Virus record (IMG/VR): IMGVR_UViG_3300013126_000009
Direction: 5' to 3' (one strand)
From: a virus
Taxonomy: Duplodnaviria > Heunggongvirae > Uroviricota > Caudoviricetes
Length of the DNA stretch: 64,000 bases
Shown: positions 1 to 64,000 of the stretch, in pieces
Position numbering within the stretch: the stretch's first letter is position 1
Layout of the letters: every line of letters starts with the position of its first letter
The notes under the pieces: model-generated
Told to the model about the DNA's origin: nothing
The model's database searches: none
What the model saw: only the letters and a program-made list of their open reading frames with translations
Translations under genes and position numbers: made by a program

Positions 1-162
1 TAACTAGAATATATACACACCTTTTGGTAACTAATTGGTTTTAATATGGTTACAGAGCCATTTTCTTAAAAAAGTTAAAGATTTAAAAAGAAATCTTATA
101 ATTGGTTTGGTAGTTTGAAAATGTTTTTTTACCTTTACCAACGAATCAAAACACAACACACA

Positions 163-276
163 ATGAAAAACTTTGAAGATTGGAAAGTGAGCAGAAGTAA
201 CGCAGATGCTGACGCAAATAAAATGCTTATCATATATATGGTTATAGCGTTTGCCGTTGCCGCTTTTTGCGCATAA
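163..276 (+). CDS. Small membrane peptide (37 aa; not in ORF track)
   Basis: ATG after a promoter and A-rich leader; MKNFEDWK...IIYMVIAFAVAAFCA with a hydrophobic C-terminus. Confidence 0.6.
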   Translation: MKNFEDWKVSRSNADADANKMLIIYMVIAFAVAAFCA

Positions 277-341
277 AATAATTTGGTGGTTACGAATTAA
301 TTACTTACCTTTATACCATAATCTTTAAACAACAAAAACAA

Positions 342-758
342 ATGAAAAAAAGTACTTTTATCCTAATCGGAATGTTGCTAACAGTATTGGCAATTGCAGT
401 TACAAGTTGTAGTAAAGTCGATAGAATACAAAAAGCTAAAGACAATACATTTACCGTGATTGAATCGTCAAAAACTGCACCAACAATCATTCAACAAGTT
501 GGCATTGATGGTAAACTTGTAATATATGACCTAAAATATGAAGGTAGAACATATATAATTGCAGAATCACCAAGAGGTCTTACAATTACCGAACACGAAC
601 CAAAGGTCAAACAAATGGTGAATATGGATAGCGTTGTAACCAACAGTAAATGGATTCCCGAATATACGATGCTCGGATATACACAAGCGCAACCAACAAA
701 GCAAAGTCTTGAAAGTTATTATAATCCCGAAAAAAGACCAATGCCCATTGGCTCATAA
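342..758 (+). CDS. Putative lipoprotein
   Basis: Signal peptide ending in lipobox-like AVTS-C; own promoter. Confidence 0.65.
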   Translation: MKKSTFILIGMLLTVLAIAVTSCSKVDRIQKAKDNTFTVIESSKTAPTIIQQVGIDGKLVIYDLKYEGRTYIIAESPRGLTITEHEPKVKQMVNMDSVVTNSKWIPEYTMLGYTQAQPTKQSLESYYNPEKRPMPIGS

Positions 759-785
759 AAATATATTGTGTTGTTTTAGTTTGGG

Positions 786-819
786 AAAATCCCTTGACCT
801 TATTAGGTTGGGGATTTTT
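786..819 (+). terminator. Intrinsic terminator
   Basis: aaaatccc...ggggattttt stem with T tail. Confidence 0.7.
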
Positions 820-888
820 CTTTTATTTTAATTTGCATAATTAAAAATCTTTTATTACCTTTATACCATAATCTTAAAACAAGAAACA

Positions 889-1068
889 ATGGAAGGTCAA
901 GCATTTACACCCGAAGAAGCATTGGAATATCAATGCCTTAAATCACTCCTATTCAAAGGAAATATGTTCGTGATATTCACACCCGAAGAAGAAAATTCAA
1001 AGGAATACAAACGATATGACGAACTGAATAAGAAAAAACTTAATTGGTTCAGAAAAAACTTTGCGTGA
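889..1068 (+). CDS. Hypothetical protein (59 aa; not in ORF track)
   Basis: ATG after promoter 832-863; its stop overlaps the next ATG (TGATG). Confidence 0.65.
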   Translation: MEGQAFTPEEALEYQCLKSLLFKGNMFVIFTPEEENSKEYKRYDELNKKKLNWFRKNFA

Positions 1069-1319
1069 TGTGTCTATCAAAATTATTCAAACATCAATGT
1101 AGGTTCACTAAACCTATCGTATCCAAATATCTTAGCTTCAATCATCGAAACATCATTTATGAATGTAAATGTGGTAAACGAAAAAACTTTATCGTAGGTG
1201 GGGCAAATTACAATTTTCCAATCGCAACCGCAAATCTAATTACCAACAAAGAGTTTAATGACATATTAAATGGTGATGAGGTTGATTATTATCAAAGATT
1301 TCAAAAACCATTTGCATAA
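1068..1319 (+). CDS. Hypothetical protein with Cys/His (CxCG) motif
   Basis: Start reassigned to the coupled ATG at 1068; H-x-C ... CKCG. Confidence 0.6.
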   Translation: MCLSKLFKHQCRFTKPIVSKYLSFNHRNIIYECKCGKRKNFIVGGANYNFPIATANLITNKEFNDILNGDEVDYYQRFQKPFA

Positions 1320-1366
1320 TTAAAATCTTTTTCATACCTTTACATTCGTAATCAAAATTCAGATAT

Positions 1367-1546
1367 ATGAAAAGTTTAAAACCTTATGGACACACAATCA
1401 AATGGATATTGATTTTAGTTCCATTACTATTATCACCATTTGTGTTCAATCACGTTAACCCTTGGATTGGTATCGTTTGGGTTATCCTATCCATTGTATT
1501 CTTAACCCAACAAATAATCAAATCATTAACCAATAAAAACAATTAA
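1367..1546 (+). CDS. Small two-TM membrane protein preceding the SPFH gene (not in ORF track)
   Basis: Two hydrophobic segments around FNHVNPWIG; own promoter. Confidence 0.65.
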   Translation: MKSLKPYGHTIKWILILVPLLLSPFVFNHVNPWIGIVWVILSIVFLTQQIIKSLTNKNN

Positions 1547-1552
1547 AAAACA

Positions 1553-2347
1553 ATGAAACAAATTTTTAACATTCTAATCGCAATCGTTGCCGTTGTATCA
1601 ATCTCATCGTGTAGCCGTGTTGCACCAAACCATCAAGGTGTCCTTATGCAGAATTTTGGACAGAACGGTAAAAGTGATTATTCACTCGTAAAAGGTAGAA
1701 TTTGGACAGTAGCACCAGGTATGGAACTATTCCAAGTACCACTTTATGACCAACGTGGTGGCTTTAGTCAACCATTGGTTCTGAAAGCCTCCAACAATAC
1801 ACAATTCACCGCAAGACCAACATATAGCTATAAAGCTATTGAAGAAAGATGTATTGACATCGCTTTTGCAGGTAGCCGATTAGATGGTAATAGTGATGGT
1901 ATGTTGGACGCTATTGAAGATAACATTCTTGAACCGCGTATTGATGACCTTATTAAAGAATTTTCAAGAGCATATCATACAGATAGTCTTATGGCAACAG
2001 GTGGACAATAAGCATTTGAAAAAGCATTGGAAATTGAAGTAGCCAAAGAATTTGAAGAAGTAGGTTTTCAACTGCGAACCTTTCAAGCACAACTTGAATT
2101 TACCGCCAAAGTAAGTGATAAAATCGACACCCGAAACGAAGTAGATGCAAATATCAGCGTACTCGAATCAAAAATCTTGGAACAGAAAAAAGCCAACGAA
2201 CTTGAACGATTGAAAACTGAACAAGCACTTATCAGGTCTAAAGGTCTTACACCCGAAATTCTACAAGCTATGGCTATCGAAAAATGGGATGGTAAAATCA
2301 ATGGTACTTACGCAAGCGGACAAATACCTTTCGTCCTAACAAAGTAA
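1553..2347 (+). pseudogene. SPFH/Band-7 family lipoprotein interrupted by one in-frame TAA at 2009-2011
   Basis: Lipobox SISS-C; SPFH-like N-terminus; C-terminal coiled coil and LTPEILQ..AIEKWDG; both ORFs are in the same frame. Confidence 0.75.
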
Positions 2348-2368
2348 GATAAACCATATATCTGAATT

Positions 2369-2404
2369 AAAATGGAACTATCATTTGGTAGTTCCATTTT
2401 TTTT
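2369..2404 (+). terminator. Intrinsic terminator overlapping the next promoter
   Basis: aaaatggaacta-tcatttgg-tagttccatttttttt; the loop/3' arm carries the -33 TTTG. Confidence 0.7.
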
Positions 2405-2444
2405 ATTTAACTTTACCCACGTAATCAAATTAAATATAGATACC

Positions 2445-3083
2445 GTGAAAAAGAAAGCAAAGGTAATCATTCTACAAACCGATAATAAATCAGGTACTAT
2501 TTGGAAAACAACAAATGGTCAACTTATTCACACTCATGTAAGTGGTGAATACAAAGAGAAGTATCAACCATTCAATTTATACATCGTCACAGATGATGAG
2601 ATAAAAGAGGGTGATTATTGTATTGAGGATATTGGAGGAGCAGTATTTGGACCTTATTCAAAAGGAGATGTAGTGGAAAATCCTAAAAAGATTATCGCTA
2701 CAACTGACCCTGATTTGTATTATACTCAACAGAATGGGCATCTTGGACAGGCTATCATTCAAATACCTCAAATTCCACAATCATTCATCGAAAAATATTG
2801 TAGGAAAGGGAGTATTGATGAAGTAGAAGTGGAGTATGAGAGAAGAGCTTTAAATGGAGAATGGAAAGATGTTCTTTTGCCTTCTGAATGGGGAAATATA
2901 GGAGAAAATCCTACTCGACCTAAAGTCAACTCACACAACGAAATCACTATTCATCCTATTAAGGACAGTTGGACGAGAGCGGAGGTTTACAAAATAGCAA
3001 AAGTCTCATATAGAATGGGCGCACAGAATCATGAAGATGCTACAATTGAAAGATTTGACGAATGGTTCAACGCTATTTGGTAG
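2445..3083 (+). CDS. Conserved-type hypothetical phage protein
   Basis: GTG start after promoter; KKIIATTD and IPQSFIEKY motifs recalled from Bacteroidota phage proteins. Confidence 0.6.
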   Translation: MKKKAKVIILQTDNKSGTIWKTTNGQLIHTHVSGEYKEKYQPFNLYIVTDDEIKEGDYCIEDIGGAVFGPYSKGDVVENPKKIIATTDPDLYYTQQNGHLGQAIIQIPQIPQSFIEKYCRKGSIDEVEVEYERRALNGEWKDVLLPSEWGNIGENPTRPKVNSHNEITIHPIKDSWTRAEVYKIAKVSYRMGAQNHEDATIERFDEWFNAIW

Positions 3084-3125
3084 TTCCATTTTTTTTCTTA
3101 CCTTTATACCATCAAACACAACGAA

Positions 3126-3317
3126 ATGGAAAAGACAAATTTCACGTTACCAAAAGAAGCAATATACACCGTACCAGCATCTCATGCGAATGAAATAACC
3201 AAAGACTATTATAATTTCTTGGTCGGTGAAATCAATAGAGGCACAATCAAAAGAGCGGTTTGTCGAATTGAGTCATTATTATTCGGCACTGTTTCATATC
3301 ATTTAATTAGCATTTAA
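3126..3317 (+). CDS. Hypothetical protein
   Basis: ORF with own promoter. Confidence 0.6.
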   Translation: MEKTNFTLPKEAIYTVPASHANEITKDYYNFLVGEINRGTIKRAVCRIESLLFGTVSYHLISI

Positions 3318-3398
3318 TTTGCATAATTAAAATCTTTTTCTTACCTTTATACCATCAAACAAAAACACAATGAAAATCATTTAAATAAGGTAATAAAA

Positions 3399-3524
3399 AT
3401 GAAAGAAAACAAAGAAAAAATAACTTGTACTAAGTGTGGAAGCAAAGGACATAAAGCGCACCGATGTCCAAAAGTTAATGCTGAGTTGCTTATGCAGATG
3501 ATTAAATTTAAACCTTTTTGGTGA
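3399..3524 (+). CDS. CCHC zinc-knuckle microprotein (41 aa; not in ORF track)
   Basis: CTKCGSKGHKAHRC = C-x2-C-x4-H-x4-C. Confidence 0.6.
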   Translation: MKENKEKITCTKCGSKGHKAHRCPKVNAELLMQMIKFKPFW

Positions 3525-3655
3525 ATTGAATCCCAATCAACAAACTAATTGCACCTAACATTTTAATATGTACACAATTGTGTACACAATACACCCCAAT
3601 TTGCACATATCAAAATCTTTTTGTATTTTTGCATAAACCTCTAAAACAATAATAA

Positions 3656-3871
3656 ATGCAAAATTTCTTAGAAACTCTATTCGGTGGCGTAATACTACTA
3701 CTAATGCTATTCGGGATAGCTATCGTAATGGCTGTACCAACATACCTAATTTGGAATTGGATTATGCCCGATATATTCACATCACTTCACGAAATTACTC
3801 TCGGTCAAGCACTCGGTCTGAATATGCTATCAGCCATACTATTCAAATCATCTTCAAACTCCAAAGACTAA
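3656..3871 (+). CDS. Small membrane protein
   Basis: Hydrophobic helices, WNWIMP...ITLGQALGL. Confidence 0.7.
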   Translation: MQNFLETLFGGVILLLMLFGIAIVMAVPTYLIWNWIMPDIFTSLHEITLGQALGLNMLSAILFKSSSNSKD

Positions 3872-3875
3872 CAAT

Positions 3876-4028
3876 ATGAAAGGTAGTCTGATTTTTTCTT
3901 GGGGTAAATATGGCGGATTCTACTATAAAAAAGGTAAATCAAGCACACGAATATGTTTAGGATATATCGCTATAACATATATGCCCGAAGATATTGATGA
4001 TGTATTTAAACGATTGCTGCAAAAGTAG
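3876..4028 (+). CDS. Hypothetical protein (50 aa; not in ORF track)
   Basis: Open frame MKGSLIFSWGKYGGFYY... directly after the upstream stop. Confidence 0.55.
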   Translation: MKGSLIFSWGKYGGFYYKKGKSSTRICLGYIAITYMPEDIDDVFKRLLQK

Positions 4029-4109
4029 TAAAAACTTTCATAAAAAAAAACTTGCACAGTAATTTTTTTCGCATTACATTTGTTGCCGTAATCTTAAAAC
4101 AACAACACA

Positions 4110-4652
4110 ATGAACAACTTACTTGACCTAATCGTTTCTTTCAGCAAAACAAACGGATGCACCTTTGTTCGTATCAAAGATTATACGAACGCACAAGGCG
4201 AAGTACAAGATGTTACAATCAACGTAGGCGTATCTTACGAAAACGCCAAAGCTAAGGACATCGAAACGCTCAAAACACTTGACGTTTCAGCATTGAACCA
4301 CAACTACGAAGGCATTGACAACATTTTGTTGGAAGAAGCAAGAGAAGAACTACTTGCCGCAGCTATCAAGCCAAACAAAGCTATGAGCAACGGTCAAAAA
4401 GACGCTTATACGCACCTTGTTAAAGGTATCAAAGTTCACAACGAAACAAAAGAACTTTACGTGTACGGAACAAAGGTAAACGGCACAAAGGTTGTTAAGA
4501 CCGAAGGCGAATATAAAGAAGATACTCGCAGACCTTTGACAATCGCTAAAGACATCATTCGCAAGGAACTACGAACCCCGAAATACCGTCAGTACAAAGT
4601 TAGCGAACTGAAAGCCGTAAACGCGAACGGGGCAACATTGGAACTCAACTAA
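4110..4652 (+). CDS. Conserved-type hypothetical phage protein
   Basis: 180-aa ORF with own promoter and downstream terminator. Confidence 0.75.
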   Translation: MNNLLDLIVSFSKTNGCTFVRIKDYTNAQGEVQDVTINVGVSYENAKAKDIETLKTLDVSALNHNYEGIDNILLEEAREELLAAAIKPNKAMSNGQKDAYTHLVKGIKVHNETKELYVYGTKVNGTKVVKTEGEYKEDTRRPLTIAKDIIRKELRTPKYRQYKVSELKAVNANGATLELN

Positions 4653-4674
4653 ACCCCAATAACAAAAAAAAATG

Positions 4675-4704
4675 AAACCTGCAAGAAATTGCAGGTTTTT
4701 TTTT
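4675..4704 (+). terminator. Intrinsic terminator ending the early cassette array
   Basis: aaacctgcaa-gaaa-ttgcaggttt followed by a T run. Confidence 0.8.
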
Positions 4705-5250
4705 ACCATAAAACGTATGCACGTTATTAAAGCCCTCTAAAGCACTCAATTTATTCAGATAGGTATTGATATGGTTAAAATAAGTTAGTGCATTAGACAC
4801 AATGTTATAGGTACCAGGGCTGGTATATCCCCTCCCTCCGTACCCCTCCCTCCCGTAAACCCTCTTACATACCCCCCTATACGTTGTTATATAGTGGGGG
4901 GCGATTACGTAAATAAAATTTTTGGGAGATTTTTGCAATATTTCAAAGGTCGCCTTTCCCTAAAATCGAAATGAATATCTTTTATGGGGGTGGCCTTAAA
5001 AATTTTTGGGAAAAAAATTTAAGGTGTGTATATATTGGTAAAATTTACTGATGGGTAAATTGGGTGGGTAAATAGATTACGTATATTGGTTTACGTTTTG
5101 TGTTTATTTTCGGTAAAATTGTAATGGATATAAAAAATGGGGGTGGGTTAAAAAAATTCCTGGAAAAAAATTTTGGTATTTTTTAGGTGTTTAAAAGGCT
5201 CTTTGGTCTGAATTGATTAACGATTCATATATTGGTAATATTTTCATTTG
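4705..5250. other. Non-coding convergence region with C/G tracts and A/T tracts
   Basis: cccctccctcc x2, CCCCCC...GGGGGG hairpin, aaaatttttggg x2; gene strands converge here. Confidence 0.5.
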
Positions 5251-5964
5251 TTATTTACTGAAGATGTTGTAGGTTTTACTAGCGGAGGTGATATTACCAT
5301 CAATATCTGTGGTCTTGGTAGTTTCAATTGCATACCCGACCAATTTATCACCCATTTCTTTGAACATATCGATTAACAGGTAAACGTTACCACTGGTATT
5401 GTCTTTATTTTTCATATTGTTAAGTACTTCACCCATTTCACGTCTTAGATTTTCGAAGGTATTCTTAATATCATTTGCGTTCCATTCTTTGCCGTCAACC
5501 ACCCCATCTTTAGCGTCAATCAGCATTGCTAATGATTGTGCGTCCACGTTGGTTTCATTTGCATACCCTAGCACTATGTTTAAGTATTCTGGGTCTATGT
5601 TTATTGGTTCACCACCTGCGGCCATACTAGCTGTTGATACCATAACTAATGCTACCATAACTGTAAGTATTACCAGTGCTTTAATTAGGTTTGGGTATTT
5701 ATCGTATAGGTTTTTAATTTTACCGATTATCCAATTTAACATTTTGCCTATTTTATTTCCGTATTTTTTTAGGTCATTAAAATAGCTTTTAAGTTTGTTA
5801 ACTGTTGTACCCACGAAATTAATTAATTTATCTTCCATACCTTCGTTAAGTTGTTTTAGATTATTGAAGAATTCGGATTCTGATATTATTCCGTTCATAT
5901 AAGCGTCTATTTTATATTCATCATTTGATGCTATAATGTTTTCGTATATCGGTAAAAGTTTCAT
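5251..5964 (-). CDS. Hypothetical protein with internal hydrophobic helix; putative virion/head protein
   Basis: MKLLPIYE leader, LNE motif, then a TM-like segment. Confidence 0.6.
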   Translation of the reverse strand: MKLLPIYENIIASNDEYKIDAYMNGIISESEFFNNLKQLNEGMEDKLINFVGTTVNKLKSYFNDLKKYGNKIGKMLNWIIGKIKNLYDKYPNLIKALVILTVMVALVMVSTASMAAGGEPINIDPEYLNIVLGYANETNVDAQSLAMLIDAKDGVVDGKEWNANDIKNTFENLRREMGEVLNNMKNKDNTSGNVYLLIDMFKEMGDKLVGYAIETTKTTDIDGNITSASKTYNIFSK

Positions 5965-5970
5965 TAATAA

Positions 5971-6546
5971 CTATAATAGTTTTTTGGATATATTCTTATA
6001 TTCAATAAGTTTTTTTCTTAATTGGGTTTTAATCGAGTTTGTTTCATTGGTTATTTTGGTATTGAGTTTATTGAACACATATCTATGGAAGTCATCGTAG
6101 GACATATTAGGTGCGATTGTCATTATTGGTGAGGTTCTGATTTCCAGATTCATATTAAGTGGTTTACCCAATATTTTAGCGGCCATATATCTATGGTGAC
6201 CATCTTCTAAGTAGAATCCTTTCTTATGTTCCTTATCTTCTCGGAATGTGACATCTATGGGTTCTGACAAGTTTATTTTTTCGGCCCATTTCTTTGGTGT
6301 GAGTCCGCTCTGTCGTATTTCCCATTTAACATTTTCCAAGTCATCTTTCCATTTAATCTTTAGTTTGTCTGGGGTTATTGTTGTTAAATCATCTTCTGAG
6401 AATCCGTGGGCCAATCGGTCCAATAGGTCGATGGGTATGCCACCGCTTCTCAATAGTTGTTCATCAGACTCGAACTTTGAAATGAATTTTTTAAGTTCTG
6501 GTATGAATTTCTCATCACTGATATTTAAACCTTTATATTTTATCAT
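5971..6546 (-). CDS. ParB/Srx-like domain protein
   Basis: PIDV...LEDGHHRYMAA motif. Confidence 0.65.
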   Translation of the reverse strand: MIKYKGLNISDEKFIPELKKFISKFESDEQLLRSGGIPIDLLDRLAHGFSEDDLTTITPDKLKIKWKDDLENVKWEIRQSGLTPKKWAEKINLSEPIDVTFREDKEHKKGFYLEDGHHRYMAAKILGKPLNMNLEIRTSPIMTIAPNMSYDDFHRYVFNKLNTKITNETNSIKTQLRKKLIEYKNISKKLL

Positions 6547-6578
6547 ATGATATCAATAATATTGGATGTTCATCTATA

Positions 6579-7627
6579 ATATTAGCTTTTTGGATATTTT
6601 TGAGTTTATCTATTTTTCTAATTTTTGTTTATCAATTAGGGTTGATGAATTGTGCAAATTCTCCACTTTCTAGTCCGTCTGGTGCTGCGTTTTTATTTAC
6701 ATATGAGAATTTTAGATTTTTATCACCGACTTTCATTGAGCATTGGATGTAGGTTATTTTTTCTAGGTTCAAGTTTTTAAATTCATATGCGTTTTCTATC
6801 GCGAAGATTTCTTGGGCTGCTTCTTGGTTTTCCATGTCAAGCAATCTTTTGGGCATTTTGGTTTCGGTTGAGGTTGGTGCTAGGCTGAATATGTAGTTAA
6901 CTTCATCTGGTGTGAGTTCAGCGATATCATCTTGATAATTGAGGAAGTATTTTGTTTTGCCTTTTTTAACACCTTCTCTTTTATTATAGATTGCTAATCG
7001 TTTGGTGCCAGTGGTCTGGTGTTGTTGGAATGGTGTACCTTCTATGTTTTCCCATCCTTGGCCTCTTGGGTCATTCGGGTCTATTTTGCCACCGTCTGAC
7101 CATTCAATTCCGTATTTATCATAGACTTTTTTGACGTCTGCGTCTTTATCGGCTTTATTTTTTATATTACCCCATTGGATTGTGAAGCTTTTGGTTGAAT
7201 AAATCTTAGATGGTATTGATTCACCTTTAATGGTTTTTTGTGCGAATGGATTTTTGAATGTTTTTCCGCTATCTTTTGCTGTTTTCCATTCTTCTGAGTT
7301 TACCATGTCAGTGAAGGCTCTGTTTCCTAATTTTCTGGCGATGTCTTCAAGGGTTGACATATCTTCATTTTTTATAGTAACGTTTGTTTTGACGTTATTT
7401 GTGTAACCGACAGTCATGAACCAACTATCATTTGGTTGGTATTTTGAGAACATTTTAAGCAATGTTTCAGGGTTATCTGTGGTTTCCCCTAGGAATTCTG
7501 CCATTGAGATTCTTTCTTCGGACAATAGGTTTTCTTCTTCATTGATGAAGAAACCTTTAGTTTGCAGGTAACGTTGTTCAGCTAATATATTAGCTTTTTG
7601 GATATTTTTGAGTTTATCTATTTTTCT
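6579..7627. repeat. 41-bp exact direct repeat (6579-6619 and 7587-7627)
   Basis: atattagctttttggatatttttgagtttatctatttttct; encodes RKIDKLKNIQKANI on the - strand. Confidence 0.9.
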
Positions 7628-7630
7628 CAT
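6632..7630 (-). CDS. Hypothetical protein with a leader ending in INE/LSE
   Basis: 332-aa ORF; ATATTTAT on the - strand at 7649-7656. Confidence 0.7.
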   Translation of the reverse strand: MRKIDKLKNIQKANILAEQRYLQTKGFFINEEENLLSEERISMAEFLGETTDNPETLLKMFSKYQPNDSWFMTVGYTNNVKTNVTIKNEDMSTLEDIARKLGNRAFTDMVNSEEWKTAKDSGKTFKNPFAQKTIKGESIPSKIYSTKSFTIQWGNIKNKADKDADVKKVYDKYGIEWSDGGKIDPNDPRGQGWENIEGTPFQQHQTTGTKRLAIYNKREGVKKGKTKYFLNYQDDIAELTPDEVNYIFSLAPTSTETKMPKRLLDMENQEAAQEIFAIENAYEFKNLNLEKITYIQCSMKVGDKNLKFSYVNKNAAPDGLESGEFAQFINPN

Positions 7631-7690
7631 AATAATAATTGTTTAATTATAAATATTGATTATTTTCTAAATGTTTGGTATATTTGTATT

Positions 7691-8146
7691 ATGGCAAATT
7701 ACAATTTTAAGGCTGACCTATCGATTGGTGAAGAGGGTGAATTGACTGTTTTGGTTGATTTGGAATCAATGGGTGCTAAATTCATTGATAATAACAAAGA
7801 TAATCAATATGATTTATTGGTTGAGCGGGGTGGTAAGTCACTGACCTATGAGATTAAAACTGATGTTTATTGTTTTCCTCAGTTTGACACTGGGAATATG
7901 TTCATAGAGTTTGAATCTAGGGAAAAGCCATCTGGTATTAGTGTGACCATTGCGGATTGGTTTGTAATGTATTATAAATATCTTAAGCAGATTTGGTATA
8001 TTAGGACTGATGATTTAAAAGCTTTGATAGCTAACAACACATTTTACATGACTGAGTTCAGTGGTGACCAGAATAGTAATACTAAGGGTTATTTAATACC
8101 GAGAGAAGATTATAAAAAACACTTTATTGTAAGGGGAGTGAGATGA
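7691..8146 (+). CDS. PD-(D/E)XK nuclease-fold protein
   Basis: GE...YDLLV...YEIKTD; start moved to 7691, behind promoter 7655-7686. Confidence 0.65.
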   Translation: MANYNFKADLSIGEEGELTVLVDLESMGAKFIDNNKDNQYDLLVERGGKSLTYEIKTDVYCFPQFDTGNMFIEFESREKPSGISVTIADWFVMYYKYLKQIWYIRTDDLKALIANNTFYMTEFSGDQNSNTKGYLIPREDYKKHFIVRGVR

Positions 8147-8397
8147 AATTAACAATTGAATTGGTACCGTCAACAGCATGGTACAGTAATGTGCGAAGTA
8201 ATGTTTCGAAAGAGGTTTGGGATATTATTCGAAAAAAGTCATATGCTAAGGCGAATTACAAATGTGAGGTTTGTGGTGATGTTGGGACTAATCAAGGTGT
8301 TGGTCATAAGGTTGAATGTCATGAGATATGGCATTATGATGATGATTCTCATACACAAACGTTGACTGGTTTAATTTCTTTATGTCCTATTTTATGA
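8143..8397 (+). pseudogene. C-terminally truncated HNH endonuclease
   Basis: CEVCG and ECHE present; ends at LCPIL, lacking the expected CH-x3-H. Confidence 0.6.
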
Positions 8398-8435
8398 ATT
8401 TGTTGGAACATATTCAGGATTTTTTGATTTGGTGT

Positions 8436-8798
8436 TTACTTATAGCTGTCTAATAGATTCTTAATTATTTGGTCAAATTTGGCTAAAGATTCTGTATCTA
8501 ATCCAGATATTGCGTTTTGACTTCTTAGGTCGTTTAGTACTGTTTTGGTTACTTTGATACTTGGTTGTTCGTATCTATCAGATTCCTTTGTTTTATAGAC
8601 GATAGGTTTTTTAGTGGTTTCTTTATTACCAGTTAATTGGTCATATAGTTCATCGATACCTATACTTACTTCGCCAGATTTCATACCTTTTAGTTTCATT
8701 ATAATTTTTTGGTCTGAGGTTAGTGTTATGTTGATATTTCTATCCTCTCTGGTGATGTTACTTTCACGTATTACGTCTTTATCCAATGATGTTGCCAT
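8436..8798 (-). CDS. Hypothetical protein
   Basis: ORF in a tightly packed - strand run. Confidence 0.65.
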   Translation of the reverse strand: MATSLDKDVIRESNITREDRNINITLTSDQKIIMKLKGMKSGEVSIGIDELYDQLTGNKETTKKPIVYKTKESDRYEQPSIKVTKTVLNDLRSQNAISGLDTESLAKFDQIIKNLLDSYK

Positions 8799-9001
8799 TA
8801 GTTAAGTTTTTTAGTTAAGTAATTTTTGATTCCATAGCCTAATGGTATTGGCCAAAGTATAATATTTGTAATTGTGCTAAGATGGTCTTTAAATGGGTTG
8901 TAATCACCACCATTTTGCAAAAACATTACATTTAAAATTATTACTAGTATTCCAATAATAAACCAAATTAAAAATGCGGTAATATAATATATTGTAACCA
9001 T
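8798..9001 (-). CDS. Small membrane protein
   Basis: Two hydrophobic segments. Confidence 0.6.
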   Translation of the reverse strand: MVTIYYITAFLIWFIIGILVIILNVMFLQNGGDYNPFKDHLSTITNIILWPIPLGYGIKNYLTKKLN

Positions 9002-9020
9002 AATGTTTATTTTTTTTTTG

Positions 9021-9521
9021 TTAATCCCAAAATCTTCTTATGTTATGTGCAATTAGTTTCCATAACAATTCTTCGGCTCTTTCTTGTTTTGCTTGTGATT
9101 CTTTAAGTAGTTTGCTATGCATTTTATCTATCTCATCAGCATTGGGTCTGCTTTTGTATCCCCATTCTAATGTATTCATATCTTTAAATTCTGATGGTAC
9201 GAAATTGAAGTCCAAAACATCATCACCGTACAGTTCTTTTAGTTTATCTTGATATTCCAAAGCATATGTATCGTCATAAACCTTTTCCATTAGTGATACA
9301 ATGATTCTAATTCGTTTAGCGTCATCTTTTGCTGATACGCCCCACGCATTGTCGGATTCCATATATTCAGCTTGGTCCAATAGTGCTCGTTTGAACATAT
9401 CGATTGAGTATGAATAGTCAAAATCGTATTTGTTCCATATTAATGGTAACCAACGTTTGAGGTTACGGAATTGATTTCTCTTACGTCTGAAAAAGTATGT
9501 TATGTTATCTAGAAGTTTCAT
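9021..9521 (-). CDS. Conserved-type hypothetical phage protein
   Basis: WLPLIW..YDFDY and C-terminal FWD pattern. Confidence 0.65.
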   Translation of the reverse strand: MKLLDNITYFFRRKRNQFRNLKRWLPLIWNKYDFDYSYSIDMFKRALLDQAEYMESDNAWGVSAKDDAKRIRIIVSLMEKVYDDTYALEYQDKLKELYGDDVLDFNFVPSEFKDMNTLEWGYKSRPNADEIDKMHSKLLKESQAKQERAEELLWKLIAHNIRRFWD

Positions 9522-9714
9522 TTTCTGTATACCATAAACGAATTTTCGTTTTATTTAATTTAATTGTTTTCCATATTGGGAAGGGTAGTGTTTTTTCATC
9601 GACATAGTTTAATGTTTCAAATTTGAAATAACTAATGTCGTTACCGTTTAAATATAACTCCATGTCATTTATGGTGTCAAAATCTTTACTTTTTAATTTA
9701 CTAATATTCATCAT
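9505..9714 (-). CDS. Hypothetical protein
   Basis: Fits operon packing. Confidence 0.5.
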   Translation of the reverse strand: MMNISKLKSKDFDTINDMELYLNGNDISYFKFETLNYVDEKTLPFPIWKTIKLNKTKIRLWYTENETSR

Positions 9715-9725
9715 GATTTTTCATT

Positions 9726-10253
9726 TTAATCAATTAATTTCTTTATTTCAGTCACAAAATCCACACCTTCATCATCCACAACTTCAACGGCATTTAAATG
9801 GTTCAGTTCGTCTTCAAGGTTATCCAATACCATGGTTATTTTTTCACAACCGTATTCAATCCAATACATTTCGTTAATCCAAGTATTCCAATTGGAATCG
9901 ATTAGTTGAATGAATGATTCTGGGTTACCTCTATCTCGATATCTTTGTATGAATTCTTCTTTTCTGGTTTGGCAAGGAAAAACTAAGTAGAAAAAAATAC
10001 AATTATCTAATAGTGCGTCCCTAACTTCTTTATGTGAAGATACGAAAATATATTCATATTTACCAATATTAGATTTAATGTGTTCAATATAATTCTGAGG
10101 AAATTCTGGATTTCTCTCATTAGTATTATTACCATTTTCGTCTTTTACCCAACTAAAATTACTTGAGTCGCTATCCAATGATTTTTCTGGGTATTTTTTA
10201 TGAAAAAATGATTTGCCAGTTCCAGGAAATGCTGATACTATTTTTGTTCTCAT
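9726..10253 (-). CDS. P-loop NTPase / nucleotide kinase-like protein
   Basis: AFPGTGKS Walker A; R-x3-RG lid-like motif. Confidence 0.7.
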   Translation of the reverse strand: MRTKIVSAFPGTGKSFFHKKYPEKSLDSDSSNFSWVKDENGNNTNERNPEFPQNYIEHIKSNIGKYEYIFVSSHKEVRDALLDNCIFFYLVFPCQTRKEEFIQRYRDRGNPESFIQLIDSNWNTWINEMYWIEYGCEKITMVLDNLEDELNHLNAVEVVDDEGVDFVTEIKKLID

Positions 10254-10389
10254 ATTATTTATTTTTAAGAAGTTTAGCTAATTCATCTAATTTAATTTTT
10301 AATTCGGGGTGATAATCTTCGGCTTTAGTATAAAATGGTTTTAATGTTACCCATATGGTTCTCAAACGGCCACGATTAGTGTTTCAATT

Positions 10390-12270
10390 TTATTTTCCAT
10401 TAACAAATCTTTTGCTAATTATTTTACGTAATTTGGTTTCTATTTCATTTTCAGTTTCATCATCTAAATTATACCACCAATCATCAAAACCATTTAATGT
10501 GCAAAGGTAGTCAATAATTTCAGCTACAGACTTAAAAACCTCTCTATTAATTGTTTTTATTTTTTTCGGTTGCATCAAAGTTCTTTTTTGTACTTCTTAA
10601 TAACGTCTAACCAAATCTCAGTAATTGTAATCTGGTCTTCGACTGGCATTATTTGATTAAATTCCAAGCCATTTTGAGTCATTCTATTATAGACCTCATT
10701 CTGAACATCAGTTTTATGTCTCCAAAATTCAATATCATTTAATGTTAAACCATACTTCTTAGTTAAACTTCCCATCATTTCTTCTTCCATAATATATATA
10801 ATCTAAAATCGATTTGTTGGTTCCTAATATAATATGTGGCGCATAGGTTGGGTACCATTTTTCTTTACATTTTTTACCTATCACGTTTTTTTCCACCATA
10901 TTTTTCAATATTTTTTAAAACTTCTTTTTTCTTTTCCAGTTTTTCTTGAGGTGTTAAATGTCTGGGACCCAATTCTTCATATAAAATACCAGTATCTGGG
11001 TCATAGTATATGAAGGTTCTTATTGTTTGTTTTGGGAATTCAGGAATCAATCCAATTTTCAATAAATCACTCATCATTATCTAAGTTAATTGTATTCAAA
11101 ACTTCTTTAATGCGTTTTAAATCTTTAAAGTTATTTTTTAATCTATTATTTTCCTTAATGAGATTTAGATGTGATTCATTTAGCGCATTAATTGCACATG
11201 TTAAGCATTGTCTGGCATACTTATCACCAAGAAATTCTTTATCGCAATTAGCGCATGTTGTTAAATACATACCTGGTGCATAACCCAGTATTGGATAATT
11301 TAAACCTTTTATATGCTGAACCTCAATTGATTTATCTACAGGGATTCCGTTATAGTTAAATTCGTCACTCATTTTAATTCTTTTAAATCTAAATTACTTA
11401 AATACGAAAACTCATTAATTTTAAATCGTTCGATTCTATTAGGTGATGATGACAAGTATTTCACCACAACCTCATCTCTGTCAATATCTTCAACCCGAAC
11501 CTCAACAGGTACCAAAGAACCCAAATCCATTTTAACGGTCTTACCTATTAATGCATGTTTTTCACTCTCTTTTTTAATAATATTATTCCATTCATCATTA
11601 AGAACCACTTCCATTCGTTCATCGTTAAAGTTTGTGAATGCAACTGCTAATGCTGAACCCATATCAAACTCAGTTTCTGAAAAGGTGAATAAAAGTTCGC
11701 CAGTATCGTCATAAACATTAACATAATCGATACTGTTCAGATATTCAATATAAAGATAGTTTTCTTCTCTTGAGCCGTAAGGTCCTTCAGATAGATATTT
11801 TATTTTTCTATATGTTCTACTCATTATTTTTTAAATAAAAGTTTAAATGGATTACCGAAATGGCTTTCAAAGAATGACATTTTCAATGCCTGTTTGAATT
11901 CCTTACGTTTATTTTTAGGAACCATTTTGATACATTGCTTATGTGTATATCCTTCGTTTCGCCATTTGCTATACATTTTCTTATGTCTATCAGCACGAGT
12001 TAATCCCATTACTTCACAATTTTACCTTCACATTAAATCATCGTTATGTATTAAATCAACATTAGGTTTATTTTTGTCAAACCAATCTGAACAACCAATA
12101 CAAATATACTCAGGTTTGGTGTTCCATAACCTACTTCTTTTACTTGGTTTAATCATATGACAATTATGTGTCTTATTATTTTTTTTTGCATATCCGATGA
12201 ATCTATCGTTATTTTCGCTATGATTAGCCCATGGACATTCTTTACACATTTCTCTGTTCATCTTTATCAT
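10390..12270 (-). CDS. Run of small hypothetical genes (10390-10578, 10575-10790, 10874-11077, 11067-11372, 11369-11824, 11824-12009, 12028-12270)
   Basis: Overlapping start/stop codons; CxxC motifs in 11067-11372 and 12028-12270; host-type promoter at 12540-12571 (-). Confidence 0.6.
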
Positions 12271-12575
12271 TACCGATTATATGTTCCGCTATTCCATGTG
12301 AGAATATTGCTATGACAAAAATAATCACAGCAATTGTACCAGCACCTATTAATATATTAATCATCATTAATATTATTCTTTAGGCGATTTTCAATGAATT
12401 TACGATACTCATCAATGGTTAGATATTGTTCATCACCATTATCAGCGCACAGAATTACCCCGATAATTTTTCCAGAATTATCTGTGATATTTTTTTTGAC
12501 AGTATATCCCATAACCGAATATTAATTTAGTTTATGGTACAAATATACTGATAATAAAATAAAAAAACAAAGATT

Positions 12576-15059
12576 TTAAAGAAATTTTCTTAATTTAAGA
12601 CGGATTCGATTTTTTGATTCAAATAATTTATAGTTTGTGAAATATGTTGGTATATCAGCAATTTTAATGAATCCTTCGTATTCTTTATTTCGCTTTTTAT
12701 CGTACATGGATACATAAACACTACCATCCATCTTGAATCTTTGTCGGTCAAAAATAATTTCAACCAAATCATTTTCAATCTTTGTTGCCATTTCTGGTTG
12801 TTTAAGACCCTTCAATGTGTTGCGCAATGACATTATTATTTCTTCCTTGCTCTGTTTGTTGGTATCGTCTTCATTATAATCCATCTCATCATCCTCAATC
12901 AAATCATCAGCTTGGTCTTTAATGAAATTAACTATACTTTGGTTATCTGGTGCCATATCATTGTCATCAACCATTTCCCATATTTCATCTGAGTACTTTG
13001 GTACGTCATCATATATCTCCAAGAAGTCTTCTAAGACATAATCTAAATCGGTCGTGAAATCACCATCTTCGTCTGCACTGAATATACTAGCACCACCATT
13101 GATTATAAATGCGTTAACATTCATTGATATATCTAAAGTGTCTCTACGATAGTTTGCATACTCAAGTGTAATTCTATTATTTACCTTATTACATATCTCA
13201 CCCCACTTTTCATTTTTAGCTTCATAGCTGGCCTCGTTCATTTCCTCACTGATATGATTTAAAATGTCATCTTTAAGGCCCTTAGCTTCAAATGCTTCAT
13301 CGAGTGCTTTCACTTCGGGTTTTATACCATAACTCTCAATTGTTTCCCTGAATTCTGAGTCACCCAAAGCGCTTTCCAAATAATTTTCATAGTCCTCTTC
13401 TAATCTATCTGAATCACCATCATAAATATCATAATAATAGTCATCCCATCTTGAATCATTGAAACGCATTAGGAAATTTGATGTTTCATCACTAATAGCT
13501 GATTTTGGAACATCGTTAATATTAATCATATCACCAGTAAAATCAATATCAATATCTTCTGGTACCAATTGATTTAATCTATCAATTGCTTCTGAATTAT
13601 TATCCGAAGCTGACATGATTAATTTATTTATTTCTTTTTGTTCTTCAGTAAAAACGTTATGAACACCATAACGTTCCAAAAACTCAACTTTATCAACCCC
13701 ATTTTCAACTAAAAACCCTTTAAGTAGTCCCTTATCCATTCTTTGAACGTATTGACTTATCTCACCATCATCCAAAGTCGATAATTCGGTATAGCTTAAC
13801 TTGAACCTACGTCTACCCCAATTACTGGTTGCATCCATAAACTGTTTATATTTATCCATAATGGATTTTTTATAAACTTCCATTAATTCATCGTTATTTT
13901 GAATCATTTCAAACTCTCGTTCCGTTAATGATTTACCGTTTTCTAATTTAAGGCGTATTACACGTCTAAGTTGTTTATCGTTCAATAAATCTGTTTGATT
14001 TGCACCGCGACCAATAAAATAGCCAGCTTCAATCAAACTTTCTTTAACTGAATCACTTAATGATTCAACTTGGGAGTTTGAAATTGTGTGATTATTAGCA
14101 ACATAATCACGTATAAAATCTTCTGGTGTTACGTTTGATTCATTGACGACCAAATCTCTGGTCATGTCCTCAATATACCGTTGAAGGTTATCATTATTAT
14201 ATTGGCGTTTTAATAGGCTGGCATAATTACGCTCTTCATTTGTTATTTCCCTATATGGGAAATATTTTTCTTTACCCTTAAGGTTTGGAATGGCTTCTTC
14301 AACGTTAGACCATTGCATTGCCAGTTGTGGTCCACCATGACGTTCACCACTATTACTTCTGTCAGCAATTGCATACCCTCTGGAACCATAATTCATTATA
14401 ACCAACTTATGTTCGTCACCTTCAACGTTTTTTTGTAATACATGGTATGGTGTTGCACCATAGTTCAAACGATATGTATTATAATAATTCAATTCTGGTT
14501 TACCGATACACCAAGATTCACCAGAACCATATTTAACACATTTTGCTTTTGTTTTTGAATCTAATATCAGAATATCATCATCTTCATATACGATATCTGC
14601 TTCATCAGGTTCATATATACCAGCTTTTGTGGATATAGTTCCAGATTCCAACCATTTTTTATTATTTACCAAATCGACCAAACCACTCTCAATCTTTTTC
14701 ATTGAGAACCGTTTAGCGTTATCACCCAAATTTCTAACATTAGCAATATAAGCATCCAAATAACGTTTGGCATTCTGCCTATTTTCGGCAAAGGCTTTGG
14801 TTTTAATCATTTTATCTAAGGTACCTTCATACCATTTCTTGAATACACTATCCAACTGCTCCTTACTTTTTAGTTGTTGGATATTACCAAAATAGTCTCT
14901 AAATAATCCAGCAATGGCCAATTTATTTAACGTGTCCTCACTTTTATCACCAATTCTGTTAGTTGTGGCATCAATTACTTGCCTACCATATAATTTGTCC
15001 TCTTCCAATGGCAACATCTTGCCGTCCAGATTTTCAAAAATATTACTTAATTTTAACAT
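12576..15059 (-). CDS. Large PcfJ-like domain protein; putative head cargo
   Basis: CVKYGSGESWCI motif; MLKLSNIFE leader and LFE-SKNRIRLKLRKFL tail. Confidence 0.6.
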   Translation of the reverse strand: MLKLSNIFENLDGKMLPLEEDKLYGRQVIDATTNRIGDKSEDTLNKLAIAGLFRDYFGNIQQLKSKEQLDSVFKKWYEGTLDKMIKTKAFAENRQNAKRYLDAYIANVRNLGDNAKRFSMKKIESGLVDLVNNKKWLESGTISTKAGIYEPDEADIVYEDDDILILDSKTKAKCVKYGSGESWCIGKPELNYYNTYRLNYGATPYHVLQKNVEGDEHKLVIMNYGSRGYAIADRSNSGERHGGPQLAMQWSNVEEAIPNLKGKEKYFPYREITNEERNYASLLKRQYNNDNLQRYIEDMTRDLVVNESNVTPEDFIRDYVANNHTISNSQVESLSDSVKESLIEAGYFIGRGANQTDLLNDKQLRRVIRLKLENGKSLTEREFEMIQNNDELMEVYKKSIMDKYKQFMDATSNWGRRRFKLSYTELSTLDDGEISQYVQRMDKGLLKGFLVENGVDKVEFLERYGVHNVFTEEQKEINKLIMSASDNNSEAIDRLNQLVPEDIDIDFTGDMININDVPKSAISDETSNFLMRFNDSRWDDYYYDIYDGDSDRLEEDYENYLESALGDSEFRETIESYGIKPEVKALDEAFEAKGLKDDILNHISEEMNEASYEAKNEKWGEICNKVNNRITLEYANYRRDTLDISMNVNAFIINGGASIFSADEDGDFTTDLDYVLEDFLEIYDDVPKYSDEIWEMVDDNDMAPDNQSIVNFIKDQADDLIEDDEMDYNEDDTNKQSKEEIIMSLRNTLKGLKQPEMATKIENDLVEIIFDRQRFKMDGSVYVSMYDKKRNKEYEGFIKIADIPTYFTNYKLFESKNRIRLKLRKFL

Positions 15060-15070
15060 AATGAATTATA

Positions 15071-15643
15071 TTATTTAAATAAACCATACGGTATGACCGT
15101 TGGTCTAACTTTACTATCTGATTTAATTTCTTCACCACCACTTCTTTGTCTTGATTTCCATTCTTTAAGGAATTCGATTAAACTAACAAGTAAATCCTTA
15201 TCAACTTTACCATCAACTCGATTACCTTTATCGGCAAAGACCCAGTTCATTGCATTCTCAACATTTTTAATCCTATCACCATAATTCAAACTGTCAACTT
15301 CATTGTTCAAATTTAAAACCAAGCTATCATCAATTAGTTTTAAAGCATTATCAAAATCAACATTACTTAAGTCTTTAATCGGTCTATCCAAACGCAAATG
15401 TTTTCTTAAAAAACGTATACCGTCATTGGTTATATCACCGAATTCGTGTTGTGATGCCACTTTAGGCGTTGGCTCCTTTTCCTTACCACTTTTTTCGGCA
15501 CCAAAAGACGGTGATGACATAAGTGAACCCAACATGGCACCACCAATCATACCCTTCTTCAAAGCTGAACCGAAATCCTCATCAATAATTTCACCTTCGG
15601 TTATTAACTTATTCCTTAGTTTGTATTTTATAGATTCACTCAT
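15071..15643 (-). CDS. Hypothetical protein with tagged leader and hydrophobic segment
   Basis: Start moved to 15643 (MSESIKYKLRNKLITE), behind ATATTTAT at 15660-15667 (-). Confidence 0.65.
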   Translation of the reverse strand: MSESIKYKLRNKLITEGEIIDEDFGSALKKGMIGGAMLGSLMSSPSFGAEKSGKEKEPTPKVASQHEFGDITNDGIRFLRKHLRLDRPIKDLSNVDFDNALKLIDDSLVLNLNNEVDSLNYGDRIKNVENAMNWVFADKGNRVDGKVDKDLLVSLIEFLKEWKSRQRSGGEEIKSDSKVRPTVIPYGLFK

Positions 15644-15734
15644 TAAATAGTCATTTATAATAAATATGCCCTCATAATAACTAATGTTGATTAACTGTAA
15701 TTTAAACATATTTATAGTTAAATAAATTGAAGTA

Positions 15735-16778
15735 ATGATACGAAAATTATTAAAAGAAAATTTAACACGGAAATTATATGAAAACACTTTGAGCGAAAAC
15801 GTTGAAACTTCGGCAAGGGGTTTGGTTAATATTTTCGAGACGTTTAATAAACTATCTGGAAATCTAAAAGAGGATATTGAATATATAACAAATTTTAACC
15901 AACTGCTTAAAGAGGATAGTGAGTTTGACCCCTTTTCACATTTACAACAAACTGGTAAGATAAATACCGAAGAAGATTGTGTGTTAACAATATCTGAACC
16001 CAATTCAAAATTAGGGCAAATAAATGCGCCATCACTGTCATTACCAGCTGGTTACACATGCCCATTTGCTGATATATGTAAAAGTTTTGCACATCCAACT
16101 GGTGGTAAATTCAAATCGAATCAAAAATCAATTAAGGATGTTGGAGATATCAGATGTTATGCTGCCAGTGCTGAAATGACCTATCCAAATGTAAGAAACC
16201 TCAGATGGCGAAACTTTGACCTTATAAAAGACACTTATAAATCAAACGGGGTTAATGGTATAACAAATCTTTTATTGAAATCAATAAACCATTATGAAAC
16301 CAAAAAGGGTAAAATAACTGTATTTCGAATTCACGATTCGGGTGATTTCTTTGAACAATATTATCTGGATGCTTGGATTGAGACTGCAAAGCAACGACCC
16401 GATATTCTTTTCTATGCTTATACAAAGTCATTACCGTTTTGGAAAGAGAGGAAATCTGAAATACCTAAAAATCTTAGGTTAATAGCCTCAGAGGGTGGTA
16501 AAGCTGATGAGTTAATTGATAAGGAAGGTTTCAGAAAAGCTGTTATAGTTAAAGATACTGGTGAAGCTATACGAAAAAAGCTTAATGTTGATGTAAATGA
16601 TTTCTTGGCCGCATTCGGAGATAAAGATTTCGCATTATTATTACATGGTGTACAATCAAAAGAAAGTGGAGCAACATCACACGCTAAACAAAATAGTAAA
16701 ATAATAAAAGACGCAGCAAAATCAATGAGAGTCAATCCAAATGAAATTGTACGACTTTTGAAGTTATATACTAACTAA
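15735..16778 (+). CDS. GP88-family (radical-SAM-like Fe-S) protein
   Basis: SLPAGYTCPFADIC...CYA, RIHDSGDFF, FYAYTKS. Confidence 0.75.
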   Translation: MIRKLLKENLTRKLYENTLSENVETSARGLVNIFETFNKLSGNLKEDIEYITNFNQLLKEDSEFDPFSHLQQTGKINTEEDCVLTISEPNSKLGQINAPSLSLPAGYTCPFADICKSFAHPTGGKFKSNQKSIKDVGDIRCYAASAEMTYPNVRNLRWRNFDLIKDTYKSNGVNGITNLLLKSINHYETKKGKITVFRIHDSGDFFEQYYLDAWIETAKQRPDILFYAYTKSLPFWKERKSEIPKNLRLIASEGGKADELIDKEGFRKAVIVKDTGEAIRKKLNVDVNDFLAAFGDKDFALLLHGVQSKESGATSHAKQNSKIIKDAAKSMRVNPNEIVRLLKLYTN

Positions 16779-16779
16779 A

Positions 16780-17364
16780 ATGTCAAATATTCGAATAAAG
16801 CTTAGAGAGCAATTAATCAATGAACAGGTCAAACAGCTTTTCAAGGAAGCAAACGATGACCTAACACAATGTGATTGTTGCAAATATTTCGATATGGACA
16901 TGGAAAGGTTTGGTGGTTTTGAGCATCCGATTTACTATGCTCTTAACAAATCCGAAATCCATGAACTTAAACTAATATCACCAGAAAATTATCTTAAGAC
17001 GGTTGCGGATAACTTTAAAATGCACTACCATGAAATGTTTAATTATATAAACCAAGAATTGGTGGATAAATACGCCAATGACATGAAGAAAGGTGATAAA
17101 TTCCCATTACCTTACTACACGGTGAATAATAGGCAACAAGAAGGTAGACATAGAGCGTTAGCACTCAAAAAATTAGGTTGTGAATATATGCCAGTTGTTA
17201 CTGTTACAGAACTAACAGATAAAGAAAAAGAAAATTTCGCAAACAAATATAAAGATATGTCGACAAATGAACTTAACCAAGCGTTTGTGGATTTAGGTTA
17301 TAAGGGGGTGTCTGGACTCGATATAAGAGAACTTAAAAACTACGTTCGATACAAAGAATTTTAA
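16780..17364 (+). CDS. ParB/Srx-like domain protein
   Basis: YANDMKKGDKFPLP...QEGRHRALA. Confidence 0.65.
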   Translation: MSNIRIKLREQLINEQVKQLFKEANDDLTQCDCCKYFDMDMERFGGFEHPIYYALNKSEIHELKLISPENYLKTVADNFKMHYHEMFNYINQELVDKYANDMKKGDKFPLPYYTVNNRQQEGRHRALALKKLGCEYMPVVTVTELTDKEKENFANKYKDMSTNELNQAFVDLGYKGVSGLDIRELKNYVRYKEF

Positions 17365-17398
17365 TTAGTGAATATATATTTATTAAAAAACAAAGATA

Positions 17399-17620
17399 AT
17401 GAAAAGAGTTAAACTGACAGAATCTCAGCTTGAGATGTTAAAATCAATCGATGGTAATGACGCTAAGCGTTTGGCTGATAAGATAAATGATGCTATTATT
17501 AGTATTGATGAGTCTATGAGCTATAAGGATTTTGCTAATGCTGTTGCCATTGTATTGAAAGGACAATACGGTAAGCATAATTTTGAGGGGTTTTTAGCTC
17601 AACTTCAATCTAAGCTTTGA
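17399..17620 (+). CDS. Small protein with KLTESQL leader
   Basis: ATATTTAT at 17376-17383. Confidence 0.65.
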   Translation: MKRVKLTESQLEMLKSIDGNDAKRLADKINDAIISIDESMSYKDFANAVAIVLKGQYGKHNFEGFLAQLQSKL

Positions 17621-17835
17621 TTAATCATATCTTTATCAATGCCTAAAATTCTGGACATTTGTTCAGTGATTTCTGATTTAATTAAAAATTTATTTTCTTT
17701 GGTGAGTTGTTGTGGTGATAAGTTATCCATCAAGATTGTTTTTGAAAAGCGTTTACCCTCTCTCAATTTCATTCTTTTTATCGAATAGGTTTCTCTGTAA
17801 TATTGCCTAATTATGTCAACTAAGTTATCGTCCAT
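17605..17835 (-). CDS. Hypothetical protein
   Basis: Start likely MDDNL at 17835, which avoids the divergent overlap. Confidence 0.5.
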   Translation of the reverse strand: MDDNLVDIIRQYYRETYSIKRMKLREGKRFSKTILMDNLSPQQLTKENKFLIKSEITEQMSRILGIDKDMINQSLD

Positions 17836-17871
17836 ATTGTTAAATATCTGAATTATTGATATATTTGTCAT

Positions 17872-18198
17872 ATGGATAATGTGATTGATTCCCATATTAC
17901 AATTGTATTACTTGAACTATTGGTTCATTATTATGATAGTTATGGCAAAAAGGTTGGTAGTTTTGATAGTTATTGTGGTTATATTACAAATTATTTAAAT
18001 GGTAATGTTAGCACTTTACCAAATGTACAAAGACATACTTTTGACTATTTGGTTGGTCAAGTTGAGCGGCAATATGGTTTACCAACTGATATCGCTATTG
18101 AATTGGTTATTGATTTGTTTATCAATTGTTATTGGAAAAATATTTATTCTTATCAACATGAGATGAATCGGTTTTTGTATAATTCAGATATTTACTGA
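17872..18198 (+). CDS. Hypothetical protein
   Basis: Host-type promoter 17836-17867 directly upstream. Confidence 0.55.
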   Translation: MDNVIDSHITIVLLELLVHYYDSYGKKVGSFDSYCGYITNYLNGNVSTLPNVQRHTFDYLVGQVERQYGLPTDIAIELVIDLFINCYWKNIYSYQHEMNRFLYNSDIY

Positions 18199-18199
18199 T

Positions 18200-18544
18200 A
18201 TGAAGAGAAAATTAATAATAACAGAGGGTCAAATGCGGTCATTGGTAAAACATTTGAACGAATCGGATGTTTATACTGAAACCGTTAAACGAATCGTTGA
18301 TGACCTTAATCTGAATTATGAGCCAGCTGTTGTTACAGAAAGACGTGGTGGTGAATATCATGAATTACCAGCATTTAAGATAAAAGCTGATAATACCTTA
18401 ACTAATGGTGAATATCTTTTACATTATTTGAAAAGAAAGCATGAGGGTGTTGGTAAGAAATTTTTAGCTCAATTGATTAGGGATTGGGTTGATGGTAAGA
18501 TTGAAAACTATCGTTTATCTAGTAATGTTGGTATGCGAGAGTAG
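18200..18544 (+). CDS. Hypothetical protein with KLIITEGQ...LNE leader
   Basis: ATATTTAC at 18188-18195. Confidence 0.7.
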   Translation: MKRKLIITEGQMRSLVKHLNESDVYTETVKRIVDDLNLNYEPAVVTERRGGEYHELPAFKIKADNTLTNGEYLLHYLKRKHEGVGKKFLAQLIRDWVDGKIENYRLSSNVGMRE

Positions 18545-18553
18545 ATAAATGCT

Positions 18554-18868
18554 ATGAAGGCGAAGATACGGGAGATATTGAAGGATACGTATGGTGATTT
18601 TTCTACTGTACTGGAAGTTCAATATGAGAACGTAATGTTACAAAAATTATCTAGTAAGAATAGGAACCGAGTAAGGGAGTGGTTAACTTACAATCAAGTA
18701 ATTTTGGAATTACGTGATAATTTAAAAAATTCGTTAAAAACCAAAGAATTACAGTATCGGTTAACGGATGGTGAAAACCCAAATATTGCTTGTTTGGACG
18801 TTATGGGAGAATTAAAAAATGAATCACCAGAATTAACTAGATTATACGAAAAAATTATGAATTTTTAG
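18554..18868 (+). CDS. Hypothetical protein, paralog of the next gene
   Basis: ELQYRLTDGENPN. Confidence 0.7.
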   Translation: MKAKIREILKDTYGDFSTVLEVQYENVMLQKLSSKNRNRVREWLTYNQVILELRDNLKNSLKTKELQYRLTDGENPNIACLDVMGELKNESPELTRLYEKIMNF

Positions 18869-18932
18869 TGTCGTTACGTGTTGTATTTTGATATTTATAA
18901 TCAAATAACAATGTTAGAAAACACCATTAAAA

Positions 18933-19265
18933 ATGAGCATAAAAGACTTCATAACTGGTAATGGTTTCTCAAGTAAGAATCGGTTAGATTCTGATTATAA
19001 AAACTTTATTTTGAATACCATAAATAATTGTGATGATACCCATGTTGAACGCTGGGAAATCTATAATGATATCGTTGACGAACTTGTAAAATTAGGTTAC
19101 AATTCAGAGTTTGAGGAGATAAAATATCGAATAACGGATGGTGAAAACCCGAATGAGATTTTTCTGAATATTTTCGCTCGTATTGAATTAAGCCCAATTT
19201 TGATATTTTACTCTAAGCAATTGGAAGATTATCTTGAAACTGATAAGTATTCAAAATTTTTCTAA
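18933..19265 (+). CDS. Hypothetical protein, paralog of the previous gene
   Basis: EIKYRITDGENPN. Confidence 0.7.
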   Translation: MSIKDFITGNGFSSKNRLDSDYKNFILNTINNCDDTHVERWEIYNDIVDELVKLGYNSEFEEIKYRITDGENPNEIFLNIFARIELSPILIFYSKQLEDYLETDKYSKFF

Positions 19266-19306
19266 CTTCACTTGTCGTTAAGTTTGTAATTTAATATATT
19301 TGCCAT

Positions 19307-20743
19307 ATGGCTAAAAAAACATATGATATAACTAAGCGTCTTAAATATTTGGCTGAAAAGTTCGATATTTTTGACCAAGAGGTTGAGTATGATGACGAGT
19401 TGATATTATTTGCTGAAGATGGTTATGAATATACCAGCGATATTAAAGACCCATTGACTGAAACTGTAATAGCCGTATATTCTGATAAAGAAATCAAGGA
19501 CGGTCGGTTTAAACGAAAGATATCAATATCCTTGTTTGTTTTCAGTAGTATGATTTCTGCTGACCCAACAGAAAACAAGATTTTTCTTCAGTGGATGTTA
19601 ACCGTATACTATAATCTAATTAAATCTGATGATATTGAGGGTGCTATAAGATTTGCTTGTGAGGATTTACCAAAAGCAAAGGAGTATTTAGAGTTATTTG
19701 AGGCTAATAAGAGAAAATCTAAGTTCAAACAATTCTGTGAGAACAATTATAATTTAAAGAATATTTCTGATTATTCAGATATTAATTCATATAGTTCATT
19801 ATCGTTATTATTTGATGCTGTTGACCCATTCATAGATAAGGATGTTTCTGGTATGAAATCCATGATAATGAGATTTGTAAACATTAATGAAGCTGAATTA
19901 GTGTTCAAAAATAGAAATTATATTGTGTATGTTCCAAAAACCAGAAATGCTTCAGTAATCTTTGAGCGTTTTACTTCATGGTGTACTTCTGTTGCTGGTA
20001 ATGGTATGTTCACGTCATATACGAATAAATTAAGACCTAACGGTGATAAGTCAAAGCTATATGTCATAATTCCAGACGAATTCTTAAAGGGTAATTCTAA
20101 TGAAATCTTTCAAATACACTTTGAAAGTGGTCAATTCATGAATAAAGGTAACAGTACTGTCTCTGGTATGGGTGTTCTGGCTAGTGATAAAGAATTATAT
20201 GGTTTCTTTGAAAATGAACTAATTTCAATATTGGAAATGGTACCAAATTTAACCACGACAAATACCTATTTTAAATGGGTTAGCCGTTTCAATATGGGTT
20301 ATTTCTTATTAAGATTAATCAATTCTGATATAATTTCATTACGTTTAGTTGATAAAAATCTAACAAAGGTCACATCAGAAATAAATAAGTTTAGAGATTT
20401 GAAACATATGGCATTGGTTAACTGTAACATCAACTCATTTGAAACAAACATATCCAATCTCAAAAATTTGGAAATAATCAGTTTAAATGAAAATCCGATA
20501 ACTAAACTACCTGAAGGTTTAGAGAATCTCAAAAAATTAAGATTATTATGTTTAAATAAAACAAAAATTGTTACAATACCTGAAGAAATAAAATATTTGG
20601 ATACGTCTTATGGTGGTTCACTATCATTTGTGTCAATAGATGATAATCAGGAATTATATAAGCAGTTATCTTATTATTTACCTAACAGCAAAATAATTAT
20701 AAATAAACAAACAATTAAGCTTGAAAAAATTCAAATTAGTTAA
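19307..20743 (+). CDS. PcfJ-like domain plus leucine-rich-repeat protein
   Basis: DPT..K.FLQW, TSWCTS, FQIHFES; C-terminal LxxLxLxxNxIxxLP repeats. Confidence 0.7.
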   Translation: MAKKTYDITKRLKYLAEKFDIFDQEVEYDDELILFAEDGYEYTSDIKDPLTETVIAVYSDKEIKDGRFKRKISISLFVFSSMISADPTENKIFLQWMLTVYYNLIKSDDIEGAIRFACEDLPKAKEYLELFEANKRKSKFKQFCENNYNLKNISDYSDINSYSSLSLLFDAVDPFIDKDVSGMKSMIMRFVNINEAELVFKNRNYIVYVPKTRNASVIFERFTSWCTSVAGNGMFTSYTNKLRPNGDKSKLYVIIPDEFLKGNSNEIFQIHFESGQFMNKGNSTVSGMGVLASDKELYGFFENELISILEMVPNLTTTNTYFKWVSRFNMGYFLLRLINSDIISLRLVDKNLTKVTSEINKFRDLKHMALVNCNINSFETNISNLKNLEIISLNENPITKLPEGLENLKKLRLLCLNKTKIVTIPEEIKYLDTSYGGSLSFVSIDDNQELYKQLSYYLPNSKIIINKQTIKLEKIQIS

Positions 20744-20873
20744 TAATAGTGGAGAGGTCGTTAATGTTGTTAACGCCTATGATTATGAAGACGCCATTGA
20801 ATATTTTGCGAAGGTCAAAGACCTTAATATAATATATTTACTAAAAATTTTCAAGGTTATTGAAAATAAATAA
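20721..20873 (+). CDS. Small hypothetical protein (TTG start; not in ORF track)
   Basis: Open frame ...DAIEYFAKVKDL... Confidence 0.45.
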   Translation: MKKFKLVNNSGEVVNVVNAYDYEDAIEYFAKVKDLNIIYLLKIFKVIENK

Positions 20874-20939
20874 GACTTTTATATTTTTTAGCATATTTAT
20901 TATTGAAGAATAATATCTTAAGCTTAAAAAATATTAAAA

Positions 20940-21119
20940 ATGCCAAAAGTAGTAAGAATCTCAGAAGAAAAATTGGTTGATATGATTGACAAAATCGTAG
21001 CCGAAGAAGTTGAAAACAGAAAAGTTGAATGGCTTAATGAGCAGAAAAAGGCCAACAATAGCTTAGTTGAAAACAGGTTGGCTAAGTTAGAGGCTAAAAT
21101 CAACAAACTTTCTAAATAA
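20940..21119 (+). CDS. Small coiled-coil protein with VRISEEKL leader (not in ORF track)
   Basis: MPKVVRISEEKLVDMIDKIVAE...; ATATTTAT at 20893; terminator follows. Confidence 0.7.
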   Translation: MPKVVRISEEKLVDMIDKIVAEEVENRKVEWLNEQKKANNSLVENRLAKLEAKINKLSK

Positions 21120-21140
21120 GTTTAACAAATTATAAGAATT

Positions 21141-21168
21141 AAAGCTGAAGCAAACGCTTCGGCTTTTT
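21141..21168 (+). terminator. Intrinsic terminator
   Basis: aaagctgaagc-aaac-gcttcggcttttt. Confidence 0.75.
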
Positions 21169-21201
21169 CTGTTTGTTTACATTTTTAGTTTTAAATTTAG
21201 A

Positions 21202-21903
21202 TTGATTCTAATGGAAGATGTTAGAAAATATCTAAATAGGTCATCTAAGCCTTTAACTTCAAGTGTAATTAAAGATGATTTTATTGTTGCCAGTGAAAAG
21301 GCTTTTGATTGTATTTTTAATGGCACTTCAGAATTTTATCCATGGGAATTACCAGATGATGAGTTATTAAAGGATTTTTCTTTAGGTGTTATTGTTGGTG
21401 GTTCTGGAACAGGTAAATCCACATTGCTTAAATCGTTTGGGGATGAAGAAGTGCCCATATGGGGTGCCGATAAATCGGTGGTATCACACTTTAACTCCCC
21501 AGATGAAGCAATAAATAAATTAATGGCCGTTGGTTTAAATACAATACCTAATTGGTATAAGCCATATCATGTTTTATCTAATGGTGAAAAATTCAGAGCT
21601 GACTTGGCGAGAAAGGTAAAGAATAATGCTGTAATCGATGAATTTACCAGTGTTGTCGATAGAAATGTAGCAAAAGCTGCTAGTGTTGCTCTATCTAGAT
21701 ATGTGAGGAAGAACGATATCAAAAATGTTGTAGTTTCAACATGTCACCACGACATTGTTGATTGGTTAGAGCCTGATTGGGTGATTAACACAGATAGTGG
21801 TCATTTATATGACGGTTTTTTTTTATCCGACCAGAAATCAATCTCGAAATATATCGTGCAGACCATAGTGCGTGGGGAATGTTTAAAGACCATCACTATC
21901 TAA
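21202..21903 (+). CDS. ABC-type ATPase (N-terminal part of an ABC-GNAT fusion)
   Basis: GGSGTGKS, LSNGE, AVIDE, TCHHD. Confidence 0.85.
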   Translation: MILMEDVRKYLNRSSKPLTSSVIKDDFIVASEKAFDCIFNGTSEFYPWELPDDELLKDFSLGVIVGGSGTGKSTLLKSFGDEEVPIWGADKSVVSHFNSPDEAINKLMAVGLNTIPNWYKPYHVLSNGEKFRADLARKVKNNAVIDEFTSVVDRNVAKAASVALSRYVRKNDIKNVVVSTCHHDIVDWLEPDWVINTDSGHLYDGFFLSDQKSISKYIVQTIVRGECLKTITI

Positions 21904-22295
21904 GTGGTGAGTTATCAAAAGCTTCTAGATGTTATATTGGGTTATTTGGTGGTGAAATTGTTGCATTTGGTGCCACAATAACAATGCCTAATGGTAATTT
22001 AAAAAATGCTTGGAGGGAGCATCGAACAGTAATATTACCTGACTATCAGGGGTTTGGATTAGGTACTCGATTTTCAGATGCCATTGCTCAAATACATATA
22101 GACCTAGGACATAGATTCTTTTCAAGAACTGCCCATCCACGTTTTGGTTGGTATAGGGAACATTCGCCTTTATGGAAAGCTACATCAAAAAATAAGAAGC
22201 TTCGTACAGATATAAAACATGATAATATCTTTAACAACCATTATGCTGATAATAAGCGAGTTTGTTTCAGCCATGAGTACGTAGGTGAACAATAA
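21879..22295 (+). CDS. GNAT (Mom-like) acetyltransferase; probably reached by -1 frameshift at ~21818-21825
   Basis: HHYL, R-TVILPDYQGFGLG acetyl-CoA motif; frame open upstream to the T9 run. Confidence 0.75.
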   Translation: MFKDHHYLSGELSKASRCYIGLFGGEIVAFGATITMPNGNLKNAWREHRTVILPDYQGFGLGTRFSDAIAQIHIDLGHRFFSRTAHPRFGWYREHSPLWKATSKNKKLRTDIKHDNIFNNHYADNKRVCFSHEYVGEQ

Positions 22296-22353
22296 TTTGG
22301 TAGTTTAGGAGTTTTTAACTATATTTGCTATCTAAACTTTAAATTAACTAATT

Positions 22354-23100
22354 ATGGATAAGAAAACAATATTGGGATTTGGTATTTTAACATTTGTGGT
22401 ATTCGTATTATTTTATCAAAACATTCGGTTATCTAATAAGTTAACGTCATTAGAAAGTAAGTTTTCGGAATATTGGTCACCTAATAATGATGACCTAATA
22501 ATGTTACCAGATAGTTTTGACTATGTTTTTGATAGATTTGAAATCTACAACCCTGAAATTGATACTGAAACGGTTGTTTTGTTTTTAAATTCAATTGACC
22601 ATTTTAATTTAAGAGACGAGTTGGTTTTTAATTTGTTGGTTGGTCAAATTATGTTGGAAAGTCAAGCTAAGCAGTATTATACTACTGGTCATAGTAAGCA
22701 TGGCGAAATAATAAGGGGCACTTCTGGTGAAGTTGGTATTGCCCAGATAATGCCAACAACCGCTTTGCATTATTTAGAGAAGGTTGTGAAGGGTAACGAA
22801 CTTTATGACTTAGGTGTTAGTGATTATTCGTTTGTTTTTAATGATAAGCTATCAAAACAAAAAAAATATGACAAAATGGTTGTTTGGTTATCAAATATAA
22901 ATAATAACCTAGCCCTTTGGGGTTTCATTATGCATGACAATTTAAAACAGAATGATGTATTAGAGGGTTTTGTTGCCTATAACGCTGGTATTGGGGGTTT
23001 AAAGCGCTTTTTAAGTAGTTTTAAACACGCAAGTAAGCATAAGTATATTAAGTCAATAAAAGACACTTTAAACTATGCTTCTGGCGTCTTAGAGGTTTAA
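22354..23100 (+). CDS. Membrane-anchored lytic transglycosylase (SLT domain)
   Basis: N-terminal TM; IMLES, GIAQIMPTTA, AYNAG; host-type promoter 22296-22327. Confidence 0.8.
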   Translation: MDKKTILGFGILTFVVFVLFYQNIRLSNKLTSLESKFSEYWSPNNDDLIMLPDSFDYVFDRFEIYNPEIDTETVVLFLNSIDHFNLRDELVFNLLVGQIMLESQAKQYYTTGHSKHGEIIRGTSGEVGIAQIMPTTALHYLEKVVKGNELYDLGVSDYSFVFNDKLSKQKKYDKMVVWLSNINNNLALWGFIMHDNLKQNDVLEGFVAYNAGIGGLKRFLSSFKHASKHKYIKSIKDTLNYASGVLEV

Positions 23101-23104
23101 TCTC

Positions 23105-23659
23105 TTATCTAAAAAAAGTATATTCAGTATCACTGATTCGTTGAGCACCAGCTTTTTCCCAAAAATATTTGTTGGATGGTTTAACGGTCAGTGATATTTT
23201 TTGTACGTTTGGGAATTTTTTATACAGAAGTCTAAGTGCGTAATTTATTACCATTTGAGGGTCTTCATCTTCTGACACTTTAAATTCGATTAGTTTTAAC
23301 TCATTATCTGATGGTTTATTGGTAATATTACCAACTTCAACACCACCGATACCCCTACCACCCTTAGTTATGAAATAGATACTACTTTCTGGGGTTTCAT
23401 CCATAGTTTTTAAAACAACCTTACTCTCATTAATTTCCGACTTCTCAGATTTTGTTTCTTTTTTCGGAATTACAATCGAGTCATAATCCTCCATATCGAG
23501 TATTGAACCTTTTGTACTTAGTTTTATCAATCTTTCAGTAACGTCATGAAGGTCCATATCAGTCTCAGCGTCTTCTCTAGCATACTCTAATAACCTAATT
23601 AATAGTGGTACGTTTAACTTTACAATATCTTGTGGGTTTTCTGTAGTATCTTTTTTCAT
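23105..23659 (-). CDS. Two-domain protein: phage head-type N-domain plus GNAT-like domain
   Basis: VPLLIRLLEYAREDA N-domain, INE linker, FWEKAG motif; ATATTTAT at 23676-23683 (-). Confidence 0.55.
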   Translation of the reverse strand: MKKDTTENPQDIVKLNVPLLIRLLEYAREDAETDMDLHDVTERLIKLSTKGSILDMEDYDSIVIPKKETKSEKSEINESKVVLKTMDETPESSIYFITKGGRGIGGVEVGNITNKPSDNELKLIEFKVSEDEDPQMVINYALRLLYKKFPNVQKISLTVKPSNKYFWEKAGAQRISDTEYTFFR

Positions 23660-23683
23660 CTTACGTTTCTTTATTATAAATAT

Positions 23684-23711
23684 AAAAAAAGGCTGGAAAT
23701 TTCCAGCCTTT
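23684..23711 (-). terminator. Intrinsic terminator after clpC
   Basis: aaaggctggaa-at-ttccagccttt with an A run on the + strand. Confidence 0.7.
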
Positions 23712-23734
23712 GGTTTTAAATATTGTTTGTGGCA

Positions 23735-26188
23735 TTATTTAACGAAGACTTTGTTGGTCTTTTTATCGTATGATATTTTAACTATTGAACCTTCTTTAAT
23801 ATTACCCATTAAAATTTCATCAGCGATAAGATTACCAATATGTACTTGTATTGCTCGATTTAAAGGTCTGGCACCATAAGCTTCATCATAACCTTCTTTA
23901 ACTAAGAAATCAATAGCTGCACTATCCAAAGTTATTTCATATCCTAAATCTGTTAGATTCTTTTTTAATTTTTCAATTTCAATACCGATTATTTTTTTGA
24001 TGTCGTCAACCTTTAATGAGTTAAAAATTATGGTATCATCAATACGGTTTAGAAATTCAGGTGAAAATTTCTTTTTTAATGCTTTTTGTATGATATTTCT
24101 ATCACGTTGTTCTTTACCAACAATGGTTGCATCAGTTTTAAAGCCAACACCAGTACCTAATGTCGACAGTTCTTTAACACCGACATTTGATGTTAAAATG
24201 ATTAAACAATTTTTGAAATCAACTTTGCGACCTAAACCATCAGTAAGTTGACCTTCATCCAATAGTTGAAGTAGTAGATTGAAAACATCCGTGTGGGCTT
24301 TTTCAATTTCATCGAATAATATAACACTATACGGTCTACGCCTAACTTTTTCAGTTAATTGACCACCTTGTTCATATCCAACATACCCTGGAGGTGCGCC
24401 CACCATTCTAGACACCGTATGTTTTTCCATATATTCTGACATATCCAACCTTATTAAAGAATCTTGGTCACCGAATAATTGTTCAGCAATTTTTTTAGCT
24501 AATTCTGTTTTACCTACACCTGAGGGTCCTAAGCATATAAAATTTCCTATCGGCTTACGTTTATCCTTTAAACCTAAACGATTCCTTTTAATCGCCTGTG
24601 TTATTTTATCAATAGCGTCATCTTGACCGATAATTGATTCTTTTAAGACCGAAGCCATATTTGCCAATCGCTTATTTTCCTGACCTGATATTTTATTAAG
24701 TGGTATTCCAGTCATTGTTGAAATTATTTCACAAATATTTTCAACATCAACTGTTGTTCGTTTTTTATCCAATTGTTGTTCCCACTTTAATTTTTCAGAT
24801 TCAAGTTTATTACTAAGTTTGTTTTCCTTATCTCTAAGTTCAGCAGCTTCTTCATATTTTTGTCTACTTACAACCAATAATTTTTGTTCAGCAAGTTTTT
24901 TCTTCTCTAATTCAAGTTTTTTAATTGAAGCAGGTTTTTCCTGTGATACATTTGTTGCGGCACCAGCTTCATCCAAAATATCAATTGCTTTATCAGGCAT
25001 TGACCTATCAGTAATATATCTATCGGACAATTTAACACATTCTTCGATGGCTTCGTCTGTGTAGGTTACTTTATGGTGATTCTCATATTTTTCTTTAAGG
25101 TTTTTTAGTATGGTTATTGTTTCGTCAACTGTTGGTTCGTTAATCAGTACCTGTTGGAATCTTCTCGTAAGTGCGCCATCCTTTTCAATGTGTTCGCGAT
25201 ATTCGTCAAGTGTTGTTGCACCAATAACTTGTAGTTCACCATTTGCCAATGCTGGTTTAAATATATTGGCGGCATCCAATGACCCACTAGCATTACCAGC
25301 ACCGACCATTGTATGTATTTCATCCATGAATAATATTATTTCTGGATTATTTTTCAATTCGTCTATTAAAGCTTTTAACCTTTCCTCAAACTGACCTCTG
25401 TATTTGGTTCCAGCAACCATTGACGCCATGTTTAATGAATAAATTTTCTTATCAGATAATATTCTAGGAGCGTCACCATCGACAATCATTTTAGCGATTC
25501 CTTCAACCACACTAGTCTTACCAACACCAGGGTCTCCAATCAAAATCGGATTGTTCTTTTTTCTCCTAGATAAGATTTGTGATACTCTTTTAATCTCATT
25601 ATCTCGACCAATTACTGGGTCAATTTCATCATTCTCAGCAGCAAGTGATACATTTCGACAGAAATTATTAATTACTGGTGTTGCATTTCTAGCAACTCGT
25701 TTTGGTTTTTTAGATTTATTATTATCTTCCATTGGTGTTTCATCAAAGCTTTCGGTACTCATTAGTGTATCTTTAAAGGTTTCATATGTTATTTTAAATT
25801 TATTCAATACTTTAGTTATTTTAAAGTCTTTAAAACTAAGTATTGATAGGAGTAAATGTGCTGTATCAACTTCAAAATCACCAACCAATTCAACTTCATC
25901 ATCAACGTGGTCAAATACGGTTTTAACTTCTTTGTTGAATGGTATCTTATCTGGTGTTTTAACTTTGGGTGTTAGGTTATTATTATGAACAATTTCATAT
26001 ACTGTATCATATAACGAATTAATATTAATACCCATAGATGATATAATATTCATGGCCCTATTTTCATTATCCATTATAGTGCTTAACAATATATGCTCTA
26101 AAGTTAAATGACTACCATTGGTGTTTACCACATCACTCAAAGCCTCTCGCATTATTTTTCTAACACTAGGTTTTACATTTTTACCCAT
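23735..26188 (-). CDS. clpC: ClpC-type AAA+ unfoldase
   Basis: Clp-[12 protein letters not shown]-like [30 protein letters not shown] ClpP-docking loop. Confidence 0.9.
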
Positions 26189-26294
26189 ATCTTATTCTTT
26201 TTTCAGTTATCGCAAATATACAAATTAAATCTTCAAAAGCAATGTTTGACAATTTAAAAAAGATAACGTATATTTGTAAAAACTAAAAAAAACT

Positions 26295-26516
26295 ATGGAA
26301 TATATAGCTACAGGTAAACTACAGGTATATCTTAACGGTACTTGCGGAGGTACTGGTTGTGACAGTTGTGATTGTGAAATGATACTATATAATGAGGCTA
26401 AGCTTTACGTGTCTGGTAATAGTTATGTTATCGTTACAATTTCTGACTGTGACAATACGGAAACGATTATAGAATCAATTAAATTAGATAAAGTTAAAAA
26501 AATAAAAATCAAATGA
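26295..26516 (+). CDS. Hypothetical Cys-rich protein
   Basis: Promoter 26245-26276, divergent from the clpC promoter. Confidence 0.55.
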   Translation: MEYIATGKLQVYLNGTCGGTGCDSCDCEMILYNEAKLYVSGNSYVIVTISDCDNTETIIESIKLDKVKKIKIK

Positions 26517-26947
26517 TACTACACAAAAAACAAACCGAAAACGGTGTTAAAGCACTCTATAAATCAAGTAATATCTTGGCATCAACTTATAACGATAAGA
26601 CTAAGGAGTTGGAGGTAATATTTAAAAGAGGTTCTAGATACCTATATGAAAATGTAAGTTCAACCGACTACACAAGATTTGAATTGGCTGACAGTCAAGG
26701 TAAAGTTCTTAACTCACATATTAAGGCATATTCATTTAAGAAGTTGGATGATGTTGACCCAAAGGACATTGAGGAATCAATATTAAAATATCAATCTGCC
26801 GAGGTAAATAGACTTTATGCCGATGGATTATCGGATATTTTAACGTTAATCGAGAACGCACCTAATGAATATGATAACAAAATTTTTAATAATATAATAA
26901 GTAAATGTCAAAAACTGATTGAAACTATTGAAACCTATGAAAAATAA
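26513..26947 (+). CDS. KTSC domain protein
   Basis: SSNI....YN....LEVIF..G..Y.Y..V......F..A.S.G. Confidence 0.8.
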   Translation: MILHKKQTENGVKALYKSSNILASTYNDKTKELEVIFKRGSRYLYENVSSTDYTRFELADSQGKVLNSHIKAYSFKKLDDVDPKDIEESILKYQSAEVNRLYADGLSDILTLIENAPNEYDNKIFNNIISKCQKLIETIETYEK

Positions 26948-27132
26948 AAGCAAACAAGAAGTCACTGAATTGGTGCTGTTCATCGTATCAGCAACCGCTA
27001 TCACATTGTTCATGTTAATCGGTATGTTATGATTAATCGCAAAAAACAAAATAGAAATGAGACCATTGAATGGATTCTTTGGGTATTTTCAGTCGCAACA
27101 ATAATGTCACTTATGTTATTGAATTTCATATA

Positions 27133-27963
27133 ATGATTAAAGCTGACGACTATTATATAAAGAATCTTAAAAAGATACTATCAGAAGGGTCTTGGGATGA
27201 AAGTCCAAGACCTAAATATCCAGATGGAACGCCAGCACATTCTAAATTCATAACTGGTGTTTATGAAGAGTACGATTTATCAAAAAATGAATTCCCTATC
27301 CCAACTTTAAGGAATACCGCAATTAAGACTGGTATTAAGGAGATTTTATGGATATATCAGAAACAAACATCATCATTGGATGTTGCTAAGGAAATGGGTA
27401 TTAATTGGTGGAATGAATGGAATATTGGTAATAATACAATAGGTCAGCGATATGGTGCCACGGTATCAAAATATAAGCTAATCGATGACTTATTAACTGG
27501 TTTAATAAAAAATCCATTTTCTAGAAGACATATAATAAACTTGTATCAATACTCAGATTTATCTGAAACAGATGGTTTATACCCATGTGCGTATGAAGTA
27601 ATGTTTTCAGTTAGAAAAGGTCAAGACGGTTTAATTCTGGATATGACACTGATACAACGTAGTAATGATTATATAATGGCTGGGTATATCAATAAAATTC
27701 AATATACCGCACTACAAATGATGATTGCTGGACACTGTGGTTATGAGGTTGGTGTTTTTAGGCATCTGGTTCAGAACTTACATATCTATGACCGACATTT
27801 TGATGCGGTTGACGAATTATTGAATAAAGAACCGTTAGATTTACAACCTAAACTAACATTAGAAGCTAAAAAAGGTTTTTATGATTATTCAATAAATGAT
27901 TTTATTATTACAGGTATTGAGGGAATTGAAAAACTAAGTGGTAAATTAGAAATTGCAATATGA
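27133..27963 (+). CDS. thyA: Thymidylate synthase
   Basis: GQRYG, SRRHI, LYPC, QRSND, NLHIYDRH; start likely ATG 27133. Confidence 0.92.
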   Translation: MIKADDYYIKNLKKILSEGSWDESPRPKYPDGTPAHSKFITGVYEEYDLSKNEFPIPTLRNTAIKTGIKEILWIYQKQTSSLDVAKEMGINWWNEWNIGNNTIGQRYGATVSKYKLIDDLLTGLIKNPFSRRHIINLYQYSDLSETDGLYPCAYEVMFSVRKGQDGLILDMTLIQRSNDYIMAGYINKIQYTALQMMIAGHCGYEVGVFRHLVQNLHIYDRHFDAVDELLNKEPLDLQPKLTLEAKKGFYDYSINDFIITGIEGIEKLSGKLEIAI

Positions 27964-28214
27964 TTAAATTAACAACTGATAGTAAAGTTGAATATCCAAC
28001 AACGTACAATGTGTTATGGGAAAACGGAAAACATTTAGGTTACTTTAGGTTAGATGTCGATGGTTACTATTATTTTGAGGAACTACCTAATGGTGGTTAT
28101 TGGTCAGCACATTCGTTAAGACATATTGCCGATAAATTGGACGAAATTAACAAACCATATGATGATGAAGTAAATCAATATTTCGATAATTTAAAGAAAA
28201 ATGGAGAAGATTGA
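27960..28214 (+). CDS. Hypothetical protein
   Basis: DVDGYYY...WSAHSLRHIADKLDEINKP. Confidence 0.65.
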   Translation: MIKLTTDSKVEYPTTYNVLWENGKHLGYFRLDVDGYYYFEELPNGGYWSAHSLRHIADKLDEINKPYDDEVNQYFDNLKKNGED

Positions 28215-28316
28215 TTTAGACGTTGATAACCGAATGTTACGAATCGGTTTTGGAAAGCATAATGGAAATTGGTTCTTTAGGGTTGATTTGTGGTTTGTTG
28301 GTTATAGATTTAAACC

Positions 28317-28505
28317 ATGAACACACTACAGATAATTGATGAACATATAATCATTAGGGAAACTGTTGGTTATGATTTTTTAAAGGATATTTCTGTTGAA
28401 GATTTGCCCACAGTTATTGAGTTTCTTCGAGTTGTCGATAATTATAATAGAATGACAAAAAAACTAAAAGAAATAGAATGTTCAAATCCTTCTCAGAAAT
28501 CCTAA
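28317..28505 (+). CDS. Hypothetical protein
   Basis: Fits operon. Confidence 0.5.
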   Translation: MNTLQIIDEHIIIRETVGYDFLKDISVEDLPTVIEFLRVVDNYNRMTKKLKEIECSNPSQKS

Positions 28506-28858
28506 AACAATTTACGACAGGCCAAAGAGTCTTTGTGTTAGTGCTACTATTAATGTTTTCGTCTGGTAGTTACATTATAACGAATTACCTTAAGACTGAT
28601 GATTGCAGACCTTTAATCGAAGAAAATTTAAAGTTACAAAGTGACTTTATTAAAATTTCAGAACTTATTCGTGAACGTGAAATGAGCAAACACGTTAGTG
28701 AGGCACATATGGAATCAGGTGATGCGTTAATGTCAACAACCAGTTACGATACGATATATGTTGTTCGAGATGAGCCATCATCTGATGATGTTGTATTGGA
28801 AGAAATATTAGATATAGCAACGCAACATTGTGACGATGAAAGCAATATTAGCAATTAA
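28478..28858 (+). CDS. Single-TM coiled-coil protein
   Basis: N-terminal hydrophobic helix. Confidence 0.6.
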   Translation: MFKSFSEILKQFTTGQRVFVLVLLLMFSSGSYIITNYLKTDDCRPLIEENLKLQSDFIKISELIREREMSKHVSEAHMESGDALMSTTSYDTIYVVRDEPSSDDVVLEEILDIATQHCDDESNISN

Positions 28859-29219
28859 TAATCAAAATTACATTGGTTTAAATGGTGAACTACCATGGAA
28901 GTCATCAAGAGACCTTAAGCATTTTAAGGAAATGACCAATGGTTGTAAGCTTTTGGTTGGTTATAATACAGCACTTAAGCTACCTAAACTATCTAATCGT
29001 GAACTTATTGTCGACCCAAGAAATGAATTGTACCCAGTAACTGATGATATGTGGTGCATCGGTGGTAAAAAAACATACGAAAAATACGCACATTTAATTA
29101 AAGAGTTACATATATCACATATTAACGATGATACAATTGGTGACGTTAAAGCGCCAGACCTATGGTCAATGATGAAAGCACCATCTAAGGTCCACCATTA
29201 TTATTTTGATGTGGATTAA
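28836..29219 (+). CDS. folA: Dihydrofolate reductase
   Basis: IGLNGELPW, DLKHFK, GYNT, LSNR, IGG. Confidence 0.88.
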   Translation: MKAILAINNQNYIGLNGELPWKSSRDLKHFKEMTNGCKLLVGYNTALKLPKLSNRELIVDPRNELYPVTDDMWCIGGKKTYEKYAHLIKELHISHINDDTIGDVKAPDLWSMMKAPSKVHHYYFDVD

Positions 29220-29304
29220 TCTTGTGAAAAAAATTAATCAGACATAACTAATAACTATTCACTTTAATATGTTATTTGATATTTATTATTGATAAAAAAT
29301 ATAT

Positions 29305-29697
29305 ATGTTTATACCTAATCACTTGCATGTCCTAATAAAAGGACATTTTTTAAATCCTCCTACTGAGGTTGAAATATTGAATCAATGGTTCATTGATTTG
29401 GTTAATAAGGTAAGAATGAAAGTTGTTGCTGGACCAACCAGTGTATACGTTAATGAGGAAGGTAATGAAGGGTTGACTGGTACGGTAACTCTAGCTACTA
29501 GTCATGCGAGTATTCATATTTGGGATTCGATATCACCAGCAATGTTTCAATTTGATTTATATTCATGTTCGCATTTTGATGTTGATGAAGTTTTAAACCA
29601 TTTAGACGTATTTCAATTAACAGATGTCGAGTGGGTTTTAATTGACCGAAATGAAAAGCTTTTAGTCGTTGATAAGAATGTTAGACGATACATCTAA
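29305..29697 (+). CDS. speD: S-adenosylmethionine decarboxylase-like pyruvoyl proenzyme
   Basis: GLTG...LATSHASIHIW...DLYSC. Confidence 0.8.
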   Translation: MFIPNHLHVLIKGHFLNPPTEVEILNQWFIDLVNKVRMKVVAGPTSVYVNEEGNEGLTGTVTLATSHASIHIWDSISPAMFQFDLYSCSHFDVDEVLNHLDVFQLTDVEWVLIDRNEKLLVVDKNVRRYI

Positions 29698-29995
29698 TCG
29701 ATTTCATATTGTTTCATGGTTATTAAAAGACATGTTTTGGTGTCTAAAGTTCAGTACTATGGCTATCGTCATGATAGTTCCGACAATTTTGATTAGTATA
29801 TATGTTTTAATTAAACATAAAGCTGAAAGATTAGAAAACGCCATATTAACATCATGGATATCTATGAATATATTTTGGATGTTGCATGAACTAATTGGTA
29901 CATCTTTTATTTTGGTCTATCCACCAATGATTATTGGAGTATTACTGATTATTTTTTTGATGTGGAGGAATTTTCGTCTTTATTTGCATATTTGA
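29678..29995 (+). CDS. Multi-pass membrane protein
   Basis: 3-4 hydrophobic helices; H..SWLLKD..W. Confidence 0.6.
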   Translation: MLDDTSNRFHIVSWLLKDMFWCLKFSTMAIVMIVPTILISIYVLIKHKAERLENAILTSWISMNIFWMLHELIGTSFILVYPPMIIGVLLIIFLMWRNFRLYLHI

Positions 29996-30518
29996 CGCCC
30001 ATTATTGTACCAACAATTGAAAAGGCATTTGTTAATAGGATTCCTAATAGATTTGACCATGTTGAACCTATTATTTGTGTTTCTCGATTTATTACAATTG
30101 CGAATATATAAAGTAATGTTGTTACTATACCAATACCGATAATTACAAATAACGCACCATTTACGATGTTATTAATCATTTCATATTGGTTTTTCTTCTG
30201 TAAGATATCCAAATCGTCCTCAACCGCTTTTTTAGCCTTATGAACATCATCCAAGGATTCTAACAATTCTTTATTAATTCGTTCTATTTCGTCTTTGGCA
30301 TTCTGTAGTTCTTTATTCTGTTCTTGAACCTTTTTGGTTATTTCAAGTCTTTTTTTACGAGTTTCGGTATCTTTTGTTTTACAATCATTAAGATAACTTT
30401 CAAACTCTGAATCACCATCAGTATCGATAATTTTCAATATATTACCTTCAAGGGTAATGTTATGAGTTTTATAGATATCTAAAAGAACAATCTTAGTATC
30501 TTCACTTAATTTGACCAT
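29949..30518 (-). CDS. Coiled-coil protein with two C-terminal TM helices (third gene of the TCS operon)
   Basis: Start overlaps the response-regulator stop. Confidence 0.7.
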   Translation of the reverse strand: MVKLSEDTKIVLLDIYKTHNITLEGNILKIIDTDGDSEFESYLNDCKTKDTETRKKRLEITKKVQEQNKELQNAKDEIERINKELLESLDDVHKAKKAVEDDLDILQKKNQYEMINNIVNGALFVIIGIGIVTTLLYIFAIVINRETQIIGSTWSNLLGILLTNAFSIVGTIMGVKYANKDENSSTSKK

Positions 30519-30949
30519 TATTTATAAACTTTAAATTGTAGTGTTCTGTTCTTATACCCCGCAAAATCTTTTCTAAATTCCTCCAATCTTGGCTCAATCT
30601 CATCAGATTTTATAATCCAGAATTGGGCACCAGCCTTTAATGCTTTTGCTTGTTCCTCAGCTTCATCAGATGAAGAAATTATGCCACACACTACTTCATC
30701 ACCATATTCGAAATTTAATTTACGTATTAACTCTATACCATCAAAAGCTGAACCTATGATATTTAAATCAACAAAAATACATTCAGGTTTTGGTATTTCT
30801 TTATTGAACCATTTCTTAAACAATTCTTCAGCATCTTCAGAGCTTGACAGTGTTGTTAAATTTAATGTTATATCTAACAAACTACAAGCGTCTTCAAATA
30901 CTAAATGAAATAAATTTTCATCATCAACTAACAATATCGATTCTATCAT
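30518..30949 (-). CDS. Single-domain response regulator (receiver)
   Basis: LLVDD, FVDLN (phosphoacceptor), ISSS, IIKS. Confidence 0.88.
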   Translation of the reverse strand: MIESILLVDDENLFHLVFEDACSLLDITLNLTTLSSSEDAEELFKKWFNKEIPKPECIFVDLNIIGSAFDGIELIRKLNFEYGDEVVCGIISSSDEAEEQAKALKAGAQFWIIKSDEIEPRLEEFRKDFAGYKNRTLQFKVYK

Positions 30950-32178
30950 ATTTTTATTTTTATTTTTGAACCACCGTTTTCACTTAAACCACATTCAATA
31001 TCAAAACTATGTTCTTTTATTATAGCTATACAGATATTAAGCCCTAAACCTGTACCTTTTTCTTTATTATTGTTATTTCTAATATATGGTTTAGAATATT
31101 CTTCAAATTGTTCCTGTGTCATACCCCTACCATTATCTTCAATAACAATTGTCCTATCATTTTCTTTATAAATACGAACAATTTTGGACTTACTATCATT
31201 ATATTTCAAACCATTTCTAATTAGATTGTCAATTGCAGTACATATTAAAGCTTCGTTAGCATTTATAACCCCTAACTCACTAATATCAACTTGACTTGCA
31301 TAGGCTGTACTTTTTAAATAAGTCTTTAACACTTCGTCTAATACTATCGGTTTTTTTTCTAGAATGGCATCTTTTTTAACTAAGTTCGTGAACTCTTTAA
31401 CACCAGCATAAACTTTTTGTGCATGTGATAAACCTTCTTCTAATAATTTAAGGGGCGCCTCAATTTTAAGTTCTTTGATTTTATCATCCGTTAATCTTCT
31501 TTTTAATGAATTAAGACCTCTAGGAATGTATGTATTTATACCTGAATGCATATCATGTCTTAATATTTTAGCGGCATGCTCTAAATAAGAATTATTTTTC
31601 TCAATTTCTTGTTGTTGTTTGATTAACTCAGTTATATCATGTCTAACTGAGATATAACCAGTTAACTTACCATTTTGGTCAAACTCAGCTTTAATCCATG
31701 AATCAACAATATATTCATTACCGTTTTTACCCTTATTTATCACAACTTCATTCCATATTGATTTGTACTTAACGGTGGCAATATACATTTGTGTCCAGAA
31801 TTCTTTTGTTTGTTTACCAGAATTTAATACTGAATGGTCTTTACCTAATAACTCGTGGGCTTTATAACCAGAAACTTCACAAAATTTATCATTAACATAG
31901 ATTATTTTACCTTTATTATCAGCTTTTGATATCAATGCAGAATCATTTAATAACGCTTCTGTCGATTTTCGGTTAGCTTTACCCTCTTTGATTATGTCGA
32001 TTAATTCTTTTGTTATTATGAAGAAAGGTAATATAAAGAATATTAAACTTAAATATTCATACCACTCAATCATCTTAGTATGTTCCATGTAATCAAATAA
32101 AACAACCGTTTTGACTATTAAAAAACATAACATAATCAAGGTCGCTATAATACCACTTATTAAAATCTTTAATTTCAT
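30946..32178 (-). CDS. Membrane-anchored PAS-domain histidine kinase
   Basis: 2 TM; PAS (IIYVNDKFCEVSGY..ELLG); H-box LRHD; N-box NLIRNGLKY; DNGRG; GTGLGL. Confidence 0.9.
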   Translation of the reverse strand: MKLKILISGIIATLIMLCFLIVKTVVLFDYMEHTKMIEWYEYLSLIFFILPFFIITKELIDIIKEGKANRKSTEALLNDSALISKADNKGKIIYVNDKFCEVSGYKAHELLGKDHSVLNSGKQTKEFWTQMYIATVKYKSIWNEVVINKGKNGNEYIVDSWIKAEFDQNGKLTGYISVRHDITELIKQQQEIEKNNSYLEHAAKILRHDMHSGINTYIPRGLNSLKRRLTDDKIKELKIEAPLKLLEEGLSHAQKVYAGVKEFTNLVKKDAILEKKPIVLDEVLKTYLKSTAYASQVDISELGVINANEALICTAIDNLIRNGLKYNDSKSKIVRIYKENDRTIVIEDNGRGMTQEQFEEYSKPYIRNNNNKEKGTGLGLNICIAIIKEHSFDIECGLSENGGSKIKIKI

Positions 32179-32273
32179 AATATTTAAATATCTAGATTAT
32201 ACTCTTAAATCCCTTATTTATTACTTTTTTATCTTTTTAAATCTATTTATTAAATGATAAAAGAATTATAATT

Positions 32274-32714
32274 ATGTCAAGTTTCGATGGTTACTTTCCA
32301 ATTATACACACAGCAAGTGGTGCAACACCAGAATGTTATATATATCTTAAAGTATATGGTGGTACTGGTGGTGGTTCGGCAATAATAAATAATTTACCAA
32401 TTAATATCGGTGCTGGTAGCACAATAGACATTACTGTTAAATCAATTACTGGTGTAACTGGTAATGTATATCTTTTAGGTATGAAAAAGAACGTACTTGA
32501 AGGTAGTAATACGTTGGGTGGTTATGGTGACCAAATACCAAACCCAATTACTGGGAAATATGTAGTTACCCCTTGTCGAACAATAGTATTTAATGGTGAT
32601 TTGATTGTAACTGGTACTTTAGAAATAAAACCTAATAGTACCCTCATTATAAATGGTTCATTGACCGATAATGGAACAGTTATAAATAACGGAACAATAA
32701 TAATAAACCCATAA
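32274..32714 (+). CDS. Gly/Thr-rich putative virion protein with beta-helix-like tail
   Basis: Paralog of 33550-33810 with a C-terminal extension. Confidence 0.6.
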   Translation: MSSFDGYFPIIHTASGATPECYIYLKVYGGTGGGSAIINNLPINIGAGSTIDITVKSITGVTGNVYLLGMKKNVLEGSNTLGGYGDQIPNPITGKYVVTPCRTIVFNGDLIVTGTLEIKPNSTLIINGSLTDNGTVINNGTIIINP

Positions 32715-32723
32715 AAAGAAAAA

Positions 32724-33353
32724 ATGAGCGGAATATATCAAAAACAAGTAAATTCAGGGACAGTAGCTTCGCCAAGTGCTGGTAGAACATTAATTTCAGT
32801 AAATGACTCAGGAGAATTATTCACCAAAGATAGTAGTGGTAATGTGTCGATAACTCAACCTAAATTCGTAACAGTAGAAACAGCACATTCAGTTGATATA
32901 GAGTCATTACTTGCAGCAATAAGCGCTGACCCATTCGATGTTGAGCTTTGGAAAGCATCATTTTCTGTTAGCTTCTATGACGGTACAGTATTGAGTGGTA
33001 TTTATGAGACCGTTGGTGATTTTTCAACTGAAGTATCATATAGTGGTATTATTGGGCTATCACCAAGTGATGATGAAACCTATAAAGAGTTATTAATAAC
33101 ATCAGCACTTTTTAAACCAACTGGTGGTGAGCAACTTGGTGGTATTCAAATGTCACATAATATTAAAATAGGTGGATTTCAAAATATCGAGATTACATAT
33201 AGATATGAAGAGAATCCAGATGCTACTGGGTCTGATGGTAAATATCTTCATAGTTTTAAAATAATAATAGAAACAAATACTATACTTGGATATGTAGAAA
33301 TATATGCTGATGATACTGAGTCTCATCAGTTTATATTTGATGGTATTAGTTAA
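32724..33353 (+). CDS. Putative virion (fiber/decoration-like) protein
   Basis: SPSAGRT...LFTKDSSG N-terminal motif typical of fiber-type proteins. Confidence 0.45.
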   Translation: MSGIYQKQVNSGTVASPSAGRTLISVNDSGELFTKDSSGNVSITQPKFVTVETAHSVDIESLLAAISADPFDVELWKASFSVSFYDGTVLSGIYETVGDFSTEVSYSGIIGLSPSDDETYKELLITSALFKPTGGEQLGGIQMSHNIKIGGFQNIEITYRYEENPDATGSDGKYLHSFKIIIETNTILGYVEIYADDTESHQFIFDGIS

Positions 33354-33549
33354 CCGATTTAAAAATTTGAATAAAATGATAGAAAAGATAAAAGAAGCCG
33401 CAAAGAAAGTGAATGAGGCAAAACGAAAATCTGTAAAAGAGAATATTCCAATGTCAGAAGCATTGAAGCAAGTATTTAATACCAATTAACTTATTCTTTG
33501 TTTTTTTAATGTCTGATTCATATTTATATATGATAAAAGAATTATAATT

Positions 33550-33810
33550 ATGTCAAGTTTCCACGGTTATTTCCCAATAATGCACCCAGCAAGTGGGTCC
33601 ACACTAAGCGCATTTACTTATTTACAAGTATATGGTGGTACTAGTGGTGGTACAGCAACCTTAAATGGTACACCAGTTAATATAGCAGCTGGAAGTACTA
33701 TTGATTTGGTGGTTAAAACCATAAGTGGTATCAGTGGTGATATCTATCTATTAGGTATGCGAAAGAACGTATTGGTGGGTAGTGGAGTATTAGGCGGATA
33801 TGGCGGATAA
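33550..33810 (+). CDS. Gly/Thr-rich putative virion protein
   Basis: MSSFHGYFPIMHPASG; ATATTTAT at 33520. Confidence 0.65.
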   Translation: MSSFHGYFPIMHPASGSTLSAFTYLQVYGGTSGGTATLNGTPVNIAAGSTIDLVVKTISGISGDIYLLGMRKNVLVGSGVLGGYGG

Positions 33811-33841
33811 AATAATTAAACGAAAAAAATAAATTAATTAA

Positions 33842-34666
33842 ATGAAAAATAATAGCATTAACCCAACAACCCTTAAAGGTAAAGAAAAGACTCAAAGAAT
33901 GCTTGAACTTATGGGTCAAACTATGATAAAAGAAAATGTTGACCGTTCAGTTATTGAACTAACTAAAAGGGGTCCAGATGGTAAAATCTATGGTATTATC
34001 AGAGAAAATCATGAGTATTACATTAAGATTGCCGAAGGTACTGAAAATCTAACAAAGGATAGTTTCAAGTATATTGGTGGTCTTAAAAATAAAAAAGATT
34101 TTGCTTACCCATCATATGCGAAAGCTATTAAACATTTGAACTATAAATTCAAGTCCCTTGATGAATCTTTGGGTGTTAAATCAAATATAAATGTATTTGA
34201 AAATGATAATTTGGTAACCGAACACCATCCTTATAAAGCTGACCAAAAATTGTCAGCAACAAAGGGTATGGGTGATGGTCAAGAATATATTGTTGATAAA
34301 AAAGGTGCTGAACTTTCATTTAAAAATAAAGAAGGTAAAGCTGAAGACGGTTTCGGTGATAATGTAGCTGAAAAGGATGTGATGGATGAATTTGAAGGGG
34401 TTACACTATCTGAAAACGAATCTAAGATTGACGAAATGATTACTGGTAAAATAAATCGAAGAGTAACTATATCAGAAGATGACGTTAGAGTTTCAAAACC
34501 ATTAAGTATTCTTAGGGGTATTGACGTAATCGATGAGGCTATTTCTAAAGCTACTGGTGAGAAGAAGCTTGAAGAAATGGCTATAGCAACGGAACTTCTT
34601 AAAAAATTCTCTAAAGATGAAGTGATTTCAATCTTAGAAAATGTAACTGGAAAAAAAAAAGTCTAA
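33842..34666 (+). CDS. Hypothetical head-associated protein; possible frameshift fusion with the next ORF
   Basis: Ends GKKKV on an A10 run; several x-x-E motifs. Confidence 0.7.
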   Translation: MKNNSINPTTLKGKEKTQRMLELMGQTMIKENVDRSVIELTKRGPDGKIYGIIRENHEYYIKIAEGTENLTKDSFKYIGGLKNKKDFAYPSYAKAIKHLNYKFKSLDESLGVKSNINVFENDNLVTEHHPYKADQKLSATKGMGDGQEYIVDKKGAELSFKNKEGKAEDGFGDNVAEKDVMDEFEGVTLSENESKIDEMITGKINRRVTISEDDVRVSKPLSILRGIDVIDEAISKATGEKKLEEMAIATELLKKFSKDEVISILENVTGKKKV

Positions 34667-34686
34667 ACGAAACTAAAGCTGACGGA

Positions 34687-36051
34687 ATGTCAACTGGACT
34701 GTTCTCAGAAGAAGAGGATGGTTATACTTTAGAAGAAACAAAATACACACTTAAAGTTGATGCTCCAGCATCAGAACCCGTATCCGAACCAGATGAATCT
34801 GATTCGGATTTTGGTTTTGGCGGTGATTCTGAAGGCGAGTCATTTGGTGATGAGAAAGAACCAACAAACGACAAACCATTCGATGACGAACCTTTTGACG
34901 CTGGTGTTGAGGCTGACGAAGATGAAGACCCAAAAAAATTCATTCAGCAGTTGGCTGGAAAGATTGGTCAATCACTTAGAGATTATGAGAAAGGGTTAAC
35001 TGAACCAGATTTTGAATTGGAAAAGTTTGTAATAAACTCAGTAATTTCTGCAACCAACACATCTGAAATGGATAAGGAAGACCAAGAAGATATTATTAAG
35101 AAAGTTGAGACCAGTGGTAATGATTTTGATTCAAAATCAAATGATGATGATATGACTGACGATTCAGAAGATACTGAAGAGGTTGATGTTGAGGTTAAAG
35201 ATAAAGAATCTTTGGATGAGGTTTCTTTGGGTGATGACATTGAAGAGACATTTAAAGAATGGTCAAAACCAATGACATTAAAAGAGTCTGTAATCGTTTC
35301 TGACGGCCTTAAATATCATTTGGATAATAAGATACCATTGGGTGAATCTATGTTCAGATATGGCTCTGAAAAATACGTATATCTACTAAAAGAGGTTAAA
35401 TCATTATATGATAATGGTTTAATAACTCTTAATGAGAATGATGAGTTTATTGTTAATAGTGCAATGCCAAAAGTTGCAATGGTGAATGGGGAAGAAATTT
35501 TATTGAATACAATATACGAAGAGGTTATTGATGAATCTGATTTTATCAATGAATTAGATGATGTTGTTGCTAACTTACCTAGTTTCACACAATTAGCTGC
35601 GTTAGGTGCCCCAATGTTAGCTTTAATCATTAGAGATATTCTGAAAGGTGAAAAAAAAGCCGCAAAAGAAAAATTAGAAAAAGGTTTAGATAAAGAAAAC
35701 AATGATACTGTGGTTGAATCGATGTTAAATGATTTAACAACATTATTAACAGAAGCTGAGTATAAAGGTAAAAAGGTTGAGTTGAATAAACCAAAAAGGG
35801 GTGGTTCAAAGAAATTCTATGTATATGTTAGAGACCCAAAATCTGGTAATATAAGAAAAGTTTCTTTTGGTGCTAAATCTGGTGGTGGTAACTTAGCTGT
35901 TAAATTAAAAGACCCAAAAGCTAGAAAAGCCTTTTCTGACAGACATAATTGTCCAGAAAAAACAGATAAGACGACCGCTGGTTATTGGTCATGTGCTTTA
36001 CCAAGATATGCTAAAAGTCTTGGCTTAAGTGGTGGTGGTCGTTATTGGTAA
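34687..36051 (+). CDS. Modular acidic/basic protein (putative head polyprotein)
   Basis: Acidic PFDAGVEADE domain; C-terminal AEYKGKKVELNKP...AGYWSC module after LLTE. Confidence 0.7.
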   Translation: MSTGLFSEEEDGYTLEETKYTLKVDAPASEPVSEPDESDSDFGFGGDSEGESFGDEKEPTNDKPFDDEPFDAGVEADEDEDPKKFIQQLAGKIGQSLRDYEKGLTEPDFELEKFVINSVISATNTSEMDKEDQEDIIKKVETSGNDFDSKSNDDDMTDDSEDTEEVDVEVKDKESLDEVSLGDDIEETFKEWSKPMTLKESVIVSDGLKYHLDNKIPLGESMFRYGSEKYVYLLKEVKSLYDNGLITLNENDEFIVNSAMPKVAMVNGEEILLNTIYEEVIDESDFINELDDVVANLPSFTQLAALGAPMLALIIRDILKGEKKAAKEKLEKGLDKENNDTVVESMLNDLTTLLTEAEYKGKKVELNKPKRGGSKKFYVYVRDPKSGNIRKVSFGAKSGGGNLAVKLKDPKARKAFSDRHNCPEKTDKTTAGYWSCALPRYAKSLGLSGGGRYW

Positions 36052-36067
36052 TTGAAAAAGAAATAAA

Positions 36068-36514
36068 ATGAGTAGAGTTAGTAAAAAGAAATTATATTTA
36101 ATTGAACGTGCAAACAAGAGGGTTTTGGGTGAACCAGAAATGGAATGTCCAAAAGCTACTCAAGATTTAGAATTAAACACTGAAAATAGGGATAAGTCAA
36201 TTAAAGCTGAACATATAAAATATGGTCCAATGAATTTGTCTGATGATAAGTATTGGGAGGATTTGGCTAAACATTGGAAAACTACTGTTGATGTGGCAAA
36301 AAAATCTAAATGTGGTAATTGTGTGGCCTTTGATATTTCACCAAGAATGGATGAATGTATGCCTGGTCCTGTTTCGGATGAGGATGGTCGTTTGGGTTAT
36401 TGCTGGATGCACCATTTCAAATGTCATTCAGCTCGAACGTGTAGGACATGGGCTGCTGGTGGACCAATAAAGGAAGATAAAATATCATATGAGTGGCAAG
36501 AAAAAAATAAATAA
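36068..36514 (+). CDS. Cys-rich metal-binding (HiPIP-like pattern) protein
   Basis: CGNC...C...GYC...C....C..W. Confidence 0.5.
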   Translation: MSRVSKKKLYLIERANKRVLGEPEMECPKATQDLELNTENRDKSIKAEHIKYGPMNLSDDKYWEDLAKHWKTTVDVAKKSKCGNCVAFDISPRMDECMPGPVSDEDGRLGYCWMHHFKCHSARTCRTWAAGGPIKEDKISYEWQEKNK

Positions 36515-36516
36515 CT

Positions 36517-36795
36517 ATGAATCTATTATTTTTAAACCAAAAGACGAATAAACAAAAGATTACTGAATCTTTAAAGAATTTAGACGAAAGTCGAGAACAA
36601 CAAAACTATATGTTTTTTCAAAACGTTAAAACCATTTGTGATGCCGCAAAAGCTATTATGGATATGGATAAAGCTATGGTGGATAACATATTATCAAATG
36701 GTCACGATTGGGCATCAGACCATATTGCAACGTCAAAAGACGATATGGAAGAAGTTTATAATTTTTTAAAAAACAAAATGTCAAATGAACAGTGA
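36517..36795 (+). CDS. Hypothetical protein
   Basis: NYMFFQN...GHDWASDHI. Confidence 0.7.
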   Translation: MNLLFLNQKTNKQKITESLKNLDESREQQNYMFFQNVKTICDAAKAIMDMDKAMVDNILSNGHDWASDHIATSKDDMEEVYNFLKNKMSNEQ

Positions 36796-39661
36796 AAATC
36801 CATATAATGAGGAAAAGGATGAGTTTGGTGTGATAAAAAGAACCTTTTATGAGACAACAGATTCAGATGAATTTGTTTGGCATAGGGATAAAAAAGACCG
36901 TTTGGTCACACCAGTTACTGAAACCGATTGGATGATTCAATTTGATAATGAATTACCAAGAAAAATGGTTATTGGTGAAGCGATTGAGATACCAAAAGAA
37001 TCATATCATAGGGTTATAAAAGGTTCTGGTGATTTAATTGTTGAAATCGAAGAGTTTGATTCAATAGATGAAGCTAAAAAGAAGAAAAGTTCTGGAAAAA
37101 AAGACGCATGTTATTACAAAGTTAAAAGTAGGTACTCGGTCTGGCCATCAGCCTACGGGTCAGGTGCCCTTGTTCAATGTAGAAAAGTTGGTGCGAAAAA
37201 TTGGGGTAATAAAACTAAAGAGGGTGTTGACGAAAATAAAACTGAGTTTCAAAATAAAGCTTTAGATAACATAAATAAATTGGGTGGTTTTGATAATTTA
37301 CCTGATATTGATAAATTAGCTTTATTGGGTGGTACAAACGATAATCGATTAAAGGATTTGAATTTGATTAAAATCTTTAAAGAGAATGGTGGTACTTTTG
37401 GTAAATTCGAGATAAAAGTTAAGGTTAAAGATGAAAATCAACAACCAATTAACCATAAATTCAGTAAAGAATTTGCTGGTAAAGAAGGTTATCTATATCC
37501 GTACATAAATTATACAGAAAATAATCAACCGTATGTTACAGTTAGGTTTGATGAATTTATTTCAAATCCAGATTATAAAGGTGGTGGCTCTTACGAAGAA
37601 AGACCAATTTTCTTAGCAAATATATACCCGATTGATTATGATGAAATCAAAAGTGATTTTGTGAAATATCAAAATAAAGTTGACCAAGACAGAAAAGATT
37701 TTTTAAACCAATTTGGTTTGGATGACATCTATGAAAGTGAATTAGAAGTTTATGAAGCTAAAAAAGAACTTTTTAAAGAAAATATTAAATCTAAATTAAT
37801 TCTGTTGAACGAGATAAGCTCTAATGATGCTTATACTAGATTTTATCGCAGTACTTTTGATGCTGAAAACCCTGATAGGGATAGAGCCATTTATACTAAA
37901 GTAATTCAATTAGACCCAACATTTAACGCCCAAAATGATAAATTAGGTATGTATACCAAATGGTTGTTTAGGAAAGATAATGTTGAGCAACTTAAAAAGA
38001 CCAAAGACGAAGATTTATATAAAATAAAGGGTGACTTGGAGTTTTTCCATAAAGCAAAGACAAAAAATATACTACCACCTGAAAGTAAGGATATTAATAA
38101 GTTTAATATTAAAACGCTTTTGGATTTGGTATTCGATATGGAGAAAAGTGGTGAAGACTTAATGTCAAAAACTGAGAAGGAAAAAGAAATAAAGGGTGAA
38201 GCTGATAAATATGAAACCGTTAATTGGATTATTATTGTACCAAAAACCGAAGAAGCCTCTTGTTTTTATGGTAAAGGTACTAGGTGGTGTACCGCAGCTG
38301 ATAATAACAATATGTTCAATAGCTATAGTTATGACGGACCGTTGTACATATTAATAAATAAACATGATAAATCTGATAAGTATCAGTTTCATTTCGAAAG
38401 TTCTCAGTTTATGGATACTAAAGATTCACCAATCAGTCTTTCAGAATTTATGTATGAGAATTCAGACGTATATGAGTTCTTTCAGTCTCGTGTTGGTGTT
38501 GATTTAGACTTTGAAATAGCCAAGTCATCTCTGGAAAACTATGATGAAGCTGGGTTTCAAGATTTTTATTCTGATGAATTTACCGATGAACAAAAAAGAG
38601 AATTGGTGAAACTAGCATTTGATAAAGATGAGTATTCAGACTCTTTCTATAATGTAAGTAATGTACTTAATTATGTGGATTATCCGAGTTTGAAGTCAGA
38701 TTTCAGGAATTCGTTTATTTGGGGTTTAGAAGTATCACTTGGTAATCGTTATGACGAGGAAAATTATGATGCTAGAATGTTCATTGATTATCTTGGTGGA
38801 TTTAATGATGAAAATATTTCTGTAATTGTAAATGCCGCTGACCTAAAAGACCCTGACCAAATTAATAAACTATTTGACATAGCCTCGGAATATGATGCTG
38901 AAAAATTATTAGCTGATTATTTAGAGGGCGAAGCTGTTGATATCAATTTTGATATGATTGACACACTAAATAATATTAAACAAAAATTTAATTATAGTGA
39001 TTGGGAAAAAACTGTAGAGTCTAAGTTGGTTAAAATTCGTATTAATTCAAGTGATTTGGAAAATGGTACCATTAACGTTACCATAACACCAAAAGATGAA
39101 AAAGGTAACGCAATTACCGACAAGAGTGAACGTGGTAATATAAATTATAAAAATTTAATTAAATATCTGACGATACCACAATTATTTAATGAAGCTAAAA
39201 AAACTGATTTTTCAAAAGAAAAGTCAAAGGGTCTTCATGGTTGGTTTGAAAGACAGGGTGGTAAAGGTAAATCCAAAGGTTGGGTTGATTGTAACACTTG
39301 TAGAAAGGATAAAAAGACTGGTAGAAAAAAGTGTAAACCTTGTGGTCGAAAAGAAGGTGAAAAAAGGTCTAAATATCCAGCATGTAGACCAACGCCTTCA
39401 GCCTGTGGAACCAGAGGTAAGGGTAAAAAGTGGGGTAAAAAGAGTGGTAAACAAAATGAAAATAGAGTACATTTGATAAAGAATATGTTAAACGAAAATT
39501 CAGAAATGTTAGATGTAGTAGAAGTTTTCTCTATTTATAATAAAGATAATAATCATACTGTTGAACCTGATGTTAAACCAGTTGAAAAACCAGTTGAAAG
39601 ACCAGATTCACCGTATGCACCAAAACAAAGACCTAAAACTAAACCAAAGGCTGAAAAATGA
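36785..39661 (+). CDS. 958-aa multidomain polyprotein-like protein
   Basis: Cupin-like (WHRD...YHRVIKG), DACY..WPSAY module, PcfJ-like (CFYGKGTRWCTAA), Cys/Lys-rich GLHGWF..WVDC module. Confidence 0.7.
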   Translation: MNSENPYNEEKDEFGVIKRTFYETTDSDEFVWHRDKKDRLVTPVTETDWMIQFDNELPRKMVIGEAIEIPKESYHRVIKGSGDLIVEIEEFDSIDEAKKKKSSGKKDACYYKVKSRYSVWPSAYGSGALVQCRKVGAKNWGNKTKEGVDENKTEFQNKALDNINKLGGFDNLPDIDKLALLGGTNDNRLKDLNLIKIFKENGGTFGKFEIKVKVKDENQQPINHKFSKEFAGKEGYLYPYINYTENNQPYVTVRFDEFISNPDYKGGGSYEERPIFLANIYPIDYDEIKSDFVKYQNKVDQDRKDFLNQFGLDDIYESELEVYEAKKELFKENIKSKLILLNEISSNDAYTRFYRSTFDAENPDRDRAIYTKVIQLDPTFNAQNDKLGMYTKWLFRKDNVEQLKKTKDEDLYKIKGDLEFFHKAKTKNILPPESKDINKFNIKTLLDLVFDMEKSGEDLMSKTEKEKEIKGEADKYETVNWIIIVPKTEEASCFYGKGTRWCTAADNNNMFNSYSYDGPLYILINKHDKSDKYQFHFESSQFMDTKDSPISLSEFMYENSDVYEFFQSRVGVDLDFEIAKSSLENYDEAGFQDFYSDEFTDEQKRELVKLAFDKDEYSDSFYNVSNVLNYVDYPSLKSDFRNSFIWGLEVSLGNRYDEENYDARMFIDYLGGFNDENISVIVNAADLKDPDQINKLFDIASEYDAEKLLADYLEGEAVDINFDMIDTLNNIKQKFNYSDWEKTVESKLVKIRINSSDLENGTINVTITPKDEKGNAITDKSERGNINYKNLIKYLTIPQLFNEAKKTDFSKEKSKGLHGWFERQGGKGKSKGWVDCNTCRKDKKTGRKKCKPCGRKEGEKRSKYPACRPTPSACGTRGKGKKWGKKSGKQNENRVHLIKNMLNENSEMLDVVEVFSIYNKDNNHTVEPDVKPVEKPVERPDSPYAPKQRPKTKPKAEK

Positions 39662-40062
39662 AACTGATATTTGTAAATAAAATAGGGTTGGATTGGAATG
39701 GTAAATTAATTTGTGAATTTATCTTTTCCGAAGCCGATGAGGTTGATGGTGAGGGTTGGGATGTTTATCCAGCTAAGAATCAAGCTGAACCACCTGAAAA
39801 GGAATATATCGATATGGTTGGTAGGGTTGAAACTGATGAGATATCATTAATGTGCATACAAGAGAGTGATACCTTTGCTGTGTGGGATGCTATTGATGGT
39901 GTTGTGGCGATGGCATGGGAAGATATAACAGAATATGATGAATATCCAGATGATAGGTTAAGTTTTTTCTTTGGTGACTCTATTGAAGATGTTAAAGATA
40001 AACTTTATGCTAGAGATATAATAATTGAATGGAAATATAAAAAAGATGACGTATCAGAATAA
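39658..40062 (+). CDS. Conserved-type acidic hypothetical protein
   Basis: DAIDGVVAMAWE. Confidence 0.7.
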   Translation: MKLIFVNKIGLDWNGKLICEFIFSEADEVDGEGWDVYPAKNQAEPPEKEYIDMVGRVETDEISLMCIQESDTFAVWDAIDGVVAMAWEDITEYDEYPDDRLSFFFGDSIEDVKDKLYARDIIIEWKYKKDDVSE

Positions 40063-40765
40063 AATATTATCGGTATTGAAGGAGGCTCAAGGTGAGTCAT
40101 TAACAAATAAAATACAACAAAGTAGTGATGCTATTAAAAGTGCTTATCAAACAACGGTTCAGAGTATGAAAAACTTAACAGGTGTCGGTGATGATGAAGC
40201 TGAGGATTTGGCAACCGCTGCAATATCAAGTGCTGTGAAAACTGAAGGTGTATCGAATTCTAGTCATGTTGTTCAATATGACAGTGAACGAAGTGGTGAG
40301 GAACCTTTTATGATGAACGGTGTTAAGTGGCAGTTTGTTAACGTAATCAATAATGATGGTAAAAAAGATATCGGTGTATATAGATTTGACCATGATTTGG
40401 CTTATGATTATCAGTGGTTTATGGATGAGGTTGTACCAAAACCAAAAAACGATGAAATGGTTACAGAAGTTGGTGACGAAAAAGTACATACGGCTAAGTT
40501 TGATAGATGTGTCGCTGATGTTGAAAAACAGGGTGATGTGGACAACCCATATGCCGTTTGTCAAGCATCTTTAGGTTCGGGCGCAATTAAAAAATCACAT
40601 AGAGATAAACCTGAAGATGAATATGTCAGAACACAACGTGAACAAAAAGAACCACAAACACCAGAAGATGTTGTCGGTAAGGTTAAAAAGGAAGAACTGG
40701 AACGTATTATGGAATCAATGAAACCGAAGAAAAAGATAATAAAAGTAAAAGAATTAAAAAAGTAA
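40046..40765 (+). CDS. Hypothetical head-associated protein
   Basis: ILSVLKE leader; KFDRCVADV..NPYAVC module. Confidence 0.6.
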   Translation: MTYQNKILSVLKEAQGESLTNKIQQSSDAIKSAYQTTVQSMKNLTGVGDDEAEDLATAAISSAVKTEGVSNSSHVVQYDSERSGEEPFMMNGVKWQFVNVINNDGKKDIGVYRFDHDLAYDYQWFMDEVVPKPKNDEMVTEVGDEKVHTAKFDRCVADVEKQGDVDNPYAVCQASLGSGAIKKSHRDKPEDEYVRTQREQKEPQTPEDVVGKVKKEELERIMESMKPKKKIIKVKELKK

Positions 40766-40768
40766 GTA

Positions 40769-42007
40769 ATGTCTAAATCATACGATAAATTAATTAAAAA
40801 AGCTTTAAATGAATCAAAAGCGCACGGTATCATTACTGAAGGTTTTGGTTATCCAAAAACAATGAATGAGCGAATGCACCCTGAAATTGAAGAAGCTATT
40901 AAAGAACGAAAAACGTCAATTGGTAACCACCCAGCGTTACCATCTGGTGGTGTTAGACCATATGACCAAAAATTACTTTTGGGTCGTTTTAACGAGGTGG
41001 TAAATACCTGTAAAGAAGCTTTCGATATGAATGAAATAACTGAGGGTGATTTACCAAAATTAATGGAAAGTGCCCAACAATTACTTTTAGGTTGTATGGA
41101 AAGTGAAAAGGAGCATAGAGACGTTTTAGAATCTTTGGCTGAAAGGTTGGTTAGGGAAGATTATGACGTATCCGAAGATTTGGTCGAGTTCAATTGTAAG
41201 TTGGTTGATAACTTAACAATGGAGCGTCAACTAACTAGGGAATTTGAAAATGAGGATTTCAATCTGGATTTTGAACGTGCTGATGACATTCAAAATGCTG
41301 AGGGTGAAGTTATGAAAAGACGAATGGTTAATTCTATGATTCAAGGTGGTGCAAATAAGTGTAACCATATGTACCATATGGGTAGAAAAGACCTAATGGA
41401 TATTGACCCAACGTTACTTAATAAGTATAAGAAAATGATGGCGTTCAATGATTATATGTACTTTATGACACCTAAACCAAATACAGCAAAAGCTGCTGGT
41501 GTGGTTAATGTTGATTTCAACGAACAAGGTAAACCCGTCATTAATGCTGAAGCTTTAACCTTCCCAGTTTTAATTCATGAAATGGTAAAGGGTGTATTGG
41601 AATTAATTTCAATGAATGGTTTTACCGAAGATGAACAATTGAATGAATATGTTATAAACCATGCAGATTTCTTGGCCGCAGAACCATGGGATTTAAGAAT
41701 TGGTCCAGCCATTTGGGATAAAGTAATGGACTGCATACCACCAAAAGACCATGATATGAAACACCACGTATTTCATAAATTGGTTAAATTACCAGTGAAT
41801 GAATTTAATTCATGTATGAAAGAAATTATTGCTGAAACCAAAGAGGGTAAACGTTTAGTTAGTGAAATGTTAAACGAAGTTAAGTTTAAACAATTTGAAG
41901 CTGCTTTGGATGAGGAAATTGCAATAAAAAAAGAAGAGGCCAAACAACGTTCCATTAGTGAGTTGGATGACATCATGAACGAACTATATGACGGTCTTGG
42001 TGACTGA
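40769..42007 (+). CDS. Conserved-type hypothetical protein upstream of the terminase
   Basis: KRRMVNSMIQGG, FPVLIHEMVKG, EPWDLRIGP. Confidence 0.7.
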   Translation: MSKSYDKLIKKALNESKAHGIITEGFGYPKTMNERMHPEIEEAIKERKTSIGNHPALPSGGVRPYDQKLLLGRFNEVVNTCKEAFDMNEITEGDLPKLMESAQQLLLGCMESEKEHRDVLESLAERLVREDYDVSEDLVEFNCKLVDNLTMERQLTREFENEDFNLDFERADDIQNAEGEVMKRRMVNSMIQGGANKCNHMYHMGRKDLMDIDPTLLNKYKKMMAFNDYMYFMTPKPNTAKAAGVVNVDFNEQGKPVINAEALTFPVLIHEMVKGVLELISMNGFTEDEQLNEYVINHADFLAAEPWDLRIGPAIWDKVMDCIPPKDHDMKHHVFHKLVKLPVNEFNSCMKEIIAETKEGKRLVSEMLNEVKFKQFEAALDEEIAIKKEEAKQRSISELDDIMNELYDGLGD

Positions 42008-42067
42008 TTAATAACCTAAATTATAACATATTAAGCCTTTTGGCATATTTATATGTAAAGGCTTTGT

Positions 42068-43873
42068 ATGTTAACAGCATCTGAAATATTAAAAGAGTAT
42101 ACAAATTGTGTATTAGACCCTATATACACGATTGAAACTTATTTTAAAACTTTTGATAAGACCAATAATGGTTTCGTACCTTTTTATCTTTTTGAAAAAC
42201 AAAAAGAGATTGTTGAATCTTACGAAAAATATCGTTTTAACCTTGTAGCTAAACCAAGACAAGCTGGTGTATCAACAACAACTGCCGCATATTTGGCGGT
42301 TAAAGTTGCGTTTGCTGATAAAGATAACCCAGAAGCGATACTTATTGTCGCAAACAAACAAGACATGGCGTTTGAGTTCTTATCAAAGATAAAGGACTTC
42401 TTAAATCAAATACCAAGATGGGCATGGGGTAGCGATTATTATGGTACACCAGAAAAAGAAAGAAAATCAATTTTTATTGCCGACTCCAAGAAAGAAATTA
42501 AACTACCGAATGGTTGTAGAGTAAAAGCTGTTGCAACATCTAAAGATGCTTTACGTGGTTATACGCCAACATATCTTATTATGGATGAAGCAGCGTTCAT
42601 TGAGGATGGTAAAGAATTATTCGGTGCAGCTCTGACCGCTTTGGGAACTGGAGGTCATGCAACACTTATATCAACACCAAATGGACAAGACCCGTTATAT
42701 TATGAAACCTATGATATGGCGATAAAGAAAAAGAATAATTTCAATATAATTGAAATGCGTTGGTATCAAGATAATCGATATAATAAAGACCTTAAATGGT
42801 ATAAATATAAAGATAAAGAAAAGACACAAAAAGAGGAAATAAAAGAGGTTGAATTTACCTTTGAATCATATGAGCGTTTTATAAAAGACGGTTATAAACC
42901 GACATCCTCTTGGTATGAGGAGATGTGTAGGGGCATGAACAATGACGCTAGAATGATTGCACAGGAATTGGATGTGTCGTTCTTAGGTTCTGGTGGTAAC
43001 GTTGTTGCTGATGAGTATATACAACACCATAAATTAAATAATGTACAACAACCAAAATACGTTAGTGGTGAAGATAATGAATTATGGATATGGGAAGACC
43101 CAATTGATGGTCATGAGTATATATTAGCTTCTGATGTTTCTCGTGGTGATGGTGAAGACTCATCAACGTTTGTTATTGTTGATTTTACAACAATGACGCA
43201 AGTTGTTGAGTTTCAAGGTAAAGTACCGCCAGACAAATTAGCCGATATCTTATATGAATATGGTATGTTATATGATGCGTTATTGGTTGTTGATATAACT
43301 GGTGGTATGGGTGTTGCAACAGTATTAAAATTACAAGAAATGAAATACCCAAACCTTTATTATGACGATAAAGGTAAAGCATTGAAACAAAGAAAGGATG
43401 TGGGTAAATACGATACTAAAAAAGAAACTGCTGGATTTCAAGTTGGTAGTGATAGGACTCGTTTAGTTGCTCATTTTGAAAAAATGGTTAGAATCAATAG
43501 GGATGAGGGGTTAGACCATGGAATCAAAATACGTTCTGAACGGTTAATATCCGAATTAAATACGTTTGTATATATTAATGGTAGAGCTGACCATTCTAAA
43601 GGTAAACATGACGATATTATTATGGCAATGGCGATGGCTTTATTTGTTTTAGAATACTCATTCAAACAACTAAAACAATTGAAAAGTAAGGCAAAAAGTA
43701 TGCTAGCCAGTTGGGTGGTTAATTCTGGAAATAAAGCTGTTAATGTTCAACGTGAACTTACAGTACCAAGTGGTAAACCAGCACCGAAAAAACCTAACTT
43801 CAACCCAAACGTATCTAAAAACATGCAAGACCCACAAGGTCAATATATGTGGCTTTTCTCTGGTTATCGATAA
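42068..43873 (+). CDS. terL: Terminase large subunit (T4 gp17-like)
   Basis: KPRQAGVST Walker A, LIMDEAAF, ISTPNG, DVSRG nuclease, HDDIIMA. Confidence 0.93.
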   Translation: MLTASEILKEYTNCVLDPIYTIETYFKTFDKTNNGFVPFYLFEKQKEIVESYEKYRFNLVAKPRQAGVSTTTAAYLAVKVAFADKDNPEAILIVANKQDMAFEFLSKIKDFLNQIPRWAWGSDYYGTPEKERKSIFIADSKKEIKLPNGCRVKAVATSKDALRGYTPTYLIMDEAAFIEDGKELFGAALTALGTGGHATLISTPNGQDPLYYETYDMAIKKKNNFNIIEMRWYQDNRYNKDLKWYKYKDKEKTQKEEIKEVEFTFESYERFIKDGYKPTSSWYEEMCRGMNNDARMIAQELDVSFLGSGGNVVADEYIQHHKLNNVQQPKYVSGEDNELWIWEDPIDGHEYILASDVSRGDGEDSSTFVIVDFTTMTQVVEFQGKVPPDKLADILYEYGMLYDALLVVDITGGMGVATVLKLQEMKYPNLYYDDKGKALKQRKDVGKYDTKKETAGFQVGSDRTRLVAHFEKMVRINRDEGLDHGIKIRSERLISELNTFVYINGRADHSKGKHDDIIMAMAMALFVLEYSFKQLKQLKSKAKSMLASWVVNSGNKAVNVQRELTVPSGKPAPKKPNFNPNVSKNMQDPQGQYMWLFSGYR

Positions 43874-43904
43874 TTATATAATATAATGAATTAAAAAAAA
43901 TAAA

Positions 43905-44138
43905 ATGGCAACGCAACGAACTTTTACCAGAAAAAATTACGGAACACTTTATAAATGGAAAACAACCACTGGACCACAAGATAAAGCTAATGTTCGTGGT
44001 GGTGGCAAACCTACTGGCTGTGATGCTACCGCTGGTAGCCAAGGTCAAGATAATAATGTTGGTTATGTTGTTGATGTTCAGAATATAAATGGTCAATTGA
44101 CTCGCTTTGCGTATGTGGAATGTGACTACGTTAAATAA
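43905..44138 (+). CDS. Hypothetical protein
   Basis: Lies between terminase and portal. Confidence 0.6.
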   Translation: MATQRTFTRKNYGTLYKWKTTTGPQDKANVRGGGKPTGCDATAGSQGQDNNVGYVVDVQNINGQLTRFAYVECDYVK

Positions 44139-44182
44139 CATTCACTTTAAAGTGGTTTCAACTATAATGAATTAAAAAAAAA

Positions 44183-47100
44183 ATGGCAAATAATAAAACA
44201 ATATTTCAAACGCTTACCAATATGTTCGGACCTTATGGTGTCGAACCAGAAAGGGTCAGTAAAAAATATTCATTAGGTAATTCTGAATTATTAAGGACTA
44301 CCTCAAAAGAAGAGTATGAAACTCAGAAATTACAAGCAAGACAAAATAAGTATTTAAGTAATCAATGGGTTAAGGTTGAAAACGAGATATTTCAAAAATC
44401 AATTCAATATGAGATAACTAGAATAGGTGCATACTCCGATTTTGAAAATATGGAGTTTTACCCTGAAATTGCAGCAACTTTAGATATTCTTATGGAGGAA
44501 TCCACAACGGTTAACGATATTGGTAGGGTTTTAAATATATATTCTGAAAGTCCTAGAGTTAAGGGTATTTTGGAAGACCTTTTCTTCAATCGATTGGATG
44601 TTCATGTTTCTTTACCTATGTGGATAAGAAACATGTGTAAATATGGTGATAATTTCTTATATCTCAATACTGATGATAAGAGAGGTGTAACTGGTGTTAA
44701 ACAATTACCTAATTTTGAAATTGAGCGTAGAGAAGGTGGTATTTATGATGTTGTTAGTGCAAACTTAAATGGTGTTGAAAGGGGTAGTAATAAAGATGAT
44801 AAAGTAAAGTTTTTCTGGAGGGGTCGAGATTTAGAGTTTATGAATTGGCAAGTTGCACATTTTAGACTATTAGGTGATGACAGAAGATTACCATATGGCA
44901 CGTGTTTAAAAGGTGATACTAGAATTAATACCGAATTCGGTGTCGAGGAAATTAAGGACATTAAGGTCGGAACCAAAGTTTGGTCATTTAACACTAAAAC
45001 GCAAGAAAAAGAGTTGTCACCAATTTTAGATAAAATAATGTCTGGTACTAAAGAAGTATTTAAAATTTCAACAAGACATAATTTTATTGATGCTAGTAAA
45101 GAGCATAAAATTTTAGTTGCTACTGAATTTGGTGAATTTATCTATAAAAATGTTTGTGATTTAAAAATTGGGGATTTACTGGTATTAAATAAAAATGAGC
45201 ATACCAACAAAACGATATTAATTGATAAAAGTAACCCACTTGAAAATAAAAATGGGTGGTTTAATAACATTAATCACATACCAGATATTGTTACTGAAGA
45301 ATTTGCACAATTATTTGGTTTTTTAATTGGTGACGGTTGGTTAACGTCAAATAATTCTTGTGTTGAATTTGCTTTAGGTACTGACTCGGAAACCAATAAT
45401 TTTTATATTTCATTGTTAGAAAAGTTTTCTGGACATAAAGTTGTGGTGGGGGATAAACAAGTGACATTACGTTCTAAATTATTAAAAACTATTTTAGAAA
45501 GAATGGGGTTTTTTGGTAAATCCCATGAAAAAAGAATACCTAGTTGGGTGTTTGAAATGGGGGTTGATTTACAAAAAGCGTTTGTCGCTGGATTAATGGA
45601 CGCTGATGGTTGGGCAACTAAAGACCAATGGGTTATTGGGTTACATATTGAATTAAATAATAAACCATTAATTGAAGATTTAAAAATATTATTACAAAGA
45701 ATTGGTTACAAATCAGGCTCGATTAGAAGTCGAGTTAGGAAAGAGCCGATTATTGAGGGTAGGCAGATAAAAAATGTTAAAGAAAGCCACATAATCACAT
45801 TTTTTGATTCATATTTAACACAAATGAAAAAATATGAATTTAAAAATAGAAAAACTGATAATTTTATTTTAGAACCAATACAGAGTATTGAATCAATCGG
45901 TAATCATAATACATATGATATATATGTTGAGAACAGTAACCATAATTTTTATGCAAATAATGTTGTTGTACATAACTCAATCTTGGAAAAGGCTAGGCGT
46001 ATCTGGAAACAACTTCTTCTTTCAGAAGATGCGATGTTAGTGTATCGTGTTACTAGAGCACCAGAGAGACGTGTTTTTAAAGTTTATGTAGGTAACATTG
46101 ACGATGAAGATGTTCAACCATACGTTAATGAAATTGCTAATAGATTTAAACGTGCCAGTATAATTGACCCAAAAACAGGACAAATTGATTTGCGTTATAA
46201 CCAATTGGCAAATGACCAAGATTATTTTATTCCTGTTAGAGAAGAGGGTGCGGCAACACCTATTGATACTTTACCAGGCGCGTCAAATTTGTCAGATATC
46301 GCAGATATTGAGTACCTCCAGCGCAAATTATTTACGGCATTACGTGTACCAAAAGCCTTTTTGGGTTTTGACGAACCAAAAGGCGAGGGTAAGAATCTAG
46401 CGTTGTTAGATATTCGTTTTGCAAGAACAATAAATAGAATTCAACAAGCAGTTTTACAAGAACTTAATAAAATAGCTATTATACATTTAGTTTTATCTGG
46501 TTTAGAAGACGAAATAGATAATTTCACAATTACTATGAATAATCCGTCAACACAATCAGAGATGTTACGGATTCAAAATCTTCAAACAAAGGTTACTTTG
46601 GTTAAGGACGCTACTTCGGATATTGGTAATGGTTTCAGTGTAATGTCATTAACTAAAGCTAGAAGAAGTATTCTTGGTTGGAGTGATGAGGAATCTAAAC
46701 AGGATTTCCTTGAACAGCGTATGGAAAAAGCTGCTTCAGCTGAATTGGAAAACACGGCTAACGTAATTAAACACACTGGTATTTTTGATAAAGTTGATAA
46801 ACTTTATGGTGATATTGAAGTTGCAAAACAAGGTGGTGCAGCACCTGAAGGTGGCGATGAAGCTGGTGGTCCATCAGGTGGTGGTGGCGGTGGCTTCGGT
46901 GGTGGCGGCCTAGGTGGTGGTGACATCGACTTTGGTGCTGGTGATTTGGGCGAATTCGGTGAAGCTGAAGGTGAAACTCCTGAAGCTGGTGGTGAAACTC
47001 CTGAAGCTGGTGGTGAAATCCCTGAAGCTGGTGGTGAAACTCCTGAAGCTGGTGGTGAAACCCCTGAAGCTGGTGGTGGTGAAATTGCTGAAAACTTGGA

Positions 47101-47341
47101 TAAGATAAGTAATTTATTGACTGAGAGGGCTGAATTGTTGACCAATGACCTTAGAGCTAAGACTAAAAAATATCAAACAAATTATTATAATAGGTTGGTT
47201 GAATCTTTGGATACCAATAGTCTTGAACAAAAAATATTAAATAACAAGGTTAAGGTTTTTGATAAAGGTTTAAAACTAAATGAGGAAATTGATTCAGTTT
47301 TAAGGGAAATTGATAAACTTTCAACTGACAAAGGTGAATAA
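44183..47341 (+). CDS. Portal protein (T4 gp20-like) with intein
   Basis: YGT|SILEKARR, EDAMLVYRVTRAPERRVF, IDTLPG, ALRVPK. Confidence 0.92.
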   Translation: MANNKTIFQTLTNMFGPYGVEPERVSKKYSLGNSELLRTTSKEEYETQKLQARQNKYLSNQWVKVENEIFQKSIQYEITRIGAYSDFENMEFYPEIAATLDILMEESTTVNDIGRVLNIYSESPRVKGILEDLFFNRLDVHVSLPMWIRNMCKYGDNFLYLNTDDKRGVTGVKQLPNFEIERREGGIYDVVSANLNGVERGSNKDDKVKFFWRGRDLEFMNWQVAHFRLLGDDRRLPYGTCLKGDTRINTEFGVEEIKDIKVGTKVWSFNTKTQEKELSPILDKIMSGTKEVFKISTRHNFIDASKEHKILVATEFGEFIYKNVCDLKIGDLLVLNKNEHTNKTILIDKSNPLENKNGWFNNINHIPDIVTEEFAQLFGFLIGDGWLTSNNSCVEFALGTDSETNNFYISLLEKFSGHKVVVGDKQVTLRSKLLKTILERMGFFGKSHEKRIPSWVFEMGVDLQKAFVAGLMDADGWATKDQWVIGLHIELNNKPLIEDLKILLQRIGYKSGSIRSRVRKEPIIEGRQIKNVKESHIITFFDSYLTQMKKYEFKNRKTDNFILEPIQSIESIGNHNTYDIYVENSNHNFYANNVVVHNSILEKARRIWKQLLLSEDAMLVYRVTRAPERRVFKVYVGNIDDEDVQPYVNEIANRFKRASIIDPKTGQIDLRYNQLANDQDYFIPVREEGAATPIDTLPGASNLSDIADIEYLQRKLFTALRVPKAFLGFDEPKGEGKNLALLDIRFARTINRIQQAVLQELNKIAIIHLVLSGLEDEIDNFTITMNNPSTQSEMLRIQNLQTKVTLVKDATSDIGNGFSVMSLTKARRSILGWSDEESKQDFLEQRMEKAASAELENTANVIKHTGIFDKVDKLYGDIEVAKQGGAAPEGGDEAGGPSGGGGGGFGGGGLGGGDIDFGAGDLGEFGEAEGETPEAGGETPEAGGEIPEAGGETPEAGGETPEAGGGEIAENLDKISNLLTERAELLTNDLRAKTKKYQTNYYNRLVESLDTNSLEQKILNNKVKVFDKGLKLNEEIDSVLREIDKLSTDKGE
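44903..45976 (+). mobile_element. Intein with LAGLIDADG homing endonuclease (358 aa)
   Basis: CLKGDT start, VVHN|S end, LFGFLIGDG and FVAGLMDADG motifs. Confidence 0.92.
46970..47074 (+). repeat. 5 x 21-bp tandem repeat (GE[T/I]PEAG) in the portal C-terminus
   Basis: ggtgaaactcctgaagctggt repeated. Confidence 0.9.
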
Positions 47342-47383
47342 CTTTTACGTATTATGTTGATATTTAATTAAAAAGAGTTAATT

Positions 47384-48157
47384 ATGCAAAATTTCGGAAT
47401 AACTAAAAATCTTTTCAAAGAATTCTTAGTTGAAAAGCTATCAACAAAGAAACCATACGATAAGTCTAAATTCAAAGCGGTTATTAAAACCTTAAAAGAA
47501 AACAAGATACTTAAAACACAATTCAATGTTTATTCAAACATTGAAAACTTATATGAATCAAATGATGTTAACATATATGAATATATAAATGATAACATCT
47601 CACTTTTCAATGACTTTACTGAAAAGGATATTAAAGAAGCTAATAAGACGTTCAATAAGTTAGTTACTGAGTTTGTTGGTGATTTTAAAGTTGATTCCGA
47701 TAAATCTGATTTATATGAATCAATTGATTATCTTATAACCAATAAACCGTCAAATAGTTCAATAAATAAAAGAACAGCTAAAAAACTTTATATAAAGGAA
47801 TATGTAAAGGCCAATAAAGTTATTGAGCGGTCAGACAAGGAACCAGTACCTTTGGGTATGTTATCAAAAGTGATGGTTGATAAGTTCAATAGAAAATATG
47901 AGTCTTTAGACGAGAATGAGAAATTAATGATTAAATCATTAATGGTCAATGACCCATATGCTAAACTCAAAATATTTCAAACAACAAAAAACGAATGTGT
48001 TGACCTTGTTGATTCACTTATGGAAAATGCCGATGATGACCTTAAAGGTAAACTATCATTAACAAAAACCAAATTAACTGAAATGCAATTTGATGGTGAT
48101 GACTTCACTAATTTAATAACCAAACTGGTTTCATTAAAGAATAAATTAATGTCTTAA
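47384..48157 (+). CDS. Head-module hypothetical protein
   Basis: FNRKYESL motif; position after the portal. Confidence 0.7.
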   Translation: MQNFGITKNLFKEFLVEKLSTKKPYDKSKFKAVIKTLKENKILKTQFNVYSNIENLYESNDVNIYEYINDNISLFNDFTEKDIKEANKTFNKLVTEFVGDFKVDSDKSDLYESIDYLITNKPSNSSINKRTAKKLYIKEYVKANKVIERSDKEPVPLGMLSKVMVDKFNRKYESLDENEKLMIKSLMVNDPYAKLKIFQTTKNECVDLVDSLMENADDDLKGKLSLTKTKLTEMQFDGDDFTNLITKLVSLKNKLMS

Positions 48158-48159
48158 AT

Positions 48160-48561
48160 ATGAATTACGTTATTGACCAAAAGACTGTATCTGATATTGA
48201 CGTAAAAGTAATTAATAGTTTTGATTTGGAGTCTCAAACAAACTATAATTCATGGTCAATTATTTTTGATTGTGATAATATTTCTTGCAAACAAATCAGA
48301 ACACCAATGGAATATAACGGTTTTTTAATGAGATATTCATCTAACAGTGAAACAGGTGTACACTATAACGATTCTGAGTATGAAATACTTAATGTTAAGG
48401 ACGGTGAAATTATGAACCTTGAAACTGGTGAAACATACAGGAAGGGTGATATTTTAGTTATTGATAAAAATGAAAAACACAATATAAAAGCTATATCTGA
48501 AGCATATGTTTTTTGTGTTATGACGAAGTATCAATCAGTTGTTGATAAATTGGTCAAATGA
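48160..48561 (+). CDS. Cupin-like hypothetical protein
   Basis: HY.D.EYE...G...KGD...HNI. Confidence 0.45.
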   Translation: MNYVIDQKTVSDIDVKVINSFDLESQTNYNSWSIIFDCDNISCKQIRTPMEYNGFLMRYSSNSETGVHYNDSEYEILNVKDGEIMNLETGETYRKGDILVIDKNEKHNIKAISEAYVFCVMTKYQSVVDKLVK

Positions 48562-48608
48562 TTTGACAATACCAGGTATTTTTCTTATTATTAACGTAAA
48601 ATTTAATA

Positions 48609-49031
48609 ATGGAAAAAATCGGTAAAAAATTCAGTCTTAAAGATTTCAAAAACTATAAAGTATCATATGGTACTGTTGATAGCACCGCAAACCAATCAAT
48701 ATATATGAATATATCAACTTGGGTTGAACCAATGATTATTGATATTGACGCTAAGAAAACAATTTCAAATCTAAATAAAACAATTAAACGGTCAGTATAT
48801 AATAGTATTGATAAATCAACTTTTGATGGTAGTTATATCATAGATGTTGATATACGTGAGTCTGGATTCAGATACGGTAAACGTAGTTTTATGTCTTCGA
48901 ATATAACATTGTATACTAACACAACAGTTACCGATATTAAAGATTCAATAATCTCATTATCAAATTGTATTATAAACGATTTAAATAAAGAATTTAATAA
49001 TACACTTTCTTTCAAAAAAACCAAAAACTAA
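48609..49031 (+). CDS. Hypothetical protein
   Basis: YGTVD...GKRSFM. Confidence 0.65.
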   Translation: MEKIGKKFSLKDFKNYKVSYGTVDSTANQSIYMNISTWVEPMIIDIDAKKTISNLNKTIKRSVYNSIDKSTFDGSYIIDVDIRESGFRYGKRSFMSSNITLYTNTTVTDIKDSIISLSNCIINDLNKEFNNTLSFKKTKN

Positions 49032-49065
49032 ACTCTTTATACTTATTTGACATATTTATCAATAA

Positions 49066-49791
49066 ATGATAGGTATGTCAAATAAATATAATATTATCCA
49101 ACCTAATGTCTTAAGAGCCAATGAAACTGGATTTGGTTATCTGATTGAGCATGACGCTGGTTATATCTCACCAGAAGACAAAAGAAATTTACCATTCATC
49201 AATGAGATGAAAAAACTTGAGTCTGGTGACCGAGTTATAACTGAACCATATTATGTCTATGCCGTGTTACAAAAATATGGTGTGAAGAATCGTAATGGTC
49301 GTGTCTATCCTGAAGACATTTTAAAAAAACAAGTCACAGTATATCAAAAATTAGTTGATGAGCGAAGAGCCATAGGTGAATTGGACCATCCAGATTCCAC
49401 TGTAATTGCTGGTGATAGAGTATCACACAATATTGTTGAAATGTGGTGGGAAGGTAATGTGTTGATGGGTAAATTGGAAATTCTAATGACACCAGGTTTT
49501 ATTAACCTAGGAATTGCTTCAACTCTTGGTGACCATGTTGGTAATCTATTAAGACATAAAATTAAAATCGGTGTCTCATCAAGAGGTGTTGGTTCCGTTG
49601 AAGATGTGCATGGTGTACAATTGGTACAAAACGATTTTGAATTGGTATGTTGGGATGTTGTTACAAACCCTAGCACCCCTGGTTCATGGATTTTTCAAGA
49701 CATGAATAAGTCAAATGAATTCAAATCAGAAAAGATTAATGAGAATAAAAATAAAATAATTAAAGGTCTTGATGATTTCCTTTTGGGATAA
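49066..49791 (+). CDS. Prohead maturation protease (T4 gp21-like)
   Basis: NRNGRVYP, GELDHP, SH, GVSSRGVGS, DVVTNPS. Confidence 0.92.
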   Translation: MIGMSNKYNIIQPNVLRANETGFGYLIEHDAGYISPEDKRNLPFINEMKKLESGDRVITEPYYVYAVLQKYGVKNRNGRVYPEDILKKQVTVYQKLVDERRAIGELDHPDSTVIAGDRVSHNIVEMWWEGNVLMGKLEILMTPGFINLGIASTLGDHVGNLLRHKIKIGVSSRGVGSVEDVHGVQLVQNDFELVCWDVVTNPSTPGSWIFQDMNKSNEFKSEKINENKNKIIKGLDDFLLG

Positions 49792-49844
49792 TTATCAGAT
49801 ATTTTAATACAAAATTAAACTTTGTTAAATTATAACATATTTAT

Positions 49845-50125
49845 AAACAACAGCGTTCTTTGTTAAATTAATAATAAACATAATCAGAGCCTACCTTAAC
49901 TGGATGTGCCAACCTGATTATTATAACAATATCGTTCGGAACAAACGATTACAGACGTGGAGCAAAAATAAGTCCATTATAATTATAATGGCATAAGCAA
50001 TGAAACGTTTAAAATTCTTAATTAGATATATTTAATTAAGAAGCCCATATACAATAAAATGTATATAGGTAGTTCACAAACAAGTGAATGTTGCACATTT
50101 TTTGACTTTTCATAAAAGTGTGCAT
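49845..50125 (+). ncRNA. Candidate structured non-coding RNA
   Basis: Own ATATTTAT at 49837; about seven consecutive or nested stems; no credible ORF. Confidence 0.45.
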
Positions 50126-50172
50126 ATTTATTTATAGGTAAAAATAAAATTTTATATCCAACTATTAAAAAA

Positions 50173-51429
50173 ATGGAAAAAAACAAAAAAACAATTGCAG
50201 ATGAAGCGCTAATGGACATTGAAGTCATTAAAGCAGCTTTAACAGAAAACGCAAAAGAAATACTTCGTTCTGTGACCAGAGAAGAAATTGATGATGTTAT
50301 TAAGGAATCTTTAAATGAAGAAGATTTCGAAGAAGAAGAGGTAGACGCTGAAATGTCTGATGAAATGCCTGACGATGAGGAAGGTGCTGAAGACATGGAG
50401 GATATCGATGCTGACTCTGAAGGTGAAGAAGATGAAGACGACATGGAAATCACTGACGTTGAAATCGAAGATGAGCCTGAGAGTGAAGAAGACTCAGAAG
50501 ATATGGGCGATATTGAAATGGATATCGATGATGTTGAAATGGGTGATGATAGCGAAGAAATCGATTTAACAGATGCTTCTGACGATATGGTAATTTCTGT
50601 TTACAAGGAATTATCAGGTGAGGATGAAATTGAAGTTGTTGGTGATGAGATTCACTTAAACGTTTCTGAACCAGGTGAGTATATCCTAAAACCAAAATCC
50701 GCTGGCATCGATATGGATGCTGATGTTGAAATGGATACCATAGCTATGGAAGAAGAGGAGATGGAAGAAGGGATGTACAACGAAGGTGAAGAAATGGATG
50801 AAGTTGTTTACGAAGTTTACATGGATGAAGAAGAAACTATGGAAGAATCTTACGAAATGGATGAAGAAGAAACAATGGAAGAAGGTGAAGAAGTTATGGA
50901 AGAAGAAGAAATGATTGATGAAAAAATCAGAGTAAACCATGTACAAGGTAAACAAGCTGGTAATGAACATCAACCAAAAGTTCTTGGAGCTAAAAACCTT
51001 AAAGAATCAAAGACTTCAGAATATGAAAAATTGTTGGCTGAAGCAAACAAACTTAAGAAAGAAAATGAATTGTTCAAGCAGAACCTTTCAACTTTCAGAA
51101 AGATGTTGGCTGAAACAGCAGTTTACAATTCAAACCTCACAAACGTAACAAGAATTTTCTTGGAGCATGCAACAACAAAATCTGAAAAGCAAGCAATTAT
51201 CAAGAGATTCGATGATGAAGTTAAGACAGTAAAAGAATCAAAAGCTCTTTATAAAAAGATTGTTGGTGAACTTGGTTCAAAACCATCTTTGACCGAGAGT
51301 GTAAGTAATGTTGATAAAAACATGACTTCAGGTTCTTCAAATCTTAATTCTCAAACTGCTTACGTAGATAATGAAACTTCTCGAATCAAAGAATTGATGG
51401 AGAGAGTTGAAGGTAGAAAGTTACTATAA
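50173..51429 (+). CDS. Prohead core/scaffold protein
   Basis: Very acidic plus coiled coil; lies between protease and MCP. Confidence 0.8.
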   Translation: MEKNKKTIADEALMDIEVIKAALTENAKEILRSVTREEIDDVIKESLNEEDFEEEEVDAEMSDEMPDDEEGAEDMEDIDADSEGEEDEDDMEITDVEIEDEPESEEDSEDMGDIEMDIDDVEMGDDSEEIDLTDASDDMVISVYKELSGEDEIEVVGDEIHLNVSEPGEYILKPKSAGIDMDADVEMDTIAMEEEEMEEGMYNEGEEMDEVVYEVYMDEEETMEESYEMDEEETMEEGEEVMEEEEMIDEKIRVNHVQGKQAGNEHQPKVLGAKNLKESKTSEYEKLLAEANKLKKENELFKQNLSTFRKMLAETAVYNSNLTNVTRIFLEHATTKSEKQAIIKRFDDEVKTVKESKALYKKIVGELGSKPSLTESVSNVDKNMTSGSSNLNSQTAYVDNETSRIKELMERVEGRKLL

Positions 51430-51477
51430 AAAATAATAAATAAAAAAATAACAACGACAATTAAAAATTAAAAAATT

Positions 51478-53280
51478 ATGTCACACTTATTAAACTCTGG
51501 TTCAGTTGGAAATATCGGACTTAACCACATGAAAGAAGTAAGGAAAAAAGTACAAGAAAAGTGGGATTCTACAGGCTTCCTTACTGGTCTTCAAGGACAC
51601 ATTAAAGAAAACGTTGCTCAGTTATTCGAAAACCAAGCTGGTAGCTTGTTGACCGAAAACACTGATGCTACTTCTTCAGGTTCTTTTGAAACAGTAGTAT
51701 TCCCAATCGTAAGAAGAGTATTCTCTAAACTTCTTGCAAATGATATCGTATCAGTACAAGCAATGAACTTGCCAATCGGTAAATTGTTCTTCTTTGTACC
51801 TGTTACATCTTCTAGAGTAGACGCATCTGGTGCTGCTGGTGACCCTTATGGTTCTGTACCATATAACGGTTCTTACTCAGCACATACTGGAATGACTCAA
51901 CTACCTGATTGTGTGGTGAATGGTGCTTCTTGCCCATCTACTAGCTTTTTAGCTAAAAACCTTTATGATTTATTCTACAACGATGGTTTGTTTGATAACT
52001 CAAAGGGTACCTTAACTATTAAGTCATTTACTGGTGCTACTCAAGTTACTAAAGTCGCTTTGGGCGCTAACGGTGAGTTTAGTGTAATCGCTCCAGCGGC
52101 TACTTTAGCAACAGCAACTGATGGTTCTGTACGTGAAGTTATTTTACGTGTATCAGGATTTAGCTCAACAAATAAAGGTCGTTTAACTGGTCCAGATGGT
52201 AATACTATGGATACTGAGTCTTTCTTGGCCTCATTAATGGTATTTAACGCTGGTTCAGCAATACTTGACGCTAATGGTGATGAAATTATCCCGAATTTGG
52301 GTAAAGTACCATTTAGGGTTGTAACTCAAAAATACGGAAAGGGTATTGTTGAATATGATGACATCTGTGACAGTGCTGGTCACATCTATTTAGGTGCTGA
52401 CCTTACTCATCCAGTTGATATCAATGCTGCTACGACAACTTTCGATGGTTACATCGGTATGTCAGCCACAACTGCTAGTGCAACAACATTTGCTGTAGCA
52501 TGGGCTGAGTACGCAAGCCTTGAGTTCGAAACTGAAATGGGTGAAGTTTCTTTCAGACTTGACGATGTTGTTGTGTCTGTAGAAGAAAGAAAATTGAGAG
52601 CTACTTGGTCTCCAGAATTGGCACAAGATGTTAGTGCATTCCACAACATCGATGCTGAAGCTGAATTGACAGCGTTGCTTTCTGAGCAAATTGCATCTGA
52701 AATTGACCGTGAAATCCTTAGAGATTTGAGAAGTCTTGGTGCATGGCAAATGAGATGGGACTATTACGGATGGAGAAAAGCGTCTAGCGCATCTAACGCT
52801 TACACCCAGAAGGATTGGAACCAAACTTTGATTACCAAAGTTAACCAAATCTCAGCTCAAATCCATAAGTCAACACTTAGAGGTGGTGCTAACTTCATCG
52901 TAGTATCTTCAGAGATTTCTGCAATCTTCGATGACCTTGAGTACTTCCACGTAAGTGATGCTTCTCCAGAGCAAGACCAATACAACATGGGTATTGAAAG
53001 AATCGGTTCATTGGGAGGACGTTATCAAGTATACCGTGACCCATATGCACCAGCATACTCAATGATTATCGGTCACAAAGGAAAGTCATTGTTGGATACA
53101 GGTTACATCTACGCACCATACGTGCCAATGCAACTTACCCCAACTATGTACAATCCATTCAACTTCGCTCCAGTGAAGGGAATTATGACACGGTATGCGA
53201 AGAAAAGCGTGAATAACCGCTTCTACGGACATGTTCGTGTAGATGGTGTTCCAACATTCAACGTAGCTGAATTGAGATAA
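51478..53280 (+). CDS. Major capsid protein (T4 gp23-like)
   Basis: LFENQ, VSVQAM, RKLRATWSPELAQD, YAPYVP, GIMTRY. Confidence 0.95.
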   Translation: MSHLLNSGSVGNIGLNHMKEVRKKVQEKWDSTGFLTGLQGHIKENVAQLFENQAGSLLTENTDATSSGSFETVVFPIVRRVFSKLLANDIVSVQAMNLPIGKLFFFVPVTSSRVDASGAAGDPYGSVPYNGSYSAHTGMTQLPDCVVNGASCPSTSFLAKNLYDLFYNDGLFDNSKGTLTIKSFTGATQVTKVALGANGEFSVIAPAATLATATDGSVREVILRVSGFSSTNKGRLTGPDGNTMDTESFLASLMVFNAGSAILDANGDEIIPNLGKVPFRVVTQKYGKGIVEYDDICDSAGHIYLGADLTHPVDINAATTTFDGYIGMSATTASATTFAVAWAEYASLEFETEMGEVSFRLDDVVVSVEERKLRATWSPELAQDVSAFHNIDAEAELTALLSEQIASEIDREILRDLRSLGAWQMRWDYYGWRKASSASNAYTQKDWNQTLITKVNQISAQIHKSTLRGGANFIVVSSEISAIFDDLEYFHVSDASPEQDQYNMGIERIGSLGGRYQVYRDPYAPAYSMIIGHKGKSLLDTGYIYAPYVPMQLTPTMYNPFNFAPVKGIMTRYAKKSVNNRFYGHVRVDGVPTFNVAELR

Positions 53281-53301
53281 TAAAACTCAAAATAATCAAT
53301 G

Positions 53302-53333
53302 AAAAGAGGGTCAAAATTGACCCTCTTTTTTTT
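53302..53333 (+). terminator. Intrinsic terminator after MCP
   Basis: aaaagagggtca-aaat-tgaccctctttttttt. Confidence 0.85.
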
Positions 53334-53422
53334 ATATGTACAGTAATTTGGTTTAAAAATAAATGGGTTAAAACTTGATTCACCTGATATTTATGTATAT
53401 ATTTGCATAAATAAATTAAAAG

Positions 53423-55144
53423 ATGGGTAAGAAAGTCATACTAAGCGATAAAGATATATCTGATATTATCAGACTATATAAAGATGATACAATTGGTGTT
53501 GAATCGTTGGCTAAGAAGTTTAATGTTGGTAAATTAAAGATAAAGTCAGTTTTAACGGAAAATAATATACCAATTAAAAAACGTGGCGCTCAAACAACCG
53601 TTGGTAACAGTTCAGAAATTGAAAAATCACATGTTATTATGTATGAAACAAATAATGTTGATAAAAAATTAGTTGCTATATGTAAAATAACTGATACAGT
53701 TTTTGAAGATGTGAATAATCGTTCAGGGGCATTAACCAATCATATTTTATCAACATATGGTGATGTTCCAATACCAACAAATACATATCAACGAAAAAAA
53801 TATGAAAGAGAGTATGGTAAAAAATGGTTTGAAGAGTATTTTGATATTAAAGAAATAGATAAACCTAAAACGAGAAAATGTAAGTTATGTGATTGGGAAA
53901 CCGTAGATATTGATAATAATTCTGGTAGTTTTGAACAGCATTTGGTCAATAATCATAATATTACATTATTAGAATATCTGGAGGGTTTTCCTGAAGACAT
54001 TAAATACCATTCAAAATATGATAAACTAAAACACAGATTAAACCCCAATAATCATATTATATGTAAGGTATGTGGTAAAAAAATGGGTTATTTAACAGCG
54101 ACACACTTATCTACACACAACTTGACTTTAACTGACTACAAGTTAAAATATCCTAAAAGTGACGTATTATCTAACGAATATAGGGATAATTTAAAAGAGC
54201 GTTATGATGAACATTTAAAACATTACGAACCAACTTACTCAACTAAGCCACAGGAGGAAATTTATGAATATATTAAAAGTTTAGGTTTTAAAGTTAAAAA
54301 GAATGATAAAACACTATTAAACGGTACCGAAATAGATATTTTAATGAAGGATAAGCTCATTGGTATCGAATACAATGGTTTATATTATCATAGAGAAGGT
54401 ATGGGTAAAGATAGAAACTATCATTTAACTAAAACTAAATTAATGGAAAGTTGTGGTTATAGTTTGATACATATATTTGAAGATGAATGGTTAAATAACA
54501 AAGATTTAATTCTTAACAAGATTTCACACTTACTGAATGTTAATAATATGAAGTCAATAGGTGCCAGAAAATGTAATATAAAACAAATAGACGCATATAT
54601 TAAATCAGATTTTTTAAATACCAATCATATTCAAGGTAATGATAACTCAAACATTTATTATGGTGCATATTATGACAATATATTAGTTGCTATTATGTCT
54701 TTTACAAATAAAAGGAGTATGAATGGTAAATCTGATAGTTATGGTGAATATGAATTATCTAGATTTGCAACGAATATTAACTATAGGGTCGTTGGTGTCG
54801 CTGGTAAGTTATTAAAACGATTTATCAAAGATTATCAACCCAATAATATAATAAGTTTTGGTGATAGGCGATGGGTGCTTAACGGTGAAGAAAATATGTA
54901 TACTAAATTAGGTTTTAAATTGACCAAGACTTATTCACCAGATTACAAATATTATAATCCTAAAATAGCCAAAAATAAACGTTTTCATAAATTTGGTTTT
55001 GGTAAATCGTCTTTAAGAAAGAAATATCCAGAGTTGGATTTCACAAAGACTGAGAAAGAGTTGATGACTGAATTGGGTTATGATAGAATTTGGGATTGTG
55101 GTTTATTCAAATATGAACTCATATTAAATGGTAACCAACAATAA
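53423..55144 (+). CDS. Hef-like free-standing homing endonuclease with C2H2 fingers and C-terminal GNAT/Mom-like region
   Basis: CKLC..H..H, CKVCG..HL..H, EIDI..IGIEYNGLYYH, IFEDEW, ELSRFA, RIWDCG. Confidence 0.7.
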   Translation: MGKKVILSDKDISDIIRLYKDDTIGVESLAKKFNVGKLKIKSVLTENNIPIKKRGAQTTVGNSSEIEKSHVIMYETNNVDKKLVAICKITDTVFEDVNNRSGALTNHILSTYGDVPIPTNTYQRKKYEREYGKKWFEEYFDIKEIDKPKTRKCKLCDWETVDIDNNSGSFEQHLVNNHNITLLEYLEGFPEDIKYHSKYDKLKHRLNPNNHIICKVCGKKMGYLTATHLSTHNLTLTDYKLKYPKSDVLSNEYRDNLKERYDEHLKHYEPTYSTKPQEEIYEYIKSLGFKVKKNDKTLLNGTEIDILMKDKLIGIEYNGLYYHREGMGKDRNYHLTKTKLMESCGYSLIHIFEDEWLNNKDLILNKISHLLNVNNMKSIGARKCNIKQIDAYIKSDFLNTNHIQGNDNSNIYYGAYYDNILVAIMSFTNKRSMNGKSDSYGEYELSRFATNINYRVVGVAGKLLKRFIKDYQPNNIISFGDRRWVLNGEENMYTKLGFKLTKTYSPDYKYYNPKIAKNKRFHKFGFGKSSLRKKYPELDFTKTEKELMTELGYDRIWDCGLFKYELILNGNQQ

Positions 55145-55559
55145 CGCCAATATTTAACAGAACACCTAATACAAATTGTATTGTTCTTGATATTGGTGTC
55201 ATGAATTTGGTTGTTTTGGCAACGCTTGAGGTGCTTTGGTCCCAAAATCGTTTATGATATATTGTTGGGTCAAGGTTATTTCGTGTCATGTACATAAAAC
55301 CATTGTGTATGAATGAGAAAGTTAGCGCACAACCAATTACACTTATAAGTGTTAGCCACCAACTCATACCAGTGAAAAATAGTAATAAACCACCCATTAG
55401 TAGGACAATAGCTCTTTGTATTGCGAATATTATATGTTCTTCAACGTCTGGAAACCAATCATAGAATCTGGAACCGATTTTAACATGCCAATATATTGCT
55501 TCTCTCCAACCTTCAAAAGCTGAATAAGCGATAAAGAATGTTAATAGTATTAAATTCAT
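55119..55559 (-). CDS. Multi-pass membrane protein
   Basis: Several hydrophobic helices. Confidence 0.65.
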   Translation of the reverse strand: MNLILLTFFIAYSAFEGWREAIYWHVKIGSRFYDWFPDVEEHIIFAIQRAIVLLMGGLLLFFTGMSWWLTLISVIGCALTFSFIHNGFMYMTRNNLDPTIYHKRFWDQSTSSVAKTTKFMTPISRTIQFVLGVLLNIGVIVGYHLI

Positions 55560-55895
55560 TTAATGAATTTTTAATTGCCATTTTCTGATGAATTTGACAA
55601 TTTTATTAAGTGTTGTGTTCTTCGGGTCTTCACCAACAATCATTATAAATGGGTTAAGTATTAAACCATTTGCGATATACCATAAACCAGCGATGATTGG
55701 GTAAGCTGCAATTGCGATACTTAACCAATATAAGACCTCATTAGCTGTGTAGCTAATTGACGGTAATTGTGATGTCATGAATAACGAACCAGCAATAACT
55801 GAAAGAGTCATTATTCTACCAACTCTGGTAAACATCCATTTAATTGGTCTTGGTGTTTTATCAAAAAACGCTTTTATTTTATCCCAATTTTTCAT
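55560..55895 (-). CDS. Membrane protein
   Basis: 2 TM; ATATTTAT at 55910-55917 (-). Confidence 0.65.
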   Translation of the reverse strand: MKNWDKIKAFFDKTPRPIKWMFTRVGRIMTLSVIAGSLFMTSQLPSISYTANEVLYWLSIAIAAYPIIAGLWYIANGLILNPFIMIVGEDPKNTTLNKIVKFIRKWQLKIH

Positions 55896-55935
55896 AATTA
55901 TGTTTTATTATAAATATCAGGTAAAAGGTTTAAAA

Positions 55936-56343
55936 TTAGATTATATAATATATCTGTTTACCATTTGAATGCTCATAATAGATTTCATTACCATTAATAT
56001 CGTATTTATGTTTAGCCCAATATCCATTTGAATGCTCAAAATAGATTAAGTTACCATTAGTATCATAATCACGTTTATCCCAATATCCTTTTGAATCCTC
56101 ATAATAGATTACATTACTATCGGAATCATAATCACGTTTTTCCCAAAATCCATTTGAATACTCACAATAGATTCTGTTACCATTAATATCGTATTCACGT
56201 TTTTCCCAATATCCATCTGAAGTCTCAAAATAGATTTCATTACCATTGGTATCATATTCACGTTTATACCAAAATCCAGTTGAAGTCTCACAATAGATTT
56301 CATTACCATTGGTATCAAATTCTTGTTTTATAATTTCACTCAT
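55936..56343 (-). CDS. 21-aa tandem-repeat (YD/DUF2963-like) protein
   Basis: About six copies of YDxNGNxIYxExSxGYWxKR; 63-bp DNA periodicity. Confidence 0.75.
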   Translation of the reverse strand: MSEIIKQEFDTNGNEIYCETSTGFWYKREYDTNGNEIYFETSDGYWEKREYDINGNRIYCEYSNGFWEKRDYDSDSNVIYYEDSKGYWDKRDYDTNGNLIYFEHSNGYWAKHKYDINGNEIYYEHSNGKQIYYII

Positions 56344-57043
56344 AGTATTACATAAAGTTCTTTGTTAAATAATAAATCATTAACATAAAAAGGTTCAGTC
56401 AAGTCATATTCAATGTATTTTGAGTGTTTAAATCTATGTGCAATTAAATTAGCTTTACGAGTAACCTCCAATTTATCCTCTTTGTATTCGTTAGATATTA
56501 CGATGATTTCGTTATTATCATCAACATATTCAAACGTTATGGTTTTTCTACAGAACGTGGTAGTTATATCACATTCAATTGGTAACCCACGACTATCATA
56601 TATTATAGTTATTGATATGTCAGACAATATAATATTAATAATATTATCTGAATATCTAATGTTAATCCAACCATTATCTACTGAAATGACTCTATTTTCA
56701 TCATCGGTTATAACCTTATGAGAAAGGCTTATTTGTAATTTAATGCTTGATAACGAAAATAAATTAATATTTTTGGCTATTAGGTATAGTGAATTTGGTA
56801 TCAAATTACCACATATATTCGTGGTATACATCGAAGTCAATGTATCATTAATCATTAATCGGTAGTGATTTTAGTTAATTTAACCTTCAATAGCTCTCTA
56901 GCTTCTGTTCTCGTTTTACCCAAAGCAAAGTCACCTTTATCTGAATCATTATTAAAATAGTGCCCAACAGATTCTACAGTCATAGCACACCAAAGTTTTG
57001 AGTATGTGTTGTAGTGGTATAGAAAATTGTAATCTTCTTTCAT
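56340..57043 (-). CDS. Two hypothetical genes (56340-56855, 56855-57043)
   Basis: Coupled ORFs behind host-type promoter 57075-57105 (-). Confidence 0.55.
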
Positions 57044-57083
57044 AATATGAATTTTAGTTAATAATTGTGAACCACAAATATAT

Positions 57084-57114
57084 AAAAAAATGGTGAGATT
57101 ACAAATCTCACCAT
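57084..57114 (-). terminator. Intrinsic terminator overlapping a promoter
   Basis: atggtgagatt-aca-aatctcaccat with an A run. Confidence 0.7.
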
Positions 57115-57121
57115 CGATTAA

Positions 57122-57901
57122 TCACATTTTGGTTCCACAACTTGGGCAGAATTTAAAGTTTGGTTTAACTTTTTTCCCACATTCGTGGCAATAAGTCCTA
57201 GTTTTTAATTCAAAAACTGTTGTTGGTTTCGTTGATTCTGGCATGACTTTGAATTCAATATTCAAGAATGGGTAGGTATTGAATTCTTTATCAACAGTTT
57301 CAAATTGTTGTTCAGAGGTTGAACCCATCTCAACTCTACCAGTTTCCATCGATTTTGATGCCTTAACTGGTTCAGGATTTATCGCTGCGGAATAAAATAT
57401 TGTTTCTGATTGTGAATTATAGATTGTGTAATCAGTATTTGGTGTGCCATATATTGGTTGATTCCATTCATTATATATTCGATATGTGGATATTGGTTTT
57501 ACCCAAGTTATGTTAATTGGTATAAATTCATGATAGAATGATACTTTAATATTACCATTATTAGCAATAGCTTTCTTAACCTCTTCAGTGTTATTAACAT
57601 CATAGGTTTCAAATTTAAACTTTTTTGCTATATCAATATATCTATCAAGAAAGACTCTTTGACCTGGATTTAATATCAAACCACTTTGACTTATCAACTT
57701 ACCGTTAATTTCAATTTTAGCCAATATAGGTTCTGTTTTTGGATTAAACAATTCAATTTGAAACTCAGTACCGTCTTTAAGGTAATAAGTTGGTTGTTTT
57801 GAGTTTTGATTATAGACTTTAAGTCTGTTTTTGTTGATGGCCAGATTAGCCGTTGGTTCTGGGAATGGAGAATTCCCATTAGTGAAAATAGATTGTTTCA
57901 T
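57122..57901 (-). CDS. Zinc-ribbon domain protein
   Basis: C-terminal CHECG...FCPSCG. Confidence 0.75.
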   Translation of the reverse strand: MKQSIFTNGNSPFPEPTANLAINKNRLKVYNQNSKQPTYYLKDGTEFQIELFNPKTEPILAKIEINGKLISQSGLILNPGQRVFLDRYIDIAKKFKFETYDVNNTEEVKKAIANNGNIKVSFYHEFIPINITWVKPISTYRIYNEWNQPIYGTPNTDYTIYNSQSETIFYSAAINPEPVKASKSMETGRVEMGSTSEQQFETVDKEFNTYPFLNIEFKVMPESTKPTTVFELKTRTYCHECGKKVKPNFKFCPSCGTKM

Positions 57902-57938
57902 ACTAATTAAATTTATAATAATTATTATTTTTCATTAC

Positions 57939-58003
57939 TATTCCAACTTAATCATTACCTTTAAGATAATTCAAACGCCCACAACTGACGCAAAGCTGAA
58001 ATA
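57939..58003 (-). ncRNA. Candidate structured 5'-UTR (three-way junction)
   Basis: 11-bp closing stem enclosing two hairpins. Confidence 0.45.
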
Positions 58004-58043
58004 ACTTTAACTATTATTAAATATAATCAATTACGTTTTTTTG

Positions 58044-58334
58044 TCAAGAGAAATCTAAATTACCATTACAAATTGTAACGGTTGAACAACGATATTCGTT
58101 ATCTATTCCGCTTAAATAATATATATCGCCACTGTAACATTCATTATTATAATGGTATGGTTTGAAACCTGTGAATTTGGTATCAAAATCAATATATTTG
58201 CCCAATAATTGACTAAGTGTATCAGTAGCGTCTGAACAATTTTCGAATAATAAATTATCCAAATTATTATTTATTAGTTTTTCAATTTCCCTTCCTCTTT
58301 CAGTTGTAATCATGTCATAACGTTTTAATTTCAT
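58044..58334 (-). CDS. Hypothetical protein
   Basis: Overlaps the upstream gene end. Confidence 0.5.
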   Translation of the reverse strand: MKLKRYDMITTERGREIEKLINNNLDNLLFENCSDATDTLSQLLGKYIDFDTKFTGFKPYHYNNECYSGDIYYLSGIDNEYRCSTVTICNGNLDFS

Positions 58335-58998
58335 CTAGCAATTCAAAAACCCATTCTGGTGGTTCTTCATTTGGATTATTTTTATTCATTGGAGAATCTT
58401 TGACCCACTCAGCCACATCACCAAGAATATTAAAGTCATACTTATCATAGTAACCATTATTTGTTATTATGTCAAGCCATTTATTCCAAGTTGGTTTATA
58501 ACCCATATTGACCAAATCAATAATAAACCCTTTAATAATTGGGTCATTAATATTTTCCAGTTCCGATTTGTCAATGTGTTTTGATTGTGATTTTTTATAA
58601 TCTGAATAATTAAAATTGAATAGTTTATCCAATTCTTGTCTCATTTTTGCGCCTGATTGTGTTAAAGATGTTCGTTCAAGATTTTCATAACCGTATTTCT
58701 TTGCCAAATAAATCATTAATATTTTCCCATAACCTTTACCACCTTCAAGTGCTTCAATCAGTGATATTGTAATTTCGTCATTATAGTCAACATAATCAAC
58801 CTTAGCCAATGGTTTATTGGTTTCTTTATCATACATTATTGCCGTATAATTATCTTGGCCATCGATATGTCCAGTATGTTCATCAGTGAATTTATAGTCA
58901 TTTAGTATTGCAAAAGGTTTACCTTTCTTAACTTTTGACCAATCCTCTTGATATAGTTTATGGAGTTCTTCGTTTAATATTTTTCTTACTCTACTCAT
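58315..58998 (-). CDS. GNAT-like protein with KILNEEL leader
   Basis: ISLIEALEGGKGYGKILM acetyl-CoA-binding-like motif. Confidence 0.55.
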   Translation of the reverse strand: MSRVRKILNEELHKLYQEDWSKVKKGKPFAILNDYKFTDEHTGHIDGQDNYTAIMYDKETNKPLAKVDYVDYNDEITISLIEALEGGKGYGKILMIYLAKKYGYENLERTSLTQSGAKMRQELDKLFNFNYSDYKKSQSKHIDKSELENINDPIIKGFIIDLVNMGYKPTWNKWLDIITNNGYYDKYDFNILGDVAEWVKDSPMNKNNPNEEPPEWVFELLDEIKTL

Positions 58999-60416
58999 TA
59001 CTGACCATATCTTAATTCTGATTGACTTACAATGTCAAAAAATAACACCTCATTTAAAGTAGTAACCTCTAAATTACTTGTTACCTTTATATCGACATAG
59101 TATGTATTAGGTATCATACTGGCAGTATCTAATAAAAAGTAATTATGGTTATTAGCCAATTCAATTGGTTGATAGTCAATTATTGTCAGGTCATTTCTAC
59201 CTTCTTTAACATATACTCTATATTCAGCGCTGTCAATTCTTTGTTCTTGATTAACGGTGTATGGTATTTTAGTTTTAAGTATTACTTTTCTAATATCACC
59301 ACGTTTGATTCTTTCACCTCTTTGTATTCCAGATGCCACGACACCTACTTTCTTTGGTAATGAATCGTTATCACCAATGTTGTACCAACCCATTGAGTCT
59401 TTCAATGCAAAATCTAATGTGACGTTAGGTCTATTGATACCATTTATTGTTATACCAGACCATACATCGGTAAACATGAAATCTTCAGTATAATCATTTG
59501 TCGTTGGTACGTTTATGTCAATTTTATAAACGCCCTTTGTTACATGTGTAACGTCACTTGGTGTATATGCTGAGAATACGTCACCATTATAATCATAAAC
59601 GGTTACCGCTGGTATTGAATCCAAGTTTGTTGGCGTACCACCCAAATTAACATATAGATATAACTCATTGTCTTTATCTAGATAGAAATCGTGTCTATCA
59701 TCATTTATATGGTCAGCATACGTTGTTTCAACAAATGGTTCATAAATACTTTGTGTGTGTCTGGTAAAGAAACCGACATATTGATATTCAACAGTACGTA
59801 AATTTTCATACTCTTGTTGATACGCTAATACTAGACCATTATTTGTATTACCAGTTAATAGACCATTAACATAATCGGTAATATCCATTTCAAGGTTTTC
59901 ATTACCTAATTCAAAATGTTGTGAAGCTATTGTGATGCCACTGGTAGCTCCAGTTACAACACCTGATTCTGTCCACGCTGATAGTGTTGTTGCTTGAAAC
60001 CAGTTGGATGGGCTTGCAGCCAATGCTGATTGACCCAATACGTAAGTACAATTAGCATAATCATAGCCAACACCTTCATCCCAATATTGGTTTATTGGAA
60101 ATAATATTAAATCAAATGAAGATGAACGCTTTTTACCATCACACGTATCCTTGCCCAATAATTCTTTATCTAATGACCCAGTATTGGTCATTTTAAGCGT
60201 ATGTGTCATCTTAGTTATATCTGGATAGGTTCCACCAGTATAAAACGATTTAAGGCGCTCTACGTCAAAATAAAACAGGTATCTGCTATATGTTTGCGTC
60301 AATGTACTACCAGTTCCACCACCATAATATAATTCGGTTACTGGGTTTCTGGATGTATTGGTGTATTCATCCAGTATTATTGTATTGTCTTTGTCAAAGA
60401 AAGTTCTAATTACCAT
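58998..60416 (-). CDS. Putative virion structural protein
   Basis: SRYLFYFD, WDEGVGYDY, MDITDYV; late-type motif at 60433-60440 (-). Confidence 0.65.
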   Translation of the reverse strand: MVIRTFFDKDNTIILDEYTNTSRNPVTELYYGGGTGSTLTQTYSRYLFYFDVERLKSFYTGGTYPDITKMTHTLKMTNTGSLDKELLGKDTCDGKKRSSSFDLILFPINQYWDEGVGYDYANCTYVLGQSALAASPSNWFQATTLSAWTESGVVTGATSGITIASQHFELGNENLEMDITDYVNGLLTGNTNNGLVLAYQQEYENLRTVEYQYVGFFTRHTQSIYEPFVETTYADHINDDRHDFYLDKDNELYLYVNLGGTPTNLDSIPAVTVYDYNGDVFSAYTPSDVTHVTKGVYKIDINVPTTNDYTEDFMFTDVWSGITINGINRPNVTLDFALKDSMGWYNIGDNDSLPKKVGVVASGIQRGERIKRGDIRKVILKTKIPYTVNQEQRIDSAEYRVYVKEGRNDLTIIDYQPIELANNHNYFLLDTASMIPNTYYVDIKVTSNLEVTTLNEVLFFDIVSQSELRYGQ

Positions 60417-60453
60417 TTTTTTATCTTTACATATAAATATAAAACAAACGTAA

Positions 60454-61539
60454 TTAGTTCACCTTTATATTCTTTGATAGCATAGTTTCTACAGGGTATT
60501 CCAAATATTCTTTAAGATAATTTTCACCATCAACAGCTGATGGCTTAAGACCTGGGAATCGATGAACGTGATTCATAAACGCCAACTCCAATTTTTTAAG
60601 ATAATCCAATAACGTATCACCAAAAACAACTGGATGAGCATTTTCGATTATATTCAATAATTCTTCATCTGAAATATAGTTTTCGTTATTACCTAATATA
60701 TAATCTCTATCAGTATCTGAATGACCTAAGATATTGATTTTATCAGAAACAATATTAATGACGCTACCATTTTTAGTATTATTACCTCCACTACCATCGG
60801 TTGCTGTTGGTTTTGTTGGTGAAAACTCTTGTCCTGATAAATTAAAGTTATAACCACCTTGACTGAACCCGTTTGAGCCACCTGTTTGGTTAGAGTTTTG
60901 TTTTTTAGCTATTGGGGCATCGAATCTGATTTGAATATATGATGGGTTTTTTGAATTGAAAACGAGATTGTTATTTAATTCATGTTGTCCAGCACGTATG
61001 AGTGTTTCATTCACCTTTAAAATTATATCAGCATTGTCTCTACCTTGTAGTGCTATATCCTCTCTTTTTGGAAATACACCAATGGCTGATTTAAGTGTAT
61101 CGATATCTAAATTTGGACTTACTGGTGATATTGCTAAACTGGCTAAAGCTGTTTTATCGACAGTATCTTTGAATAAATTTGCTGGGCTTGAGATTATTGG
61201 TCCAAAATATAATCTATCTGAGTATCTATTTGCTGGGTCTAATAAAATGATAAAGACCATTTCACCAACTTTTGGTACTATATTAACATGTTTTGGTAAT
61301 AATGGGTAACAATTGGGTAATTGTGAATTAGCTAGGTCTTTATCAAAGACGTTTGAGTCAATCCGACATCTTATTAGGTTTGGGTCAGCATTGAATTGTT
61401 CATCTGATTTTTTTTGAGCTTCGTTGGTGGTATCAATAGCAACTTTACCAACAATAGTTACAACACCGATTTGTATTGTTGCACTTTGCAGGTTATAGTT
61501 GAAAGCATTACCTATTCCAGTTGAAAACTTAGTGCTCAT
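60454..61539 (-). CDS. Baseplate hub/spike (gp5-like OB-fold) protein
   Basis: PLLP...PKVGEMV, IALQGR, C-terminal HVH. Confidence 0.6.
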   Translation of the reverse strand: MSTKFSTGIGNAFNYNLQSATIQIGVVTIVGKVAIDTTNEAQKKSDEQFNADPNLIRCRIDSNVFDKDLANSQLPNCYPLLPKHVNIVPKVGEMVFIILLDPANRYSDRLYFGPIISSPANLFKDTVDKTALASLAISPVSPNLDIDTLKSAIGVFPKREDIALQGRDNADIILKVNETLIRAGQHELNNNLVFNSKNPSYIQIRFDAPIAKKQNSNQTGGSNGFSQGGYNFNLSGQEFSPTKPTATDGSGGNNTKNGSVINIVSDKINILGHSDTDRDYILGNNENYISDEELLNIIENAHPVVFGDTLLDYLKKLELAFMNHVHRFPGLKPSAVDGENYLKEYLEYPVETMLSKNIKVN

Positions 61540-61705
61540 TATTACGTTCTTTTAATATTCTATTGATTTTAGCAAATTCTTTTTCTAAGTCAATTAGTTT
61601 GTCATAATCTTTTAATATTTTACTTTTCAACGACTCATGTTCATTGTAAAGTTCTTTTGCTTTAACAACTAAATCATTATTTGATTTGAATTCCAATTTT
61701 TCCAT
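61529..61705 (-). CDS. Small coiled-coil protein (58 aa; not in ORF track)
   Basis: MEKLEFKSNNDL...; fills the operon gap. Confidence 0.6.
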   Translation of the reverse strand: MEKLEFKSNNDLVVKAKELYNEHESLKSKILKDYDKLIDLEKEFAKINRILKERNNEH

Positions 61706-61717
61706 AACTCAGTTAAT

Positions 61718-62164
61718 TTATTGTGCCACACCATTACTTTCTGTAATATTGATATTTGTACCAACAACGGTTACAGGTCCACCACCATTTGCACCACTTG
61801 CATTTATAATCATAGCACCAGGGTCAATTACGCTACTTATTTTCATTTCAGTTTGTATGGCATTGACTATTTCTTCCATTCTTATAAGTTCTAATGCTGT
61901 CATAACATTATTACCTTCTTGAAATATTTCACCGTTAACAGCGTCTGATTCTGAAAATCTGGAAATAACTCTTGCAGCAATATCACGAGCGCTAAGACCT
62001 GGTCTTAGTTTAGCACCGATAAAAATTAACGGTGGTGGTAATGTATCTGCTGGTTGTTTCATTAATGAGAAAGCTGATAGCAATATTTTTAAGATATTAC
62101 TCATAGAACTGAAACTACCGTTAGATGTCGTTGATTTCTGTGGACTTCTATTACATTCAGCCAT
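61718..62164 (-). CDS. Putative structural protein
   Basis: RPGLSA..IAARVI; GANGGGPV. Confidence 0.6.
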   Translation of the reverse strand: MAECNRSPQKSTTSNGSFSSMSNILKILLSAFSLMKQPADTLPPPLIFIGAKLRPGLSARDIAARVISRFSESDAVNGEIFQEGNNVMTALELIRMEEIVNAIQTEMKISSVIDPGAMIINASGANGGGPVTVVGTNINITESNGVAQ

Positions 62165-62166
62165 GA

Positions 62167-63600
62167 TTAAAAAGTTATTGGACTATTTTCGCGAATCATT
62201 CTTATCACGTCCTGTGGTACACCGACAAGACTTAATAAGATGGCTAATTGAGCGTTTGCCTTTTCTTTCAACGCCTCAACTTGATTTGCGGCAATTAATT
62301 TTGTTATATATTTAAGTACTAATTGTAATAATATTGTTATTATTTTATCTCTAATAACATTAATTATTCTTTGTATAAGTACTTTATTCTGTTTAAGTAA
62401 ATCTATAGGATTTGTAAATTCCGCACCAAATCCATGAACAATCTTATAGTTCAATAAGAATATTGAAATAACCTTTGGTCCTAATATAGCATTAACATAG
62501 GCTTTAATTAATGATTTGAACATAAGCCCCATAAAATCCAATTGAACAGCATATTCATCAACAGGGTCACCAGCAAAACTGGATACGTGGTTGGCCATAT
62601 CATTAAGATTGGTTCTAATAACTTCATGTTGTTCAAATCTTGTACCAGCTGACACAGAAGTAAATTGTTCTTTTAGTGCTGTTAAGAATTCGATTGGCAT
62701 ATTTACATCAACATCACCACAGGTTTTAATTTGTCTAATACCGTTACGTCTATTTGTTGCAGCTTCTTTTATATCCTGTAATTGTTCATTTGTGAACTCA
62801 AAATAAGTGTCATCGATAACATAATCGTCATCAGCATTGGTAATACATTCAATGACAGCATTAATTTTTTCTTCCATTTCCAATTGTGATTCACTCTTAT
62901 TCACTGATAGATTAAAAGAAACACTACCGAATAAACCATCAATTAATTTGGTTATAAGTTGTGTTGATGGAAACATTGTTAGACTGTCAATAAAGTCATT
63001 ATTTAGGTCAGTCAATGTACGGGTATCGTATGCTGGGTCAGCTTTAATTGTTAACGTATTATATGGCACGTTTGAACCTTGGTTGAATTCAAAGGTTAAA
63101 ATTCCTTGCCATGAATATTGTGTACCTTCGTCTTGAATAACGTAATATAAGAAAGTATTAAAATCAGTTGAGCCAGTTTGTGCTGCGATATCTTCATAAA
63201 TAAGATTACCAGCTTGTGTTGTTGGGTCGGTTTTTAATATTTCAAAGAAATCGATTTTCTTTACTTGTATCTGTATACCAGAGCCAGTACTTTGTAACCA
63301 TGATGGTAATGATGGGTCAACACCACAGGATGTGAGGCTTTTTAATTGGACCTTTAAAACGTCTTTAACAACGTCTTCCATTGTTTCTGACGCATATGAT
63401 AGTATATCAACTAAAGTGTCCCTAAGTTCTTCAAAACCAGTTAATGATAATATAAGGTCTATTAAGAATTGTTGTGGGTCAGCTGAATTGTTGATTGATG
63501 GGAATGAGTTATTTATCTTTAGCTGAGGAAAATCATCAGTTAAAGTACGTAACGCTGAAATGTTACCAAATACCTTTTCTTTGTCCTTTAATATTGGCAT
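62167..63600 (-). CDS. Putative structural (tail/baseplate region) protein
   Basis: 477-aa ORF in the - strand structural operon. Confidence 0.55.
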   Translation of the reverse strand: MPILKDKEKVFGNISALRTLTDDFPQLKINNSFPSINNSADPQQFLIDLILSLTGFEELRDTLVDILSYASETMEDVVKDVLKVQLKSLTSCGVDPSLPSWLQSTGSGIQIQVKKIDFFEILKTDPTTQAGNLIYEDIAAQTGSTDFNTFLYYVIQDEGTQYSWQGILTFEFNQGSNVPYNTLTIKADPAYDTRTLTDLNNDFIDSLTMFPSTQLITKLIDGLFGSVSFNLSVNKSESQLEMEEKINAVIECITNADDDYVIDDTYFEFTNEQLQDIKEAATNRRNGIRQIKTCGDVDVNMPIEFLTALKEQFTSVSAGTRFEQHEVIRTNLNDMANHVSSFAGDPVDEYAVQLDFMGLMFKSLIKAYVNAILGPKVISIFLLNYKIVHGFGAEFTNPIDLLKQNKVLIQRIINVIRDKIITILLQLVLKYITKLIAANQVEALKEKANAQLAILLSLVGVPQDVIRMIRENSPITF

Positions 63601-63986
63601 TATTCGTCATCTTGATTTTTTGTCTTGCTTCGTTCTTCAATCATTTTTCTAACCATGCTGAAATCATCCAATTTTACCTCACCGCCTGAAGCGTTTGCTA
63701 ACGTTGCGGCAACATCACCAGCATGTTTTATTGAGTCATTCTGTAATCTAGCAATTTCCAACTTAACCTTTATATTTGCAGTTTTTTCTTTAATTGCATC
63801 AGTTTTGGCCTTTGAAATCTTTGTATAATCATCAACATCGACAGGTTCTGCTGAAGTTGATAGTTCGGTTATTGTTGATTGTGCGTCTCGTATATTTGCA
63901 CAGGCTTCATTATAAACCTCCTGTAATACACCTTCTAAACTGGTTATATTATTTATTTTGACTTGTTGTTTCTTTTTGCGTGGCAT
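63600..63986 (-). CDS. Hypothetical protein
   Basis: Coupled to the downstream gene. Confidence 0.65.
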   Translation of the reverse strand: MPRKKKQQVKINNITSLEGVLQEVYNEACANIRDAQSTITELSTSAEPVDVDDYTKISKAKTDAIKEKTANIKVKLEIARLQNDSIKHAGDVAATLANASGGEVKLDDFSMVRKMIEERSKTKNQDDE

Positions 63987-64000
63987 GATTATTCAATTTA

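Follow-up and report, generated by a model that had tools for sequence, protein, structure and literature searches.

About fifteen genes of the phage DNA studied here, presumably late ones, encode a variable body to which a short, helical and amphipathic peptide is attached, usually at the N-terminus and less often at the C-terminus, and these leaders and tails are real tags whose recurrence goes beyond chance. We think that their best explanation is probably that they load proteins into the capsid and are then clipped off by the head protease. During prohead assembly the peptide would anchor its cargo on the scaffold core or on the inner shell, the Peptidase_S77 protease would cut after Glu and free the body inside the head, and the body would exit with the DNA at infection and act early in the host; the whole scheme would be the capsid-targeting-sequence (CTS) mechanism of T4, widened to many tag classes and cargoes. 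If the tags do load heads, a plain rule at the sequence level would pick out which proteins a very large group of uncultured phages injects, and injected proteins are the first phage factors to face the host defences.

The phage, its head genes and its tagged genes

The window (the whole stretch of 64,000 nucleotides that was analysed) comes from an uncultured T4-like jumbo phage of Bacteroidota. A search of cultured phages with 24 kb of its DNA, near the DNA level, gave no match; at least 599 relatives were found in IMG/VR. The protease, capsid and portal are all of T4 type (Peptidase_S77, Gp23 and Portal_T4 by Pfam; Table 1); the scaffold protein had no match among cultured phages. At residues 57-60 of the major capsid protein (MCP) there is a conserved [LI]-[LIM]-x-E motif aligned to the cut site of T4 gp23, so that the LLTE site named by an earlier reading of this DNA from its letters (the sequence-only reading) is indeed present and conserved at that position, and the MCP of the window is probably cleaved after hydrophobic-x-Glu. 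T4 gp21 cuts after L/I-x-E, and a CTS of 10 residues is enough for loading (PMC9026906, PMC3012670).

The motif ATATTTAT, presumably a late promoter, is not over-represented in the window (23 copies versus 18 expected); 16 of the 23 copies precede a start codon on the correct strand by 6-52 nt, and the terminase, protease and scaffold/MCP genes have the motif in front of them as well. The earlier claim that most tags lie behind this motif and that host-promoter genes lack them is borne out: all 15 tagged genes lie in ATATTTAT units (15 of the 36 genes there versus 0 of the 59 elsewhere, p = 5e-8), and a strict set of 7 tags gives p = 7.6e-4. Among the relatives the tag-ATATTTAT association has an odds ratio of 2.0 (p = 7e-4), with a depletion of host-type promoters.

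All nine leaders and both tails listed by the sequence-only reading are found at the genes to which it assigned them. Nearly all of the tagged proteins are without a Pfam family. As to the enzyme-like bodies that it proposed, GP88 is recognised by Pfam (residues 92-310 of the product of gene 15735-16778, with ATATTTAT at 15708-15715; the protein has no confirmed relative in IMG/VR), and the ParB/Srx-like and GNAT-like bodies are recognised at the fold level, but the "PcfJ-like" label of the 827-aa protein has no Pfam support. GP88 has four cysteines, which would fit leaders serving as recognition sequences for a modifying enzyme, as in RiPPs. We consider this very improbable: the radical-SAM motif C-x3-C-x2-C occurs in no protein of the window, GP88 itself bears a leader, and besides the protease and a Clp-like ATPase no enzyme was found to co-occur with the tags.

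Table 1. Head-assembly genes and terminal peptides of the window (HMM, leader models from other phages)
Feature	Position	Strand	Evidence
Class G leader, aa 1-13, gene 5251-5964	5926..5964	-	13-residue start recurs on the unrelated protein L034_12703
C-terminal tail, aa 169-191, gene 5971-6546	5974..6042	-	Class A HMM 4.5 bits at C-end
Class C leader, aa 1-26, gene 6632-7630	7553..7630	-	HMM 27 bits; ATATTTAT at 7649-7656
C-terminal basic tail, aa 815-827 of 827-aa protein, after L-F-E	12579..12617	-	Kept in orthologues down to ~50% identity
N-terminal leader, aa 1-21, end L-E-E-D, 827-aa protein (gene 12576-15059)	14997..15059	-	Leader slot variable in 83 distinct relatives
Class A-like leader, aa 1-16, gene 15071-15643	15596..15643	-	Class A pattern at residue 5; HMM weak, 1.8 bits
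Class A leader, aa 1-16, GP88-domain protein (gene 15735-16778)	15735..15782	+	HMM 7.5 bits, higher than every shuffle
Class A leader, aa 1-15, ParB/Srx-like protein (gene 16780-17364)	16780..16824	+	HMM 7.9 bits
Class B leader, gene 17399-17620	17399..17446	+	HMM 11.9 bits versus null maximum 8.0; ATATTTAT at 17376-17383
Class B leader, aa 1-21, end L-N-E, gene 18200-18544	18200..18262	+	HMM 11.9 bits; ATATTTAT at 18140-18147
Weak class A-like leader, gene 18554-18868	18554..18586	+	HMM 6.1 bits; 0.15 chance matches expected per proteome
Class B leader, aa 1-23, 59-aa gene 20940-21119	20940..21008	+	HMM 14.2 bits; ATATTTAT at 20893-20900
Candidate scaffold-tail-like leader, aa 1-31, gene 33842-34666	33842..33934	+	Scaffold-tail HMM 6.5 bits versus null maximum 6.3; weak
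Weak class C-like leader, gene 36068-36514	36068..36133	+	HMM 3.4 bits; 0.5 chance matches expected
Weak class A-like leader, gene 40769-42007	40769..40813	+	HMM 5.4 bits; 0.2 chance matches expected
Large terminase	42068..43873	+	phrog_2; ATATTTAT at 42045-42052 upstream
Portal, gp20 family, intein inside	44183..47341	+	Pfam Portal_T4, Intein_splicing, LAGLIDADG_3
Prohead protease, T4 gp21 family	49066..49791	+	Pfam Peptidase_S77 E 4.4e-25; phrog_207
Acidic head scaffold, gp22 position	50173..51429	+	Between protease and MCP
Conserved scaffold C-terminal tail	51376-51426	+	Kept in ~70 relatives; preceded by L-N-E or L-I-E
MCP, gp23 family	51478..53280	+	Pfam Gp23 E 2.7e-69
MCP maturation site L-L-T-E, aa 57-60	51646-51657	+	Alignment with T4 gp23 F-L-T-E|A
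Class A leader, aa 1-18, GNAT-like protein (gene 58315-58998)	58945..58998	-	Orthologues: canonical class A, class H, or none

The true start of gene 15071-15643 is an internal ATG at 15643; ATATTTAT lies 16 nt upstream of it (15660-15667), and the fused relatives P0175 and P0176 open with the same kind of leader. The weaker leader calls are those of 15643(-), 58998(-), 18554 and 36068.

Tags and the chance expectation

The [LIV]-x-E motif with which the sequence-only reading delimited its tags has no discriminating power alone: the window proteome, rich in Glu, Lys, Leu and Ile, contains 380 such sites without any overall N-terminal excess (30 at N-termini versus 27.6 expected). This absence of enrichment would agree with a more sceptical view, according to which there is no tag system, the resemblances coming from composition (a K/E/L/I-rich proteome, and AAA-rich gene starts that favour translation) and from pattern picking; that the degenerate leaders of the window (15643, 36068, 40769) lie near the shuffle background points the same way. 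A class A pattern drawn post hoc has 11 matches in the window, of which 5 fall within the 15 N-terminal residues and 2 within the 25 C-terminal ones, and one of the five N-terminal matches is a false positive: the N-terminus of the Clp-like protein, rejected as a class A leader, is a Clp_N repeat (Pfam).

The comparison with other phages, however, speaks strongly against this sceptical view. Over 80 related loci, the same class A pattern has 37 N-terminal matches against 7.2 expected, a slightly wider one has 66 against 10.7 (34 body families) and class B has 36 against 4.5 (22 families), the last two being 6- to 8-fold excesses over 22-34 unrelated families. Leader HMMs trained on related phages only, with 20 shuffled proteomes as the null, recover 16780 and 15735 (class A), 20940, 18200 and 17399 (class B) and 6632 (class C) above 20 of 20 shuffles. 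A leader-only BLAST match reached E 7e-7, and the class B leader was found in at least 3,232 metagenome protein clusters, N-terminal in 110 of the best 120 (among cultured phages it had chance matches only). Several of the searches used pieces of 44-50 residues as queries. The same motifs are also found at C-termini, and they are therefore no effect of translation start. Composition and pattern picking are thus already contradicted by the HMM, family-excess and cluster results, as well as by the junction described below, and we give them almost no credence.

Tag classes, bodies and their junction

The tags, which are helical and 15-26 residues long, fall into at least five classes and not one (for example A, of IKKLLRE type, B, of RLTESDL type, C, G, H and a scaffold-tail type). 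In AF2 models the leader forms a helix of its own, of low confidence, ahead of a confident globular body: a lone helix at residues 2-28 in the 16780 protein (pLDDT ~60-65, versus >90 for the body), whose top Foldseek matches are all ParB-N, Noc or Srx, and a helix at residues 2-15 (pLDDT ~54) in the 58998(-) protein, whose Foldseek matches are all GNAT.

Among homologues, one and the same body can carry different tags, or a tag at the opposite end. Homologues of the 16780 protein have a leader of class A, B, G or H, or none, and in one of them the body is fused to Phage_lysozyme and ART-PolyVal; homologues of the 5971-6546 body have an N-terminal leader of class A (L012) or G (L034) and lack the tail, and some 58998(-) orthologues are fused behind a 5971-like module. 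Conversely, the class C leader of 6632-7630 alone matches three otherwise unrelated proteins by BLAST (in L022, L004 and L011). The family of the 827-aa protein presents 83 distinct leaders on one body (class A, class B, scaffold-tail type and others), and the C-end of its paralogues is a class A motif (P0178) or a scaffold-tail motif (P0194, P0198, P0208). Portability, as proposed by the sequence-only reading, thus stands, but with five or more classes its notion of one portable basic tag is incorrect in detail. Each prerequisite of its capsid-cargo proposal that a sequence can reveal is present: an S77 protease, a Gp23 protein that keeps the T4 cleavage site, portable leaders ending in hydrophobic-hydrophobic-x-Glu, a promoter motif shared with the head genes, and enzyme-like bodies.

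One could imagine that such gene starts are DNA recombination cassettes, made of promoter and first codons, by which genes are exchanged among phages, the peptide being a by-product; the promoter motif is directly upstream of many tagged genes, and these lie in variable islands beside the capsid gene in relatives. Yet the leaders of the window have 42-56% nucleotide identity, with identical residues mostly in different codons, copies exist at C-termini, and it is the peptide pattern that is conserved and not the DNA. The comparison of codons and nucleotides already contradicts this scenario, which has hardly any chance of being correct.

The body-side end of each peptide is hydrophobic-hydrophobic-x-Glu, the motif kept by the MCP at the position of the T4 gp21 cut. 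In the 827-aa family, 81 of the 83 leaders have [LIVM]-x-E 0-2 residues before the start of the conserved body, versus 8% in control windows, and in class B conservation does not extend past the Glu. More generally, 85% of tagged families versus 24% of untagged ones have h-h-x-E within residues 8-32, a contrast that is partly circular. In front of several C-terminal tags stands x-N-E, in which P3 is not hydrophobic.

The main alternative to loading and clipping is that the peptides are docking helices for a partner outside the prohead (the ClpB/ClpC-like unfoldase of the phage, some chaperone, the membrane or nucleoid of the host, or a site on the tail or baseplate), the terminal Glu being only a part of the helix pattern. 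A ClpB/C-like AAA+ protein is indeed encoded at 23735-26188 in the window, as well as in the L011 and L012 records and in 8 of the 8 complete IMG/VR genomes with a class B leader, and the tags are predicted to be basic amphipathic helices, a shape that could bind membranes or nucleic acid. Peptidase_S77 is likewise present in 8 of these 8 genomes, a co-occurrence that could reflect the shared ancestry of one clade. However, the cultured relative immuto lacks an AAA_2 protein although it has both leaders and the S77 protease, the Clp gene of the window stands behind a host-type (early) promoter whereas the tags all lie in presumably late units, and the junction fixed in 81 of 83 leaders is needed by a tag that is clipped off and not by a pure docking helix. 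In addition, one immuto leader copies the scaffold tail (score 36 versus a control maximum of 27). We therefore consider docking outside the prohead unlikely, and keep the Clp-like ATPase as a tag reader only as a minor rival, given its absence from the tag-bearing immuto. The corresponding match of the 33842 leader to the scaffold tail shows no specificity for the scaffold of this phage itself and is not significant in the window.

Known systems and complete relatives

In T4, the internal proteins IPI-III and Alt carry the CTS, which gp21 cuts off (Mullaney and Black 1996; reviewed in PMC9026906, PMC3012670); two checks of the T4 record confirmed it. The window tags resemble it in the families of protease (Peptidase_S77) and capsid protein (Gp23), in being a short terminal peptide that is the sole common part of unrelated, fast-evolving proteins and ends in hydrophobic-x-Glu, and in belonging to presumably late genes with effector-like bodies. 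As to homology, no tag HMM matches T4 IPII or IPIII, and the best T4 match of class A, to the N-terminal propeptide of gp24, has 1.5 bits and is not significant; a gp24-like vertex protein with a class A leader was not found either, each complete relative having only one Gp23-family gene. The window phage differs from T4, which has one tag class, in having at least five, and also in its C-terminal copies, its longer (15-26 residues) helical tags and its about 15 putative cargo genes in 64 kb versus 4-5 in all of T4; in metagenomes there are thousands of tagged families. If our reading is true, the capsid-targeting principle, limited in T4 to a handful of proteins and one tag, becomes a modular multi-tag system that uses either protein end, and such tags could help to package foreign proteins into phage heads. 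We would tentatively go further and suggest, as a possibility, that tag classes at either end form a combinatorial address code for different prohead docking sites or copy numbers, that the thousands of dark metagenomic families with these peptides might be virion-delivered effectors of T4-like Bacteroidota jumbo phages, and that the tags might then serve as a sequence-only listing of the injected arsenal.

The helix-turn-helix of the P22 scaffold, the C-terminal tail of the HK97 protease and the cargo-loading peptides of encapsulins are autonomous short peptides that dock proteins inside an HK97-fold shell; they are transferable tags with a flexible terminal position and are not removed by a Glu-specific protease, and encapsulins work without portal and without DNA. 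Our tags would share with them the transferable terminal docking tag, the scaffold-tail copy being a weak candidate in the window and clear in immuto; unlike encapsulins, the window phage has a portal, a terminase and a T4-like head module.

The jumbo phages phiKZ, 201phi2-1 and SPN3US have many head-internal proteins cut after Glu by a gp21-like protease, but with an S/A-x-E motif and with long propeptides instead of short tags common to unrelated proteins (PMC9026906, PMC7411985, PMC10052503). Finally, the bodies in the window belong to the repertoire of polyvalent proteins (ParB/Srx, GNAT, ART-PolyVal, lysozyme), predicted to be injected with DNA (Iyer et al. 2017, PMC5512222), and homologues do occur fused; in the window, however, most of them consist of one module that bears a tag of its own and are not strung into one multi-domain chain, the fusions being seen only in homologues elsewhere.

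Among complete relatives, strict tags are few (G002 has 5 of class B; G025, the closest complete relative, has about 7 altogether), and the tag load therefore varies by lineage. The tagged genes of relatives are situated in variable islands adjoining the capsid gene.

Phage affiliation and head genes

The window has a G+C content of 32%, and no close relative of its DNA was found among cultured phages; by capsid protein, the nearest cultured relative is Flavobacterium phage immuto (39% identity). At least 599 relatives are present in IMG/VR and, since some of them are complete contigs of 295-412 kb, the window phage is probably one of the jumbo phages. The head genes form a T4-like module, in which the portal reaches 1052 aa because an intein has been inserted in the gene (Intein_splicing at aa 256-598, LAGLIDADG_3 endonuclease at aa 463-532). 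Early-looking genes have a host-type promoter in front of them, with the TAnnTTTG of Bacteroidota directly ahead of the start. An early-looking block of small genes occupies 1-4700 (+), with a host-like -33/-7 promoter pair before each and lipoprotein-like signal sequences on several products. An HNH/homing endonuclease gene (53423-55144, +) lies directly after the capsid gene, a position held by tagged cargo genes in many relatives.

Head genes and ClpB/C-like gene of the window, and leader classes
Feature	Coordinates	Strand	Description
Large terminase	42068-43873		
Portal	44183-47341	+	gp20 family, split by intein
Prohead protease	49066-49791		Peptidase_S77 (gp21 family)
Scaffold	50173-51429		very acidic
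Capsid protein	51478-53280		Gp23 family
ClpB/C-like double AAA+ protein	23735-26188	-	Clp_N, AAA, AAA_lid_9, AAA_2, ClpB_D2-small
Class A leader			IKKLLRE-type
Class B leader			RLTESDL-type, ~25 residues
Class C leader			KANLLAE-type
Class D/S leader			RIKELM-type; resembles C-terminal tail of scaffold
Class E leader			N-terminal 13/13 (related loci)
Class G leader			PIYEN-type
Class H leader			KLFEEF-type; only in homologues

Leader classes and their portability

Every leader and tail listed by the sequence-only reading is present in the window; in place of the single portable tag that it proposed, we find instead several distinct recurring leader classes. These come from a comparison of N-termini made with no preset pattern on the window and 80 related phage loci (pairs with homologous bodies being left out), and from later scans by pattern and searches for homologues. 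Class A stands at the N-terminus 66 times in the related loci where 10.7 would be expected, and is spread over 34 body families; class B does so 36 times where 4.5 would be expected, over 22 body families. Leader HMMs trained on the related loci alone recover, above all 20 shuffled proteomes that served as null, the window genes 16780 and 15735 for class A, 20940, 18200 and 17399 for class B, and 6632 for class C (27 bits); genes 18554, 40769, 58315, 15071 and 36068 score weakly. Lack of enrichment had been named as the outcome that would speak against tags of this kind, and this is the outcome for the bare [LIV]-x-E motif, since the window has 30 such N-terminal sites against 27.6 expected, whereas the tags themselves are enriched. 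In a set of 5.8 billion proteins, the class B leader occurs on at least 3,232 clusters; it is at the N-terminus in 110 of the best 120, with a Pfam domain in none of those. The number of tags is not constant; in the closest complete relative it is only about 7 by the strict count.

Tagged proteins are modular in architecture, with a fixed motif at the junction of leader and body. The 827-aa protein (12576-15059) is the clearest case of portability: its 120 relatives show 83 distinct leaders ahead of one conserved body start, and 81 of these leaders have a [LIVM]-x-E whose end lies 0-2 residues short of the body, compared with 8% in control windows. Parsed more strictly, these 120 relatives yield 74 distinct leaders, of which 53 belong to class A, one to class B, one to the scaffold-tail type and 19 to other kinds, that of the window protein among them. 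The C-terminal tail of the window protein is kept in its orthologues, while other family members bear a C-terminal class A or scaffold-tail motif there; one protein of the related locus L064 closes with a class B motif.

Other bodies behave similarly. The body of gene 5971-6546 has its tail at the C-terminus in the window; the homologue from locus L012 has a class A leader at the N-terminus instead, and that from locus L034 a class G leader. For gene 6632-7630, the BLAST matches in three other proteins are confined to the class C leader. Homologues of the GNAT-like body (58315-58998) have a class A leader, a class H leader or none, some being fused behind a 5971-like module. For the ParB/Srx-like body (16780-17364), some homologues lack a leader and others bear one of class A, B, G or H, class B being found even as a tandem copy; long multi-domain proteins contain this body too, and in one of these it is accompanied by Phage_lysozyme and ART-PolyVal domains. 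The window leaders have 42-56% nucleotide identity and encode identical residues mostly by different codons, so the tags are not DNA repeats.

As to the bodies themselves, Pfam bears out the GP88 label given earlier, and the label "PcfJ-like" is unsupported. The predicted fold of gene 16780-17364 (pLDDT 91.5) shows the leader as a single separate helix modelled at lower confidence; the Foldseek matches of this protein have weak E-values (0.015 and up) but are unanimously ParB-N, Noc or sulfiredoxin, and a PDB profile search points to SbnI and Noc. The model of gene 58315-58998 has a GNAT-like domain and a helical domain behind a low-confidence leader helix.

Proposed relation to head assembly

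We think that the tags would best be read as a T4-style capsid-targeting system. The internal proteins of T4 are diverse, with the capsid targeting sequence (CTS) as their sole common part (PMC3012670), and gp21 cleaves after L/I-x-E (PMC9026906). The T4 record contains the CTS twice. In the window, a T4-type protease is accompanied by a conserved capsid site and a common promoter motif: aa 57-60 of the capsid protein are a conserved [LI]-[LIM]-x-E, aligned with the gp23 site F-L-T-E|A taken from the T4 record. The leaders close with h-h-x-E, as does this capsid site; class B conservation ends at the junction Glu, and L-N-E or L-I-E stands directly ahead of the scaffold tail.

Units headed by the promoter-like motif ATATTTAT have 15 tagged genes out of 36, against 0 of 59 elsewhere in the window (p = 5e-8; p = 7.6e-4 with the 7 strict tags only), and the same motif lies 6-52 nt, mostly 14-19 nt, upstream of the terminase, protease and scaffold genes. 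The association of tags with motif units holds in relatives (odds ratio 2.0, p = 7e-4), where host-type promoters are depleted ahead of tagged genes. A scan blind to capsid type found the class B leader in 236 IMG/VR loci. Of these, 23 large contigs were tested, and the 8 complete records among them all encode Peptidase_S77.

We infer prohead docking, junction cleavage, packaging and injection: the leader helix would dock the tagged protein inside the assembling prohead, the S77 protease would clip the leader after the junction Glu, and the body would be delivered along with the DNA. No homology of the tags to the T4 CTS was found, and the resemblance between class A and the T4 gp24 propeptide is not significant. 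Mimicry of the scaffold tail is weak in the window and strong in phage immuto, where a leader has most of its residues in common with the 15 that close the scaffold. A less likely partner of the tags would be the ClpB/C-like protein, whose gene accompanies them in all 8 of the complete jumbo relatives that were tested and is also present in the records of loci L011 and L012. Phage immuto, which has tags and the S77 protease, lacks this gene, and in the window a host-type promoter stands in front of it. No radical-SAM motif was found in the window.

In an unbiased comparison of C-termini, the portal, post-portal protein, protease and scaffold of related loci have a similar amphipathic motif, which may be a common docking element.

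Other genes of the window

A nucleotide/polyamine metabolism block (27070-29697, +) includes thymidylate synthase (27070-27963), DHFR (28836-29219) and AdoMet decarboxylase (29305-29697), the last with ATATTTAT in front. The genes of a two-component pair lie at 30518-32178 (-); the sensor kinase (30946-32178) has PAS and HATPase_c domains, and the response regulator (30518-30949) has a receiver domain only. The paralogous genes 32274 and 33550 (+), with their first residues and about 20 nt 5' of the start in common, are to judge from their sequences a local duplication. A P-loop ORF (21211-21903) overlaps a GNAT ORF (21879-22295, +; Acetyltransf_1, E 9e-5), and the two may be a single gene via frameshift. 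Amid the tagged-gene island, 19307-20743 (+) encodes a 478-aa leucine-rich-repeat protein behind a host-type promoter.

What the first reader, a model, noticed from the sequence alone, without database searches (positions are those of the whole stretch)
21202..22295. Candidate -1 programmed frameshift on U_UUU_UUA joining an ABC ATPase to a Mom-like GNAT
Seen: frame 0 reads GAC GGT TTT TTT TTA (T9 at 21816-21824), giving the heptamer T_TTT_TTA in the correct phase. The -1 frame is open from there as FIRPEINLEIYRADHSAWGMFKDHHYL, extending the GNAT N-terminus. Known: U_UUU_UUA is the HIV-1 gag-pol slippery site, and ABC-ATPase/Mom-like GNAT fusions are predicted phage DNA-modification enzymes. 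Inference: recoding or slipped-strand phase variation sets the ratio of ATPase to fusion, or switches modification on and off.
Basis: partly seen in the sequence, partly recalled or inferred. Interest (0 to 1): 0.7.

Follow-up and report, generated by a model that had tools for sequence, protein, structure and literature searches.

The report
Conserved slip site joins phage ATPase-acetyltransferase
A run of nine T's inside one gene of a giant lake phage is a conserved slip site, so the gene should make both a short ATPase and, after a one-base backward shift, a full ATPase-acetyltransferase that others have predicted to modify DNA bases.

Summary
T9 lies at 21816-21824. Frame 0 reads GGT TTT TTT TTA. 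The -1 frame is open from 21813 into the GNAT domain.

Both ORFs match one phage family profile end to end (phrog_11143), so this is one gene.

It is not an error or a pseudogene:
- 51 related loci (45 unique) keep exactly T9.
- Only 3 have T10 (in frame) and 1 has T8.
- Contigs of 4 runs from 3 studies show no gap.
- dN/dS of the out-of-frame GNAT is 0.20, against 0.17 for the ATPase.

Sister lineages replace T9 by the in-phase heptamers A_AAT_TTT, T_TTT_TTT or G_GGA_AAG. Each is followed 6 nt later by a 10-11 bp stem with compensatory changes. The T9 group has no conserved structure.

Streptococcus prophages carry an independent -1 site at the same linker.

Best reading: programmed -1 recoding. 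At T9 it is probably RNA-polymerase slippage plus ribosomal slippage; in the heptamer lineages it is classical frameshifting.

"Mom-like" is not supported.

This scan already reached the same conclusion on other genomes. I found no paper describing it.

The parts
21141..21203 (+). Terminator-like hairpin (21141-21166) followed by a promoter-like site (21176-21203) just upstream of the gene. Context only.
   Evidence: Consensus scan. These are pattern matches and not evidence of function.
21211..21903 (+). Frame-0 ORF for an ABC-type ATPase of 230 aa from ATG 21211. The ORF list starts it at TTG 21202. It ends with a 25-residue frame-0 tail and TAA at 21901-21903.
   Evidence: It matches phrog_11143 positions 40-195 at E 5.4e-60. 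The Pfam ABC_tran hit covers the Walker A part. Start 21211 fits the N-termini of fused homologs.
21810..21812 (+). TGA in the -1 frame. It closes that frame immediately 5' of the run, so any shift must happen at or after 21813.
21816..21825 (+). Slip site: T9 plus A. It holds two in-phase heptamers, T_TTT_TTT and T_TTT_TTA, and is also a 9-nt homopolymer of the kind on which RNA polymerase slips.
   Evidence: GGT TTT TTT TTR is invariant in 45 of 45 unique T9 loci, while a Gly codon five codons upstream varies. It lies in the low-confidence interdomain linker of the model of a fused homolog.
21825..22295 (+). -1 frame coding part: the linker end (IRPEINLEIY...) plus the GNAT acyltransferase domain, ending at TAA 22293-22295. 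With the upstream part it gives a fusion of 361 aa.
   Evidence: It matches phrog_11143 positions 200-351 at E 2.8e-38 and Pfam Acetyltransf_1 at 24.8 bits, above the 20.7 cut-off. dN/dS is 0.20 in the T9 clade. R, P and W of the overlap are conserved in the -1 frame.
21826..21900 (+). Overlap zone. The frame-0 tail of the short product (SDQKSISKYIVQTIVRGECLKTITI) is read in the -1 frame as the first strand and helix of the GNAT domain. No stable RNA structure was found here in this phage.
   Evidence: Folding 21811-21910 gives z +0.25. RNAalifold finds 0 pairs in 42 T9 sequences.

Best explanation
21211-22295 is one gene of the phage ABC-ATPase/GNAT family, expressed by programmed -1 recoding at the T9 run in the interdomain linker.

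Standard reading gives a 230-aa ATPase with a short frame-0 tail. A shift to the -1 frame gives the 361-aa ATPase-GNAT enzyme. The phage therefore makes both products in a ratio set by the sequence.

For this T9 type I think the main route is slippage of the host RNA polymerase on the 9-nt homopolymer. Transcripts with one extra U are then read normally into the GNAT frame. Ribosomal -1 slippage on U_UUU_UUU or U_UUU_UUA is likely a second contributor.

In sister lineages that replaced the run by a 7-nt slippery heptamer, the same job is done by classical ribosomal frameshifting stimulated by a stem-loop 6 nt downstream.

Shown here:
- one gene;
- a conserved out-of-frame arrangement;
- purifying selection on the -1 part;
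- conserved slip sequences;
- a stem in the heptamer lineages and none at T9.

Inferred:
- that both products are made;
- which polymerase or ribosome step slips;
- that the ratio matters, for example an ABC dimer carrying fewer GNAT heads than ATPase heads.

I put recoding of either kind at about 0.85-0.9. The confidence given here (0.55) is for the specific claim that polymerase slippage is the main route at T9.
For: One gene:
- Both ORFs match phrog_11143 collinearly.
- 413 longer homologs were found, and the 120 listed are mostly about 350-370 aa.
- The 27 aligned fused proteins show an invariant Walker A, signature, Walker B and GNAT Q-G-x-G-x-G.
- The AF2 model of a 74%-identical fused homolog has pLDDT 87.7, with the junction in a low-confidence linker.

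Conserved split, among 171 loci holding both halves:
- 75 are -1.
- 93 are in one frame, 3 of them only because the run is T10.
- 1 is +1 (T8).
- 1 has an in-frame stop.
- 1 has an internally deleted ATPase (L173), which also keeps T9 and the -1 arrangement.

Slip sites of the -1 loci:
- T9: 51
- A_AAT_TTT: 17
- G_GGA_AAG: 2
- T7: 1
- G_GAT_TTT: 1
- no canonical heptamer: 3

Not an error:
- Contigs of 4 runs from 3 studies carry the stretch with 0 gaps. One of them is a strain with 3 SNPs.
- Among protein clusters at least 67% identical to the GNAT part, 118 of the 120 listed in the near-length class are 136-146 aa, that is, called from the internal ATG. Among the longer proteins only 5 reach that identity.

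Selected:
- The GNAT ORF is intact in 66 of 66 -1 loci whose downstream sequence is complete.
- dN/dS is 0.196 for GNAT and 0.167 for the ATPase.
- In the overlap, the -1 frame gives 0.38 and frame 0 gives 0.59. R is kept in 43/43, P in 42/43 and W in 43/43.

Mechanism:
- All 11 unique loci of the four heptamer classes (A_AAT_TTT, G_GGA_AAG, T7, G_GAT_TTT) have a closing stem starting 6 nt after the heptamer, with MFE -15.7 to -21.8.
- That stem has 90.9% of cells paired, 3 pairs with compensatory changes, and slid controls of 22-40%.
- The 42 T9 sequences pair at 58.4%, which is shuffle level, and RNAalifold finds no pair.
- The window's own 100 nt fold with z +0.25.
- The whole 9-nt run is fixed: GGT in 45/45.
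- PMC5009743 passages say bacterial RNAP slips with high efficiency at 9 A or T, that the hybrid is 9-10 bp, and that Thermus dnaX uses such a run.
- A passage says U_UUU_UUA and U_UUU_UUU are much less shift-prone in E. coli than A_AAA_AAG.
Against: - There is no RNA or protein evidence. No RNA holder was listed. The runs laid were assembled contigs, which hide minor length variants.
- The run is also a perfect in-phase double heptamer, so purely ribosomal slippage cannot be excluded.
- One T9 locus (L007) keeps a strong stem of -15.9.
- T10 and T8 alleles exist, so some DNA-level length change occurs or is mis-called.
- The host and its polymerase are unknown.
- The loci are not independent samples. 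One search kept the best 80 by E-value, which favours unbroken genes. One search was seeded with a T10 protein. Viral contigs and metagenome contigs may share samples.
- My shuffles kept mononucleotide content only.
- dN/dS used 124 of 820 possible pairs, those with dS between 0.05 and 1.5.
Confidence: 0.55

Rival explanations
1. [quoted passage not shown] The T9 length would be only a by-product of Phe codons in the linker.
For: Two canonical heptamers are in phase. The sister lineages clearly use heptamer plus stem, the classical ribosomal signal, at the same codons. Fused relatives have Phe-rich linkers such as GFFRKREP. L007 combines T9 with a strong stem.
Against: There is no conserved 3' structure in 42 T9 sequences. 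The mean MFE is -7.4 and the mean z is +0.42. The window's own z is +0.25. A passage says U-run heptamers are weakly shift-prone in E. coli. Selection keeps all nine T's, including the 4-fold site of GGT in 45/45 loci; a heptamer would not need that.
Confidence: 0.3
2. DNA-level phase variation. Slipped-strand mispairing during replication toggles T9 (off) and T10 (on) in the phage population, and only T10 genomes make the fusion.
For: T10 (3 loci) and T8 (1 locus) alleles occur singly, scattered among T9 relatives in the tree. Fused GFFF proteins exist in databases. A 31-nt variant unitig overlaps the run in one sample (record 2).
Against: T9 is the assembled state in 51 of 55 run-bearing loci and in all 4 runs laid. 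Split GNAT ORFs outnumber fused forms by more than 20 to 1 among close relatives. Sister lineages achieve the same -1 arrangement with heptamers that do not mutate by slippage. A mostly-off gene would not keep dN/dS at 0.2.
Confidence: 0.07
3. Two separate proteins: the ATPase, and a GNAT started at the internal ATG 21879 (138 aa), with no recoding. Alternatively the gene is a decaying pseudogene or the T9 is a sequencing error.
For: Gene callers call the 138-aa ORF from that ATG. That ATG is nearly invariant in the T9 group.
Against: - The Met is a conserved residue of fused proteins too (consensus WxMFKxHHYL).
- R, P and W upstream of it stay conserved in the -1 frame and are invariant family residues.
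- The model puts the first GNAT strand (residues 211-216) upstream of that Met.
- Streptococcus-type loci have no such start.
- The ORF is intact in 66 of 66 loci and dN/dS is 0.2.
- Independent assemblies agree on T9.
Confidence: 0.05

Closest known systems
dnaX tau/gamma: E. coli -1 ribosomal frameshift (A_AAA_AAG with stimulators) and Thermus thermophilus transcriptional slippage at a 9-nt homopolymer run
   Same: One gene gives two products that share an N-terminal ATPase, in a set ratio. The same gene is recoded by ribosomes in some lineages and by RNA polymerase on a 9-nt run in others (PMC5009743 passages). That split matches the heptamer-plus-stem versus T9 pattern seen here.
   Different: In dnaX the shift makes the shorter product. 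Here the shift makes the longer, complete enzyme. The protein family differs, the setting is a phage, and nothing here has been shown experimentally.
Shigella flexneri mxiE (transcriptional slippage yielding an extended product)
   Same: Slippage is needed to extend the product into a downstream frame (PMC5009743 passage).
   Different: mxiE is a bacterial regulator, not a phage enzyme. That its site is a T9 run is my recollection and comes from no call.
Phage tail assembly chaperone G/GT -1 frameshift
   Same: It is a -1 shift conserved across very diverse phages, giving a short and a C-terminally extended protein. It is the main annotated phage frameshift: 2397 of 2476 joined genes in SEA-PHAGES (PMC10885494 passage).
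   Different: It is a structural assembly factor, not an enzyme. In the ABC-GNAT family many members are simply fused (93 of 171 loci), and the shift arose several times.
HIV-1 gag-pol U_UUU_UUA frameshift
   Same: The heptamer is identical to 21819-21825 (PMC5009743 passage).
   Different: HIV uses eukaryotic ribosomes. That it has a 3' stem-loop is my recollection. No conserved stem follows the T9 here.
ABC-ATPase/GNAT fusion family (phrog_11143), the system predicted by Iyer, Aravind and co-workers to acylate a DNA base
   Same: The window's two ORFs match the family profile end to end. The paper's example QAX98348.1 is the fused CDS of Aeromonas phage AsFcp_2, a tblastn relative.
   Different: In the passages I read, the paper describes fusions and does not mention recoding. 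The function is a prediction only. The original 2013 paper was not held.

Membership tests
-1 programmed ribosomal frameshift signal | Slippery heptamer X_XXY_YYZ in phase with frame 0 | tested here: met
   T_TTT_TTT at 21816-21822 and T_TTT_TTA at 21819-21825 are in phase.
-1 programmed ribosomal frameshift signal | Stimulatory RNA structure about 5-9 nt downstream, or a 5' SD-like element | tested here: not met
   For the window, z is +0.25. In the T9 group the stem is paired at 58.4%, which is shuffle level, and RNAalifold finds 0 pairs. It is met in sister lineages: a 10-11 bp stem 6 nt after the heptamer in 11 of 11 unique loci. A 5' SD-like element was not tested.
-1 programmed ribosomal frameshift signal | Out-of-frame arrangement and slip site conserved in homologs, with the downstream frame under selection | tested here: met
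   75 of 171 loci are -1. The site is invariant in 45 of 45 unique T9 loci. dN/dS of GNAT is 0.196.
-1 programmed ribosomal frameshift signal | Trans-frame protein demonstrated | not testable with these tools
   This needs a reporter assay or mass spectrometry of the junction peptide.
Transcriptional slippage (RNA polymerase realignment) site | Homopolymer of about 9 or more A or T | tested here: met
   T9 is present. Exactly nine T's are kept in 51 of 55 run-bearing loci. The threshold is taken from a PMC5009743 passage.
Transcriptional slippage (RNA polymerase realignment) site | RNA length heterogeneity that is absent from DNA | not testable with these tools
   No RNA holder was listed. Only contigs could be laid.
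ABC-ATPase/GNAT fusion family (phrog_11143) | Collinear match of both halves to one family profile | tested here: met
   ORF1 matches positions 40-195 at E 5.4e-60. ORF2 matches positions 200-351 at E 2.8e-38. The profile has 357 positions.
ABC-ATPase/GNAT fusion family (phrog_11143) | ABC motifs (Walker A, signature, Walker B) and the GNAT CoA-binding Q/R-x-x-G-x-G motif | tested here: met
   Invariant columns in A1 are G62 S64 G65 G67 K68, S122 G124 E125, D142 E143, and Q279 G280 G282 G284. The window has GGSGTGKS, LSNGE, VIDEFTS and YQGFGLG. The fold search returns ABC NBDs and GNATs. The motif names are recalled.
ABC-ATPase/GNAT fusion family (phrog_11143) | Acyl modification of a DNA base | not testable with these tools
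   This is a published prediction only (PMC7824862 passage).
Mom family (phage Mu adenine-modifying GNAT) | Detectable sequence or profile similarity to Mu Mom | tested here: not met
   hhalign of A1 against Mu Mom (L190:1378-2103) gives probability 0.8% over 14 columns.
Phase-variable contingency locus | Run-length polymorphism within or between populations that switches the frame | tested here: inconclusive
   Between contigs the counts are T9 51, T10 3 and T8 1. Variation within a sample cannot be seen in contigs.

The most novel reading that the evidence does not exclude
The same interdomain linker of one phage enzyme family acquired a -1 recoding site at least four separate times. The four cases are: the T9 / A_AAT_TTT / T7 clade; G_GGA_AAG; the Streptococcus-Oenococcus G_GTT_TTT type; and Thomasclavelia. 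Within one clade the signal changed from ribosomal (heptamer plus stem) to polymerase-based (T9 without stem). This would mean the working enzyme needs a fixed excess of GNAT-less ATPase subunits, for example an asymmetric ABC dimer with a single acyltransferase head. It would also make this family a natural series for comparing the two recoding mechanisms on one gene.
Probability: 0.35. Interest if true: 0.75.

Novelty: new member of a known kind. Interest (0 to 1): 0.6.

Why it matters
Programmed frameshifts in phages are annotated almost only for tail chaperones. Here a widespread, uncharacterised enzyme gene is routinely mis-annotated as two genes, or as an 'ABC transporter' plus a 'hypothetical protein', in hundreds of metagenomic phages and in finished Streptococcus prophages.

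Recognising the recoding has three uses:
- It corrects those annotations.
- It shows that the ATPase-only product is made on purpose, which constrains how the predicted DNA-modifying enzyme is built.
- It offers a natural set of variants (T9, T7 plus stem, A_AAT_TTT plus stem, G_GGA_AAG plus stem, fused) for testing when polymerase slippage replaces ribosomal frameshifting.

The Streptococcus prophages and the cultured Aeromonas and Tenacibaculum phages make this testable at the bench.

Tried and rejected
What led nowhere or was rejected:
- Sequencing error and pseudogene were considered and rejected (see the rival explanations).
- Read-level run length could not be had. All four runs laid were Logan contigs. 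A 31-nt variant unitig at 21811-21841 (depth 23, 1 other letter) could not be resolved.
- No RNA holder was listed, so expression and RNA heterogeneity were not tested.
- The genome-contig scan with the Streptococcus GNAT part gave only 3 weak partial hits.
- Rfam gave only two sub-threshold chance hits.
- The pdb fold search gave generic ABC NBDs and GNATs, and TmcA at rank 48, with no specific functional relative.
- Pfam on neighbours: an LRR protein lies upstream and an SLT transglycosylase downstream. There is no adjacent ParB in this phage, unlike in the siphophages.
- Oenococcus and Thomasclavelia loci show no convincing stem.

Literature:
- Searches found no paper describing recoding in this family. 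COG2401 gave 0 papers.
- The GeneTack cluster lists are in supplements, which are closed, and may bear on this claim.
- Iyer et al. 2013 was not held, so its content is known to me only through the passage of PMC7824862.
- What I saw of each paper: PMC7824862, PMC5009743, PMC10885494, PMC3711429 and PMC4066793 as passages only; all others as search listings only.
Full report
**Observation.**
- The window holds a T9 run at 21816-21824.
- The ORF that starts at TTG 21202 reads GAC GGT TTT TTT TTA and stops at 21901-21903. By comparison with homologs, its start is more likely ATG 21211.
- The GNAT ORF lies in the -1 frame. That frame has a TGA at 21810-21812. From 21813 it reads RFFFIRPEINLEIYRADHSAWGMFKDHHYL... 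and stays open to 22295.
- T9 runs as such are common in this 31% G+C window: 11 found against 17.6 expected. The case therefore rests on comparison with relatives.

**One gene.**
- ORF1 matches PHROG 11143 (357 positions, function unknown) at positions 40-195. ORF2 matches positions 200-351.
- Pfam sees only a Walker-A piece of ABC_tran and a weak GNAT.
- A search for longer proteins found 413 relatives with E up to 0.001. Most of the 120 listed are about 350-370 aa.
- 27 of these align over their whole length, with invariant ABC and GNAT motifs.
- An AlphaFold model of the 74%-identical fused protein P0003 has mean pLDDT 87.7. It shows an ABC nucleotide-binding domain, a low-confidence linker at residues 201-210 where the run lies, and a GNAT domain whose first strand starts at residue 211.
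- Foldseek returns ABC transporter ATPases (MalK, MJ0796, FtsE, LolD) and GNATs.

**Census of relatives.** I fetched three sets of loci:
- 26 with the GNAT part;
- 80 with the alignment (the best 80 of at least 580, a ranking that favours unbroken genes);
- 73 from metagenomes with the fused protein P0007.

With the 4 phage loci fetched before and the window, that makes 184 sequences. Of these, 171 hold both halves. After correcting three loci that are fused genes followed by an extra GNAT paralogue, the classes are:
- 93 in one frame;
- 75 in the -1 arrangement;
- 1 in +1;
- 1 with an in-frame stop (Tenacibaculum pT24);
- 1 with an internally deleted ATPase (L173), which also keeps T9 and the -1 arrangement.

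The -1 loci carry these sites at the same codons:
- GGT TTT TTT TTR in 51 loci (45 unique);
- GGA/GAA AAT TTT in 17;
- GTG GGA AAG in 2;
- GAT TTT TTT in 1;
- GGG GAT TTT in 1;
- no canonical heptamer in 3 (Thomasclavelia, and two identical Streptococcus records).

The only one-frame loci with the GFFF linker have T10 (3 loci), and the single +1 locus has T8.

**Not an error, not a pseudogene.**
- Contigs from 4 public runs of 3 studies carry 21500-22100 with no gap. One of them is a strain with 3 substitutions. These are assemblies, so minor variants would not show.
- Among protein clusters at least 67% identical to the GNAT part, 118 of the 120 listed in the near-length class are 136-146 aa, that is, called from the internal ATG of split genes. 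Only 5 of the longer class reach that identity.
- The -1 ORF is intact for 153-180 codons in 66 of 66 -1 loci with complete downstream sequence. The other frames there carry 0.05-0.13 stops per codon.
- Pairwise dN/dS in 41 unique T9 loci is 0.196 for the GNAT part and 0.167 for the ATPase part. This used the 124 of 820 pairs with usable dS.
- In the 25 codons after the run, the -1 frame gives 0.38 and frame 0 gives 0.59. The family-invariant R, P and W are kept in 43, 42 and 43 of 43 sequences.
- So the region upstream of the internal ATG is translated in the -1 frame.

**RNA structure.**
- All 11 unique loci of the four heptamer classes (A_AAT_TTT, G_GGA_AAG, T7, G_GAT_TTT) fold into a closing stem of 10-11 bp. 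It starts 6 nt after the heptamer and closes a loop of about 27 nt. MFE ranges from -15.7 to -21.8 kcal/mol and z from -1.8 to -5.5 against mononucleotide shuffles.
- On their alignment the stem has 90.9% of cells paired. Three pairs show changes on both sides (GC, AU, GU and CG at one pair). With the partner slid, only 22-40% are paired.
- The same columns in 42 T9 sequences pair at 58.4%, no better than shuffles. RNAalifold predicts no pair.
- Their mean MFE is -7.4 with z +0.42. The window's own 100 nt fold with z +0.25 against dinucleotide shuffles.
- Fused genes have a mean MFE of -13.8, and 32 of 74 reach -14 or lower. Their z is only -0.16, so this reflects composition, not structure.
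- One T9 locus, L007, still has the stem (-15.9). It is sister to the T7 locus.

**Tree.**
- I built a FastTree of the ATPase parts of 145 distinct rows (local SH-like support only).
- It places every T9, A_AAT_TTT, T7, G_GAT_TTT, T10 and T8 locus in one clade of 59 rows (support 99). That clade has no member that is fused without a run.
- The three T10 loci and the one T8 locus sit singly among T9 relatives.
- G_GGA_AAG, the Streptococcus/Oenococcus group and Thomasclavelia lie elsewhere.
- Parsimony needs 7 changes between shifted and unshifted states, 3 of which are the T10 singletons. I read this as at least four origins.
- Long branches and the unrooted tree make that number provisional.

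**Streptococcus type.**
- I examined 10 of the 57 phage records that matched by tblastn. Seven are -1: Thomasclavelia TR-TP1, Streptococcus 315.4, phiNIH1.1, MismyG, phiGBSVK, Javan420 and Oenococcus Vinitor-27. Two are fused: Pasteurella Pmp13 and Aeromonas AsFcp_2. One has an in-frame stop: pT24.
- 16 of 16 further viral contigs of the Streptococcus type are -1, with ATG CAR CAG GTT TTT CRA invariant down to 54% identity.
- A stem (CCCCAC with GUGGGG) starts 5 nt after the U run. In the most distant locus the 5' arm changed and pairs with a different 3' partner at the same 5' position.
- One lineage (Javan420 and L209) has a further break inside the GNAT part and looks decayed.
- In these siphophages a ParB N-terminal-domain gene overlaps the start of the ATPase gene, and the terminase follows.

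**Mechanism.**
- The comparative pattern shows that the -1 arrangement is functional. In the heptamer lineages it has the full anatomy of a ribosomal frameshift signal.
- For the T9 type the evidence points elsewhere. There is no stimulator. All nine T's are selected: GGT in 45 of 45 loci, while another Gly codon nearby varies.
- Nine is the length at which bacterial RNA polymerase slips efficiently, matching its 9-10 bp hybrid. Thermus dnaX uses such a run, while E. coli dnaX uses a ribosomal site (PMC5009743 passages).
- The same review says U-run heptamers are much less shift-prone than A_AAA_AAG in E. coli.
- I therefore favour polymerase slippage with a ribosomal contribution at T9. I cannot separate the two without RNA or protein data.

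**Function and family.**
- A passage of PMC7824862 says a GNAT coupled with an ABC ATPase was predicted to make an uncharacterised acyl modification of a DNA base. It is said to occur in jumbo phages such as pT24, with QAX98348.1 as the example.
- That accession is the fused CDS of Aeromonas phage AsFcp_2 in my set. The passages I read do not mention recoding.
- A profile comparison with Mu Mom gives probability 0.8%. The GNAT is thus not Mom-like by sequence.

**Novelty and caveats.**
- Seven literature searches found no description of recoding in this family.
- This scan's own earlier notes reached the same reading on other genomes. Those notes are not independent evidence.
- The kind of mechanism is well known. 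The gene family and the side-by-side occurrence of both signal types are new as far as I could see.
- Nothing here is experimental.

Noticed in passing
window 34651-34660: A 10-nt homopolymer (T10 on the minus strand, so A10 on the plus strand). Another first-reader note flags it as a second candidate -1 slippage site in a head polyprotein gene.
   Followed up: no
L002:1636-1638 (Tenacibaculum phage pT24): The ABC-GNAT gene is in one frame but carries an in-frame TGA inside the GNAT domain. It is annotated as two 'ABC transporter ATP-binding' CDS. This could be a pseudogene, an error or readthrough.
   Followed up: partly
L105, L107, L108 (about 2364-2858); L016 (3895-4146, 4896-5051); L017 (3878-4132): Some phages carry extra GNAT-like copies downstream of the ABC-GNAT gene. 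In L105, L107 and L108 it is a full stand-alone paralogue after a fused gene. In L016 and L017 they are partial copies.
   Followed up: partly
L173:1201-1904: This relative keeps T9 and the -1 GNAT frame, but most of its ATPase domain is deleted (Walker A region joined to DWLEPEW). It may be a deletion derivative or an assembly artefact.
   Followed up: no
P0006 (711 aa): This homolog is 71% identical in the GNAT part and also carries homing-endonuclease/LAGLIDADG Pfam domains. That suggests an intein inserted in this gene.
   Followed up: no
L003:402-920, L184:396-917, L186:326-889: In temperate siphophages a ParB N-terminal-domain gene overlaps the start of the ABC-GNAT gene. An ASCH gene and the terminase follow. 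The window has no ParB gene beside its copy.
   Followed up: partly
window 21811-21841 in run X1: A 31-nt unitig at depth 23 with one different letter overlaps the T run, beside the main contig at depth 31.6. A second strain or variant is present in that lake sample.
   Followed up: no
L188 / L209 (Streptococcus phage Javan420): The GNAT frame is broken again at an A-rich run (..HPKNKK*). This copy seems to be decaying, although it keeps the linker slip site.
   Followed up: no
window 21879-22295 (P0123): The window's own 138-aa GNAT ORF is on record on 4 contigs, the longest 266,462 bases. The phage is therefore a jumbo phage of at least 266 kb.
   Followed up: no

Follow-up and report, generated by a model that had tools for sequence, protein, structure and literature searches.

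A phage-encoded kinase, receiver and membrane hairpin protein with a possible role in lysis timing

A 64-kb window (the whole stretch of DNA analyzed here) from a large uncultured lake phage carries a histidine kinase gene, a stand-alone receiver gene and a membrane protein gene in a compact minus-strand trio, raising the questions of whether these genes belong to the phage, what they would sense, and where the signal would go. The reading we prefer, to which we assign a probability of roughly 0.5 from sequence and predicted structure, is that the trio would form a relay that belongs to the phage and acts post-translationally on a holin-like or antiholin-like membrane hairpin, by which lysis would be timed according to the state of the host. 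The features on which the analysis draws are as follows.

29949-30518, minus strand: membrane (hairpin) protein gene, 189 aa, with N-domain, coiled coil and two-TM hairpin
29988..30167, minus strand: two-helix membrane hairpin, aa 118-177 (hydropathy, AF2, relatives)
30168..30410, minus strand: basic patch (RKKRLEITK) and coiled coil, aa 37-117 (AF2 and relatives)
30411..30518, minus strand: N-domain, aa 1-36, with LEGNILK motif
30518-30949, minus strand: stand-alone receiver gene, 143 aa, Pfam Response_reg only
30767..30769, minus strand: D61 codon, predicted phospho-accepting Asp (invariant column)
30946-32178, minus strand: histidine kinase gene, 410 aa, with two-TM anchor, PAS, DHp and catalytic ATPase domain
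30949..31281, minus strand: catalytic ATP-binding domain, aa 300-410 (HATPase_c, 1.2e-14)
31555..31557, minus strand: H208 codon, predicted phospho-accepting His (RHDMHSG, invariant motif)
31618..31956, minus strand: PAS domain, aa 75-187, MmoS/Aer/NifL (FAD) type (PDB matches and pocket residues)
31990..32169, minus strand: kinase membrane anchor, aa 4-63; by hydropathy two TM helices joined by a loop of ~12 residues, no periplasmic domain
32184..32191, minus strand: ATATTTAA, promoter-like motif ending 5 nt before the kinase ATG
32196..32201, minus strand: TATAAT hexamer, 23 nt before the kinase ATG, no matching -35

Gene layout, upstream motif and distribution

The three genes had been described in an initial annotation as translationally coupled, and the reading frames do overlap, the kinase stop and receiver start as ATGA and the receiver stop and hairpin-protein start as TAATG. 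The annotation's late-like motif in front of the kinase start was found at the position given, and its family (ATATTTA[AT]) is enriched in the window, lying upstream of 13 of the 42 genes, terminase among them, against a chance expectation of ~0.8 that we estimated from overall motif density. Head-module genes are preceded by the motif as well, as are the trio and the terminase. Of 58 relatives, 22 have it ahead of the kinase gene, at -12 to -14 or -22 to -25, often directly after a terminator hairpin. Judging from the genes it precedes, the ATATTTAA family may represent a phage-type "late" promoter, so that the motif itself stood and the word "late" is an interpretation of its gene neighbors. 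A sigma-70 scan gave no full promoter at the TATAAT site, and sigma-70 and terminator sites across 29400-32500 were no more numerous than in shuffles or by chance.

Kinase relatives were detected in at least 587 IMG/VR stretches. The order kinase-receiver-hairpin was kept in 76 of the 82 loci checked first, and in 70 of 78 loci the receiver and hairpin genes shared 1 or 4 nt. Receivers were 74-75% identical between genomes whose terminases share just 42-53% identity. ESM Atlas clusters were 100% viral; DNA and protein searches of GenBank phages returned neither a relative of the module nor a hairpin protein, and a literature search found no description of the trio. Among 185,579 species genomes, the hairpin protein matched eight MAG contigs from scattered phyla, four of them full-length and accompanied by the trio, and four short or PAS-fused hairpin forms mostly adjoining an endolysin. 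The trio is kept in viruses, its hairpin protein is nearly absent from these species genomes, and the concern that it might be a recent host fragment without conservation in phages does not hold; in silico, the data support a phage-owned, conserved module. The kinase and receiver domains are of ordinary bacterial types, as would be expected had a host operon been captured recently, as a moron without a role specific to the phage. We consider such a capture highly improbable, given that the module is kept in hundreds of viral contigs with terminases just 33-53% identical, that no cellular hairpin-protein homolog is seen beyond the eight MAG contigs, and that the trio carries the putative phage-type promoter motif and has the GC content of the phage.

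The sensor kinase and its receiver

Pfam assigned PAS_9 (2.2e-11) and HATPase_c (PF02518) to the kinase; HisKA gave no match to it at E<0.1, and the DHp domain is therefore divergent. Even so, H208 lies within RHDMHSGINTY, a motif invariant in 68 kinase C-terminal cores that include a second kinase paralog, and the N-box region, DNGRG and GLGL motifs are conserved among relatives. In the receiver, residues D9, D10, D61, S92-94 and K114 are invariant in relatives, so the earlier statement that all catalytic motifs are intact holds for the predicted catalytic residues of both proteins. In a PADLOC search for defence systems no system was matched: the kinase gave just a marginal ATPase-fold match (MzaB, 0.0033), and the receiver, the hairpin protein and a GAF fusion from relatives gave none.

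The likeness of the PAS domain to flavin-binding Aer/NifL-type domains, also proposed from the sequence at the outset, is borne out computationally. Its PDB matches were 3EWK (6.9e-27), 8DIK (8.3e-14) and 2GJ3 (1.7e-9), which puts FAD-binding domains, those of MmoS, Aer and NifL, at the head of the list; the best NCBIfam match was NifL. Kinase residues S80, H115, N148 and R179 align with T18, H53, N85 and R115 of Aer, whose flavin-pocket residues were taken from PMC9668731. The H, N and R positions are common to Aer and MmoS and kept in the trio PAS (PDB 8DIK, 3EWK, 2GJ3; PMC9668731), as well as in 92 of 96 distinct relatives; the RHPDMP stretch of Aer reads NSGKQTK in the trio PAS, much as MmoS has NSGYHGK. 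The domain is probably FAD-bound and would report redox or respiratory state. The kinase also resembles Aer in having a two-TM anchor and no periplasmic domain. It differs from Aer, MmoS and NifL in its output, a DHp-CA core with a lone receiver and a viral hairpin protein, and its cofactor is predicted.

The receiver has a single Pfam domain, Response_reg (PF00072, 2.5e-8, above cut-off). The view that this regulator has no DNA-binding domain was thus correct, and its output must be protein-protein. It is acidic (net charge -13), ends in a conserved 20-aa C-terminal tail, and is the most conserved of the three gene products (62-77% identity to relatives). In two near-complete relatives, of 321 and 291 kb, it is the only receiver found, with exactly one PF00072 match each. 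Like CheY, Spo0F, DivK and CpdR, stand-alone receivers that act by partner binding, it has the intact D-D-D-S/T-K set. Unlike them it is very divergent (best natural PDB match 3ILH, 3.8e-7), carries the 20-aa tail, lacks a CheA or Hpt partner and is encoded by a gene overlapping that of the hairpin protein.

The hairpin protein as candidate output

The third gene product was annotated as a coiled-coil protein with two TM helices, which both the sequence and the AF2 prediction of a single continuous helix over residues 37-142 confirm. The basic patch has a net charge of +2 to +6, and the coiled coil changes in length among relatives by whole heptads only: in 96 of 98 distinct sequences, RLEITK and TM2 lie 90+7n residues apart. 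TM2 (WSN..ILLTN.FSI.GTIMG.KY) scarcely varies and displays a stripe of small or polar residues (G159-T163-S167-G170-G174), and the two TM helices are followed by a C-terminal tail, KYANKDENSSTSKK, of net charge +2. No Pfam family matched the protein, and neither PHROGs nor NCBIfam placed it among the holins; fold searches with the hairpin model were empty in the PDB and gave one homolog only in BFVD. A holin would not usually have so long a cytoplasmic N-terminal part (117 aa).

The sensor parts of the kinases vary among relatives (2TM-PAS, GAF-PAS, PAS-PAS or anchor only), and the receiver and hairpin protein remain constant. The anchor is present in the membrane-anchored variants, one of which, at 297 aa, consists of anchor and DHp-CA only; variants without a predicted membrane segment also occur (e.g., L113) and are still paired with receiver and hairpin genes. 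Relatives also encode a second kinase, which has a periplasmic domain and an identical DHp helix 1. In some phages the hairpin is fused directly to a sensor, as GAF-coil-hairpin or PAS-coil-hairpin proteins with the sensor types seen in the kinases. Two complete genomes with a GAF-hairpin fusion gave no receiver match and show neither a kinase nor a receiver homolog in the vicinity of the fusion, from which we infer that the hairpin can function without kinase and receiver and behaves as an output. Two further contigs (L121 and L126; 14-74% complete) encode a hairpin protein with N-domain and no receiver, and the two genes upstream of the L121 copy had no Pfam or PDB match. In P0122, P0135 and P0143 the hairpin N-domain and coil are instead fused to HisKA-HATPase_c; scans of IMG/VR and JGI metagenomes gave no close copies of these fusions, and a GenBank phage search with them returned generic kinase matches only.

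These arrangements bear on the proposal that the receiver signals to the third gene product, which the near-universal translational coupling and the sensor-hairpin fusions favor. A search for longer receiver forms counts against it in part, yielding just kinase-receiver hybrids and no receiver-hairpin fusion, as do the L121 and L126 contigs, on which the hairpin protein occurs and a receiver does not. The hairpin protein could alternatively be an accessory sensor part that modulates or anchors the kinase (cf. LiaF, MzrA, SafA), the receiver then having its target elsewhere, in a host or phage protein, e.g., by serving as a protease adaptor, as CpdR and RssB do, or by acting on the flagellar motor, as CheY does. 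A membrane partner for the kinase is plausible in view of its conserved anchor and the variant in which the anchor is the sole input. In NCBIfam the receiver weakly matches RssB, at 3e-5 and well short of the cut-off; a gene for a Clp-type ATPase lies at 23735-26188 in the window; and a receiver more conserved than its two neighbors would fit several partners. However, neither the sensor-hairpin fusions in complete genomes lacking a receiver match and a nearby kinase homolog nor the pairing of kinases without a membrane segment with receiver and hairpin genes is readily explained in this way, and we think an accessory role distinctly unlikely.

Under the preferred reading, a relay onto the hairpin, the anchored kinase would read the cytoplasm through its Aer/MmoS-type, probably FAD-bound PAS domain, autophosphorylate on H208 and, as the intact motifs suggest, transfer the phosphate to D61 of the receiver, the sole one encoded by these phages. 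The phosphorylated acidic receiver would then bind the N-domain or the basic patch of the co-translated hairpin protein, and the rigid coiled coil, with its conserved heptad phase, could couple this binding to packing or oligomerization of the hairpin. The hairpin may act as a holin, an antiholin or a holin modulator, a role suggested by gene linkage, so that the time of host bursting would follow host state. The second, periplasmic-domain kinase of relatives would feed the same receiver, and other phages would bypass it by fusing the sensor directly to the hairpin. A broader formulation, which we advance tentatively and with somewhat more doubt than belief, is that a large, uncultured aquatic jumbo-phage clade times lysis of its hosts by a His-Asp phosphorelay of its own, with interchangeable sensors (flavin PAS, GAF, periplasmic kinase) that converge on one receiver, which, once phosphorylated, would grip the tip of the heptad-phased coiled-coil rod and thereby cause the hairpin to gate or block hole formation.

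Linkage to lysis genes and likeness to known systems

Lysis timing was suggested from the start as the purpose of the relay, and genome context agrees in part: an endolysin lies near the module in about half of the relatives, and neither linked endolysin type occurs in the window. Of 126 non-redundant loci, 69 encoded a GH19 endolysin (phrog_181, 2e-62) or T4-type lysozyme within 4 kb, and 17 did so within 100 bp; among the 41 that are flanked by 4 kb or more on each side, just 18 had an endolysin within 4 kb, and in one genome the endolysin was 58 kb from the module. No member of the relatives' GH19, T4-lysozyme or small holin-like families was found in the 64-kb window. In 27 of the 126 loci there are also small holin candidates of canonical type, and the hairpin is thus perhaps not the hole-former. 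Part of the endolysin linkage may be inherited gene order.

The same context admits a membrane effector with a task other than lysis timing, such as superinfection exclusion, controlled depolarization or host takeover, or envelope protection, in which case endolysins would be nearby because they share late expression with the module or because gene order was inherited. Roughly half of the loci, the window included, have no nearby endolysin, other neighbors of the module in relatives include Hsp70, metallophosphatase, YceI and patatin genes, and the hairpin protein falls in no holin family, all of which such an effector would accommodate. It accounts less well for endolysins that directly adjoin the module in several different arrangements and come from two unrelated families (GH19 and T4-type lysozyme), and for the six independent one-component (sensor-hairpin) variants that adjoin an endolysin too, considering that a single endolysin would fall within 4 kb in a ~200-kb genome by chance in ~5% of cases (our rough estimate). 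We regard a non-lysis effector as unlikely, and return to lysis timing as the preferred role.

Lysis timing sets burst size and phage fitness, and to our knowledge its only well-understood sensory control is lysis inhibition in T-even phages and ICP1. In T4, RIII is a cytoplasmic regulator that acts on the cytoplasmic N-terminal part of the holin T, much as is proposed for the receiver and the hairpin protein. T4 lysis inhibition (holin T with the periplasmic antiholin RI and the cytoplasmic antiholin RIII) and ICP1 TeaA/ArrA likewise sense a condition and shift lysis time post-translationally through binding to a membrane lysis protein (PMC11413866; PMC7182436), and the periplasm-sensing kinase of trio relatives parallels the periplasm-sensing RI. 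The trio has no sequence or fold relation to either system. It also differs in the proposed His-Asp phosphotransfer from PAS or GAF sensors, in a C-terminal two-TM hairpin mounted on a heptad-phased coil, and in the likely signal, which would be host redox or ligand state, not superinfection.

In Firmicutes, LytSR controls the holin/antiholin-like LrgAB and CidAB; LytR is DNA-binding, and control is transcriptional and cellular. As proposed for the trio, a two-component system is connected there both with the energy or oxygen state of the cell and with membrane proteins that resemble holins (for S. mutans, PMC3507848). The trio is viral, its receiver lacks a DNA-binding domain, and its control would be protein-protein; LytSR-type features are absent, the receiver having no LytTR output and the kinase having a two-TM anchor and PAS, not 5TM-Lyt.

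If the relay operates as proposed, it would mark the first case of a two-component system controlling a holin-type protein post-translationally, and would form a signal-integrating counterpart to T4 lysis inhibition, with host energy state as its input. Phages would then compute the moment of lysis from host physiology, two-component signaling would gain a non-transcriptional membrane output, and the trio would constitute a compact sensor-receiver-hairpin module whose parts have already been swapped in nature. The module is abundant in lakes and lagoons, and for this reason may shape viral lysis of aquatic bacteria.

Gene layout and viral conservation

The trio sits as an inverted island in a phage fragment of 31% GC, with thyA, DHFR, and AdoMet-decarboxylase genes on one flank and a block of plus-strand genes without assigned function on the other. 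Its genes overlap at ATGA (kinase/receiver) and TAATG (receiver/hairpin) junctions, and ORF, Pfam, and hydropathy analyses confirmed in every detail the initial annotation of three overlapping genes for a predicted kinase, receiver, and membrane protein, with a motif before the start. Hydropathy and an AlphaFold model (pLDDT 84) divide the hairpin protein, for which no Pfam family was found, into four parts.

Features of the window and parts of the hairpin protein
29949-30518, minus: hairpin (membrane) protein, 189 aa; Pfam none
30518-30949, minus: receiver, 143 aa; Pfam Response_reg alone
30946-32178, minus: kinase, 410 aa; Pfam PAS_9 + HATPase_c
32184-32191, minus: promoter-like motif ATATTTAA, five bases before the kinase ATG
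42068-43873: large terminase
44183-47341: portal
51478-53280: major head protein
Hairpin protein, aa 1-36: small N-domain
Hairpin protein, aa 37-142: unbroken helix, coiled coil into TM1
Hairpin protein, five residues: turn between helix and TM2
Hairpin protein, aa 148-182: TM2

The window terminase is only ∼28% identical to T4-like cyanophage terminases, and among GenBank phages neither a DNA-level match to the trio region nor a hairpin-protein homolog was found. The IMG/VR scan matched at least 599 stretches, at least 587 of which encode kinase relatives (50–64% identity); their contigs reach 320 kb. Of the first 82 loci examined, 76 keep the order kinase, receiver, membrane protein. Identity to relatives is highest for the receiver (62–77%; membrane protein, 40–56%), which in three large relatives is 74–75% identical vs. 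only 42–53% for the terminase; terminase identity falls to 33–35% in two more distant genomes. Among 1.84 billion proteins, the hairpin-protein profile retrieved only 264 cluster representatives, and the ESM Atlas clusters were 100% viral. Scanning 185,579 species genomes for the hairpin protein gave eight matches, all on MAG contigs from scattered phyla, of which the four full-length ones carry the trio and the others are short or PAS-fused forms; our reading is that phage contigs were binned into these MAGs. Given the abundance of viral kinase relatives, the preserved gene order, and the few cellular hairpin matches, we rejected a recent host-derived fragment as the origin of the trio, and the comparison of phages with cells that had been proposed found it kept in viral contigs. 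We conclude that the trio is a genuine module, intact, strongly conserved, and restricted to viruses. A full-text literature search found no description of it, and PADLOC gave no defence-system match.

Near-identical DNA to window positions 29900-32330 occurs in lake, freshwater, and lagoon metagenomes from several studies (2020 to 2025), which points to a lasting presence of the phage or close relatives in waters of this kind. Adjoining the trio, consecutive thymidylate synthase, DHFR, and S-adenosylmethionine decarboxylase-like genes (27070-29697, plus) form a row of nucleotide and polyamine auxiliary genes. A convergent ORF of 108 aa (29669-29995, plus), predicted to have about three TM helices, shares 47 nt with the 3′ end of the hairpin gene; neither Pfam nor PHROG gave a match, and the ORF is not conserved beside the trio among relatives. 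Two paralogs without an assigned family (32274-32714 and 33550-33810, plus) have near-identical N-termini (MSSF.GYFPI.H.ASG...) and share the 20-nt leader GATAAAAGAATTATAATT followed by ATG.

Sensor inputs

The closest solved relatives of the kinase PAS domain all bind FAD: MmoS PAS-A (3EWK, 6.9e-27), Aer (8DIK), and NifL (2GJ3). Flavin-pocket residues of Aer common to MmoS (T18, H53, N85, and R115; PMC9668731) align with kinase S80, H115, N148, and R179 in the PAS-to-PDB alignment, and 92 of 96 distinct PAS copies from relatives retain the H, N, and R. Because of this kinship and the retained pocket residues, the PAS domain likely binds flavin, which bears out at the sequence level the Aer/NifL-type domain initially proposed. 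By hydropathy, the kinase anchor consists of two helices joined by a ∼12-residue loop and lacks a periplasmic domain. The sensor part differs among relatives, with the receiver and hairpin protein as the putative shared output.

Kinase variants among relatives
2TM-PAS (window form)
2TM-GAF-PAS
2TM-PAS-PAS
GAF-PAS-PAS
PAS-PAS, soluble
Anchor only, 297 aa

Three kinase–receiver hybrids of the trio family (P0167-P0169, 377–580 aa, one on a 190-kb contig) may be true fusions or may arise by read-through at the ATGA junction.

About one-third of loci carry extra same-strand genes between kinase and receiver, most commonly a secreted 200-aa protein and a second kinase in which ∼200 periplasmic residues are flanked by a signal or TM segment and a further TM (loci L020, L024, L039, L047, L049, L059, L074, L077, L122, and L150). 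Helix 1 of the DHp domain is identical in the first and second kinases (RHDMHSGINTY), so both should serve one receiver, and the second kinase may feed envelope or periplasm signals to the receiver of the trio. Other inserts, translationally coupled within the same gap, encode YceI (L034, L063), a patatin-like phospholipase (L046, L051), and a GIY-YIG endonuclease (L077:3324-4046); a phospholipase within a putative lysis-control operon is notable.

Proposed relay from receiver to hairpin protein

As initially annotated, the receiver lacks a DNA-binding output. Two relatives, with genomes of 321 and 291 kb (100% and 97% complete), each contain exactly one receiver domain, the trio's own, which leaves no DNA-binding regulator through which the signal could pass. 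In 70 of 78 loci, the receiver gene runs 1 or 4 nt into the hairpin gene. Profile searches also found the coil and hairpin joined to other inputs, namely a GAF domain (protein P0030) or one or two PAS domains (P0054, P0049), which are homologs of the sensor domains in the kinase variants. The receiver protein had no match in two complete GAF-fusion phage genomes (160 and 182 kb), and PF00072 found nothing in the 160-kb genome, the same search being positive in three trio-bearing genomes. In three further proteins (P0122, P0135, and P0143), the N-domain and coil start are fused to a HisKA-HATPase_c core. Judged by these two kinds of fusion, the N-domain acts as an input, and the coil-hairpin as an output, that can each be exchanged. 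Of the in-silico arguments for signalling from receiver to hairpin protein, this exchange is the strongest, and together with the gene overlap it backs the suggested output to the third gene product. We estimate a probability of roughly two in three that the trio works as a relay to the membrane hairpin.

The three N-domain fusions are soluble kinases with the N-domain and coil as input, encoded on ENA, Logan, and NCBI contigs of up to 100 kb and not found among IMG/VR or JGI contigs. Two further loci (L121 and L126, on 74- and 178-kb contigs) encode a hairpin protein whose N-domain is intact, no kinase or receiver being found on either contig; upstream lie two conserved genes, of 297 and 427 aa, for which Pfam and the PDB gave no match.

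Spacing from RLEITK to TM2 (WSN..ILLTN) is 97 residues in the window hairpin protein and 90, 97, 104, 111, 118, 125, 132, or 139 in 96 of 98 distinct sequences. The other two, both at 98, apparently have one extra residue in the periplasmic loop. Coil length is free and heptad phase fixed across relatives, as in chemoreceptor and signalling-helix coiled coils, which fits a mechanical coupling of tip to membrane hairpin. TM2 is nearly invariant, with a small/polar stripe (G159-T163-S167-G170-G174). Net charge ranges from −7 to −18 for the acidic receiver and from +2 to +6 for the basic patch around RLEITK, a weak hint of a docking site.

Lysis genes, putative promoter, and probable host

Closest in logic to the trio are T4 lysis inhibition and ICP1 TeaA/ArrA (PMC11413866, PMC7182436), and closest in theme is LytSR with LrgAB/CidAB; the trio has no homology to any of these, and its control must be protein–protein.

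Neighbors were clustered over 111 non-redundant loci, and endolysin distances were taken over 126 non-redundant loci with a hairpin gene. The commonest neighbor (58/111 loci) is a PG_binding_1 + Glyco_hydro_19 protein matching endolysin phrog_181 (2e-62), and a T4-type lysozyme is found in 14 further loci. An endolysin lies within 4 kb of the module in 69 of 126 loci (within 2 kb in 68 of those 69, and within 100 bp in 17/126), up- or downstream and on either strand; where both flanks extend at least 4 kb, the count is 18 of 41. Kinase-receiver-hairpin-endolysin and endolysin-kinase-receiver-hairpin are the usual orders, and six receiver-less variants (GAF fusions, PAS fusions, short forms) also adjoin an endolysin. 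Locus L166 reads small TM protein, hairpin, GH19, holin-like protein, and one neighbor family (h140) has weak holin matches (phrog_199, 5.5e-4; TIGR01593, 0.0038). Since small holin candidates are present alongside the hairpin in 27 of 126 loci, the hairpin protein may regulate a holin rather than be one. The lysis timing suggested in the initial annotation draws support from endolysin proximity among relatives. In the 64-kb window, no endolysin of the GH19 or T4-type lysozyme kind was found, and a distance of 58 kb separates endolysin and module in one relative. On balance, we regard the odds of a lysis-control role as even.

ATATTTA[AT] stands upstream of 13 of 42 window genes, terminase and head-module genes among them, against ∼0.8 expected by chance (estimated from overall density). 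It precedes the kinase gene in 22 of 58 relatives, at −12 to −14 or −22 to −25, often directly after a terminator hairpin. The shared motif and preceding terminator hairpins argue that the trio is an autonomous unit under a putative phage-specific promoter. Of the late-like motif initially noted, the position 5 nt before the start stands, and its lateness we infer.

No Shine-Dalgarno core (GGAG, GAGG, or AGGA) was found in the 20 nt upstream of 44 window genes, whose 20-nt leaders are 52% A vs. 34% overall, and the signal peptides of relatives' accessory secreted proteins end in SQ or AQ. These traits point to a Bacteroidota-like host.
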